Positions 1 to 64,000 of a stretch of 64,000 nucleotides of DNA are shown here, piece after piece. Position 1 is the stretch's first letter. Each line of letters opens with the position of its first letter. Origin of the DNA: Ophelia neglecta (taxonomy: Eukaryota); assembly GCA_965285935.1 (NCBI GenBank), contig OZ260665.1, positions 59,272,001 to 59,336,000 on the forward strand, given 5' to 3'. The position numbers and the translations under genes were made by a program. Below the pieces are notes generated by a model. The model did no database searches and had not been told where the DNA came from. It saw nothing but the letters and a program-made list of their open reading frames with translations.

Positions 1-76
1 TCTACTTAGCTTTTGCAGGAGCAGTTACTGAAATATTTTAAGACATTGATATCAGATTGAATTGTTTGGTTTGTAG

Positions 77-167
77 GGTGGCCGGTTTATGAGCACTGCG
101 ATGTTTGATGCCCGAGAGGTCCTCATACCAGGCAGCGCCTACGACAGGAGTACACTGCAGACCAATG
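77..167 (+). CDS. UPF1: UPF1 internal coding exon ([30 protein letters not shown])
   Basis: ttgtag| acceptor at 75-76, |gtcagc donor at 168. Translation matches the post-helicase segment of metazoan UPF1 (human-like [25 protein letters not shown]). Phase 0->1. The gene continues upstream of the window. Confidence 0.93.
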
Positions 168-295
168 GTCAGCAACCTTGTCATTGATTTTTATTGTGGA
201 TGATCTACTACATTGAACTGCTATATATTTAAAATTACACTTTCTGTGAGAGTTAACTGCATTTCTCATTGCCAACTGTCTTAAAATGTCTGCAG

Positions 296-472
296 GCACT
301 AGGTTCCCTGTGGCTACTGGTCCTAAATTCAACGCTGAGAGTTTTGTACGCCATGACCAGATGGGGTTCATCCCAGCGGACCCGGCATTCGCCATCAACT
401 TGCCAGTGCCTATTGGCATGTTCATGCAGGCCATGCCACAGCACTTCCATCAAGGATTCCAACCTGTCCCAG
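296..472 (+). CDS. UPF1: UPF1 coding exon (..RHDQMGFIPADPAFAINLPVPIGMFM..)
   Basis: tgcag| acceptor, cag|gtcaga donor, 177 nt, phase 1->1. The HDQ-x-G-x-I and N-x-P-x-P motifs resemble the UPF1 C-terminal region. Confidence 0.88.
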
Positions 473-768
473 GTCAGACACTCTACAGTATTTTGCTGTC
501 AAAACACGTATAGATAGGAGTATCACCAAGAATTCTGTGGCCTTATTAATTGTTTGGAGCAGAGTATCCGTCTCATGATTAAATGATCTAGAGTTACATG
601 AAAATTAACTTCCTCGCCTTTGAAAGGAACGTTTTGTCTTTCATTCAGATAGAAATGTTAACATTGTACTGTATACAAATGAATTTTTGTATATTGCTGT
701 ATAAGTTATGAATGTAAAGCTAAGTGTATAGCTTATTTCAATCACCCTATATGGTGTTGTCATATCAG

Positions 769-902
769 GAGGCCGAGGAGGTGCCCCAGCCAGCAGCCGG
801 GGGGGTCGCGGTCGTGGACCGGGTAAAAATAAACCACCTCGCTACAGCAACCAGAGCGGCCCCATGTCACACCCCAACATGACCGGCAGCCAGGCCAGTC
901 AG
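769..902 (+). CDS. UPF1: UPF1 coding exon, RGG-rich (GGRGGAPASSRGGRGRGPGKNKPPRY...SQASQ)
   Basis: tatcag| acceptor, cag|gtagga donor, 134 nt, phase 1->0. GC-rich; ends in the conserved SQASQ. Confidence 0.9.
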
Positions 903-1100
903 GTAGGAGACTTAGTTATGAGCTCTTAACGCTTTTAGTAGGAGTTAGTAAAACCTACATTTATTTATTTGAGGCAGTGTCATTTACAAAATTCTGTCAA
1001 GCTATGTTTGAATGTACAATGTACAAATTAATATCACGACTTGTGATGTTCTCGCACACAGTTCCATGTCTTAAGGGCAATGTATTATTTTCAATTTCAG

Positions 1101-1217
1101 GGCGGTAGCCAGCCTTTCTCCCAGGGCCCGCTGACACAGGGTGGGATGTCAATGAGCCAGCCCTTCCAGATGAGTCAGCCTGGACTGTCTGGACTCTCTC
1201 AGCCAGAACTGTCACAG
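1101..1217 (+). CDS. UPF1: UPF1 coding exon, SQ-rich ([39 protein letters not shown])
   Basis: tttcag| acceptor, cag|gtcaaa donor, 117 nt, phase 0->0. Closely resembles the UPF1 SQ region ([29 protein letters not shown]). Confidence 0.95.
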
Positions 1218-1417
1218 GTCAAACACCCTTCATCCCTCTCTCCTGCTCTCAGGAGTCAGGAGTCGTATCCTATCAGTACCGTCAAAATCCAATGTACCCT
1301 CGGGTCAAATAGCCTATTGGTCAAATTCATAGATAAAGAATGAAGTCCTTGTTGTGTAATTATATCCGCGAACTGCAGATATTATGGAATCAGTAGCACC
1401 ACCGCCGCCCCTCAACT

Positions 1418-1706
1418 CAAAAACCCTTTTGTACATCTTTTTCAAATTTGACACAGCCATAGACTTTATTGACAGGAGGTACTGATTAAATTCTGGTGAA
1501 ACTTCCAATAATTATTAATTAGTTAAAGCAATCATTTTTTACTGTCAGAAATGCATTTTCTGCAATTACACGAAAAATATTTGATACATCTTTTTTGACA
1601 CAGCAATAGATCTTATTGAGAGAAAGAACTGGATTTATTCTGGTGAATTTGGGATAAATATTTATTAGTTTAAACAATTAATTTATTATGTCAAAAACAC
1701 GTTTTC
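1418..1706. repeat. Diverged ~150-bp tandem duplication in UPF1 intron
   Basis: Two copies share tacatctttttt..tgacacagc.ataga..ttattga...ttctggtgaa...ttagtt..a.caat. Confidence 0.7.
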
Positions 1707-1775
1707 TATCACATATTCGAAAGTATAGATGATATTGGCTTGTATTTTTGTGTCATGATTCTTGTAATAACTATA

Positions 1776-2050
1776 TACAATATGTGTAATAAGTTAACTA
1801 GTTAACTTTATTAATAACCTGAAAAGAAATTAGTGAAGGTTGCTGTGCAGTTTTATTGAGGTCATATGAAACCTACTACAAATTGTGTATTATAAATAAG
1901 TTAAATGTTTACTTTGTTAATGACCTGAAAAAAAATTAGTTAAGGTCGTTTTGCAATATTATTGAAGTCATTTAGTACCTACTACAACATGTGTGTTAAG
2001 TTAACTAGTTAACTTTATTAATGACCTGAACAAAAATTAGTTAAGGTAGT
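1776..2050. repeat. Diverged ~100-107-bp tandem repeat, ~2.7 copies, in UPF1 intron
   Basis: Recurring taagttaactagttaactttattaat(a/g)acctgaa..aaattagt(g/t)aaggt and acctactacaa. Confidence 0.8.
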
Positions 2051-2298
2051 TATCTTTCGTGCCAACTGAAAACTACTATATTCACTACTCCGCCTTATAC
2101 CATGTTTGCCAATCGACCTTTGCACGCATTTATTGTTTATTAGCAATGCACACAGTACACAATGCACAGCAGCTAGCCATGCCTTATGTCAAAACAATGT
2201 ACTGTTATATTTTAAAACTTCTTTTTATTCTTCTAAATAGATTGTTATGATCGGTTCTGTCTGTTTCTGATAGTAGTGTGTTGTTTATACATTTACAG

Positions 2299-2430
2299 GA
2301 CAGTTATATGGGTGAGGAGTTCAAGTCTCAGGCAGACGGACTGCTGTCCCAGGACTCCACCTACCAGGGTGACCGGGCCTACTTCCAGTCCCAGCCGCTA
2401 TCCCAGGGAGCTCAGTTCTCACAGTACTAG
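2299..2430 (+). CDS. UPF1: UPF1 last coding exon ([43 protein letters not shown])
   Basis: tttacag| acceptor. LSQDSTYQG and terminal SQY are hallmark UPF1 SMG1-phosphorylation motifs. Stop TAG at 2428-2430 is directly followed by the gtaaag donor. Confidence 0.96.
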
Positions 2431-3594
2431 GTAAAGGCCTATGTCATACTTCTCTCAGCTAGTTACTACATGCCCCATTTTATCCCAGGTGCTCAGTTTT
2501 CACTTTAAAGGTACAAGTAAATGGCAAAGACATGAAAAGTTGTACAAGTTTACTTAAATTAAGGCACTTGGGGATTGATGCTATTTGACCCTTAACATAA
2601 AGCTTTAATTTATATTTAGGCCTTAACTAGTGTTTAAGTGTTAAAATACTCCAGTGAAAATGAAAACCCCTCTGTAGTCTGTAGATCAATTAGTGGGTTC
2701 TATGCTCTGTTTTTGTTGGAGTAATGTGGCATCATATCACACTAGAAGCTTTTTAAAAATGTATTCCAAACATGACTACAAACAGGAGAATGACACCAGA
2801 AAATAACTTTTTTCCACAACAGCTAGTGGCAGTTGATGAAGGAAGCCATGTTCATTGTCCTACAATGGATACTGAATTGGGCTTCAATTTTATGCTTCAC
2901 TGTGCATATACAGTACACATTTTTTCGGAAGAGCTCACTTTTCTGCACAGATTTTGCTTGGTATTTGTGAAAAGAACCAGTAATACAATTCAGTGTCTTT
3001 GAAACCCAGCCATATGAAAATATGTTTTAAAGTATACATTAAAATCACGCACGATTTTTTCTCTTCCAATTTGAATTTGCCAACCTAGTTTCAGAAAGTA
3101 AACTTTCCCAAAATCTGTCCACTTGATCATTTTGGTATAGACAGTTTTAGCTATTTTACCATTTAATTTTGTATAGTCTTATGTTACTATTAAAATGTGG
3201 CAGAAATGGTATTAGACCACTCCATAGTTGAGTCTGGCTATAAGTTACATGTTTCATGTATGGAGCTATTAATGAATAATACAAACTTCTTTATGCACCA
3301 AACTCATAAATCTATTCAGATACTATGAAAATACATTATCATTTGAAATTTAGCAACAATTATTTAAGCACATTGTATGTTCACTTGGCAGGGGCTGGAC
3401 CTTCAAGCCTTGTGGTACTACACACCTAGCCCAGCGATATTGGAGACTATCCATTGCGTTACAACCTAGTAATAATAAGTCAGCTTCATTTAGTGAAAAA
3501 CAGTTTCTCATAATATTTGAACATTCTATAATCGGAGAAGGTGTTTACGATATCTTTTATATACATATTCATCAATATGTCTTGTTTTATTTAG

Positions 3595-5915
3595 GAGAAC
3601 GTGGAGATGAGGGGGTACGACCCTGCTGCCACCTCCAGAAAAATGGAGGTACTAAAATCGTAAACAGGAGAAAAAGCTAGGAGCAGGTACACAGTACTGC
3701 ATGCGTAACTATCACTGTCGACGGCAAATGAATGGAGGGACAGAGGAGACTGCAGCCTGGCAGGGCACATGGCAGAGACACATCGGCGCAGCGGCCCACT
3801 GACAGACCTGCCGGTGGACTGGAACCATGGTCCTACGATATCGGTTAGAGAGAAGTAGTAACCTGTGCCCTTGGAGCCTTCTCAGTATAACGGCAAACTA
3901 CATGGGCAGAAGCCCGTGTCAACAGAGGGAGGTTATCTACAGAGGCAGGTGGGACTGTGTTCACCGAATGTGCTGCCTACCCTACCATCAGAATGTGTCC
4001 AGAAATTAAGACATTTGCAGGCTCTCCTCTGCAGACTGCTCACGGAATGCTTTGCTGGGAGATCATCTGAAGAATGTTTTTGAAACCTTGCATGCTTGTG
4101 GAACACCAGGATTTAAGAAAATCTTCTTATTCCAAGTCAGGCTGTTATTTCAATAAATAACTTGAAGAAACGGGGCCATTACATTGGTGGTCCTCCTACC
4201 CTGGACTTTATTGAGACCCAAAGTTCACGTTAATGACTGAAATTATGTATATACTTCTACAAGGAGTAGTAACAATGTTTTCTATCTGTCTGTCAGACTG
4301 AAATTGGCTTTGGAACCTTTGTTTAAGAGAACATGGAATCAGAATATTAATGTCTTTGTATTCCTGCAGCAAACCATTATTGTCTCACAACTACTGTCAG
4401 ATGGGTTTGTAACTTGTTCAAATGAATGAATATGGTGATTGTCATTAGCATGTACAAAGGCGTCTTCTGCTTTCTAGTGAGATCTATACAGCTATCGAAA
4501 TCTGAAATGTATAATGCCGAACGTATCTAGAAATGATGTAAGCGTGCCAGCGGTAAAACTGACGAAATATTAATACTGTGCAAGAGCCAACATTTGTTAG
4601 AGGCAGTGGACCATAGCGTATGGTTGGGACCTGTTTCCACAACTGCTTTATGATCTGTCATGTGACACGTATAAAGGCCATGTGATTGGGCCTCGCAAGT
4701 TTTGCACTATCACTATTCTTATGTGAATGTAGTTAAGACTTTGTCGAAAGTCCATTATAATGTTGTAATGAAGAGAGTGTGGAGCTCTGTGGCTCCTGGG
4801 CCTGGAGCGCCAAGCCGCTTAATAGTTGTCACCAGTCAACTAATATGTTACCAACTCATCGCCAATTTAACATGTGTGGTTTATGGTATATTGCTAACCT
4901 GGTAATAGTCGGCCAAAGATGCTGGTCAGACGTTAGTCTAGCTAATCCCAGCTCTGCTGTTTGTCTCCCTCAAAAATAAATTTATTCTTTGAAGCTGAAG
5001 ACTCAGTAAATGCCCATGAGGAATACAGGTTTATTTGATATCCAAAGGCCCTGGTAAACAAACTGCTAGAAAAAATTCCGGTTAATTCCAGGTGGACTCT
5101 AATTACTCCACTCAATGTGTTGAGAATGACCACATCCACCCCTTTGATGTGACTGTTGAGCTCCAGGGTGTGATGATATTTTAGATATTTGTGAGAGTGG
5201 TGATCTTTCGAGAAAGACAAACAGCGACTGGTATTTGTATATTGTTATAACTTAGTCATTGGTACATATTTTGAATTCTATTGCTAGTTCATATTCCTTC
5301 TTTTTTGCTTGCATCCAATATACAGGTAGCAGCTTGTCTCATTTCATAATATATTGCATGTAATGATGGACACTTAAACCAGTGTCGAGCTGTAAGTCTT
5401 GTCTTATCAAGTCTCTCCGTATTGGTACTGTGGTAATACAGTGTAATAGTTTAAAAACCTTGGTGTCAAATGATGACCTGAGATTTATTTTCTGATTAGT
5501 AATTATGCACAAATCTTGCTTTCTGTGAAATTGCAAGGCGTTCGTGAAATTGTTATGAGTAGTATTAAACTGAAACTGCAGAAACCAGAAAATTGTGTCG
5601 TTGCCGAGTCACTATCTATCTTTGCCTTGTAACTTCGAAGTACTGAATGTGTCTTCATCTGCTGAGAAAACCTGATGAAATTTGATCCTGCTTGCCAAAA
5701 TGGTTCAGTTCTACAAATAATTACAATTGGTAAAAACTGGTATTGAATTATTGGAACAAAGTGGACATTAAAAAGACAAAAATGGCCATCTGAAACAATG
5801 TCTTAATATATATGCAAAATTGTTAACTGTGTCTTTTGGTTGCATTATTTTCTGAAAAATGTTATGCTCTACATGCTTTTATTTTGGAATAAATCCCCTG
5901 TTTGGAAAGCTTAAA
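3595..5915 (+). other. UPF1: UPF1 non-coding terminal exon (3'UTR, ~2.3 kb)
   Basis: Strong acceptor tcttgttttatttag| at 3593-3594 with an abrupt shift from AT-rich to GC-richer sequence. Candidate AATAAA at 4152, 4975 and 5888; the last has a downstream GU/U-rich tract. The end position is inferred. Confidence 0.6.
5888..5893 (+). terminator. Candidate distal polyadenylation signal of UPF1
   Basis: AATAAA followed about 25-45 nt later by tgttgcatacttcttgttttt. Confidence 0.45.
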
Positions 5916-6919
5916 TCTGTTGCATACTTCTTGTTTTTAGCCTGAAATAAGTTGGGTGGGGGTTGGGTGGGTGCTCAGAGTTGTTTTCCTGCAAAAAAAA
6001 ATGATTACGCTGTCTTTATAATACACTATTTTTAGCAGCAGGGCTGGTGGTACTACTGATATGGTGTCAAAGTGTCTTTCACAAAATTGGTTTAAATTTA
6101 CCTGCAAGTTCTTTTCACAATCGTACAAAAAACAAAAGTTAGAAATGTTGTTCAGACAGGGCATTTACTATGATTGCCCATTTCTCCCTAAATTTTGATG
6201 GGATCTTTCCAAATTGTACCTATAGTTTCTTACAATGGTTCTTCACCAATTTACATGAAAATTATCTAGATTTTTACCTGTTTTAAGAGGATTTTCATTA
6301 TTAATACCTTTGATTAATTAAAGTGTAACTCCTCCAAGAGTGTTTGATATCCATTGTTTAGAAACTTGCAGAGGAGACCTAGGAGTATGTCTTCACAACA
6401 CAATGATCCTTTCAAGTAAAAAAAATCTGATTGTAGGACAGGGACATTTTATTTTTAAATTTGCCCATATCCGTCAGAAATTTATTTAAAAAGAGCAGGA
6501 TATTGAGTGGAAACCAAATAAATTTAAGGAACCTTAACCTCTGACCCCTACCCCCTGAATACCAAAGGCTCATCTGACAGAATATTGTTTATGTATGTCC
6601 TATGTGTTCCTAAAGATGATGATATAGAGGGGGGTCTATAGAAGAAGGTTCAGTCATATTAAATGACAGTAAGATGTTATTGCTTATGGTTCTAATGGTT
6701 TAAATGGCAAATGGGTGTTTGCTCAAAATAGGAAAAAACGCATGAATTGGGGTCTTTATTCTGCTTGGGCGCATAACACACAGGACCCAAACATTTTGTG
6801 TGTAAGCAGTAGCTACAATGAAAAAGTAAAAAGTAGTGCCCTTGTCCTTATCAGTATCGCCAGATGGCGATTGGATGTGCAACTTTTCCGACTCCCACCA
6901 ATGGTGCTACTTACGGCGC

Positions 6920-7380
6920 TACTTACGAATTAAATTGCGCACATTCTCCACTACGCGGCGCATGATATATATGTCACCGTGAGAGCGGGAGTTCGAATAT
7001 CGTTTTCACCTGCTAGTTTTTTGTTCTTCCTGCTTTATCGTCCAGTTTGCGTCAAAGTTGGGACAAATCTGATTTAACTGCACAATTAACCAGCAAGATA
7101 AGGTTAATCCTCCGTGGAGTTCATCTCACGACATACAAACATGTCAACATGAAACATCCTAAAACTGTAAAAGAGAATCATGACACTATAGCAGATTGTT
7201 GTCCCAAAGGACAGCGGGCTGAGATGGCCAAGCTCCAAAGCGCCGGCCCATTGGTCAAGGCGTTTTTTTCACGGACTTGCATGATACAGAACATAAGTTG
7301 TTTTCGGTCCGGGAGTTCGATACCCGAAAAAAGTCGAAAATCATAGTGGCGGGGTAGCGGGTACATCAGATTCGTAAGTA
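6920..7380. mobile_element. Candidate non-autonomous DNA transposon in the intergenic region
   Basis: tacttacgaat (6920-6930) and its exact reverse complement attcgtaagta (7370-7380), with further subterminal similarity (ccacta / tagtgg). The interior is CpG-rich compared with the flanks. Superfamily not assignable. Confidence 0.4.
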
Positions 7381-8943
7381 AAACTAATATTGTCATTTAT
7401 TGAAACTGCATGTTTGTACGGGGGGGGGGGGGGGGGGATGTGTATGTGTGTGTGTGCAGATCCCTGTCCTCTGTCACTGCTGGCTCTAGACTATGGGAAC
7501 AGAGTGGACAGTAGAGGCACAGGACTGGATGGGGGGGGGGGGGGGCACTTCCTTTACCTTGGTTAGTACATATATATGAAATTTTTTCTATTTTATCAAT
7601 TATAGAGGACATTTAAGCTTCACTGTTTGAAACTCTACCATAGGGCTATATAGTAAAATCTTGAGAGTATGGACAAAACGGACAATTTTCCGACATGTGC
7701 ATTCGTCTTCCTCTAAGGATTCCCTGATACTTTTCTTATTATGTACTGCTATTCACCTCGCGGGTCAATATAAGTAAATGCGTAATTTTACCAGCGGCTA
7801 TTGTGGACTGACTAGATCATTCGACAGTCTGTATGGCAGTGTATGCTGTGCTAAAAATTTAGCTTTCAGCCATTTACAGAACTAACTGCCTTTTTATTGA
7901 GCCATCAAATTCAAGTACACAATGCCTTCTATGTTTAGAACCTCAATGCGTTTTTGATGTGCCATAGTTTTATTGTTTAATGGATATATTCTGGCCCCAT
8001 TTCATGGACTTTAAACTGAAAGGGAATGCAGACAAATTCTCGCAGCCACAAACAGTCTCCGTGCAGTCAATATATGAAAATGATGTGTATTCCTTGACAG
8101 CTTCCTCAACAAACAATACGACATAATTTCCAGACAATTACTTGAGATTAGGGGATGTTTATTTTGATTTATAATTTTCCCTTAAAAAAGGGCATTCGTT
8201 TCTAAATGTTTGATTTTATATATTTACTGAATAATGATCAACATAGTGTGTTTCTACCTTTTGTATACTGACTCTATTACTGATAGCATAGCACAGAGTT
8301 GTGATATATTGTATATAACTTTTATATGTGTGTTTCTGGGTCAGTTATTATGGGTTTATCCTGAAAAGCCAGAGTACGAACGTTGTTCAAACACATATAA
8401 ATAGGAAATTATTAAAATATGTTCATTTGAACTATATAGTTATATGAACCATGTTTTATTTTACGGAATTACTATTATCTATTTTTCTTAGTCGTGTTAG
8501 TGGTGTTCAGCCTACTACTGACTTGTCGATGTTTTACACTTCTTTGCGTGACTGAAAGTACAAATGAACCGACGACTTCATTATATTCTGTGATCAAATC
8601 ACACACGGCATTCTGTTTTATTGGTCTAATCGTGCTAATTGAACATTTAATTGCCGTTCCTGTTTGTAAAATGTTAAGACGAGATTTGCAGGACTGAACA
8701 GTTCGCTTTGTCATAAGGATTGGTCTAACCCTAAGAAATAGACAGTCTTAAACTCAAACCGTTGATATTTATTAGCCGAAATAACCACATCAAGTCCCCC
8801 TGTATGCCATGGTGAACCAAGCGCGTATCTAATGGAACCAATACTGTCTTTTTCTATAATTGTTTTGAATAGTTTACTAGTTAATAAAGAAATCCCCCCT
8901 ACCAATTTTAAATCATTCAAGAAGCAATGTATTGTAAACTTCA

Positions 8944-8949
8944 TTTATT
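8944..8949 (-). terminator. Candidate polyadenylation signal of the SUEL-CUB-CCP receptor gene
   Basis: tttatt on + is AATAAA on -, about 1.2 kb past the stop codon at 10131. Confidence 0.4.
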
Positions 8950-10130
8950 TTCAGTGCATATAATTACAGAGATTTACACTAGCATTCTGAGAATTCATTC
9001 ATTTATCTATCTACATAACTGACACGCTTATAAAATTGCATATATATCAACACACAAAGGAAAACATTTACAGGAACAAAGTCAACGAGATCAGCTCTAC
9101 ACAAGTCGCGATATGGGTATAATTATTAATGTGGATTTTAAATACTTCATTGTATTTTGCATTGTTTAAGATAATGCACCAGACGAAATGTAAGAATATT
9201 CTGCTGCATACTTTAAGCTTACATTATATTGGAAATTGCCAGACTGGGGGTGAAATGGTTTGAATATAAGATCCCTGCTGGAGAGGGTTGTAAGTGTGGA
9301 GATCGAAAGGGAAAGCCCAGGAATATAATGTATACGTATTGCTTGCCAGTGTTCTTGGTTGAATGCAATATTTTAGTTAAAATGAAAGAGATATAGCATT
9401 ATACTAGTTGCACAAAGATTTACTATCAAATTGGTCAACATCATGGGGGTTGAATCCCGCTACTGAGCTGTTTAAATAAAAATGGTTTGAAAAAATCAAA
9501 TTAAATATGCTACAGTAGTACGCTTACGCATACATGATATGATTCTTATTCCTTTGAAAAATCGGCCACACTACTTGCAAGTAATCATAAAATTGCTTGA
9601 TATGAATAGCATTCACAGCATATTTTCGTACACCTTTATCACTAAGAAATTGGAGGCTAATTATCTACGCGAGCACTCGTACATTAATCTCAAGGATTGC
9701 TGAGAGTAAGAGCTCATAACTAAGCTAGGTCAACACTCTTTTTATAATGAACATCGTGTGAGCCCTGACAATATTTACACGGTCAATGAAATGAGCTTCA
9801 AGAATTATTCATTAACATTATTTTTATATACAAGCCAGAGCAACAATTTCACCATTTCCCCGGCGGTTTCTTCTTTGGCCCAGAGGCCCTGGGCCTGATT
9901 TGGTTGGAGATGAGGCTGACTGCTCTTAAGCCCACCATCTTGTGATCCATACGTTGTATTAGGAATGTCTCTAGAGTCATTTTTCCGCCCCTTTCAGTTT
10001 GATGTGCACTTTATAAAAATCGCAAGGTTAAACAAATTTTCTACAGAACAGGAACAAATCTGTTTCATGAACGGTTTCTTCTGCATAAAGATTTACTCGT
10101 TTTGACTGGTTGGAACACAAAGGCCTATTG

Positions 10131-10908
10131 CTAGCAACGTATCTTGCCACGAGAGTTTGTTCGGTTGGGTACTGGAGGCCTGACATATTTCTGGGCAGGT
10201 ACGGCGCCCAGAGTCGAGCTACGCGCCAAGTGTGCAGGGAAGGAGTGGTTGTTAGGCACGATAGGTTGCGGCACAACATAGTGGTCCTCGGGCCGCGCAC
10301 CCACGACGTTGGAGCGGGAGAGACGTACCATCTCCAGCAAATCGGGCGCAGACTGGGTCAACAGTTTCTTTTCTGGGCCCAGTTGGGTGGTGGGCGTTGG
10401 TGCCAAGATCGGCCGGTTATTGTCCCACTGGCCTGAACGCGCTCTTTTATGACGTAGGTCACGTCGACTATTTCCCGTAGGCTTCCTCGGCCCCCGGAAG
10501 TCGTCTGCCCAGATAGGGGTCCCACCACCCGGGCCGTCCAGTTGACTATCTCGGCTACGGGTCAAGTAGTACTTGCCGCGGACACTGTTCCTCCGCGACC
10601 CACAGCGGCACTCGTCCGGGTCGGCGTACTTGGCCGAGGTCTCCATGTCACGGTGGTCGATGTAGTCCACCATCTCCTCATCATCATAGCCTTGGGAGCC
10701 CAGCAGGTTACAGCCCTGCCACTCGTCCTCACGGTTGTTTTTGTTCTTCTTATTTTTACGTTTGGCCCTGCGGATATTGCATCCCGGGGATAGGTTGGGC
10801 CCGTCTTCGATGTCTTGACGTTTGAGGTTCTCCTCGTTCATGGCGCTCTCCTGGAGATTGTTTATCACTACACGCCACTGGTCCAGCTTCAGCTCCGCAT
10901 TACGGCGT
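10131..10908 (-). CDS. SUEL-CUB-CCP receptor exon 8: cytoplasmic tail (RRRNAELKLDQWRVVINNL...RPPVPNRTNSRGKIRC*)
   Basis: Acceptor tttctcttgttgcag|. The phase-2 start matches the TM exon. 778 nt open and GC-rich, containing the 245-aa ORF of the track. Confidence 0.88.
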
Positions 10909-11675
10909 CTGCAACAAGAGAAATAACACGTTACTCAACGCCTAAATAAACTCTACTCGAAAAGCATCATCATGTTAAATCTATTTTATAGGTTAAAATA
11001 ATCGAAACATTGTTTATAAAGGTTAATCTGGATACGACAATTAGGATTCTTTGATGCCTTACTTTTTTCTTTGCATTTGAAGGTTGAGAACAATTTAGCT
11101 GTCAAATAGCAACGAGAAACTTATCGCAATCCCATATAAACGAATTGCGTCAAGTTGAAAGCTCTATCTTGTATATCACAAAGTACTCGTATAGGCTTAT
11201 CTATAGGCATTAACCGTGCACGTGTGCTCTTCGTGAGTGTGTGGAAATATATAGTAATATATAAGGTCTGTGAAGTGGATCAAAGTTTAAATAAATATAG
11301 TTTTATGAGATATACATTTTATCGTTACTATCTTCTCATAAAAGGGAAATCAAATGAAAAAACAAACAAACAAGCAATAGAAACATAGTGACATGTTAGT
11401 AAGACACGACAGTTGACCCATGACCTATACATCTGTGAAGAGCAATATTGCCGTTTGTGAAGAAAAACATTTTTTCGATTGCCAATGACGACCTTATTTG
11501 TCCTTAACCTAAAATGACTGCCTAGTGGACAATCTGCGTATGACATGTTTTATTACAGCATGCAATAATTAAATAAGAATTTTAAAGTATTCAACGAAAC
11601 AAAAGATAGAGTCAAAATCAGCCCCTAAACTGATTAGACAAAAGTAAAATAAAACATTGCAAAGGCGCATGTTAT

Positions 11676-12970
11676 GGGATCATTCTCCCTGTGAGAGCGA
11701 GCCATGACGATTCGGGATGCCCCCCTCCCTGTGAGGGTGAGCCTTGTCTACCCCGGGATGTCGCTCTCCCTGTAAGGGTTAGCCATGTGGAACCCGGGAT
11801 GGTTCTCTCCCGCTGAGAGTGAGCCTTGGCGATCCCGGGATGTCACTCTCCCTGAGCGAGTGAGTCTTGTCCAACCCGGGACGTCACTCTCCCAGTAAGC
11901 GTGAGGCTTGTTGCCCCCCGTGATGTCGATCTCCCTCGTGAGAGAAAGCCTTGTTGAACCCGGGATGACGCCCTGCCTCTGGGTAGGTTCCTTTCGAACC
12001 TCGGGTTGTCGCTCTCCCCGTGAGATTGAGCCTTGTCGACCCCGGGATGTCGCTCTCTCTTTGAGAATGAGATTTTTCTTCCCCAGGACATCGCCTTCCC
12101 TTATAAAAATATAGTCGACCGCGGGATGTCACTCTACCTGTGAGAGTGAGCCTTGTCGACTCCGGGATGTCGCCCTCTTTGTGAGGGCAAGCCTTGCCGA
12201 CCCCTGAATGTCGCTCTGCCTGTGTCAGTGTGAGGGTGGGCCTTGCCGACCCCTGACGACCTCTGAATGTCGCTCTGTCTGTGAGGGTGGGCCTTGTCGA
12301 CCCCTGGATGTCGCTCTGCCTGTGAGGGTGGGCCTTGTCGACCCCTGGATGTCGCTATGCCTGTGAGGGTGGGCCTTGTCGACCCCTGGATGTCGCTCTG
12401 CCTGTGAGGGTGGGCCTTGTCGACCCCTGGATGTCGCTATGCCTGTGAGAGTGGGCCTTGTCGACCCCTGGATGTCGCTCTGCCTGTGAGGGTGGGCCTT
12501 GTCGACCCCTGGATGTCGCTCTGCCTGTGAGGGTGGGCCTTGTCGACCCCTGGATGTCGCTCTGCCTGTGAGGGTGGGCCTTGTCGACCCTTGGATGTCG
12601 CTCTGCCTGTGAGGGTGGGACTTGTCGACCCCTGGATGTCGCTCTGCCTGTGAGGGTGGGCCTTGTCGACCCCTGGATGTCGCTCTGCCTGTGAGGGTGG
12701 GCCTTGTCGACCCCTGGATGTCGCTCTGCCTGTGAGGGTGGGCCTTGTCGACCCTTGGATGTCGCTCTGCCTGTGAGGGTGGGCCTTGTCGACCCCTGGA
12801 TGTCGCTCTGCCTGTGAGGGTGGGCCTTGTCGACCCCTGGATGTCGCTCTGCCTGTGAGGGTGGGCCTTGTCGACCCTTGGATGTCGCTCTGCCTGTGAG
12901 GGTGGGACTTGTCGACCCCTGGATGTCGCTCTGCCTGTGAGGGTGGGACTTGTCGACCCCTAGATGCCTC
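11676..12970. repeat. 41-bp GC-rich minisatellite, ~31 copies, in the last intron
   Basis: Unit ctgcctgtgagggtgggccttgtcgacccctggatgtcgct. Near-identical copies from ~12265 to 12962 and degenerate copies from 11676 to ~12260. It produces the 41-aa-periodic ORFs in the track. Confidence 0.97.
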
Positions 12971-15900
12971 GCCTCTGACATCTCCCAATACCTATTATCC
13001 GATGTCGTGCCTTGTCACGAGCTGAGATTTATATGCTAATAGTTTTCGCCTCATTTGCTCGATTGAATTACAGAAGATTGTGTGCTAACATTGTGTAACA
13101 GTAATTTGATGAGTGTGGCTCAGTCCTTTTTGATGAGCGTGGCTCCGTTCTTATGGCAGTAGATAAGAGATATTGTGTCCGTGAACAGCTACATTTTGGT
13201 AATATGGACACAAGGCTCACTGTACCATGGCGTCTGTGCCAGTCATGTAAGTAAGACTCAGGTCAGACTGTTTGTAACAGCTTATATCTTAAGTATGAGC
13301 CTGGGGCTGTACGTTTAGATCTACTTCTCAAATTTAAGAGTAAAATCAACCTATACATGACTATGAGAAGACCCATTCAACTTGCTTGCAAAACGTCTAT
13401 TCTTTAATTTTTGGAACTCAAACGTTTAAGGAAGTTGCCTTAATCATGTTTTGCAGATATCGATAGTTTTTTTTAACATTTTTTAACCCTTATATAGTTT
13501 TAACCCTAATATTGCTATCGCGATGTATACCGAGATTCAATTTTATGCTAGTAGTACTTGTCAATTAGTTAATTTTTCCTCGAATTAGCATTGATTACGT
13601 TTAACATCTGTATTGGGTTTAAGGCTGCTATTGACACCAGCTCCCAATACATGTCACATGCACGCGTCTTGGCTGACTTATTATTGATACCGATCAGTCC
13701 TATTCCTAGAAATGAACCTAATCTCGGCCATTTGTTAGTTGAACAGAGCAGTTAATACAGTTGTCCTACCTGCCTTATCATCTATAGTTGTTAGGAAGCT
13801 AACATGTCAAGGCGGTGGTTCTGATTGGGACGGCGGCTGTGCCTACCTCTGTCCGACACACAAGCCGCCAAATTGCTCCTTTCAGCCAACCATCAGCTAA
13901 TCAATTATAGGAAATTGAATTTTCAATCGACAGATCCAGTACTTCCTAGGAAAACACAACCGGCTAAAAGCATCCATAAAGTCTCAACAATAGCGCCTCT
14001 CCAGCCATCAAACGACCTACACGAGTCTCACTCACTACAGGAGCGTTACCGTGCTCGCCTTTCTGTATTTTGTGATTATTATCATACCTATGCACTTGCC
14101 GTTTTCTGTTCCCCTAGGATATAATTACATGCATGTAGGTATGGTGGTGTTTATGATAAGTTTATAGATTATAAGCTATGATCATAGACGGTAGCGAAGG
14201 TAGATATACACGGCCAGTTTGTTCCCATCTACACCCAAACAGTGTTCATATCAGATATGGATTCTATTATTAAAGGCCTAACTGTTTTATCAGAAAAGCC
14301 GTACTCTTCACAAAATTGCAAACAGCAGCCATTTTTATCTCATCTCACTTAAAACTCATCTTGATTTCCAAACGTGACTTCTTATAATAGGTCAACCGAG
14401 ATATTAAGTGTCATCTAGTTGGTCAGAGAATTAGACAGTTAGAAAAGTTGAATTCTATAAAAGAAATAAAAGGCTAAGCTTTAAGTTTATTAGCCTAACT
14501 TTTTGAATAAGACTAATAAATAAGTTGAATAAACGATGTACATTCATGTTTAATCATAACAAAGTTCTAACCATTTCGCCAATCGTTCGTCATGACCACA
14601 ATACGTCCTCGTTCGACCTCTGAGGTCCGCTGTTAACAATCACGTATCAGTTTGCCGTGAACCTCAATCGCTTGGAAGGCTTTACAGTAATTCGGCGGGA
14701 GAGTCAAACACAATAATGCAGGCTTTGACTGAAATTTAGATGCATTAATCCGAATGCAGGGGCTTTCCACATTGATTCGCGCCGCGGGATGTTAATCATA
14801 ATTAGGAGCAGGCAAGATCCATTTCAGATTGGGTCTGACCTCACGGCCCCGCAAGTGTCGGCATGTAAGGAGATCAACAGCCCCACCGGAAATAAGGCCC
14901 GAGGCAAGGAAAAGGCGGAGCATGGGTCAAAGGTCAGGAGGCAGACGGTAAAAAATATAGGAGTTAGAGTTATTGTGAAAAGTCTTTAAAAATATTTAGA
15001 TTAAACTGAAATTGAATTGCATACAGGACATGACAGAGAGTTTCCTGATGCCTTTCAATCCCTTGGTTTTCATGCCTTCTGTGAAACAGTTGTTAAAAGG
15101 GCACACTTTATATATTACCAAAATGGAACTGCGAACACGTAAACTAGCCTATAGCTCTAAATTATTCAACGTATAAACAAATTTATCGCTTCATTTTCAT
15201 CCTAGTAAGCGTAACAATGATTTCCATAATCAAGCAACCTTTTCAATTTCAATAGCCTTGCAATAAAGACAAATGGGGTTTCAATTTTGAACAAAATGAC
15301 AAGACGTTCTATCAATATATAAATAGGCTTATATTCCACAGCTATTTATCCTCGTGGTTACCAGTACAGACCAAAAGGGTAATTGCAGCCAATGAATCCA
15401 CGTAGGCCTGCCTGTTAAGTTAAAGTAGCAAAGATGCGTGAAAACAGTTTAAATCTAAATATCTGTAAATGTGAAGAGCGCCTTAATTAAAATCACTATT
15501 AAAACGGCAGATTATGAAGAATAAGTCAATTAACATAAAAATAACACTTCTTTTATCAGCAAGGCGTGCCTTAAACTAAGAATACATACATTCGGTGAGC
15601 GTGAATGATCATGCGCAAACGGATATGACTGATACTCAGCTTATTTTTAGGTGGGCACTGCATTTGCGCATGCTCAAACACGCAGGCGAATGAGAGGAAG
15701 TTATCCGTACCTTCTGCACCACCAAAAAACCCGTTGCCTGCAGCTTAGAGTAGTAAAATAAGCACTTCGATTAGTGACAATTCATCACTTGGAAATAGAG
15801 AGTACAAATCAATCTGACGAAAAGGTAAACGAAAAAAAATCAGCAGAAAGTTAAAATCAAAAGTTTTCGGACAAATTGACTTTGCACCAGTGGGCCCTGT

Positions 15901-15990
15901 TATCATGCAAGCTAAACTCTGCTATAATGAAATTATTTTCTAGTGTAATCTTTAATATTGAAGGTTGCTGAAAAAGTCATAAAAATATTA

Positions 15991-16192
15991 NNNNNNNNNN
16001 NNNNNNNNNNNNNNNNNNNNNNNNNNNNNNNNNNNNNNNNNNNNNNNNNNNNNNNNNNNNNNNNNNNNNNNNNNNNNNNNNNNNNNNNNNNNNNNNNNNN
16101 NNNNNNNNNNNNNNNNNNNNNNNNNNNNNNNNNNNNNNNNNNNNNNNNNNNNNNNNNNNNNNNNNNNNNNNNNNNNNNNNNNNNNNNNNNNN
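15991..16192. other. Assembly gap (202 N)
   Basis: Run of n characters. Confidence 0.99.
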
Positions 16193-18719
16193 GTTTAAAA
16201 AGAAATAAAAAAGAAAAGTTCCTGTTAAATTAGGGTACAAATTATCTTTTGGAACATTCCAAGAATGTACAAGGCATAAAACCAATTAGACCACGAAAGC
16301 CATAAATCATTAGACAGCAATGTGCTTCGAAATGAGAACCGAGGGAGTAACGTTTCATAGCTTTCGGATTCTTTCAGCTGTTGGGATGTTAAAAAGGGAG
16401 CTTAGTTCCTTGACCCGGTAATAATCTGCTCGTTTCTTATGCCGAAGTTCAGGTCCCACGTCCATGATCGGACGCGGCCCGATTACATATTGGCATAACG
16501 GTAGCCTTGTGGCGGCCTTCAGCTAAACTTATGGGCAAGGTAATGCTAGTGGTGTGTCAGAATGCACTGTTATGGAGGGCCGGTGATTCATGTCGTCCGG
16601 GTAACGGAATGGGCCAATGTTCCTTCTCGGATAACATCCCATGGACAGGCGATAATCGAGGCAGGTTATCAGCGAGGAAGACAACGAAACAAAACAAAAG
16701 AAGGGAAATGAAAAGGGAAGACAAGGAACAGTACGATTTACAAATAGTATAGTGTAAATCATCAGATGAATATCAAAGGGGCCCAAATATTATACAAAGC
16801 TGCTGCACGGTACAGAAATTCACAAATTAAGCAAGGACCGGAAAATACAATTAGAATACTTCATTTGGTACATTGCTAGCACATACTACTCCCGAAGACG
16901 GCTCTGCAACTTGGCCAACAGAAATCAGGAGCAAAACACGATAACTGCCGGAGATAATTCTTTGACCTACTTGCGACGGCCGTGACGTCATCGAAGTGTC
17001 AAAGCAGTAAGGCATTTCCTGGTTCTCATTCTCTGTCCTTTAGTCATTTTCCAAAATGTATGCAAATATGATCATAGGCAGACCCTGATAAAGTTAGGTC
17101 CACAATAGATGGTTGTATAATGAAATGGACCATTTTGAGTTGGTACTCGTCAATGTTGCTCTTTGGGTTTAAACTGGTATTTGTGCTCAATAGAGTGCCC
17201 CATTACCAATGCTTCTTTAACGAACGTGCATTTAGTCACGTTTTGTTTTGGATGGCTGAACCAATCCGACGTGTTAACCGTAATATGGGGCATCTGAAAA
17301 ATATCTTGAAAATGTGCTGGTTCGATTTCCCCTCGATATCTATAAAGCACATAAATATTATTATTATTTAAGTAAACCGAGACTTCAGTTCATTCAGTTC
17401 AAATCATTCAGTTAAGCTAATTGTCACATCACATCCAGTTGAAGGGTCTTAGACAACTGTTTATTTATGTTTAATTCTAAGACGAATTTCATAGGAATCT
17501 CGCACATTTCCAATGGTTACGAGTGGACAGTATCTTCGTATATATCCAAATAGAAAACAGGAGTTAGTGTCCGTCCTGTCAGCTGATACGCGCCCAGTGA
17601 ACAATGGTCTTGATCCATTGTGATGACTGGGCGTGAGAGAGGTGACAAACTCTGACGATCCTATCATCAAGCATAGATTGAAAACATGTGGGATCGATAA
17701 GAAACGGGCACAGAATGATTGAGTCCTAGGACTGGCAGCCAACTCTATGAATATCATTTATTGCTATAATCAACGACAAGTCATCACAGGGGACGTCTGT
17801 GTGAGAGTCAGCAACAGGGAAAATCTGCTCGCTGATGTATGGAGTAAAGGCTGGTGGAGGCTGGTCAGAAATGTCACCCAGGGCAAGAGACACACAAGAA
17901 ATGTGGCAATGTGAAGTCCGAGTTGAGTTGCCAACTTAGGCAACTTTCTACTTCAAGCAAATGGCCGATGTGCAATGAGGTTTAAACTTACAATTTGGAA
18001 ATAAATTACGCCTTAATGCTAACGTCGGAATTGCTATATGTATATATGTATAAAGAAAGTTGGGAAGAATAGAGTTTACCAATGTAAATATCTATCATTG
18101 TTGGACAGCATGCAAGTATTGAAAAGAAAACAAGTAGAAATGGAAATCTTCATCACTGGATGCCTGAGAAATCACCCTGGAGACTACCCGGCCAAATTTG
18201 AGTCAATTACAAGGGTTGAATTATAGACAGTCTTGGCCAATTGGGAGCCATTTTAGGTGCTCCTTTTACCTCAGTACCGCAGTAAATGGCCTCATCATCA
18301 GCCACAGCCTCGCACCAAATGGGGAGGTAATTGGTGATTGGTCAGCAAAGGGATAACCTGGTAATTGGAAGTCGAGATTTCCTCTCTATTGCCTCTTGTC
18401 ACGATTGGCGTGGTCAAACATTTAGTTTTGTAGTCGGAAAGGCACGAAACAGAAATTGGAGACGAGGCAATGGAATAGCATTCAGGGGTGTAAGATATTA
18501 ATACAAGACAAAAAATGCTTGCCTCGATTGTGCTTTCTGAAGCATGGACTTGACCCAGCCCTCTCTTCTCTACTTGACCTCGACAGGATACAAAAGAGAG
18601 CTGCAGCAATAGAAACTCTGTAATCATTTCCTGCCCAGAAACCTGGTCTCCCTTGGCAGCAATGTGAAAGCAAGAGAACAGAGAAAAAGGTAAACAGTCA
18701 CGTAAAATTGTGTTCTTAC

Positions 18720-18795
18720 CTCCTGTGGAAGTATAGTGCGAGCACCAGTAGTAAAGTAATGAGCAATATGGCTGAAACCACTCCGAGGGCTATAC
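18720..18795 (-). CDS. SUEL-CUB-CCP receptor exon 7: transmembrane helix (GIALGVVSAILLITLLLVLALYFHRR)
   Basis: Strong acceptor ttttctctctttccag| and donor ag|gtaaga, 76 nt, phase 1->2. About 22 hydrophobic residues followed by a basic stop-transfer sequence. Confidence 0.9.
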
Positions 18796-21700
18796 CTGGA
18801 AAGAGAGAAAATAAAGACTTACATAAAATGCCTCCAGCAGTAGAGCTATACCAGTTCTTACCTATAAGGGTCCGCCACTCTTGTTTTAAGGTATTCTATC
18901 GGGGACACTTATTTATATATTACGTACCATGCTGTACAAACAGTAAGCTGTAACAGGAAGTCTTAAACGCTAGAATGAGAAAGTCAAAATTCTTCGCACG
19001 CCCTTCTTTCGCTAAATCATAAATATTTGCATAATTATGAAAATGCAAATTTGGTTAAACTATAATATCTTAAATATGTTTAAATAGTCTTGGTCTTTAT
19101 ATACTTAAAATAACGACCTAATAGATACTAAGACTTTTCAATATTTCTTAAACAGCTTCATATGTACATGCAAAAATAGACACTTTCCAAACGGACATAA
19201 AGTCCAAGTTATATCCAGTTTGTAACATTCTTTTTTACAATATCCAGAGAAATAGACGGCGTGGAAGGATTTGGACGAGCGAGAGGTCTTATCAAAAGTA
19301 TAAGCCTTAGTGTTTATCCCAAATGGGCGATGAAAAATTCAAATAACTATTAACAATAATCTCAAAGAAGTGTACATGTCATAAAAATATACTATTTTCG
19401 AGATATAAAGACGGATAAAGAGCTAAATGAGGTCGAAACTTCTCTAAAAGAATGGTCGTTGTAATGGGACAGACCAGTGGCGCCTGTTTATATAGTTAAG
19501 GATGCCGAGTTATTAGGGTCTGACCGGAGTCGATGTCGTCTGCTTTGAGCTATTGGCGCGGGTAGTGAGGGTCGGTTAGGCGAGGCTCCATCACTCTGTA
19601 TTGGCGACGGTAGAGCGGGTTAGAGGAGGACCAGGCAGGCCCACACCTCCTAGCCTTGATTTGACTGATAACTCAGATTGATGCTCTGACTATCGGGCTC
19701 AATCGCTTTCTCGCCCCTCCATCACCAATCACACTGAGAATTACCCCTGCCCCGAATCCCGAATAAAGCATTTACCAATACCAAAGTCTGCCAACTAGAA
19801 ATCGACTAGGATCTATTTAATGGTCGGCGGAGATTTTCTAAAATTGACACATTAAATTTTCCTCCTCCCTCGCAAATTGTGAACGACAGTGATGCCGATT
19901 TACAACTCAACAACCGGCCGCTAGAGGCCGCCCGAAATGATCTTCAATATATCACTGGGTCTTGGTTGAAGTCATATTAATTGTTAGGTCTATCAACTGT
20001 ACTGGTTCTTACAACATAGTTGTTGAGAAAGTGTCAAGAAGAATTATTACAAATAAATCATATTCCCTGCAAAAACTCTATCAATGGGGTGATCTCTCTT
20101 GTAAGTCTTAATTCTTAATGTATTGAGTTAAGAGGGACTGAAAATGCACTTTGAAACATTCAAATCGCGCGTACTTGTTCGAAAACAAATTTCCTGTGTG
20201 TAGTTTGCCACTTCATGCAAATCACACGATATTGAATAGTAAACCGGTCATCAAAGAAGTTATTTTCGGTTCAGTGGAATATTTTGTATGCAAAGGAAGC
20301 TTGTCTTATTTGCCTAATGTGAAAATTGGATGCTATGATATGATCTTAACCCTTTAAAGTCGCCTTACAAGACTGGCAAATGGTTTCTTTTGGTATGGGG
20401 CTTATTCCATCGGCTCGAAGCAAGAGAGTTGCTGCTTACGAAGCGGCACCGCAGGGCTATAACGCCGGCACAGGTCTGTAGCTGGCGACCTGACCCTACA
20501 TCCTATTGCCCGGATTTAGAAAGGCTAGCAAATCTACTCGGCAGCCTAATGGTGAATCCTTGTTCACTTCCGGTGATGTATAACAGGTGATTCGTCGTTT
20601 TAGCAGCTCACCTTCCAAATACCACGCTGGGACAATATTAATTCAAGAGCTACCCACATTTATTGTGATCTGGGCGTTGAGCTATAGGTGGTTGAGAATA
20701 CTTTGTTGGGATTTACACTCCATGACCGTAAACACCATATCTTTGTCTGAATGAAATGCTTTACATGCTAGGATGAGGTCTCCTGCCTGATTAAACGGTC
20801 TCGAATTGGGGATTTCCATCAAATACATAGTTTGGTTTCTGGGTCTTTTTCTTCTACAAACAGCGGTCTTGGTGCCTTCTGACATGGGGCGTCGGTCGGT
20901 GTCAACTACCAAAGGGCGGTCTGGGCCCCTTTTGGCAGGAGGCTCAGAATGTTGTCACCTAGCAAAGGTTATCAAAATTACTAACCAAGGGGTAATGTAT
21001 ACTCTGCAGGTTCAAATGGGTATTTGCGGACAAATACTTCACCAGTTTGTAAAGAATAACATATAATTCCATCAGCTTAAGGTCAGTCAACTTACAAATG
21101 ATGACTCTCTTTCAAACTGTTCCTGTTTAGAATCTAGTTTCCGGTTGCCATAGCTTTCGCAGTAAAAAACAACAATGGCAATGAGCGATCTATTCCGCTC
21201 ATCCTATAGAGCTAGCGGCTTCAATCACAATAAAAGCGTAACTGATTTATTTTATAGATTGAACATTCTATTGCACCACCGAGGAACTTATATATCCCCA
21301 ATGCACGTGTCCCCTTTAGACTGTAAAGGCCTTTTTCACCCATCTTGAAATCTTGCGTTTATTAAGACAAATGCATCTATAGCTATACAGTTAAAAGAGA
21401 GCTGAATACAAGGTTATTCACAATATTAGGGCATTGGAGATTCATGTTTATAGGCTAAAATTTTCTGATGATTTCGGTCCGATTTACTGGTCCATCCTTG
21501 ATTAATCATTTTGCCTTGTCTGCCGGGTATACACTCCGGGTTAAGCTGTCTTGTATGATTATAAACGCGGCTTAAAGAGTTTTAAGCAAGATTAGCGCAT
21601 TTCCATGATTTAAATAAGAATTATAGGTATTTGCAATCGATCTCTCACGCGGCCATCAAACCTTCACTTGGTATACATTCCTTTAAGCGTCATTCTTATA

Positions 21701-24538
21701 TAATGCATTCCTTTTCCCAATAACAGTTGAAGTTATTTCACTGCCGAAAAAACCAACCGCATGTGTCTAGTTTTAAAGAACTATTATTGGTTTTCCGCAA
21801 TACATCGCATACACCCTTCCCAGATGTCAAGTATTAATAATTCCGGTACTTATGTACACATTTACAGTTGCTATCGTAAAAGGGCGGAGTCTAGACTGGT
21901 AGTCACACATGCTGAGTAATTTTTGTCTTAATGACTTGACTTGAGAATTCGTAAACGGCAGAAAACAGTCATAGGCCTTTAATAGTAAGTGAGCTAGATT
22001 AAATATGGAAGTATATATTCCGAAATTTTATAAATGAATATAGAAATAAACCTGTTAAATATAAGTCTAACACAAGTCTTGTTACCTGCCCAGTCATTTA
22101 GCATATTTACATCTCTTGAGGCCGATTATGGGTCCGTAATGCGATTCTGTTATGGGTACCATGAACCACCATGAAAGCTATTCATGACAAATTATTCTAC
22201 AACGAATAGGCCTTTCATGATTCCCGTTCCGTAATATACTGTTAAATCCATTGAAAGTTCGTTACGGTCTAAGGTCTTACGCATGCGATTCGTATCATTC
22301 GTGGGTACTAAACAAGTGTTGATTACGAATACTTTTTTAGAAGTAATCTTGTAGTTATTTACAATTCTAGTCACAGAATGTGAAATGTAAGATACTAGCT
22401 ATAGCTAAAAGGCCATGTGACCATGATTCCAAAATTTCAAATATTTTAGGAAGGCAATTTAAGAGTTAAGAGTTAAGAGTAGAGTTATTCTGAAAGGTAA
22501 CGTTTTGTTTACCTAAAAGTGACAGCAGAGATAAGGGGTCATGTTTAAGGCTTATTAGTCTTTAATATACCTTGTTTAAACCGAAATGCAAGGGCACCAG
22601 TGGATAGATAACACATATATAATAACTTAAAGGGAAAGTAAATGCATATTCAACACCATTCCGACATTTGTAATTAATAAACCATCAGATCACCATGTCA
22701 CACTCAGAAAAAAAATACCTTGTGTTCAGTGGAAATATAGGGGACAACTTAAAGAAAGAGAAGCATGCAGACTTAAGTACGATACTAAGAGCAGCGTTTG
22801 CCAACCTCCACGTTTTAAATATAAGTAGGTACGGACGAAACGAAGGGTTTCAATGTAACAGAGTGATTTGATTCTGTCCAGCAAAATGAGGAACTTAAAT
22901 ATAGTTCAAAAAAGCTGAAGGACTTCTCCTCTATATGTCAGTTTCACACCAACACGTCTTCATTTCTTCCAATTGTTATATTAACTAACATGCATGTTAC
23001 CTAACTAAATAATCTATGCAACACAATAAGCGTCACTATAAGCTTAAGGTTCAAGACGAAACGATATAATTGTAACTATTGTTTGGCACATGAAATTAAA
23101 CCCATTATCCGTGGAACACTTTATACTTATAGAATGTATAGTGAAGGCCGAATGTATAACTTGGACCAGACAATATACTTAATGTAATGTTATTTCAAAC
23201 GCAAAAATACTTACTAATGTGTCTAATATGGCTATCACCATCTAAATATTTGGAAAGGAAATGGATTAGTGAAAATGAAAATACAAATACGTGCAGTTAT
23301 TCCTACTTCATATTGAACGAATTTAACTTCAAAATGGGTTTGATAACAATGCTCTACAGAAGCAAAAATTTAGTATATGATAATGTGTAGGCATATAGAC
23401 GAGTAAGCCTAAAAACTATCATATAGGCCTACATAACCTAAAAAAACATATCGTACATATAGGCTTATGCATGTTACATGTTTACTAATTAATTGGCCTG
23501 GGCACCACAAGCTGTAAGGACGGCGTCCTTGCAGAAAACGAAGGTTATACGTCTGGTATAGTTTCAATGTCACCTAGAATCAATGTTAGTTCTAGGGATT
23601 ATGGCAAGCAATGCTTTCGATTAATGTTAATTTACAAATTTCACCGAAGGAAGATTGCTCCAAGTCGGCTGGGAGGCAGAATAGGAGGATGGCTCATGCG
23701 ACGTACATCGATCATGATAAATCAGATATAAAACTCATCCGATTGTACAACTAAGAACGATAATGGACGATGGTACTGAATGAAAACGAACAGAAGCGAG
23801 GCGTCGAGGCGGAACTGATGAATACTCGGATTGAAATGCGGAATGGCTTCCACAATTCGAACGCTCCTTAAGAAAATTACACAACAACAAGACGCAGGAC
23901 ATAATCATTACACTTTTGCCCTGGAGACAAGGACATGTCAACTTTCGTACCGAAAAAGAATTAGGCGGATTCTGCTATAGCCACACTGTGACAAGCGCCA
24001 TTAATAACGGACATTTTCTAGATGTGGTTCGCTCCATTTGCTATTCGCGTCAGTCGGCGGATGCCAGACGATGTTAACCGAGGGAGGGTTTGACGGAAGT
24101 CCCCTGGCAGGTTTTCATGCGATCCTGGCGGGAAACAGATGGAACGCTGACCTTCCGGTGCGCACCCAAGGGACGCAACTGACAAATTGGTATGGAGCTC
24201 AATTACATTTTTTTCTTGGGATTTAAAACTTCAAGCAATCAACAGGCAAGTGCCTGTATACATAACCGGATTGTAGGAATTAAATGGATATCCGTTGTAT
24301 TTACTTTTTTATTCTGCTTGTTGATTTTGCCTGATTTGCATGGTGTGCGCTGGATTTTTACGTCACACATCCAGTAGAGATCTATCTTAATGTTTATTGA
24401 TACATTAACAGGAGCCTTCCAATTGCAGGGTAAGCGACACTCAGTGTCTCACCATAGGCAATGATTTATACCAGCTAGGCCGATAGATATCACTGATTTT
24501 TTTATGTTTGAACACAAGGAAACCGTAGACTAACTTAC

Positions 24539-24628
24539 CAACAAGCGATCCCGAGCGGTCCATGATATTTTGGGTACTCTTTTTGGTATTGGTAGTAGTC
24601 GCCGGAACAGGAGTAGTAGGGGTAGGCG
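24539..24628 (-). CDS. SUEL-CUB-CCP receptor exon 6: Thr/Pro-rich stalk (APTPTTPVPATTTNTKKSTQNIMDRSGSLV)
   Basis: Acceptor ctctttcatttcag|, donor g|gtaagt, 90 nt, phase 1->1. Mucin-like composition in the expected juxtamembrane position. Confidence 0.87.
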
Positions 24629-27600
24629 CTGAAATGAAAGAGCGCATTATTGGTAAAAATATGTCAACTTTAGTATAAACGCAACCCAAGGAACTCACGT
24701 TTATGTGGTTTCTCACGTTAAATCTTGATTTGTCCAAATTAATATGCCCACCGAGTGATTTATATACTATTAGAGAAAATACGCGGGCTCGGTCTATGTA
24801 GGAATATTAGCTCTTCTTTTCATACATGTCTACGCTATAGGCCTTTTTTTGTTGGATATGTGTCATGCTTTACGTGTGAAATAGGTCTATGCAATGGTAG
24901 TAATAGGGAGTGCCATGACAGGTGACAATGATATTAAGGTGCAACATGTTTGCTCAATGCCGGAACTTATTTTTATTTTTAAGGCGAAAATCAGCTTTTC
25001 CTCAATGCCATGCTACATTCCGCTGATATTACAAATATTTTAAAATCAACCTGTTCAAATGAGACCCCTACACCAAGCCCAGATTATACCCACTCTCTCC
25101 TTATATCTACTACTTGTAATCTTCTAATTGTACTACATGTATTCTTATTCAGGTATCGTGTTTGATATGGGAAGCTAACAAATGCACATCGGTAAACCTT
25201 TTTCCTCCTGAGATTCTCTATCAGACAGTGATTAACAATGACTGCCGTTTTCCCGTGAAGAAAGGGTTCTATTTTTATGAACAGCCAGACATACACTTTT
25301 TGTAATTGATACTTATCATGTGGTGGTTATTTGTACTGACAAGCAAGCAATACACAGGCCTCTAATCCTAACCACGCACGCATGAAGTTAGAGATATAGT
25401 AAATCATAAAGGACCATTTGATGTAGCTACTTAGACGTCTGACATTGGACCCAAGTACCAACAATAGCCGATTATATCACATATGTTAATTTAACACGCC
25501 TAGACTTAGTCCAGAATGATTTCTTAATACTTTTTAACAATAGCCCCACAGTCAAACATTTTGTATTGGTAGAACCAATCAATGTTTCTCAAGGATATCG
25601 CGCACGAAGAAGTCCCCAACCTAATGCGCCACTACGAGAGTTCAACCGTCAGACATGCAGTAGTCGTGGGTAGGGTTTGGAGATTGAGCACGCTCGAGGG
25701 ACAAGGACGAGGGAGCCTCGGTGATAGAGCGGAGGCAATGGCTTCTTTTACCTGAACGTGGACCCATATCTGTGTCAGTAAACTTGTATCAGACCAACTG
25801 AACAGCCAAGCTCGAGGAACGTTAAAGTCGATGTTTTAGGGGTGGCTATCACACGTATGCAGGTCTTTTCAACTCGCTGAGCAAGGAAGAAAAACACGGC
25901 GTGGACAAAATTGAAAAGGTTTGGCAAAGAAAAGAGAAAAACAAGCTAGAAATGTTCCAGCTTGTGAAGGCTAGGACAAGAAGAAATGAAAAAAAAAGAT
26001 ATTAGATTCGTATTCTTGTAATAAAGTGCAAAAAAAACGCCTTCGTGTACATTCGTAATGTGATGACGTACTGCCCAACAGAAGTAAATTGTTAAATTTT
26101 TACGTAGGTTCCACGATACACGCTCGTTTTATACTAACACGCCAAAGTCAAGGTTTTTCAAATTCCGTTTACAACTCACGTGCGGCAAGAAGTTCCCAAA
26201 TTAATGATCAAGTGTTGACTGTAGGGCTCTAGCGCGTGTCTACCCGATGACCGTGCGTTCGATAAAAACAGACATGCTCAACAATTATAGGTATTTTCAT
26301 GTGGTCCAAAAAAAGATAACTTTGATTGATTCGACTGGGTTGCAGAATCATCCATTAATTCACTAACACATTGCGGAATGATTAACAGCAGATGGCTGAA
26401 CAGTCTTGCAGGTCTACAACACATCAATAGTCCGTAGTAAAACAGACAGCAAGCATAAATATTTTTTCATAAAGATGAATCGACAGCGGCTTGAATCAAT
26501 TGGCCCAGAACAGACACAGAACCACCAGTCCACTTATTTTTTCTCCATTTATCTCTCTTCGTCTGTTACTGGCCACTGGTTGGCGGAAAGGAAGAGCATC
26601 TTAGTATTCGAGAGACACGTGTCTGGCACGGGTTTTCATCAAGCATCCCTTATGCCCTATAAACGTCTGCTGTAGACGCCGCCCATCCATCGCCCGTACC
26701 TCGTGGCTTGTCGTACTTCCGTGGGGCATTTGCGCAAAGTGGCAGACTCGCCTTGGACATAAGCTATATGTTTTGTTTTTCAAACCAGGTTTCGCTCTGA
26801 TAAGCATCCATCTGTGTTAGCAATAATTTAGGGTAAATAGCAATTTAAACACAGAACACCCTCGCGTTTCTATTTGTTTTGATCATAACAGCTGTAGACT
26901 ATATTTTAAAATAAGTTTACTGCAACAACTAGTCTGTTGCATGATTCGCCACCTCTACATTTGTATGCAAACTTCAACGTTAAAATCACTGCATGTTTCC
27001 CTTTCTATTTGCGAGTTCATGTGTGATTTTGCTTTCAATTTTTGAACATCACGAAGACAGTGAAAAATGCATTGTGACCAAGAGAACCTTAAATAAAAGT
27101 CTGATTTAAAATGAAGCCCGTTCGATGTAGTGATGACGTCATAGAGTGTATCGACAAATCGGTAGGAGAATAAGGAGGGTGATCCGTCTTCATACATCGC
27201 ACGACTTCCGGTCCCGCCGTGGGAAGTAAAAAATGACTCCCGTTGTTGGCGTTCCTCGGATCATCCATCATCATCGGCGTTCGTGAACACTATAGGTCGT
27301 AATTTCGTCTGACATTGCGTGATTTGGTGCATGATCTGGAGGAATTTATTGACGTTTCAACAGAGCTGGGCAATTAAACTACTCAGCGTATTACGACTGA
27401 CCTTGCACGGAGGGAACGACACAACTTCTAGCGGGACCGTAATCGTTAAACAAGTGTATAGAACGGTTACGTAAAGCTTCATGGAACCTAGAGCCCAGAG
27501 TTTGTACTTTTCAGACATTCTTCAAATGGATGGTGATTACAATGGACAAAGGAAACCGCCTTTTCATCATACTGGAGAACTCTTGAGGGGCAGGCGCACT

Positions 27601-29013
27601 TATCACGATATTGCTATGAACTTGCATAAACTGAAAACCTTTTTCATGAAATATGCATACAGTCATACTGACAACAAAGGACTAAAGCACCACCTTACTT
27701 TTGTTTATTGAGTGGAGCATTGATAAATTTTAGTAAGTTACACTATATTTCATTCCTCAACTATTTTCCCTGGAGGATCATTCTGAGCCTTTGTGGGTTG
27801 GTTCAATCGGCACATTCTCTTCAGCTCTGTTGTTTGGTCAGCCTTCTGTCCGTCGCTGCAGTGACTGCTTGTTTGTCCCAAATGGCTTCTTCGTGACTTG
27901 GAGAATCTCTCGCCAAATAGTCGTTATAATGCCGTAATAACCGGGATGGCTGAATCGAAAAGCACTCGTGGCGTTCGCTGAGTGAGAGGGCTGCTCGGAA
28001 AATGCTCTGTGGCGTGCCAGAAATAGGTTCGTGTCTTCAGACTTCCGGTCCACGATTGGACAATTGGCAATGTAAATATCAACAGCGCCGACCAGATATT
28101 GAGGCTCACAAGGCCGAGACCGTCGACTCTGCCACTGTATTGTCTCCAGCATACGTGGGATTGAGGACGAGTTGGCAAGAAAGGAGACAAGGGGGATTTT
28201 AACCCTTCTTATCAAACAACCAGACGCTCACATGTCTTAATCTTAGCCAAAGTTTGCCTGTCATCTCAGACGACACAGACCTGTTTATTGCGCAGTCATT
28301 GACAGGAACTCTATAGAGCATGTGGACGTGAATAGGCCTGGGACATTTAATACTTGGTACATCTTTATAACTAGATAAGTTCTTTGATAGTAATTCCCAA
28401 ATGTTATCATTAAACAATGTTTGACTACCAAGTGCAAGAATGACACAATAACTGCGGACAAATAACATTTCTTCTCATTAGCCAAAAGAGACCCTACGGT
28501 GAGGAGAGAACCTCAGTGTGTTTCCCAATAGAGTGGATTATGCAATATAGTCTTTTACATGAGGATGTACCAGAACGAAAATCCAGCATATTGAAAGCAA
28601 AGTGACAACTAATTCTGATGAATCGTCGCCGTGCCAATTCGGCAAGCATCAACCATATTTCAGATAGGACTGAATTATTGCCTTTTAGAATATGCCAGAT
28701 GTGCACATGAAGGTTACAAGGCAATGATTTATCAGCAGTCCCAAAAGAAGCAGAACGCTGGAGAAGTCCAACTCTTTGCTGTTCGGTTTTGTTTAGGCTA
28801 TACTCCAGTTTTTTCTCTCATATACACGATATTGATCTGTCGAAGCATCTCCAATATAATGTATTGTCTTTCTGATAAAAACATCAAAATGCAGAGACAC
28901 ATCAAAAGAGTGCTACGCAAAGGTGTAATTATTATGACGGTTTCAGACCATTATTTAAATTGATGTTTTAGAAGTGAGAAGTGGATGGTTCATTGACTGA
29001 CGAACGCACTCAC

Positions 29014-29205
29014 CTACACACGGCACAAGCAGACTGCTCCAGTAAGACCCAGAAGCACATCGGATCTGTCGGAGGGATACTTGGGTTCCTGAAAACACGA
29101 ATCCCTCATCACAGCTTGCGTTTGCGAAGAGAACATCATCCTCTATAAAATAGTCCACCTGGCCATTTTTTAAGTCTTCTAAGTCGGGACATCCGGGACC
29201 TATTG
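29014..29205 (-). CDS. SUEL-CUB-CCP receptor exon 5: sushi/CCP domain (CPDLEDLKNG...CDEGFVF.G......C....YWS....PCV)
   Basis: Four Cys plus the conserved NG, C-x-x-G-F and W of a CCP module. Acceptor ccattttcag|, donor g|gtgagt, 192 nt, phase 1->1. A second in-frame acceptor 6 nt downstream (start 29199) is possible. Confidence 0.9.
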
Positions 29206-29410
29206 CTGAAAATGGTTTAAGGAAAAGTAGACCAATATTAAAAGCAATTTATTATCTAAAGATAAATATAGACAAATTAATTAATTAATACATATGGGTG
29301 AATAATGAACAGTGTGCCATGAGCTGTCATGCCAATTTGAATAACAGTCATGGTTTTAATTGTTCAGTGATTTATACTATATCTATAGCAACTTGATTTG
29401 GAAGCCAAAC

Positions 29411-29767
29411 CTTCAAAATATATGAAGAAGCCTCTCTGTGTGAGCGAAGTTTCCCCGGTACTGAACCGGAGTAAGGCCGTATTATCGTCCACGTCGATGA
29501 TCTGTTTGCCCAGCGAACCACAGTCTTTAAAATATACACGATTCCCGGCACTTATTTCTAGATAGTCTGAGCAGCGGGCTGCTTTCTTGACGTCCAGCTC
29601 GAAGTCAAAGATGGTCAGCCGTACTGTTTGTCTCTTCTGCACGGAAATCTTCCAGCGGCATTCGGCGTCCATGTAATACTTTCCAGGGTAGTTTGGGCTA
29701 GAGATGAATCCGCTGTCATATAAGGTGGGACCGTTAGGTCCAAAACACGCCCGGTGTATGGAACGAA
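29411..29767 (-). CDS. SUEL-CUB-CCP receptor exon 4: CUB domain
   Basis: SGFISSPNYPGKY, CRWKI, LTIFDFEL, CSDYLEI, CG and RGFFIYF are canonical CUB motifs. Acceptor tttttatttccag|, donor aag|gtttgg, 357 nt, phase 1->1. Confidence 0.95.
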
Positions 29768-30446
29768 CTGGAAATAAAAAAGGCAAACTATGGGTTAAAC
29801 TTTAAAAGGAATCCAGCAAGAATTGAATCATCGAACTTTTTTATTTTCCTGTGCCGTGTAATGTTCAAAGCTTATCCCAAGCCAGCATGATTTAGAAGAA
29901 ACTTTGTTTTTTCTTTTCTTTTTTTCTGATGGATTGAAAGAGTCGGTACAAGCTTTAATATTTTCTATAACAAATTTGTTCAGGGGCAAACTGCCGCAGG
30001 CCAGTGGTTTGTCTACTCCAAACCGCCCAGCGCGCGCGGTCCTAAACCCCCATACACATATATAAATATATATGTATATATATAGAAGCTTTTTATTCCT
30101 TTACCCACCGTCCTACAGGTGATCTGTTTAATTGATGGTGTAATTACTTGAGCTTCGGGCCGCCTTTTATCATAATAAATCATACCATAGCTAGCTACTC
30201 TATTAGTTAACTGCCATCTCTGGAGAGCTACAATATCAAACAATACCAGTTATGATGGATTTACGACCAAACAGTTTGTCAACTACTCCATACAAGTAGG
30301 CCATGTTAACGAGAAATAATTCCAGTAAAGCTTGTAGAAAAGTAAACCGTATCTAAAAATGTATTGTATTCCTAACTGTCGTGCGTTAGACAAGCTGCAA
30401 AGTAATTTTTGGATTTCTGTTCTTGAAGGGGTTAACTCCCACATAC

Positions 30447-30569
30447 CGGTGAAGGTGCTCGAGTTGCTCTTGGAGGTTGTCGACGAGCGACCTAAATCTG
30501 GAGCCATGACATTGTACGAACTCTCGCCAAGATTCGCCCACTTCACATTAATACACCCGGGTGCCATCA
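30447..30569 (-). CDS. SUEL-CUB-CCP receptor exon 3: putative (cassette) linker exon (VMAPGCINVKWANLGESSYNVMAPDLGRSSTTSKSNSSTFT)
   Basis: Acceptor ttgtttgcctcag|, donor g|gtatgt, 123 nt, symmetric phase 1->1, open in the required frame. No domain homology, so less certain. Confidence 0.6.
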
Positions 30570-32050
30570 CTGAGGCAAACAACAATGCAGTGCTCCCTTG
30601 ATTATTTATATTAGCGTTGGCGACAGTGTATCAGCAATGGCACATTTTACACACTCAATGGAAAGTTTTAAATCAATATTAATTTTGATCGAAGATAAGG
30701 CTGCACGGCCTGACCAGTTCTTGTAAGATGAACACGGCAGGGTCTGAGTCGTGAGATGCCGGACACCGGGACTGTCTTTTACCTGTGTGTCTAGTCGGAA
30801 GGCTCAGATCACAGAACACAAGCAGCCACTGAGCGCCACGTCATTCACCCAATCACTATCAAAAGACCTACAGTCTTATGAACTGTCGACTCTTCCAAAA
30901 CTGATATGTTTATGTGGCCCTGAAGTAATATGGTATCACTTGGCCAATGCTTACACATTATAAATATTAATGGCTTCATCAGCCCCCGTCTTTGACAATT
31001 CTTCATCTAGTCTCGTACAAAGAGAGTATACAGACTCGGCTCCCTTTTCCGTACAATCCAGATATTGTGTTATTGTACCATTTTGCCATGACCGAAACAC
31101 GTTAATGGCCAATTTTCCCTCATTTTTCTATCCCATTAGCGCCACCTGGGACTAATTGTTCATTTTTTAAGTATCAAAAAACGTCTATATGACACCTTTA
31201 CACGTTTAACTACTGTACATATATACGCCTAGATGCAACAATAGGCAGGCATAGGAGCTCATTGGTATAGTAGGTTAATAGGTCGGGTAGTTGAGCATAT
31301 ATAGGGGACCAATGGACACCTGGACCACCGTGAAATTGGTTGACGGTGGTAGGTGGTAGCAGTCGATGGTACAAATGGTAGACGGTTAGAGAGATTGAAA
31401 AAGCTGGCTCGATGTCATATCACGCAAAACCTGACTCGTGCCACTGATTCATAATTCACGGATAGGCGACAACACTGTTTACCACAACGTGGAATTGTGT
31501 GAGGACTAGTCCTTTATTCTGATTAGACCTAGTCGGTTACACCGAAAATTGCCGAGGAGTAGGCAAAACAAAAGCCTCCCTAAGCGACAAAAAGTACAGA
31601 AGAAACACATTTCCATGTCAGCCTATACACGCAAACACTAATAAACAACGCACAGTGTAATCAAAGCCTGGTCATCCCTTCTCATCGCTGTAATTTTTTG
31701 TTTTCTCTCAAAGACCGTATGCGCTTCTGAACGAGGCTCACTTAAGTTTAGTTAAACACAAACTAGAAGAGTCTGGACAGTGGTTGATCTTGATTATTAT
31801 GCTATTCACAGCGGTGATCGCCAAATAATGACACGTGTACAACCATTATTGTTGATCTTGATAACCCAGCCTCACTTTTATGGTGGTCGTGCTGCACGTC
31901 AGCAGCATAAAATATTAACAGAGTGATAACCGTCGAGGCAAACTTTACGTCTTATTATTGCATATACATACACGTCCAGCTATCTTTTTAATTGTGTATT
32001 ATTCATCAGACGAAAAATAGAAACCAAATAAAAGAAATGGAAGTTAATAC

Positions 32051-32344
32051 CTTGCACACATTTGTAAGTGACTCTGAGGAACTCCTCATATCCACAAGGG
32101 TCCCCGAAGAGAGCTGTATTGACCGCCAAAGAACATCGATGTTTCCCTGCGCATCTTCCGTTGAGAGGGAAGTGTACGTCGATGTCACAGTTTCTCTGAT
32201 AGGGTACCAGGCAGCGTACGGCGATACCCGTGTCGTTACGACCGTAACGCGCAGTCTCGAAGACGATGTTCTCGTCCTCCCCGCACGCGATTTCGAACAC
32301 TGTATTGAAGCAAGCGTACTTCTCGATCACAAGGGAACTCCGCA
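32051..32344 (-). CDS. SUEL-CUB-CCP receptor exon 2: SUEL/rhamnose-binding-lectin (Gal_lectin) domain
   Basis: Eight Cys with ARYGR, C.GK..CS, FGDPC and L.VTY.C motifs. Acceptor ttttttgtactttcag|, donor aag|gtatta, 294 nt, phase 1->1. Confidence 0.94.
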
Positions 32345-35300
32345 CTGAAAGTACAAAAAACATCAACAGTTAGGGCCATTTGACAGAGAAAACAGATACT
32401 TGTGAATTCTTTCGTCATCAATCTAATCGGAAAACGTTGACATGCAAATACGTTTGTTCCGTTTTCGTCTTGCATTACATATATTGGCATATATAGTAGA
32501 ATGAATATCACGGCATTCGTTCCCCGAATCTTCAGTATTATTTGAAACAATTCCCAAACGATCTAAAACGGCACAATTGTATTCTTTGCAGCATTAGATT
32601 TATTTTATTTACAGCTAATAATCACGTACGACCTAACAATAATAGCTATATTTCTCATAACAATATTAAAGCAATGAAAACATTGAAGTCAATCTATTTT
32701 CTTTTAACTGGACAAAATGTAATGGATACGTCGCGAAGATATAAGGCCTGGTGTATTCTATGAAAACCCTTATTACGTACATCTGCTTTATTTGGATAAA
32801 TGCAAGAAAAGCCATACCTTGTCCTACATGTGCTTTGATATTTGCTTGATGTGACCTCTCGGGTTAATGGGTATGGCGTGAACGCCTAAGAAAATCCATA
32901 CTATTCATTTAAGAAGATACAGTGGCTATATCGTTATCAAACGTATGACCTTTATTCAATTTACTCCAATGACCCGCAGACATATTCGTCATCGATCCTG
33001 CACAAAGAAAAGCTAACATGCCTACAGTTAGTGGGGACGGTGCAATTAACTGATATGGTTCTCTCAAAGTGCTCTGAGTCAAATACTAATTGGTGGAAAA
33101 CTCTAAATGACGATGGTTTATTATTGGTTGTTTTCACTAGTTTTAGATATTGACCACTCTCTCCACTGATGGTCTGTCTTTCTTGCTCAATGATATTTAA
33201 CATGGCGGACCAAAAACTTTTTAGTTTATATATAAGTCTGGCATTATTATTTTGGCTAGCACAGATCTGGTGTATGATTCATTTGCAAGTGCCATTTAGT
33301 AATAAGGTTTCTCACTTTCATTTAGTATATCGGTATTGAATTCGCATTTAGCTGTTTCATTTTTAGCTATCCTTTTTTCCTAGTGGCTTTTTCACAGACA
33401 ACCTGCCACCATAAAGACTGAGTGAATTTTATCGGTGAGGCATGAAATTGATCATCATGAGAAAGACGTGAAATCACGCGTTAAATGTGCAAATCACGCG
33501 AGATGAATGGTCCACAGGGAATGCTTGGCCTACCAAAATTTACCCTGATCATAGAGAATTTGAAGTCGATAGGGAGAGAGTGTGTAATCATACGTGTGGC
33601 CCGTGATTACGCTCATGAAATCCCCAAATTCTCAACAGAGAACAACAAACAAAGCTATTTGAGCCACAATCAGAGAAACTAACAAATAAAGCCCCGCAGA
33701 AGAGATCGCCTCTCCTGATAAAGACCGACAAGCCATATTAGTGCGAGCGTTTTCCGATCTGGAAATCATCCGATGAATTAAGCATGAGGAGCAGCAGGCA
33801 GTGGCTGGCTTCCTTTTCCTTTACCCAATGGCTGATCTAAAGCTGAAAATTCTAAGGTCGGTTTATACATTTCCTGCTCTGATTGGGAAACTGAGTCAGG
33901 GAAAGTGTGGTCATCGAGGTCCAAGACCTCGAAGGTCATTTAGCCATAAGCAAGCCATTAACTGAAGGAACAGGTTCAGTTTTTTAACAGCAGAATTCAT
34001 AATTGTGACTGTATATTTGAAAAGTTACTAGAATCTGGTTTACATGGCACAAACCTCCATATGGGCGCAAAAAACGGCCCCTGACGATTTTGAACATTCT
34101 CGCTTGATGCAAAAAGCCACAAGAGTCAAAGTGAGTAGTTATTTTCAATATTGAACGACGTAATTTGAAGTAAATATCAATGACAGAATGATATTCGCTT
34201 TATTGTTTTTTGCGTGCTCACTAACTGAGCGGGGTTGTGAGAGTGGGACACGTCTCTAAGCTGATCTCGGGAATTAATAGCTGTCGATCGGGTCTGAGTG
34301 GCTGTGAGGCGTCTTCTAAGGCGCCCTTGATCCTTCTTTGACAGAGGTAAACTACGACTAATCCTCCCCCATCCGCCATTTCTGTGTCCAACCTCAAACT
34401 GACTAATAAATGCTGGCATGTCCTTAATAGCTCATTACAACGTATCACAAATCGTCCTATCAAGGCGCCCAACCGGCAAACGGCCATCACAATCACTCTC
34501 ATCATATCTTTGTCCATTTAGGCGCCTTAACAGTTCTTCAAAAAATTCACTAAGACCTATAGATTTTCATAGGTATTTTGAAATCCAAATATAATTATTG
34601 CGTTCAGTTATTACACAAGACCACTTCAAGGTTAATGGCTTATAAGTTTGACCTTGATTGGTGCAATTAAATAGAATTATACGATTTATCCCAAAAATAC
34701 AATTTTTCTTCAGGAGATTTTTCCGCTCTCTTTCACTCTAGTAGGCCCACCGACAAAAAGTCAGATACATTTTTAAATTTTCTGTTGCCAATTCTGCCAT
34801 GAAGATGGATACAGTAATGGCCTTTTCTTCGCCCAGCTCGAGGTGTATATTTCTACGCTCTAAAATCTGGGTACTTCTTTTCTCTGTTGCTCAACAGACT
34901 GATATTTTTTGTTTCTTTACCAACAATAAAAGTCCTATAGCATCAGAGCAATAAAAAATGTAAGACGGCCCTTAAAAATTCTCTAGACACAGGCTGAGAC
35001 TGGAAATCACCATTGATGAAGCCCAAACGACCCTATTCAAGGGAAGTGGCTCTATTTGCAGAGTGCATTTAACAACGAAGCAGGATAAGTGAGAAATGGC
35101 CAGCCTCTAAACGGGTTAGTCCCGCAGACATGGCAGACGACAACAAGCTACTTCATGGAAACAGGCCATTCTCGGTGAGGTCTGGCCTCAAAGAACGACA
35201 AAATCACTGTCTTTGATATGATAGAGGACGCACATATAAGCATGATGTGAGGCCAATGTTTAATTCACCATACATTGTTGACAACCATGTCTAAACAGTC

Positions 35301-38300
35301 ATATATAGTAGACCGGTCGGAAAAGACACGTTGTCTGCTTGAATTCTACGACCTTCAAACGGAATTCAGCTCCAGTCATTATTATTGTGAAACAAGCCAA
35401 TGAACTACACAAAAGTGTATCATATTCCCTCATCACATCAGAGGCCAGCCAAACGTCATTGGTTCATTGCGTCAAAGAGAAACCAAACTAATTTGGAACA
35501 AACGGAAACGGCCTTGAAACCCCTAAAAGCCCCTAAACGTTCACCAAGGTAAATGGCAGCCAAGATACTTGCAACAAGGAAAGGGGCCTGAAAAACCGAA
35601 GTGTCGTTTTTAGAACGCAAGAAACATCGATAAATTGACATCAATAATACCCGGACTATCGCATGGAACTATCATTTCATTAAAGTGCCCTTCTCTACTA
35701 CCATCTTCGATATTTGAAGGTGCCAGATTGCGATGGCAGTCAAAACCTCATTGATACAGAGGTCGGCTGGTACTTGTATAAGAAGGTAAAGCCGGTATAG
35801 GGCCTTATCTTTGAATTTCGTTCGAAGGGACTAGAGGGGGCTTTCTTCTGCAAACAGACTATCAACGGCAGGTCGAGAAGATTAAACAGGGGAGTCCAAT
35901 CATGTCATAGTGTGAATCCATCACCTAGCTTTCTGTTTGCAGAACGCCTTGCAGGCTACAAATCACCACTCTTATGTCGGCGTGTGATGCGCTACAAATG
36001 GCGAGAATTAGCTGCCATCCATCTTGATTTTTACCGAGGAGTGGCACTTGTATCGGGGCGTTTGGTATCCCCGGGCCCTGACGTAGGATGGCTCGGGGGG
36101 AGGAGCGATGGCCGCCCGGCCGGAGAGGGAGAGAATACACGCTGACGGCCGGGCGATAGCAAGGCCCGGAGCCTCCCCTACAGCACAAAATTACAGCCAT
36201 GCCACCCACGCCGAGTAAAGTGGAAAGAGGTCAAACGAATCGAAATGAGATGTATACGTACCAACAAATGAAAGGTGAAAATGGAACTTTTAAACCCCTA
36301 CCCATCAACGGGAACTTGTGAAACAATTTAATTTATATGTTAAGAAATGCTTACTGACGGTGGCACCAATTTACATTGGACTGCAGTAAATTGTCTTGCT
36401 ATATCGTTTTTTCTTTCCTTTTTTTCACGTGTTATCCTTAATGTGTTAATACTACTAGATACACAGGTCACTATACCAACGCCTGAAAAACAACGCTATA
36501 TGATAACTAAAAGACCAAGTAGTTAATTATAACACCATGAACAAAGCAAAATAAAAAGCCTAACAATTCAATTTATAGCTCAATACCTGCAGTTACTCTT
36601 TTAACCAAAATAACTTTAAATCCAATGTACATGGTCAAGAATTGACCATGAAGCCCGTACCATTATTTTGTCGATATTAAACAATTGATAAGATGATAGA
36701 AACAAGACGGCCAGAGAGGTAATGTCCAGTTAATTAAAAGTGACATACTCCCCGCGCCCCTGAGCCCGTGTGAACATTGTGTATCTAGATAAGATGCCAG
36801 ATATGATCGATTATGATCACATGGCTGATTCCAACCCCCTACGTCCCACCTTATTTCGGGATTGGCAGGTACATTATTGGGTTGACTGATAGCCTGGTAA
36901 ACCTGGTATCTACCTGGCTGGTCAGTTATTACATATCAAGGATGATTAGACCGGCAGATTGATCAAATTGGAGGCAGCATCTACAGAGGGCCGGATTTAT
37001 GATGGGGGTATTGGTGATGGGAAGGGGTGGGCTCTTAGGGCCCATTTTAGAGAGGGGGAAACCCTCTGAGTATAGAACAGCGATTTCAGCTCAGTTGCCC
37101 CCTCCCAAGCTACGCCGTGAGCTGGATGAGTTTGTACTTATTCTTGTACCTATCTGTGATACCCATTCTATACACCTGGCCAAAGGCTCATCGATAATTG
37201 GGTTGTCTTTGTCGATATGACAGGGTGGCGACTCAAGACCTATAGCTGACTGCACACTCACTGAACATCTGTTTGAGCGCTGGTGCCCTGTGATAATACT
37301 GTAAGACCATCCACCTATCATACAAGGCACAGTAACTAACTATCTACCAGCCACACACTGCCAGTTGCCATTGCTCCAAGACAAAGAACAGCTCCTTCTA
37401 GACACAGTATCTTGCTTTCCTGCTCTAACTTCGTCCTTCTGACTATGTGTGTAAATTGGGGGAAAAGATCCTTGTTCTCAGTATCTTCACTATATACGCA
37501 TCGTTATACTGAGTCTTGAATCAGATACTAGCATACAGGACCATAAGACAATGGAAAGAGACTGGGAAAATCAACTGAGATGGCAATTCCTATTATATAT
37601 TTTGCTTTAAACTACCGATTTCAAACATCTTGGAGAAGAATACTATAGTTTACCGGAGCAGTCATTTCCAATGTAAACCTAAAATATGCAACCTAACCCT
37701 ATGTATATTTCAGAAATATTTACGACCATAACCATGTGACAACTGCAATCAATTTGCATTCATACTTAAACAAGTGTTGCTGATATCACCCATGTCTTCG
37801 TGGTAAATGTGCAAGGAGAGTGGCAATAATTTTACAAGCATGGTGGCAATTATTCAATTTAAGGGCTCCTCTTAGCACTTTGATGATGTTCATACGTACG
37901 TTAGTTCAGACAGGTAACATTCATTTTGCAAGGCAGTTGTAATAACAATATATATATGACTATTTCATTTAATATGTGATTTATCAGTTGTGTCCATCTC
38001 TTCGAGACTAAACACAGTGTTGTGTAAAATAGCTGGCTTTCTGATATCCAAACACATATTGTGAAACTAATATGGCGCACAGGCATTTGGGAGGATTTTA
38101 GCCAGGCCGATATAAAGTATTGTCCATATAGATGGACTTAAATCATATCGCGCGACCTGTCCATTTTTCTCACAAGAAAGCTTGACCCACTTTTCTGACG
38201 CGAGGCAGACCGGATATTGTTCCTCTGGGACATAATGGGTGAGCGAGAGGCAAACTTCTGTGTGTATGCGTGGACAATCCAAATGATTGATGCAATTCTT

Positions 38301-41300
38301 AGTCATAATTGGTAGGTTCGTCAAATTTACAGGCCGAATTTACACAAGCTGCAGACGATTTTTTTCAAGAAAACAACTCATTTCTGTACTATCCCAAGCC
38401 GAGAATGAATCATATTCAAGTGGGCATATATATCAACATCAGGGAAGTAGAGGCGGGAGATTAAGGGCTTAGCTTTCTACGTAAAAAGGCTGGAAAGAAT
38501 TTAGTTATAACAGACCGAAGAGGCAATAAACACCACCCATCCTTTTTTTAAGTTCAAGTGTAGGACATCATTTTTAGTTACGTCTTAACAAGCCTTTCCT
38601 GCTAGATTTGACCGTATACTTCAGGTAAAAGCGCTACGCTTTAGGAATGTAAAAATGTCGTATTTCAGACATTAACAACATTTCTGATGAGGCCCACATT
38701 CATCTTCTAACTGGTGCCATCCTGAAGTAGTTAGATGCCTGACAGGTCCATCTGGAACAACTGTCCACTTCTGTCCGTCTCCTGGGTAGCAGACGAGTGC
38801 TCTTCATCAACGCGCGCTGCTGCCGCAAACAGGAGGGAGAGTGGCGTAAACAGCTTTCTGTCGGCTTCATTCGGTTGTCCACGGCCCATACCAAAGCGGT
38901 CCTGGACTAGATCAATCACTGCAACACTGGGCCTAAAACAACCACGTGTCACCCAGGAGGCCAGTCCTTGGACTATCACTGAATGCATCTTTCACCGTAA
39001 ACCTGATGGAATGTTTCTGGAAGCTCTAATAGTTGATTAATTCTCGCTCACGCAAATTGATGTGGATTTCAGAAAAGCAATTGCGTCATTCATTCATCGT
39101 CTGTTTGCGAGGAAATGAACTTCTGTAAGCCTTATACTCGCAGATTGTAGGCTGATGAATCAGACGAATGTAGAAGATTTTAGTATTAGCGAGAGAAGCT
39201 CACCTTAATTATCAAACAGTTGGAATGTTTGATTGGTGAGCGTTTGCTACACAAAAGAGAGCAAACGCCACCATTGACTACAAGATAACTCATCTTCACT
39301 GACGCTGTCAAAGGGCCACGTTGCCATTGCTTTCATTTAGGCCAATTAATATAATTGCAACAAGAAAGAGACTTTGAAGGGCACATATAAAGCAGAAGTA
39401 GAATACTTGGCCCAATTATAGCTTCCTTGAAAATACATTACCCGTGTTTGCATGATAATATAGGGCAACTGAAGGTAGTGGTAGTCTTACTTCCTGGCAG
39501 AAGGTCAGCAACCAATAGGTACATGTGGGCACTAGGTGTAAGTTCTGGCTGGCAGCATCTGCAGATGGGTCACGTAATAGCTCGTGTTTGTAATTGGGAC
39601 AGGCAGGGGCGTACTCACTAGTTTGCTGTCAATGAATGTTAGTCTTGAAACTTCACCCCTTGCGCTACAGGCGTTTTGCAGCGATTTTGTATCACCCGCC
39701 AGGTGTAGGGGCCAATCATGAAGGTCACATGGGGTCAGCTTGGAGCCAGTCTGCAGGTTTCCATTACAGATAATGTTGGTGGAAAGCCACAATGATCCCA
39801 TTGTAATTTATTAAAGAAATTGACAGATCAATGTTGTCTTGGCTGTGGCGTGTTCTCGACTAAATGAATAAAAGGAACGAAAACATGGCACGTTGAGAGC
39901 TCGCTAGACATTTATATGAACAAAACGTTTCAGAAAAGTATAAATCTAAAGACAACCTAAAATTAACGATCGTATTGTGTTTATAGTGGCAGTAAGGTCG
40001 AGGTCATCACATGTGCTCCATGGCTGGTCAGTTTACAGCTTCCTTTCTGTCAAAGTTTAAGATCTGATAGTGAGATGAGAGCACGCGCGATTGGATTAAC
40101 AGTTGGAGCGATTTCTCACGGGATCTCGCGAAATCTCGAGCTGGCGGGTAACAGTATGGTGACCATGGAAACAAGGCTCTAGGGCACATTTATTGATTTT
40201 TGCAGGCATGGGAGCAACTATTTAGTGAAGCAAACCCTCGAGAGAAATATCGTAAGGTGTTTAGACTCATTAGAACAAAACCTAAAGGACTCGCGCCAAT
40301 CGAGGTGCATTTTTTTGTTATTTGAAGCGCGCACAATTCGGTACCATTTTCTCGCGTTGATATTCCGTTAGTGAGTTATCTGATAAACCGGGTCTGCACG
40401 AAGTATCACAATGTTTTTTTGATGAACCTTTGCATTAATCTCTAGCATCCGGCGTTGTCTTGTTTGTAAGCGTGATACGAATAAAAACCAAACAAACACA
40501 CATCCATTAAAAAGAGTGTTTTTCATACTTTGGCGCAAGAAGTATTAAAGAGGACATTATGTGACCAACATTAATTTATGTGATTAGGCCTGCCGTACAT
40601 TTTTCACGAAATCTGCCGGCGGTTCAGCGCCAAAGGCGGAAAATGAATAAGTGTTTCTCTAAACTGTGATGGTCATGCAAAATAAGGTGATTTATAGAAC
40701 GGAAGTCCCAGTCGGACCTGAAGCCTAATATCTTATTTATCCCTCTACCTGGGGACCGATTGATGCAAAGGGATCATTAGACGGAATATTTCCAGTTCTA
40801 AGAATCCAACCGAATAGACTTGAAATCAAAATTAGTGGTTGAAGCAAACTCAGCGCGAGGCCTTAACATATGTATTAATGTAGACATCTGGTGAGCTTTC
40901 TGAAGTAATCAACTGTAGCTTTAGACTTTATTCCTAGTGATGTAAAATGATGTATTCGCGGTTGTTTCCAATGAACCGCCAATTGAGCTGTGTTGGCTTA
41001 TTAAAGGAGCCATTTACCAAGCTGCGCTGGCCCAAATCAGTCAAAGCACTTCTCAAGTGCTCTGATAGAAGATTCCGCTGCGCTTTCACCGGCCATTGCA
41101 TCTATTGTAAACAGAAAGCATCTGGAAATACTTTCTATCAAACAATAATAAATAACGTCAGTCCGTTCGTATATTAGGAAAAGATTTGTTTGTAGCACCT
41201 GAACTAATTTTTCACTCGCTGTTTCTCGGATTTCTTCAACATTCGTCGGCGTCCCGTGGTGAGCTTTGTCTGGCTTTCATTGTCCGTCACTCCTGCATGT

Positions 41301-42637
41301 TGCAAGGCTATACTCAATGTGTCCACCCCGCCGGCAGACTGCTCCTACCTAATCGTGGGTCAAGTTTAATCGGGTTCTTTAAAGCAGTGGTATTCTATAC
41401 TCCTGAATAAAGTTTTTGGGCCGACTGTTGGCTAAGATCACACACGAAAGACTGTATTATTGATCTGGTAATAGGCAATGTATCAGGATGTATCAATGGC
41501 CCAGACGACAATAAAATAGAAAATGTGGGAAAGGCAGGTGCAAATTAGACGGGGCAGGTCTAAGGCAATGGTGTGTTGCTTTGAGTATACATTCAAAGGG
41601 TGGTCCCACCAGTTGATTTAGTCTGGGGTATTGCTATGTATGAGAGCTGGCACCATTCCGTACTCAACCGAGATCAATAAGAGATAGAGTAGAGTTGCGA
41701 TGTCGATACAAGTAAAACAGTGAGGTAAGGAGAGAAGCCTCCCACTTTCTCTTACCGCCTGTCCTAACCTATTAACGTTCCCGTGAACATTTGAAACACT
41801 CTCGAGAGAAACGCCGATAAAAGATCGATAAGATCTCGCGACAAGAAGCGGGAATTGATGAGAATCGGCGAGATGTAATTACAGTGTTTCTGGCAATGGC
41901 CGCCTCTAATTAAAGGCGCCTTGGAGACCCCGCCATCGCCATTTTGTCATTGACTAAATGTCTGCCTGATTTTCATTCTCGTAAATCATAAGCTTGCGAT
42001 AGGTTTTGAATTAGCCTCAAAGAAACTCTCCGGCATAACAAGTGGTGGCGCTAACCAAATAAACTCATAACTCAGTCTACTTTTCGGTTTCCATAGAATT
42101 ATTCTGCGAGGAGGCGAACTGTTTTCCATAGGTAGATCCTTTCAAGCTAGACTGTAACCAGTAAACTGTAAACATAGGCCTCATTAATTTTTCTGATTAC
42201 GTGTTCTCCTAAATTCAAGATTCCTTTAGCTTTTAGACCTATTATATATTTATTTCGTTTCTTAATTGAGGTCTTGGCTGAAGGATTATATTCACGCAAC
42301 AGATGGCCAATTAAAGTTTGTGTAAACGGCCCTATTACCTTCTTAACTATGTCACAAGGATGTGGGTCTAAGAATGAGTATGTAGAAAGCATGGCTTGGT
42401 CTTCCAGAAGTGTCGGGTGGGTTATCTCCGAGCCTTCTCCGGACAGTGGGGGACATTAGTGGCGTCTCCGACTAGATTCACCGACGCCGGGCTAAGACGG
42501 GGCCCACATTAAATGGAGATGTCAGAAGGTATGACCTCATGGGCCAGAGTACGATCCATCTCTCACAGCCGGGTTACCACAAGACTCCCCAGAACAACCT
42601 GATATAGTCAACTCAGACTTAGACGGCAAACCAAGTA

Positions 42638-42813
42638 CAGTGAAACATGTGAATAAAGCCACCCAAGAGACTGGAAATACTGGTCTGATTGCAGAGGTGG
42701 TCTGTTTAGACAGGTTATTCATCATTGAAAGTATAGATCATGGTCCTCATATTAGTGGTCTGAATTGACAGGTGGTCTGATTATAGAGGTGGTCTTTAAG
42801 GCAGGTTTCACTG
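42638..42813. mobile_element. Tc1/mariner-pogo-type MITE
   Basis: TA|CAGTGAAAC ... GTTTCACTG|TA: terminal inverted repeats with TA target duplication. Internal repeated (ga/ca)ggtggtct motifs; 176 bp, non-coding. Confidence 0.85.
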
Positions 42814-45800
42814 TACATCACATTCTGACGATTCTCGAGCCACACATTTGTTATTATATATAGTCCTAGGCTTATGCGGTTTATGAAATGGGATGACTAA
42901 GACTAGCTGCAGTAATTATGGAGAATTATCGATACTTAATATGTTTAAATTGACTAGATATTTATTATCGAACTATCATCTCTCAGTAAACGGTGTCATT
43001 TCATACACTTGTAAAAGGTCGGTCAATGCTGCAAATTGTTGCTGCAAATATCGACATGACACCATTTGTGATTTCCGGGCTAATCTTAAGTAGGTCAACC
43101 TCAAGTAGCTCCACCGTCGTTAATCATCTCATTTTGAAATTGGAAATCACTTGGGAACCGAAAATCACGCCATCTTACAAATGTATTTCTTGTATAGTGT
43201 GGCCAGATTAGTAAATATCACCCAGCTGGGAGCATTCTGGGAGACTTTATATTAAGCTACATTGCCGAACCACTGTGCGAATCCCTTAAGAATTTTCGTC
43301 TCTGCACCTTTGATGGACATTACTTGTTCATCTAGCTAATACAATCTGTTGATGGCCTTTCTCCATTGCGTGTGACTGATCGACCAAACACCGCCCCTTT
43401 ATCGGAGCCGTCGGTGGCCATCTTTGAAGTTTCATAGATAAACGGGAGGCGTTTCAAGTCCATTTATTACAGTTTGCATACTGCTACAATGTTCGGGCGG
43501 AGGCGTTTGTTTCCCGGACACCAGCTGCCTGCCACTGCCTATGTCGGTGATCATCAGCTTCCGGTCTAGCAGGGCAGGTATAAAAGCTCTTGCAGCATTC
43601 AGGAGTCGATTTAGGACGCCAATGGTTTGCCGTCTTTTTAGCAAAGTGATATAGGTGGCAATATCTGGTAGGTTCCTTGGTTTATGATGATGACATGGCC
43701 GTTGTGGTACAATTGCAACACACTTTGCAGACAACATTTTCAAACACTGACAATGAAGATACGCCTAGAGTAAGTCGCTGCAATGCGAAATGAACATATA
43801 TTTGTTCTGATTGAAGAGGGTCGATTCCTGGACAAGGATACGGCATCAATATTTCGCCTGCCGTCAGCAGACCACTTGACTTGGTGTCCAGAAGGTGTCA
43901 CAGTAATCTCGGCCCTGATCCTGTGAGACGAGACTTGTGGTTGGTCAGCAGTCACCCACTTGACCACAGAGTGGTTTTATGAGCAAAACAATTACCATGT
44001 CAATCACTGTGTCGTTATATAGAACGTATTACTCGCCGCAGTTTCTGATTTAAGGTCCTGCAATATTACAGAGTCCACGTTCCTCAAGGATTGTAATTTG
44101 ATGGAAGGTTGTTCAACCAAGTATATATTCCTCCATCCCACGACAGCGATTCGAGTCAGTGGGTGAAAGTATGAAATGAAAAAGTCGTGCTGGTGACCCT
44201 CCAGCAGAATCACAGTCGTTAAATTATACTCAATTGAGCCCCAAAGTCACTTGACTCAGCTAAGATATTCAGTTCACATTTTACTGCTCGGTTGACATTC
44301 CCCCTAGAACAATAAATGTACCCAACAAATCAGAAAATATCGCACTATGATCAAACCATGCACACTATCAGCGATGTATAAAATGCATAAAAACATATTC
44401 ATGCGCTATATATGAAGAAAAGATCACATTCGGAGAAGAGTGCAAGAGCCATAGGCTATTGCCATATCCTGAAAAAAATCTTACCCGCCATTGTGCGTCA
44501 ACAAAATGTACTAAAATACCGAGGTGTAGCAAAAAACTACTTTGATCGAAGCACAAAGGGAAAGGTTTGCATTGTAAACATAAGAGATAGGGGACTAGTG
44601 CTGATCTTTAACAGTCGATTTTTTTCTCTGTGATGATCCTTATCGCTGTAAAAAAAAAACATCTAAACTATAAATCTAGGGTCGCCTCGGGTTAGAGAAG
44701 GAATGATTGCACCAACTTCCTGTGTGAAATGTAATACGTTCTTCAAAGTAAAAGTATGCGTTTGTTTGTTTTTTCCCAGTTGGATTTGTTACCCTATAGA
44801 CATGAGTAATGGCTTGGTTATGCCGGCAGTATTTTACCAACTGTGTCTTGTTCAAGAGCCATTGTTTTTCCCAACTTGGATATTGAGATGTCGGCTGTCT
44901 GACAGCCATTTGTCTTATGTCCGCCCACTATTCACAGCCATCTAGCGACCCAATTCTCTATAGTATAAAGGAAGCCTATCTAACTCGATCAACCACTAGT
45001 ACTTTGCATCGCACCCAGAATGTGTCCGAGACTCGATTCTTTCCCTACTGGTTGTTATACGAAATAAAATCCCACGAGACACTGCTGGATAAATCATAAT
45101 AGAAATATAATGACGGTTTCACGGCAACACTCAAGCCATTGACTGGGTTCCCTTGATGAATGTGCTCCTAAACCCAAAATGAGTATGTTCGGGGTCGGCT
45201 TGTAATAGGCGCACGTCGAGGCCCTCCATCGGGACAGGGTTACGGCCCGACCAAATGGGAAATAATCTCTGCTTTGATTCACACTTTATCGTTCCTGCCA
45301 GCAATAGCCCTTGTTTGCCTTTATTATTAGGCGGACACGCTTGGAATTCTGTTACGGAATCTAACATTGCAGCACCACACGGCTGTGAGGGCAATCGGTC
45401 TCCGATGAGCATGGCTTCAGCCAGAAACCTGCATGCTAAATTTGCCCACGTTGCCAACGGGAGCAAAATATGAGATAGGAGCTGCTCAATTACGTCATGA
45501 GAGTGCACTCAATTATAGCCAAGGGGCCAGGCATCCTCTGTCGTTGTGAGCGAAGTCGTCTGGTGATGGTTGTAATATCTGGGTCGGAATACGAAATTGA
45601 TTTACCGGTATACAGTTATAACAAAGCCTGGAACCGGGGGCTGATGCCAGATGTGATATGTGTCTGTGACGTAACAGACCCCGAGGACGGCGGTATGGAT
45701 ACAGTCCTCTGACCACAGCCAGTCAGTTACTTCGCTCTGCTTTGTCCATGAGGAGTAGAACGCCAATCTTCATCACTGAGTAAGACTTCAAACCAGACCC

Positions 45801-48800
45801 AACTGCCTTCCTGATACAGGCTACTCAACTTTCCTTACGTAAGACCTTTCATATCAGAATGGCAAGCTTTGTAATTCAGTGAGTGCATGTGTGGTGGAAA
45901 TATATTTGAAACATCAGTATGACCACCCACTGAGGTACCTGCTACCAAGTTTTATCGTCTAAGTTTCCTGGCCTCTATAATAAAATAAAATATATTAGTA
46001 GCGGACAAGACTTCCCACTGATGGCTGGTCTTGCCACTTCTGGGATGGACGCCAGAGGTCGATATAACATATCAGCTTCAAACCTCCAAACTGCCAGCTG
46101 TACTTGTCTGGCAGGCGACGCTAACAGCCAGCAAACCACACCAGAAACAAAAGATAAATCTCGAAGGCGTAATTATGAAGAGACAAAGGCAGAAAGAGAA
46201 ACGACCAGAAACAAAAGCCCACAACTCAGACCTTGAGAAACAGCTATCGGTGATTTTTTAACCATAATAGTATCTAAGTTAAAGCTGATGGACTAGCAGT
46301 AATGTGTAGGGTGTGTCGTAGATCGTAAAGCAATGGGACAGCGTCAATGATATCGGGGAGACTTGGGGAGCAATAACGGCCCTCTATTGTCAAATCCGAC
46401 CTGCGTTTGTGTAGATTCCCACATCTCCCTTGATACTTCATTTAAACTGATCCAAATCACAATGCCAAGATATCATTAGTGGAGGTCAAGGCTCTTTTTA
46501 GAAACATCGGAGCGCACAGAGAAATGCGTTCTTTATCTTAACTTTCTCCTGAATGGGCGGTGTCTGCTGGAGATGAATGCTTGGCTTTGCCGACAGGAGT
46601 GTTACATTAGAGACAGACGTAAGAGAGGCAGACTCTTAATCCCACTTTAAGTTGGAGGAGTAAACCGCTGGTGAGAAACACTCTAGAGATTGATAATTTA
46701 GATATATATGTTTTTTTCTGAGCTCCTAAACCATGCCATGCTTATTCGACAGAGGGTTGGGCGTATCATTGGCGTAACGCGTGCTTTCAATCATCATAAG
46801 GCACCCCAGGGTCCCCATGCAACCACCTCTCGGAACTGGTGTCAGAGAAGAGAGCAAGTTTCACGTCTGATTTGTTGCGCCTTCATGGCATATGATACAG
46901 CTGTTAAGCTTCCGGTATGCCAGGGCATTGCGCCATAAAGATCTCCTAGGAGATTTCATCCACCTCGTAATCTCAACATATTTTACAGGTCGCTTAAATT
47001 CACTTAAGTTCATATAAATTTTCGCAATGACGAGTTCAGCTACGACTTAATGTTTTTTAGTCCTGCCTTCTTGCAAACTGTCTTGAAATGATATCAGTGG
47101 CGGAAAGGAAGTTAACGCAATTTAAAAAACATTATACTGATTTCTATCGAGAAAGTGCTCGGAATTTCTTTTGAAGCATGTCTGTCATATATTTTGGCAG
47201 ATTCGAATTCACAGCGGCAGTATCGTTCAGAAAGAATCGCATAAAGCATTTGTTTGTGCGGCTGGAGAAGATCCTTTCCGTTTTAATACTCCCATCTGTC
47301 AAGAACAACGATACCATTCATTCTTATTAAAGCCGATACCAGAGAGGCAAATAAATGTAAGTTTAGTGGCAAGCAAACCAGAAAATCATTCTTTCGGTCA
47401 GCAAAATCCAATCTATGCTCTTCGGACAGACAGGAGCTATGTACATGTAAATTGGGTGCGGAGCATTCTGCCACTAAGGTATCAGCCTTTGATCGGTGTT
47501 ACTCCCGGTTAGAGTGTATTGGGCCCCTGAAATGCATCCCCGACCTCCTGATTGGAAAATATGAAGACTGCTTCACAGGGGAGCATATAATTGGGATAAC
47601 CCGGTTTGATTTATAGGACCAGTCGGGCCCAGGACACGCTTTTTTAGGCTGGCGTTTCCAGGAAGGAAGTGGCCGAGTAGCTCCGAGGATGGTCGTAAAT
47701 GATACATTTCCCATCACATAAGATTTGACGTTGATTACTTTTTCAAAGCATGAAAATACCTGCTGGTTTTATCCAATGGGGCACAAATTATTTCATTTTC
47801 TCATTATACGAACTGTTTGATTCAGATATGACCATGAACCACTGTTCTTATCAATCTGTCTTTATATGAATTGTTAAAGTGCAGTTACAGTTCGTTAATG
47901 TCAGCTTATAATTTTTGAAAAGCATGCTCCTTTGTTTATGATGGTTATCTCATGCCCCAAGGTCTCGCGGTAGACCACGAGACCCAGCATGCAACAAAGC
48001 GTGTCTCTAAACATGTTATCTCTTTCGTGCTTCTATGTTGACCTACGGCAATTCACGATATACTTCATTTGTTGACCTCTTGTGAGGATATCAATGCTAA
48101 CTCTAGTTAAAACAACACTGTATTCCACCAGGGATTCGGAATGAATTCATTTTCTCCAAAATGCATAGGGCTATGGGGGAATTTAATGGACATGAACCTT
48201 GTGTGATTATTTTCGTCTCTTAATTATCAGTTCTGTATCGACATGTAGAGTATGCAAATTATTTTTCGTGGATGGGCAACTGTTATACGTACTGTTTTAT
48301 CAACAAATAAACGTTAGCCATTTCAACTGGTGATAAGGCGTTTTGTTTTGACGAATACAGTTTCTCTTGGAGGTAACTTGATGAAGTGCTATCTGGGATT
48401 CGGGTGTATTTTTATAGTCCAGGAGAAGGTATAAGGTAGAGTGATGCCCGCGATCACTTAACCTGGGCCCCCTGGGCCTAACCTTTTGCCAGTTCTGATG
48501 ATGATATCTCACGGAGTACAGGTGAATGTACAACCCCGCAAGACGATGTCCCGGGGAGATGTAGACCGGGCCACAGAGACGACTCTCCCACTGGTCCTCC
48601 TCCTCCGACCCCATCGCCCAGCTCGACATTCTAAATAGAAAACAGCCTGTATAATCTTACTCCGGACGGGTCCGCCGGGAGTCCGGGGACACGATAATAA
48701 TCTAGCAACATGACAGATTTAGATGGATTAATTTTACAGTCCGCCCTAGGCGTCTTCAAGTGACATATCCTCGTGACCTTCCTAAGGAACATTTTCAATT

Positions 48801-51800
48801 TTCTTACACCGAGTTCGCTTCCCAAAACGCAAATAAAAGCCACTCTTATGCGATCAATGAGTGACTGCGTTATACGATTTGTTCGGCTAATTGTATATTG
48901 CAAGGGGAATTGGGAATTTCTGGAATAGATTTATCAGGCAAAAACCTAGATCATGCTTGTTTAGTGTCCCTGAAAGAGAAACAAGGACTCTTAGCGACGT
49001 ATGCGCAGGCGCCTCATAAGCCCTGATATTTCCGGCGCGATAGTTCAAATTGTTAGAGCACTTTCCTTTTGAACAAGAGCAGCTTTTGCTCCTTGCCCGA
49101 AGGGTGAAATATCAAGTGACTTGTCTAAAACCCCAGTCACTTTACAGTAGAAATATCCGATTGCCAAAACGGGTTAAAGCGAACTTGGGAGCGGTCCTAA
49201 GTGGCCCTTTACAGCGCACATTTCACTGGGGATTGCTGTGGGCAGACGAGTGACATTCTAGCACCACTCTACAGCAGACCGTCAATTCTTGTCCATATAA
49301 TACAATTGTTGTAGTGGTGGAATATGTGTTGGCTCGAATGAGTAAGTTCAGTTGCACCCTGCCTCTCTGCCCTCTAACCTTGCCTCACGGCAATAATGTT
49401 GGATAGAGGTCTGCAGGTCCTTTTATTGTGTCAAGGAGGACACATGTAATTGTCATGAATTGACAAGAGGACGTAGAAAGGTCAAGCAAATACACTCATT
49501 CAGGACTTGTTACTATCTGAAATAGACTAGTCAAAGTTCTTGTTACCAAGACTATACAAAAAAAATACTATCTCTATAATACGAAATGTAATGTATGGCC
49601 TTATTTATGGATATAAAATTAATAAATGATATTGCAATGCGACATACAAATCTGGAAAACTGTTAGCACCTGATAGAAGCAAACCGGAAGTTAGAATATG
49701 ATCTATTTGTGTTGTTAACAGTTCAATCTGAGCTTATTGAGCTCATTTCACTGAATCATATATATAATCCGCTTCGAAGACAAATTCGTTTCTTCCTCAA
49801 TTACTTTCCGCTCAGTCCGATGATTGAGTGTTGTTGCTGCCTTGAATGCTTCTCGTATCCCTTGTTCACTAGTTGATCTAAAGCCTGGCAAGTGTCAAAA
49901 GCACTGCTTCTGTTCTTCGATGGTTTTGGATAATACTGATCGACCTGACAGAATCTAGGCCAGTCCAAAACAGCCTCTGTCTCTTGCCATTGCAGTCGTC
50001 TGGGGTAAGAGAGGGATAATTGTGTATCTGTGTCCACAGAACAAAAACCTGTATTAGGCTACACGTTCTTCCGCAAGTATGCTTGCTTTATTTAGAGCAC
50101 GATGATCTAATCAATCATTTTTGATGGCAGGGGCTTTTGATTCTCTTTCTTATGTCCCATTCATCGCCCACTGTAGAACAATGTTCCGGGATTGCTAGCC
50201 CATCAGAGAAGCGTGCTACACCCAGGTTAATATAACTATTAACGCGACGCGATTTTTGTGTTTGATAGAATATTTAAATCAGACATATAATATGATAAAG
50301 GCACTGCCTCAAATCGAGCGCAGTAGAGCCTGGTACATTATATTCTGACTTTAAAAAGGAAAATGCTACTGCGCAATCTTCATGTGCGGTTCAATGGTGG
50401 AGGTTACGACGTTTGGTCCGTTTATTGGTCTAAGTGCAGGAACCAGTATGGCCGCTGTATATAACAGATGGGAGGAACGTTGATAGGTATACAGGCCAGT
50501 TTGATTCCATTTCATTCCTCCCATTCTATTTACACGCATGTTATGGTCAGAGCCTCGCTACAAAGCGGCTCCCGAGCTATGCTAAAGTAAAAAGAACGTT
50601 AGTTCTATAAATCTCTCTTGCCTTTCTCGAACTAGGTGCTAATAAGTATAAGATATATGGTGGTATGGCTGCTATTAAATTATCATACACATTTTAGCAA
50701 CAACTACACGTACAAAAGTCTAATTAGGTCAAATGTAAGGAACATATAATACTGTCGTAGTGAAGTGGTCGGGACTTGACTGTTGTCACGTGTATATCTA
50801 ATAGGTTTTCACTACAAGCTAATCCATTATTGCCTCGACGCCTTTGGTCAATCTGCGAGCCACTTACTTCGGGCACTACTATATAGCTAGAATGGAATTA
50901 TAGCATAATACCTCACAACCGGGTTTCCTCTAATCCACCATGCGGAAATCCCACTACAGCGATTTTCAATGCTCTTTTTAAGCCCATATCGAGTAATTCA
51001 CTTTTGGAGACAGACCTGTAGAACTAAACTATAAACAAGAACAATGACAAAAAATTGTGTACATAAAACTAAGAATGCTCCTATGCCGAGGTGCGATGAA
51101 TTTGCTCAGTTCTCATATTTGTATTATATTCCTGCAGGCACTTGTTGTGGAGAATATTTCAACTGAAACAATTCAAAACATAAAAATAAAACATATAAAC
51201 GGGCACTCCGATACAACAGAAAATATTTCAATTTTTTGTTCACTGCATTGATCAATGCCGTAATTAATCTTGCAGGAAAAACAGTCTTGGAAAAATCCCA
51301 CGATAATGTTGTCCCCTGTGGAAATGACACCCTCGAAATCTGTATAGGATTGTTTTTACATGATAAATAAAATGGTTCAACCCACTATGATTTGCGGTGG
51401 AATGTTTATTTGCATTACCTTAGCTCGAAGCATTGCTTTCAGAGCCTATACACAACCTACGCAGGTCTATATAGAAAACATGTTTACACCCTTATGTACT
51501 TCTAATCGCCACTGTATACGGAATACGTCTATAGAAATGGCCAAAGTAATCTCCTGATCACACCTTTGTATAATATAGTGTAGACCATAGGAGTGATTTG
51601 TTTGTGTGTAAGGTCGTGAGTGGGGGGGGGGGGGTTCTGTTGATTGTACAATGTCTATTCTCTTCAGGACAAGAGTTGTCAGGTAGGAGATTTCCAGGAA
51701 TGTGGAATGATGGAAAATGCATGTTATTAATATGATAGGAATTGTTAAGCATGCAAGACTTGCTACAGCTGCGGAATCTCCTTCGGTACGGCTGATCTAA

Positions 51801-54800
51801 ATGGCCATCTGCTTTGATATATTTGCTATTACAATTGTCATTGATCTATTGGGTTTGGTGCTCAAATAGATCGGCCCTGGTTAAACAAAACCTGCTCTGA
51901 CAGTTTGCTTCATTCTCAGTTATGATTAGACAATGGTGTTACCAGCTCCGAGGTCGGCCACAGTCTATATAAGAGTGAGCAGCTAACGCCACACATGGCA
52001 GAAGACTGTCTAACATTACATGATGACACACAGTCAATATTGCCACAAGACAGCTGGTTTCTGGCCATGGCCCAACACCGTTTGATTCTGATATACTAAT
52101 TGTTCAAACACTTCCCAATGATCAAACAAATATAAGTTGACACAACCAAGGCGATTTATACACACATTAAACTGGAACATTCACGAACACTTTCCCATTC
52201 ATTGCATGTGTACTTTTACCATTTTTGCCTTCTTTATTAGTTTGAACACTTTCTAAGGGCAAAGGTTCTAGAACGACAATTTTGTCATCGGTGAAGAAAC
52301 TTCAGAACTTCGAGAGCTTGAAGTAGGCATTAGTATAAAAAGTCACACTCTCAAGAACATTGGTCACCCGAGGCGTATTGTCTTGTCGAAATCGATAAGA
52401 TATTATATCTGTGAATCCCTATGCTCGTCACAATAAGCGACATTGTCTGGTAAACTAGAGATTGTAATGGCGGATCTTCTGTTCTTCAGTTATTAGTGTC
52501 TACAGGCGATCCGCTTGATTAGACTCGCCAATTGACATAAAAGCATTGCAGCCAACGTAATGTAAGATAGCAGACTGAGTCCAACTCTGATCAATGTTTA
52601 TACTCTCAACAGAGATACCACCTGCCATACTCTCATTAATTAAAACGCCTGGCTCCAATGCGATAATCATAATTTCTGAGATGGGAGTACAAAGAAAATG
52701 GTGGGCCTACAACGCAATAGGGAATACCTACAGAAGCCCCTGCAGAAGGAGAGATTAACTGAGTCCTTTGAAACGCGATATATGACCATTGTCCATTGCT
52801 CTTCCGATTTGATCCCCTGCTGTAGACTGTATTCGTTATATACAGCCGAAAACAGGGGTTATTGGTAGACTTGTGTCTGTCCTTTGGGATCCTTTACGTA
52901 TTATCCAGGCCCAATCCTCTCTTGGGAGTGCATTTGTCTTCGCCACAGAAGTGAAAGGAAATATTGGAGCAGCGTGAGCCACCTTGAGAGTGCACCTTGA
53001 GGCCACAGTCACCATTTACTGCTACGAACATGAACGTCGAAATGATTCTACTGAGCCCCTCCTTCTCTCAAAGCAGGCTTTATATAACACATCAGATAGC
53101 AGGACAAAACAGGTTACATTTAAAGTAAAGCTTCTAAATCGTACAACCGTACAGAAATATTTTTTTCTTTTGGGGGAAGTTATTTCTTTCCAAATTGCTT
53201 AAATAATATTTAAATTATGACAACGAGAACTATCTAGGATATATGTATAGGTGTGACATCATACTAGACAACCAGTAGTCAGACTGTGACATTTTTCTGG
53301 CTTGTCACACTTTGGAGGCGATTTCGTGGATTGATTGTACGGACACAGAGAGTCTCCCCAATCAAGGAGGACGGGGGGGGGGGGGGGGGGGAGTTACGTC
53401 CTGCTGGCCTGATGGGATGAAGATCCTCCCATTGACTAAGCCTCGCCACTTCCTGCCCGGCTCTTAGACTCCAATCGACCAAATGGTTTAAAACCAGCGT
53501 CTTCTTAGCCACAAAAGGCGGTTGGCCTCTGAGCATCACTCTGTCCATTTGTCAATCTTTATTGCTGCCCCATTGCTTCTGGACCGGCCGAATAAATGGA
53601 AAGTGAACCGCCGTATTTTATCAGCCGGGAAGTCATTGGAGAAGAAGCTGTGCCTGGAAAAAAAGGCTGCGTTGTGACGCGTTTTGAAAATGGGAGATGA
53701 TTGAGACCGTAAGGGCGCCAATAAACTGGTGGCTGATGGTCGGTGGAGCGTGTGCCCTCAATGGCGGAAACAGATGAACCTACTCCTGTGCAAAACGTCA
53801 GAGATGGCCGCGCTGAAAGAATCGGCATCTTATCTTCGGTCCATAGAACTGTGTTTGCATTGCGGGTCAATGCCATTACCAGATGTCGAGAAGAGGGTGA
53901 CTATACTCTCGAGAAGACCACTCAAACAAGTACTCCTGTACTCTGTCATAACAGAACATCACGGATACAACCATGTCAACATCCATAACCACAAATAGAG
54001 GCTACTTAGGCTGCGGATTCGGCAAATGGTTCTGCCAAAGAACCCAGTAATGCAGCAAGCAATAAAGTTACATTTATAGTCTGTGGCATTGGCCTCGTTA
54101 GAGCTCCGAGCAGATGTCATATTACATCGAGTAAGCAAGGGCAACGCATTTTGTCTTTGAAAGTGTTTGCTTTTGTGGTAAATTATAATAGACAATGAAG
54201 TGAAATGATAAAGTGCGGGTCTGGAAGTTGTTCGATTCACATGTCGAACGACACATGTAGCAAATGGCAATCGCCTATATCTATCCTCTGTGTGAAGCAA
54301 CTTTCATATAATCACATGGTTTTTAATGACAAGCCAGCTTGAGTACAGTGTGATATGAAATGTGTGATTAAAATGATATCTGTAACATGGGGTCAGTTTT
54401 CTTTTTATAGAACTGTTCTAACAAAAGTGGCATATAAACTAAACCTCACTCATCCTGGCTTTAGAATGGAATGACACTCGAGTATTCATCAATTGAGACC
54501 GAAGGCCGAGGGTCTTAATAGCGGATCTAAACACGTTTAATTGAGCTATAGAGGCCAGTCACTTTAAGTTTTGATATTAAGGATGGCAGTTTTATCATCT
54601 TTGTCTTTGAATAATTGAATCTAGCTGTCATTCCAGTATAGCGCTGGATCTAATCGGGGGAAAAATCATATCTGTTCGTATCTGTCGCGGGCAGAAATGA
54701 GTCGGGGTAACTCCTGGACATAGCATCGACAGCCGGTCTGACTATGATTCTGGTCACAACACAAGGACGTGACACTGCATCTAAAGTCGGACAAGTAGAT

Positions 54801-57800
54801 TTACTCAACTCACTCCAGATCACGGGTTTCATCGGAAGTCAGTCGGGCAAGACAATGACCCAGTGTAAATACACATCGGCATGTGAGATAAGCCCAGTTA
54901 GCGCCATCTTTGTTTTTACGCTCTGGCAGACGCTTCCTTTTATCGCCCGGAAGTCGCTTCAAGTGGCACTTACGAAACAAGACGCTCAGCTCTAATTGTA
55001 CTCGCGAGTACTCACAATGACCATTCCAAATTAAACAAAAGTGTCGCCATCACGCCTATCTACCTTTGAATCGTTGATGAGATGACGAAAATGGTGACCT
55101 TCCAATTATATGTATACTTAGTGGAAAGACAGAAAGTATGCAATGTCGTGATTTCTGGGAAAACGCGTTCAGGCCTTCATTGTTATCAAATAGATGTAAA
55201 GAGGGGGCTATTGCCACCATTAAAGTATTTGGTGGGCACTTTTACCCATTTGCTATTGTAGTGTGATAATTTAGACCATAAACTTCGATTGCTATAAATT
55301 GCCATGATGTCTGAACAATATTTGAACATAAAATGGATCATGGCCTGCCCATAACGGCCCTACTGGTACTACCACGAATACCACCACGAGATACTGACAG
55401 ACAACCGCAAGCGTTCGGCTTTGACACGCCTTAAGGTCAGCAAATAATAGCACAAAGTATTGATTTTTACAGTAATTTCGATGTTATAAAAATAAATGAA
55501 AAAACTATAGGGAACTTTCATGTTCTTTGAATGTATAGAAAAACCTTCGATCCAGAAAATGTTTCAATTATATAGATTTGGCATCGCCTATCTATAGGAG
55601 GCTGACAAGTTGTCGAGAAAACCATCTGTTAAACTATAAGCGGCGAACGCACGCAAGAAGAATGATGAATAGTCACGCTGGTTTGATACATGAAAAGAAA
55701 CATGTTCTCATAACTGTGTTGATTTGAATTGATGGTGCTACCAAAATCTTGGCATAGATATATGGCTCGAAAGATGTCCTATGACTGCCTTGACGGTTGT
55801 AATCAGTAATACTTTTTTAATAGGAGCAGCAGAGATGTAATTTTCAGTCTTATCATTTTATTAATAATTCTACCCAGACTGGACCGAACAAATACCATCA
55901 TTTTCTGTTTATCTGGGCTAAAGAAATATGACTTCCCACTCATGTGTTGCGTCTTTCATTTCAAAAACGGCAGAGAGGAGTGGAACCAGCTTGCGAGATA
56001 GGAGGTCTAGGGAAATTGGGGCACGATCGAGGCGGCCCTGAGAGGAGCTGAGCCATAGCAGGAGGGGTTCTGGGAGTTCTATATCCTGCGGCCCCTGGAG
56101 TAGGCTCGCCAGGAAGGGCGTCTTGGTGAGGGGCCGAGCTTACGCTGAATGCGGCAGACGATATAAGCAATGTCAGACACTCGGCGGCCCTCAGCCATGC
56201 AGGCCAACAGGTGGTTCCTTAACCTAACGTTCTGCTCAGACGACCACCTTCAGGCCAGACCAATGACACCCCGCAGACGGTAGTTAATCATCTACAAACC
56301 AAGGGTGGAAGGCCTTCTGGTATTTTCTTTTTGAATACCATTGCTTCATTTTATGGAGCCTTATATACAAACATAAAGCCCAAGGAGATTCCATCTCCGC
56401 CCATTAAAGAGAGCCTTCCCTCGGAATCAAGCGGCACTACCAAGGCCTCCACAGACTATTTCGGTGATGTTTAGCAGTCCCATGGTGGGTATGAATCCCG
56501 ACAAGTCTTATGATCTTCTTTGCCAACTTTTCCACAATTTCCACAAATCATTGATCTGTGTCTCTATTTTTTCAACCATTGAATCTCCTTTTCCGTACTG
56601 CCTATCTATAGGCCTTCAAGCTGTAGGAGACTCGATGCCGTTTCTATTAATAGACATGATACGATATTTTTCCCCGGGCAAGTCTCAAATCTACACCGGC
56701 AACGCCCCAGGAAGCCATCAAGAAACGAGGACTACATCCATCCAGGAGGAAACTCGCACAGACAACAGGAAAAAGCTCTCAAACCCTGACCAATACCAGA
56801 AAACACGAACATTACAAACAGATTTGTTAGAAAGGACGAATTTCAACCGCTTTTGAACTTCTTCCTTAGATTATGTTGAGCATCAGTAATGAACATTAAA
56901 CCTTTTAGCCGCAAGTTAGACGGAAAATGTACGAGACTTGCCCACATTCTACGCCCTTGAAGCAAGTAATCTGCAATGGTCGCTACTGTTGACCTCCACA
57001 TTCAGCATATTTGAGTTATGGACTGTGATGGCCGATGAGTACGGAGAGAAGCTTCGCTGAAAACCGTCTCTCCTACTCAGCTCCTGGCCACAATATCCAT
57101 TTTTCAGCTGTCAATTTCCACCAGAAACGTAGATTATGAAAGATTAAACCAACTTGTGCAGGAAATTCACTTAGGCGGCTATTGTATCGACAAAAGGGCG
57201 CGGGGGACGAGGTCTGTCACTCCCTGCTACTATTTCATTGCCAGATAGCATCATCAGGCTGAATTGACACGTCCAAATGACCATAGTTATGGTGCAGACG
57301 ACATATCAATTGTAGCGTCAGTACATTACTGAGACCAATATTTGATCTTACGGCCTCTTGTCCACTTTTCCATTGCGTGCGATCAACACATCACCGACTT
57401 CACGGCACAATGATACCGGATGATTTGCAATGAATGGATTTTGGGAAGCAGGCAATTGCTCCATTTACCACATTCTCTTCTTGAAAATTTGGCTCTATGG
57501 TCTTACAGATAAAATTTGACACAGTTTTTGTAGGAACTAGGAATGCTACCGGAATTTTATCATAGCTTTCCGTATCCAATTGTCTGGCGTTACATAAATA
57601 GTTTTGAAGCGCCAAAACAACCGTGACCTTGATAAGATACAGGCATACACCAACAACTCGATTTTTGTGCTTTTTTCACCATATTTTCGCTTTTCATTTT
57701 TTATAACAATTGAATGAGAGTTGTAGTCAGTATTGGCATTCGAAGTTTAGGTGCCAAATTACCAACCGACTAAGGATTTGAGCTGTTTAACCGAGGGTGG

Positions 57801-60800
57801 GGATTACAAATGAGTTGGCAAACGGCCTCCTAGGTCGGGGTAGATGCCAAACGACATGCGAGCCCTCCATTGTGGGCTCTAAGCTGTTACTACCACACGA
57901 ACTTCCGTTTGACTTTCGTGACTTGCCAAATCTCGACTTGGGGAGATCGACAGAGCGTCAATTACACGGCGCTCTCTGTCTGACTCGCGTGTCATACCGC
58001 CATTGTCTCCGATAGGTATTATCGAATAATTTGGGGAAAGGGGGTTGTGTACGTGGATCAAGGCCCTACGACCCCGGTATATTGGTCCAACATCGACTTA
58101 CCTAGGCCTGTAACATCTCAGGCTGATACTTATAACCTCTGACTCGATATAAGACGAGAAAGCGGTCAAAAGTCACAAGCAAACGGAGAACTCTATCTTT
58201 TATATCTAGCCAATCACTGCAAGAGGTATTTGAGAAAAACCGAAAATAGCATACTATAATAAATAAATCTGGCCAACAAACATAGAGGGAATCAGATAAG
58301 ACAGTCAATAATGGTAAATCCACCCGTCAGTGCTAAATATATAACATAATATTATTATCTAGATCAAATACTGACACAATTCTCTATTCTCCGCGCTGTT
58401 CAAACATATTACAAACATCACTTTGAAGTGAAATGATTCATTTCGATATCCTAATAGGCCTGACTAAAATTATTTATGATATGTGCGTGGCGTTTAAAAT
58501 GAACTTCCCTGGGTTTATCGGCGGTAGCTATTATAAGCGTGAAATTTGGTGTAGATATCTTATCCGACGGCATTACTCGGAAAAAAAGAATGATCTATGA
58601 TGAAGCTTCGATTCCAAAAGTGATTAATTACATATGTGGCTTATTAAATAGTTTCACAAGACCTGCTGGAGAATGTTTTGCATACCAACTCGTGGAGAAT
58701 GTATGTGGCCTCGTACGTGAGCCGTGGTTGACCAAGTGCGACCAAACATCACGCAGAGTAACGTCAGTTCTCGCGATATCCCACGTGATTTATGCGAGCT
58801 GTTTAATGAAATTAACCTGTAGATAGCGGAAACTATACAAACATATACCCAGATAGCCTAGAATGATAGGAGACACGAGTACAGCATCTCTTATCTTACA
58901 TTAATAGTATTGGCAACGTTAGGCCCCTGATAGCGCCCTATAGACGCAAAACTATACAAAACTAGCACAGGCATCGTATCCGGTGTCAGCAGGGAGCAGA
59001 GATACCTGCTCAGTCGACCTGTTGACATCTCATCTGACGAGAGGAAAATGTGCTTTGGAATGTCTTTATTATCCAATAGATTTAAAAAACCAATGTTGAA
59101 AAGTATCATACTGTGCCTGCAATGTGTCAGCAATGTGCCTACATTACTCAGAAACAGAATAGGTGTTTCCTGCTCCGCGTTTTGCACACGCCTCTCTGGA
59201 GTCTGGCGGAACGCCACCCCACCTGGGAGGGTAATCACCCTTCAAAACAGACGTCCTTCTTTTATGATCAATAAAATCATGCTACTTGCTCTAAAATGTT
59301 TTATAAAGTCCCACTTGCCGAAATGTTAAAATAAGATCGACTTAAGCTTTATTATAAAGATAGCTATAGGCTTAGACTGTACAAATCTGATATGCGTGAC
59401 AGCTTACAAACGTAGGATGTAAGCCTATATATGCCTGCAAGCCGAGACCTATAGCTCGGGGGAATATTACTCTATTGTTGTGGAATTAAATGATACTCGG
59501 TTTGTTATCCAGACGAACTTGGATTTGCCATTGATTACTAAAAACGAACACTGATTACTATCTGGTCTTAAAAGCACAATGAATTATAAAGAAAACGCGA
59601 GGTTAAAGAAATGTTATATCGCTAACCCATTAGTATAGAAAACAAACAGGGTGTTTGGAGCGGGAGCGAGGGTGATCTCGGGGTATCACTCTATAATCTC
59701 CCTTGTCATTCATGTCGAGGATTCACCAGGGACGGCCACCGAGGCAATTACATTTCCACGGCGTTCCATTTGGACAAATTCATCGTGGAAATGGTGAAAG
59801 TGGCATATCAGCTTCGGCTATAAATCCTAGGTATTACAACGCTCATGAGGTAGCCCTTGAATAGTTAGCGGAGATCGATCGCATCCGATACAAAGTTAAG
59901 CGCTTTCTTTCAGAGACAAATCACAGACTCAACATTGGTAAGAAATAGCCATTGGATGAGATAGAACTTCGTGGAAAATAGAGTTTGCTCTCAGCTGTCA
60001 TGAAACTACAATCTTATAGTCTTGAAAGTATAACAGTGCTGCAGGTCTGGACTGTGAGTAGACGTTAAGGATATGGTCTGCGACAGGTTGTTGATCTGTT
60101 TAGCTTAAGCTGCCATTGTGGGCATTGTGCTGTAGTGACTTAATGTAAATAGGCCTGAACTAGTCTAGTTATCGCTTTAGCACTATTTAAGCACCATGCC
60201 AATATTTTGGCGATTCCTTTGGCTTATTTCCAACACGTACTTTGTGTAAAGGTGAGCAGTCTAAACACTTCACTCGTCGCTTCTCGAGAGGATACAATTG
60301 GCATATGAGAAGAGCCATTAAAGTTTAAACTGGTGTGCCGAGAGTTGTCTTATAGGGTCTAGGGAGCAGGTGCCAAAGCTCGAACTGACTGCAAATCTAC
60401 CCAAACTCCTACATTGAGCTACATGATATACAGCGGGCGGAGTAAAGGCTGAATTCTCGACATAACATATAGCTGAAAACTACAGAAAATTGGACAAAGG
60501 AACAAACTCAATCAAGGAGATAGGGAGCGTCGTGGTGACGAGGGAGCAGCACTATTTACCTCCGGTCATTGAGTTGCACCCCCCCCACCTCCCATTCCCC
60601 TTTCATCCTCCTCGTACATTACTGATTTGCCCAGAACTAAGAATTCTGATTTAAGGCAGTGGATCTTTCTTTTCGACCAGTCATTATAACTGGCACGCCT
60701 CCCTCACTATTGACCGCACAAATCAAATTTCTGTCCAACCTTTGGCCAAATATGATTTATTTTGCCACCAAATAGCCCGCCACTCTCCAAGGTGGGCAAC

Positions 60801-61785
60801 TCTTAAGAGCCACGACAGCAATCAATGGCTTTCAATTACCAATTTAATCTGCGAGACAACAACAGGTCATAATTATACCTGCCACCGTACCTGACATATA
60901 AATGATGGTTTACAAAGATAGCTATATATATATATAAATAAAAGCATCTTGGGAGGTTTTGTGGCAAATGATTGCCTGCAGGAAGTTTGGCTGTCCTTAA
61001 TGCCGTACTGTATTGACAGGGGATACCATCAAAGCGTACAAACAATCGAACACTTTACTTCAGATTTTTCCTTCAAATTGCAATAAAACGATACTGATAA
61101 ATATATAATCTAACTATATAAGCTTATTCTCCCGTGCGAGGCATATAAAAAAGGCTTGTATGGCCACTCCAGACATACGCCCTTGTCCTACTTGATAAGG
61201 AATATAGCTTTATCATCGGCCAGTATAGATAAATAACCAGGTTGCCATGATATAAATAAGTTGATGACTGGCTTAAAGGCAACAACTGTTTACAACGAAC
61301 CAAGTTCTCAGGAGAAGAAAGTTCTATCTCCGGTAGTATCACCCTTGATAACTGATCTAGGACAATAAATGACATGACACAACTTGACAGGGCACTGACA
61401 AAAGGGATAAGTGAGAGAAACAACCAAAAACCGTGTAAAGAAACACGGCCATGGCATTCTTATACCAAGGCACCAAAGTCAATTAATTCCCCAGTAGACC
61501 GAGCGTGTCTTGAGGAACGGTGTCGGCCGAATATTTCACACCATGAATTTATTCAGTTATGTCAGCACTCACATCAATACAGCCATCCTCGCTTTAGGTC
61601 AAAACGCGAACCAACGTTGAAATAACATGGATTTACTAAGTTCTACATTCATACTTTAATATATGTTGTAATGAATGGTATTTTTGCCAGTGAAATATCG
61701 CACTGATCTACAAGTGAATTCGTATTTTTGTCTTGCCTTTTTCTCGCATTTTGCTTCCAATGTTAATACATCATATTATTGCTGT

Positions 61786-61910
61786 CACAGGGCCTTTTAA
61801 AACTGAAAATCTCCCATATAGAGTCACTCTATACTATATAAAAATAACTTATTTTTATATAGTATATAGTGATTCTATATGGGAGATTTTCAGTTTTAAA
61901 AGGCCCTGTG
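61786..61910. mobile_element. Palindromic (foldback) MITE with 8-bp TSD, P-element-like termini
   Basis: 62-bp arms with only 2 mismatches around one central base. Flanked by the direct repeat attgctgt at 61778-61785 and 61911-61918. Termini CACAG...CTGTG. Confidence 0.9.
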
Positions 61911-62682
61911 ATTGCTGTTGTATTATTAAATAAACAACGAACAGTTATACTTTTATTTATTCATTTAAGCAGGGTAACCTGGCCAGTTGTAGTGTTTTTA
62001 AATCTGAGCCTGCCAAATCTACAGACATTGATGAGATAATGTAGTCTGGTTAAGAAGAATAAGACAAGGACGCCCGCAGTGCAACCTCCACGATCACAAA
62101 GGAGAATGTAATGGATGGCTGGTATGAGCTTCAAGCCTATATAGATTTATAATAGAACGGTTTTGACCCCGAGGTTTGGTACATCACATACTTCATACCT
62201 GGTCTAATTTGTGATGGCAGGCGATAAGAGAAAGGTTCGAAGTGCACATACAGGTGTATTGCATTGTGTGTATACTCCAATGTTAATCTGATAACATATC
62301 AACAACCAACAACGCACATAGTCCTGGGTAACTACATGGCTTAAGACAGGTAGATTTCAAATATCATTAAGTGTACAGGCACGTAGATCGTGTTTCCAAA
62401 CTGTCGAACAGGATACACTTTTTTAAAGTCCTCTTTAACGAGAATTGAATCACGTATTTGCTTAAGGACCAGGAGTGTCCTTAAAGTCACCTTTTTGTAT
62501 CTGTTATATACATATCCCAAATACCTCCAAATCAAATCCAATAGAAATGAGGGTACAATTTCAAAATAATATACGCCTACTTTATATTCGATAGCAAACA
62601 GTCCAAACTAGACACACAATAATAAGACCTTTAAACATTCCCCTACCCCTGAACTCTATTCATATATGTACAAATCACTTAC

Positions 62683-62761
62683 CTGTGACGAGAAGAGTGG
62701 GCCAAATGGTTATTAAGGCAAGTATCGCAGGACAGGTATTCCTTAACCAAGGAGGTTCCAT
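62683..62761 (-). CDS. SUEL-CUB-CCP receptor exon 1: signal peptide (MEPPWLRNTCPAILALITIWPTLLVT)
   Basis: ATG in strong context (aggATGG), hydrophobic h-region, consensus donor cag|gtaagt. Phase 1 joins exon 2 to give ...LLVTVRS/SLVIEK, a plausible signal peptidase site. Confidence 0.85.
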
Positions 62762-63028
62762 CCTGATTTGTAGCGAAAGACACCAACTTATCCAGGCGGG
62801 ATGTGGACAGCAAACCACTGTCAGTAGATATCCTACGATATTCTCGGGTTTTCACGCCATTCTGGCAATTGATATGGAAGTTTTCAGTTAATTAGCCGAC
62901 ACACACCCTCCTCGATGCAAGGCGGCTGTTCAGTGTATTCCCCACCACTACGCCGTTTGAACTGGGCGACTCAGTCGAGTGTGTAATCTACACATTCCGC
63001 TGCTAGTCATACTGGCGGAATATCGACC

Positions 63029-63170
63029 AGCACGCATGCGTGCTCCGCGGACGCCCGAGTCGACCGCTAGAGGGGAGATGGAGTGGGCAACAGATCAAAG
63101 GGAGTTCTCTGATCAAGGGCAGGATCGAACTTGACATGTCAAAGCTTTACAATGTTCTGTTTATAGGATT
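63029..63170 (-). promoter_or_regulatory. Candidate promoter / 5' region of the receptor gene
   Basis: CpG-rich. Contains TATAAA on - at 63160-63165, a 16-bp palindrome agcacgcatgcgtgct (63029-63044, NRF1-like core), a CTCF-like cgaccgctagaggggag (63061) and a TCF/LEF-type agatcaaagg (63092-63101). The TSS is not determinable from sequence. Confidence 0.45.
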
Positions 63171-64000
63171 GCTTGCGCTGAATCAGAATGCCCGCTGAAC
63201 ACTCCTGCGCTGGTGCGGGCGTCTTGCTGTCTTAAGCCGTGCAAGGATTTTCCCGACTAAACGCACGCTTATAGAATGAAGATGACATTTGAATGCGTTA
63301 ATTGTCCTCCCATCCTCCTCCCATCCACCGTAACTCACCCACCGTCAGCTCACTCTTACCCCTTAGTGCACCAAATCACCAACGAAAGATTTATTGTTGA
63401 AAAATAACATCTGTTCGATCAGTTAACGTTAAGTATAATAATTTTCTCCATCATGTCCATTTAGAGCCATGTACGTTATTAACTTGCAAGATTACGAAAA
63501 CCAAGTCGCTGTTAAGGGCTCCGTTTTTATGCAGGCAAACTCCACGTCGTTTTTTCCTTGATAAGAGCCAGTACTATACTGTGTGCCAAACTTGAAGTTA
63601 ACCAAAAAATCCGAAATTAATGATAAACAACACCTATCAATATGGAGTGATGTTTAAACATTGAGGCTCTGATAAATTTAACCCCAAGACATCGGTTTTA
63701 GGACAGACGCGACTCTTACGCTTGGTAATCTGTCGCCAATTTTGTGGCTATGATCTCAGTCGTGTCACTTTACAGTATCTGAAATAACGAGTTTATCATC
63801 ATATCCTGGTTTGTAATCAAATCACATCTTAATGTCACAATCATTCTTAATTCCTTATTTCTCGTTTTAATGCTGATCTAATCCGATTTCAATAAGCCCT
63901 TAAGATGGTTTAATCAGGCCGGAGCTCGTAACATTACATCGATTTTGATTTAGTTGTGTTTTTACTGACCAAATCGTTTCTGAACAAGTTGATGTTAATT

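Follow-up and report, generated by a model that had tools for sequence, protein, structure and literature searches.

The SUEL lectin domain is carried by the latrophilins (ADGRL), which combine it with olfactomedin, GAIN and 7TM domains, and by EVA-1/EVA1C, which has two SUEL domains and an EVA1 C-terminal domain. The C-terminal domain of EVA-1 lacks both the Glu and the Lys that bind sugar (PMC2430599). A CUB domain followed directly by a CCP (sushi) module is found in the CUB2-CCP1 pair of MASP, C1r and C1s, and NETO, LEV-10 and SOL-1 as well as SEZ6 and CSMD are single-pass membrane proteins that combine CUB (and sushi) modules with a regulatory tail.

Here, we describe a locus in a 64-kb stretch of Ophelia neglecta DNA (the window; 64,000 nucleotides analysed as a whole) whose predicted protein resembles each of these in part. 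Its SUEL head has the same fold, the same eight cysteines and the same YGR and DPC motifs as those of latrophilin and EVA-1/EVA1C, and shares the loss of the sugar-binding Glu and Lys with the C-terminal domain of EVA-1. Unlike latrophilin, the protein has no olfactomedin, GAIN or 7TM domain and possesses one membrane helix only; unlike EVA-1/EVA1C, it has a single SUEL domain and lacks the EVA1 C-terminal domain; and it contains a CUB domain and a CCP module, which are absent from both. The CUB leads directly into the CCP as in MASP, C1r and C1s, but the protein is without EGF, second CUB and protease domain and is membrane-anchored rather than secreted. With NETO, LEV-10, SOL-1, SEZ6 and CSMD it shares the placement of CUB and sushi on a single-pass protein with a tail, whereas it lacks LDLa, contains a single CUB and a single CCP, and differs from all of them in having a SUEL head; there is no sequence relationship with these proteins beyond the domain types.

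Gene model and conserved non-coding blocks

The original prediction joined eight stretches, all of which are open on the minus strand, have AG/GT edges and compatible phases (0,1,1,1,1,1,1,2) and total 1989 nt, or 662 aa (Table 1). We examined this model using single exons or database orthologues as queries, never the joined model, and found cross-species support for seven of the eight exons. DNA conservation with a contig of a related worm covers exons 1, 2, 4, 5 and 6, and for exons 2, 4, 5 and 6 the aligned DNA blocks stop 3-14 bases from the exon edges (24533-24635 in the case of exon 6); exons 2, 4, 5, 7 and 8 were matched by orthologous proteins. Among the ATG..GT phase-1 candidates of a 31.6-kb stretch, exon 1 alone combined a hydrophobic core with a 9/9 donor match. 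The related worm contig preserves it 30 kb upstream, at the colinear position (14405-14482), with an unchanged ATG, a length of 79 nt, the CAG/GTAAGTGA donor and 16 of 26 identical residues; its similarity to the N-termini of the orthologues scored at noise level.

By contrast with its neighbours, the 41-residue linker exon (exon 3) is probably not real. Three full-length orthologues, among them those of Arenicola and Capitella, lack a counterpart of it, as does the Capitella gene; its DNA is not conserved in the relative, while the adjoining exons are 75-80% identical; and the 2283-nt intron that holds it contains 57 frame-preserving open AG..GT segments by chance, exon 3 being one of them. 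Its removal keeps the frame and leaves a supported model of 1866 nt and 621 aa. For annotation, the lesson is that a plausible in-frame exon can arise by chance in a long intron.

Table 1 Features of the locus (positions in the window; strand - is the minus strand)
Feature	Position	Strand	Description
Whole gene	10131-62761	-	52.6 kb span, 7 supported exons
Exon 1	62683..62761	-	Start codon and predicted signal peptide; 26 codons + 1 nt, ends in phase 1
Exon 2	32051..32344	-	SUEL / rhamnose-binding-lectin-like domain; phase 1/1
Proposed exon 3 (linker)	30447..30569	-	Unsupported; probably intron sequence
Exon 4	29411..29767	-	CUB domain; phase 1/1
Exon 5	29014..29205	-	Sushi/CCP module; phase 1/1
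Exon 6	24539..24628	-	Thr/Pro-rich stalk, conserved SGSL motif at its end; phase 1/1
Exon 7	18720..18795	-	Membrane helix; entry phase 1, exit phase 2
Exon 8	10131..10908	-	Cytoplasmic tail (258 aa) and stop codon
Assembly gap (N)	15991..16192	.	Intron 7, between exons 7 and 8; no codon touched
Intron 1 blocks 1-5	33446-33523, 35871-36044, 38749-38852, 40108-40298, 41086-41214	.	Conserved with related contig
Intron 1 blocks 6-10	41757-41994, 45071-45174, 47169-47415, 48297-48485, 48639-48942	.	Conserved with related contig
Intron 1 blocks 11-15	49097-49179, 53468-53820, 54817-54960, 59707-59812, 60707-60897	.	Conserved with related contig
Conserved non-coding block, intron 5	27987-28055	.	Colinear with relative
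Conserved non-coding block, intron 6	20283-20355	.	Colinear with relative
63-nt block	62945..63007	-	184-246 nt upstream of ATG; candidate promoter or 5' UTR element

Each ectodomain module occupies its own phase-1/phase-1 exon, as had been proposed, and Pfam run exon by exon agrees with this division. With respect to the assembly gap in intron 7, the orthologues pass directly from membrane helix to tail with no missing residues. The CUB and tail ORFs also lie on one contig of another assembly, 17.3 kb apart. Public sequencing of O. neglecta comprised three runs from one study, none of them recorded as RNA, and because these runs hold mostly intronic words we took them to be DNA; we infer the splicing of the locus from conservation and from the orthologues. 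Rfam and tRNA scans of the 64-kb window gave no match. Based on these comparisons, we conclude that the locus is a real, intact, single-copy annelid gene for a type-I membrane protein. The prediction that one gene encodes signal peptide, SUEL, CUB, CCP, stalk, membrane helix and tail is thereby borne out, as the orthologues carry all of these parts in one chain.

The first intron of the gene, 30 kb in length, contains 15 conserved non-coding blocks that recur colinearly in the related contig, with order and orientation unchanged and 68-81% identity, and they are conserved although synonymous sites are saturated; the two blocks that we tested are both single-copy in the O. neglecta genome. We considered that the blocks might be hidden exons or a nested gene and rejected this, as tblastx gave stops in all frames with no frame preference and the overlapping ORFs matched no Pfam family. 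Introns 5 and 6 hold one further block each, and the 63-nt block upstream of the start codon, which is single-copy in its own genome, has a colinear counterpart in the relative with 82.5% identity. Long introns with many conserved non-coding blocks are usual in developmental or neuronal genes. Because this gene has such introns, its expression may be tightly patterned.

Orthologues and place in an annelid receptor family

Orthologues were found in Arenicola marina (annotated in nr as 'Gal-binding and CUB domains containing receptor 18'), in Capitella teleta (ELT89217.1 / R7TCM1) and as an uninterrupted 616-aa ORF on a transcript-like contig of 2559 nt. All three have every part in one chain, and in the Capitella gene the exons follow in the same order within 3.5 kb. 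The Arenicola and Capitella proteins share the whole arrangement of the O. neglecta protein, from signal peptide through SUEL, CUB, CCP, stalk and membrane helix to tail. They are 54-70% identical to it in the ectodomain and 38-40% in the tail, and contain the same tail motifs save KIRC in Capitella. The few additional residues that each of the two models has close to the membrane helix look like annotation differences. We also observed that models of the gene in Capitella and Paralvinella are truncated or split, and that public proteomes contain no more than fragments of the tail.

The original prediction presented the protein as standing alone and unnamed, and neither description can be kept: the Arenicola orthologue has a name, the Capitella protein has the same architecture, and at least 138 relatives of the SUEL exon exist in the same O. 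neglecta genome, mostly in one ~1-Mb cluster (C5 92.6-93.6 Mb). The clustered SUEL-CUB-sushi family has the same module order with one module per exon, and its SUEL exons are 27-39% identical to exon 2. In contrast to these relatives, the gene described here is single-copy, lies on another chromosome, spans 52 kb and shows conservation among annelid families instead of expansion; its tail and membrane helix are not shared with the cluster, and it forms a separate branch of the tree. In the SUEL tree, its clade with the orthologues has 100/99 support and a branch of 1.66 separates it from the paralogues of its own genome; identity is 57-70% to orthologues across annelid families versus at most 39% to own-genome paralogues. 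In the whole O. neglecta genome we found no paralogues of the tail, sushi and membrane-helix exons, the tail and the helix matching only themselves, and across exons 2, 4 and 5 pN is 0.084 compared to a saturated pS of 0.83. We conclude from these sequence relationships that the gene is the orthologue of Arenicola receptor 18 and Capitella ELT89217.1, and that it constitutes its own conserved branch of a large annelid SUEL-CUB-CCP receptor family.

The description of the receptor as functionally uncharacterised holds. A literature search on the family recovered no paper describing or characterising any member; the orthology is to a protein with a name but no characterisation that we could find. 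One candidate source, PMC13094222, was discarded because 'cub' occurs there only in reference DOIs.

Domains of the predicted receptor

Exon 2 matched the Pfam family SUEL_Lectin (E 3.3e-10; 40.6 bits, cut-off 31.4), is 63-70% identical to the orthologues and 87% to the related worm, and found the lectin domains of ADGRL1-3 in the PDB (E 1e-5 to 4e-7). Alignment to 5h4s, 2zx0 and 8djg established that the cysteine framework and both motifs are kept. In an alignment to latrophilin and CSL3, functional lectins are marked by a Glu at Cys1+1 together with a Lys in loop 2 (GTYKYL); the head has a Phe at Cys1+1 and a Glu at the loop-2 Lys position, and these replacements are present in all orthologues. 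In latrophilin-1, both residues are needed for sugar binding, and even the substitutions E42D, E42Q and K120R cut binding dramatically or abolish it (PMC2430599). Because both of these essential residues have given way to substitutions that are fixed throughout the orthologues, we predict that the lectin-like head has lost simple-sugar binding, the mutagenesis having been done on mouse latrophilin-1, whose domain is ~30% identical. With sugar binding lost, the head and the CUB would probably bind a conserved protein ligand.

Exon 4 matched Pfam CUB (E 3.9e-18), and its best PDB sequence matches include CUB2 of MASP-1/2 and C1r. We found 37 exon-sized ORFs for it in other assemblies, 42-85% identical, and 36 of the 37 alignments reach the last residue of the exon, the remaining one being a shorter fragment; the closest paralogue in its own genome is only 35% identical. 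Exon 5 matched Pfam Sushi just above the cut-off (E 4.2e-4; 21.1 bits versus 20.7), and its four cysteines and Trp are invariant in four species. Because its AlphaFold model, built from a 4-sequence alignment, was too poor for a fold search (mean pLDDT 46.5), we searched the PDB with a four-species profile instead: CCP-module chains made up 26 of the 28 matches, with MASP-1 CCP1 as the best (1.4e-4), and the last two matches were chance matches (E ~1). The motif at the end of the stalk, SGSL(I/V), is also present in the Capitella and Arenicola proteins.

Exon 7 encodes a 24-aa hydrophobic helix with all 24 residues identical to Capitella, while 18 of the 24 codons differ (20 synonymous and 0 non-synonymous nucleotide changes); the phase-2 donor is common to the Capitella gene, and the sole difference to Arenicola is the final residue (R/K). 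Because the helix is invariant under such heavy synonymous turnover, we suggest that it probably packs against an intramembrane partner (itself or a different membrane protein); dependence on lipid or on the trafficking machinery would also fit. In the Paralvinella locus and another ENA locus, the exons upstream of the tail lie outside the 10-kb flanks, and a match upstream of the tail in another assembly was a chance match with stops.

The tail encoded by exon 8 matched no Pfam family, and a tail profile retrieved only 25 clusters among 1.84 billion representatives, those named being annelids. AlphaFold gave a confident helix for residues 2-33 and disorder beyond. Short motifs are conserved, namely the basic-Ser motifs RRNS, RSRDS and RxRSGxW, SAPDLL, and the C-terminal KIRC, which is common to the Arenicola protein while the Capitella model ends differently. 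Judging from this pattern-based reading of motifs and from the structure prediction, the tail would be a juxtamembrane helix followed by a disordered chain, and probably serves as a phosphorylation-regulated platform for docking and trafficking.

Possible function and competing explanations

Taken as a whole, we consider it reasonably probable that the locus encodes a seven-exon orthologue of an annelid receptor with a non-sugar-binding head, a partner-packing helix, a docking tail and patterned expression. As to function, for which the original prediction suggested adhesion, guidance or a channel-auxiliary role, our best guess is a protein-binding co-receptor.

Alternatively, the protein could be an auxiliary subunit of an ion channel or neurotransmitter receptor, by analogy to NETO, LEV-10 and SOL-1, with the CUB meeting the channel ectodomain, the helix packing on channel helices and the C-terminus binding a scaffold. 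A CUB on a protein with a single membrane helix, the invariance of every helix residue under synonymous turnover, the conserved C-terminal end with the basic-Ser motifs, and long introns rich in conserved non-coding blocks, which are typical of neuronal genes, would all suit such a role; nevertheless, Pfam detects no LDLa, there is one CUB only, the third acidic Ca-site position of ligand-binding CUBs is not retained in the orthologues, and the likeness is architectural only. We regard this explanation as unlikely.

SUEL/rhamnose-binding lectins are commonly listed among annelid pattern-recognition proteins (PMC5117596), and the SUEL-exon relatives, mostly massed in one cluster, form a pattern typical of recognition receptors, raising the possibility of an immune pattern-recognition receptor, as the expanded relatives in the cluster may be, whose SUEL head binds microbial rhamnose or galactose glycans and whose tail triggers defence. 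However, both monosaccharide-binding residues are replaced and fixed across orthologues, the gene is single-copy and strongly conserved, unlike fast-diversifying immune genes, and its tail is unrelated to that of the cluster and has no TIR, death or ITAM-like module; we consider an immune role quite improbable.

That exons of two or more genes, or a decaying pseudogene, were joined by reading frames alone is hardly credible and already largely refuted, for although the locus extends over 52.6 kb, its first intron measures 30 kb, an assembly gap interrupts intron 7, its splicing was deduced by comparison and one proposed exon was unsupported, all parts are joined in a single chain in three orthologues (one of which comes from a transcript-like contig), Capitella has all exons in order within 3.5 kb, every supported exon is under strong purifying selection and exon 1 is conserved together with its donor.

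Returning to the co-receptor, a more speculative extension, which we hold to be doubtful, is that the annelid SUEL-CUB-CCP superfamily was founded by this conserved gene, which would work as a helix-coupled co-receptor or auxiliary subunit for a conserved protein ligand in neural or developmental tissue, and that the clustered relatives are later offshoots. If so, the hundred-odd clustered relatives would have kept the ectodomain plan and taken a different tail. The analysis adds a cross-checked gene model to a large annelid receptor family known from databases, and singles out the one branch whose behaviour is that of a conserved housekeeping or developmental receptor and not of an expanding recognition family. 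With its invariant helix, its head devoid of the sugar-binding residues, its short-motif tail and its block-rich introns, this gene may be the most tractable member of the family for finding a ligand and a signalling route.

Orthologues and the gene model

A search with the tail exon (exon 8) returned 12 exon-sized ORFs (33–46% identity), including a Paralvinella palmiformis hypothetical protein, and a profile of tail ORFs matched just 25 clusters in a set of 1.84 billion representatives, with lengths of 130–347 aa. One of these clusters contains Capitella teleta ELT89217.1 / R7TCM1 (598 aa), which combines SUEL, CUB, and tail. A search with the Capitella protein retrieved the nr entry 'Gal-binding and CUB domains containing receptor 18 [Arenicola marina]' (709 aa) and P0105, a continuous 616-aa ORF in a 2559-nt Logan contig (run SRR19075496) that looks like a spliced transcript because in-frame stops precede its start codon. 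Within 3.5 kb, the Capitella locus reproduces the exons and exon order of the window (2, 4, 5, 7, and 8 matched), and in a further assembly a single 252,735-nt contig carries the CUB and tail ORFs on one strand, 17.3 kb apart (18.5 kb in the window). Of note, the public Paralvinella and Capitella models of the orthologue are incomplete: KAK2151438.1 (347 aa; Paralvinella JAODUP010000363.1) holds the tail exon alone with a spurious N-terminus and a C-terminal extension, and the Capitella gene model on KB311465.1 is without a signal peptide and has five extra residues after the membrane helix.

The window (C8:59272001-59336000) has a G+C content of ~41%. All eight minus-strand exons of the original prediction are open, flanked by AG/GT, and have phases 0,1,1,1,1,1,1,2, giving a total of 1989 nt. 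All searches and folds used single exons or database orthologues as input. When placed on the window, the Arenicola and Capitella proteins and P0105 matched exons 2, 4, 5, 7, and 8 only. Exons 2, 4, 5, and 6 align at the DNA level to ERZ25069296 ctg20897, a contig of a related worm, with block ends 3–14 bases from the exon edges. We followed this contig 24 kb further upstream and found exon 1 conserved at the colinear place: it shares 16 of 26 residues and retains its ATG, its length of 79 nt, and the donor CAG/GTAAGTGA. Of the ATG..GT phase-1 candidates in the window, moreover, exon 1 alone combines a perfect donor with a hydrophobic core.

The proposed exon 3 (30447-30569) lacks support. Its residues, between the SUEL end and the CUB start, are absent from every orthologue compared; the Capitella intron at its place (540 nt) has no exon 3 match; and its DNA has no conservation in the related contig, versus 75–80% identity in the adjacent exons. 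The surrounding 2283-nt intron contains 57 frame-preserving open AG..GT segments (60–300 nt) by chance. Joining exon 2 to exon 4 keeps the frame and yields a junction equal in length to that of the orthologues, residue for residue. It is quite unlikely that exon 3 is a species-specific cassette exon. The predicted gene stands except for this exon, and these comparisons support a model of seven exons, 1866 nt, and 621 aa. The proposed correspondence of one module to one exon also holds, with the SUEL, CUB, sushi, and stalk exons each being phase 1/phase 1.

In the genomic tail-exon ORFs P0001, P0003, P0005, P0006, and P0009, from five species, a conserved RRR is preceded by Y, C, S, S, or H. 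Because Y, C, S, and H are encodable by codons ending in C, a yCAG/A acceptor would, with the AG/A that follows, fit all five ORFs; if this reading is true, the phase-2 intron preceding the tail exon would hold a conserved position across species.

The only N run falls within intron 7, between exons 7 and 8, and its length affects neither codon nor frame. In the Arenicola protein and P0105 the membrane helix passes directly into the tail, and the Capitella counterparts of exons 7 and 8 lie 0.9 kb apart on one strand; this continuity and spacing disfavor a hidden exon or misjoin at the gap.

Coordinates of the gene and of associated features in the window
Feature	Position	Strand	Identity
Exon 1	62683-62761	minus	
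Exon 2 (SUEL)	32051-32344	minus	63-70% to orthologues
Exon 4 (CUB)	29411-29767	minus	57-61% to orthologues
Exon 5 (sushi)	29014-29205	minus	42-61% to orthologues
Exon 6	24539-24628	minus	
Exon 7 (membrane helix)	18720-18795	minus	100% to Capitella
Exon 8 (tail)	10131-10908	minus	37-40% to orthologues
Upstream conserved block	62945-63007		82.5% to related contig
Intron 1 conserved blocks	within 33446-60897		
Intron 5 conserved block	27987-28055		
Intron 6 conserved block	20283-20355		
N run	15991-16192		
Tandem array, intron 7	11728-12966		
Tandem repeat, downstream	1776-2051		

Domains, membrane helix, and tail

The predicted architecture was recovered exon by exon, with Pfam SUEL_Lectin in exon 2 (E 3.3e-10), CUB in exon 4 (E 3.9e-18), Sushi in exon 5 (E 4.2e-4, barely over the curated cut-off), and a 24-residue hydrophobic helix in exon 7. 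The SUEL domain has eight Cys and the YGR and DPC motifs. In the alignment, the residue after its first Cys is Phe (Glu in latrophilin and CSL3), and the Lys position of loop-2 GTYKYL is Glu with an adjoining one-residue deletion; both replacements are common to all orthologues. In mouse latrophilin-1, E42D, E42Q, and K120R dramatically reduce or abolish rhamnose/galactose binding, and receptor-borne domains of the SUEL kind have been argued to bind non-sugar ligands (Vakonakis et al., PMC2430599). By analogy, the mutagenesis result may carry over to this SUEL head.

The closest PDB relatives of the CUB domain are cubilin, PCPE-1, and MASP/C1r CUB2. Its conserved motifs are DFELD and C-x-D-Y-(L/V)-E, and the orthologues do not retain the third acidic Ca-site position. 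In the sushi exon, four Cys and a Trp are invariant in four species, and 26 of 28 PDB matches to its profile are CCP-module chains, led by MASP-1 CCP1 (1.4e-4), the other two being chance matches (E about 1); its AlphaFold model was too poor for use. For exons 2, 4, and 5 against the related contig, pN is 0.084 and pS 0.83, with synonymous sites saturated. Between the membrane-helix exon and Capitella, 20 of 72 nt and 18 of 24 codons differ while all 24 residues are identical, and the phase-2 donor is also kept; the Arenicola helix has a single difference, R/K at the final position.

The 258 residues of exon 8 match no Pfam family. AlphaFold predicts a confident helix at tail residues 2-33, continuing the membrane helix, and disorder thereafter. 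Across 19 sequences the tail has eight conserved islands: KLDQWRVVINNLQ; EDEWQG-NLL; SRRNS; GKY-L-RSRDS-L; R-R-RSGQW(D/E), whose R, S, G, and W do not vary in the first alignment, of 13 sequences; T-SAPDLL, whose SAPD is likewise invariant there; RSSTLG; and the C-terminal KIRC. By sequence pattern, these may serve as sites for basophilic kinases, as a sorting signal, and as a docking motif at the C-terminus.

Non-coding conservation

Fifteen blocks in intron 1 and one each in introns 5 and 6, up to 368 bp long, are conserved in the related contig with their order and orientation preserved, as is a 63-nt block 184–246 nt upstream of the ATG. Identity of the intron and upstream blocks is 68–83%. 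They are non-coding, with stops in every frame and no frame preferred (tblastx). Three tested blocks (two intronic and the upstream one) are single-copy in the genome, and the upstream block has no match elsewhere in the genome, clustered relatives included. The two species are saturated at synonymous sites, which means that constraint acts on the blocks. A regulatory role is probable, the seventeen intron blocks being candidate enhancers of the receptor gene and the upstream block a candidate for a core promoter or 5′ UTR element.

Two repeats were also observed. In the intron 7 array a 41-bp G+C-rich unit recurs ~30 times (82% matches); the array yields two spurious ORFs (183 and 208 aa) without a Pfam family, and a 106-bp repeat (2.7 copies) lies downstream of the gene.

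Place in an annelid receptor family

At least 138 other sites in the Ophelia neglecta genome match the SUEL exon (27–39% identity), most at 92.6-93.6 Mb of chromosome C5, and weak CUB matches lie just downstream at these loci. The CUB exon has one own-genome paralogue above threshold (35% identity). This paralogue, at C7:42758113-42758454, has a weak SUEL-like match ~230 nt upstream and is possibly the closest paralogue beyond the C5 cluster. The whole-genome search found no paralogues of the sushi, membrane-helix, and tail exons. In a SUEL tree, the window, the related contig, Arenicola receptor 18, the Capitella protein, and P0105 form one clade (support 100/99) parted by a long branch from 11 own-genome paralogues. 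Based on this tree and the isolated exons, the gene forms a conserved single-copy branch of its own within a large annelid family.

The named matches are all annelid (Arenicola, Capitella, Paralvinella, and Lamellibrachia), and no orthologue from a mollusc or any other spiralian emerged from a full-length search; because that search was word-based, absence outside annelids is moderately supported only. The gene had been presented as unnamed and, by implication, unique; the named Arenicola entry contradicts the former, and the own-genome SUEL relatives the latter. A search of open-access papers and preprints yielded no account of the Arenicola receptor series, of this combination of domains, or of the Capitella and Paralvinella entries. 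We conclude that the gene is a well-supported new member of an annelid receptor family that is recorded in databases yet unstudied. Its own interest lies in the invariant membrane helix and a lectin head without the sugar-binding residues, and further in a private, motif-rich tail and introns rich in conserved non-coding blocks.
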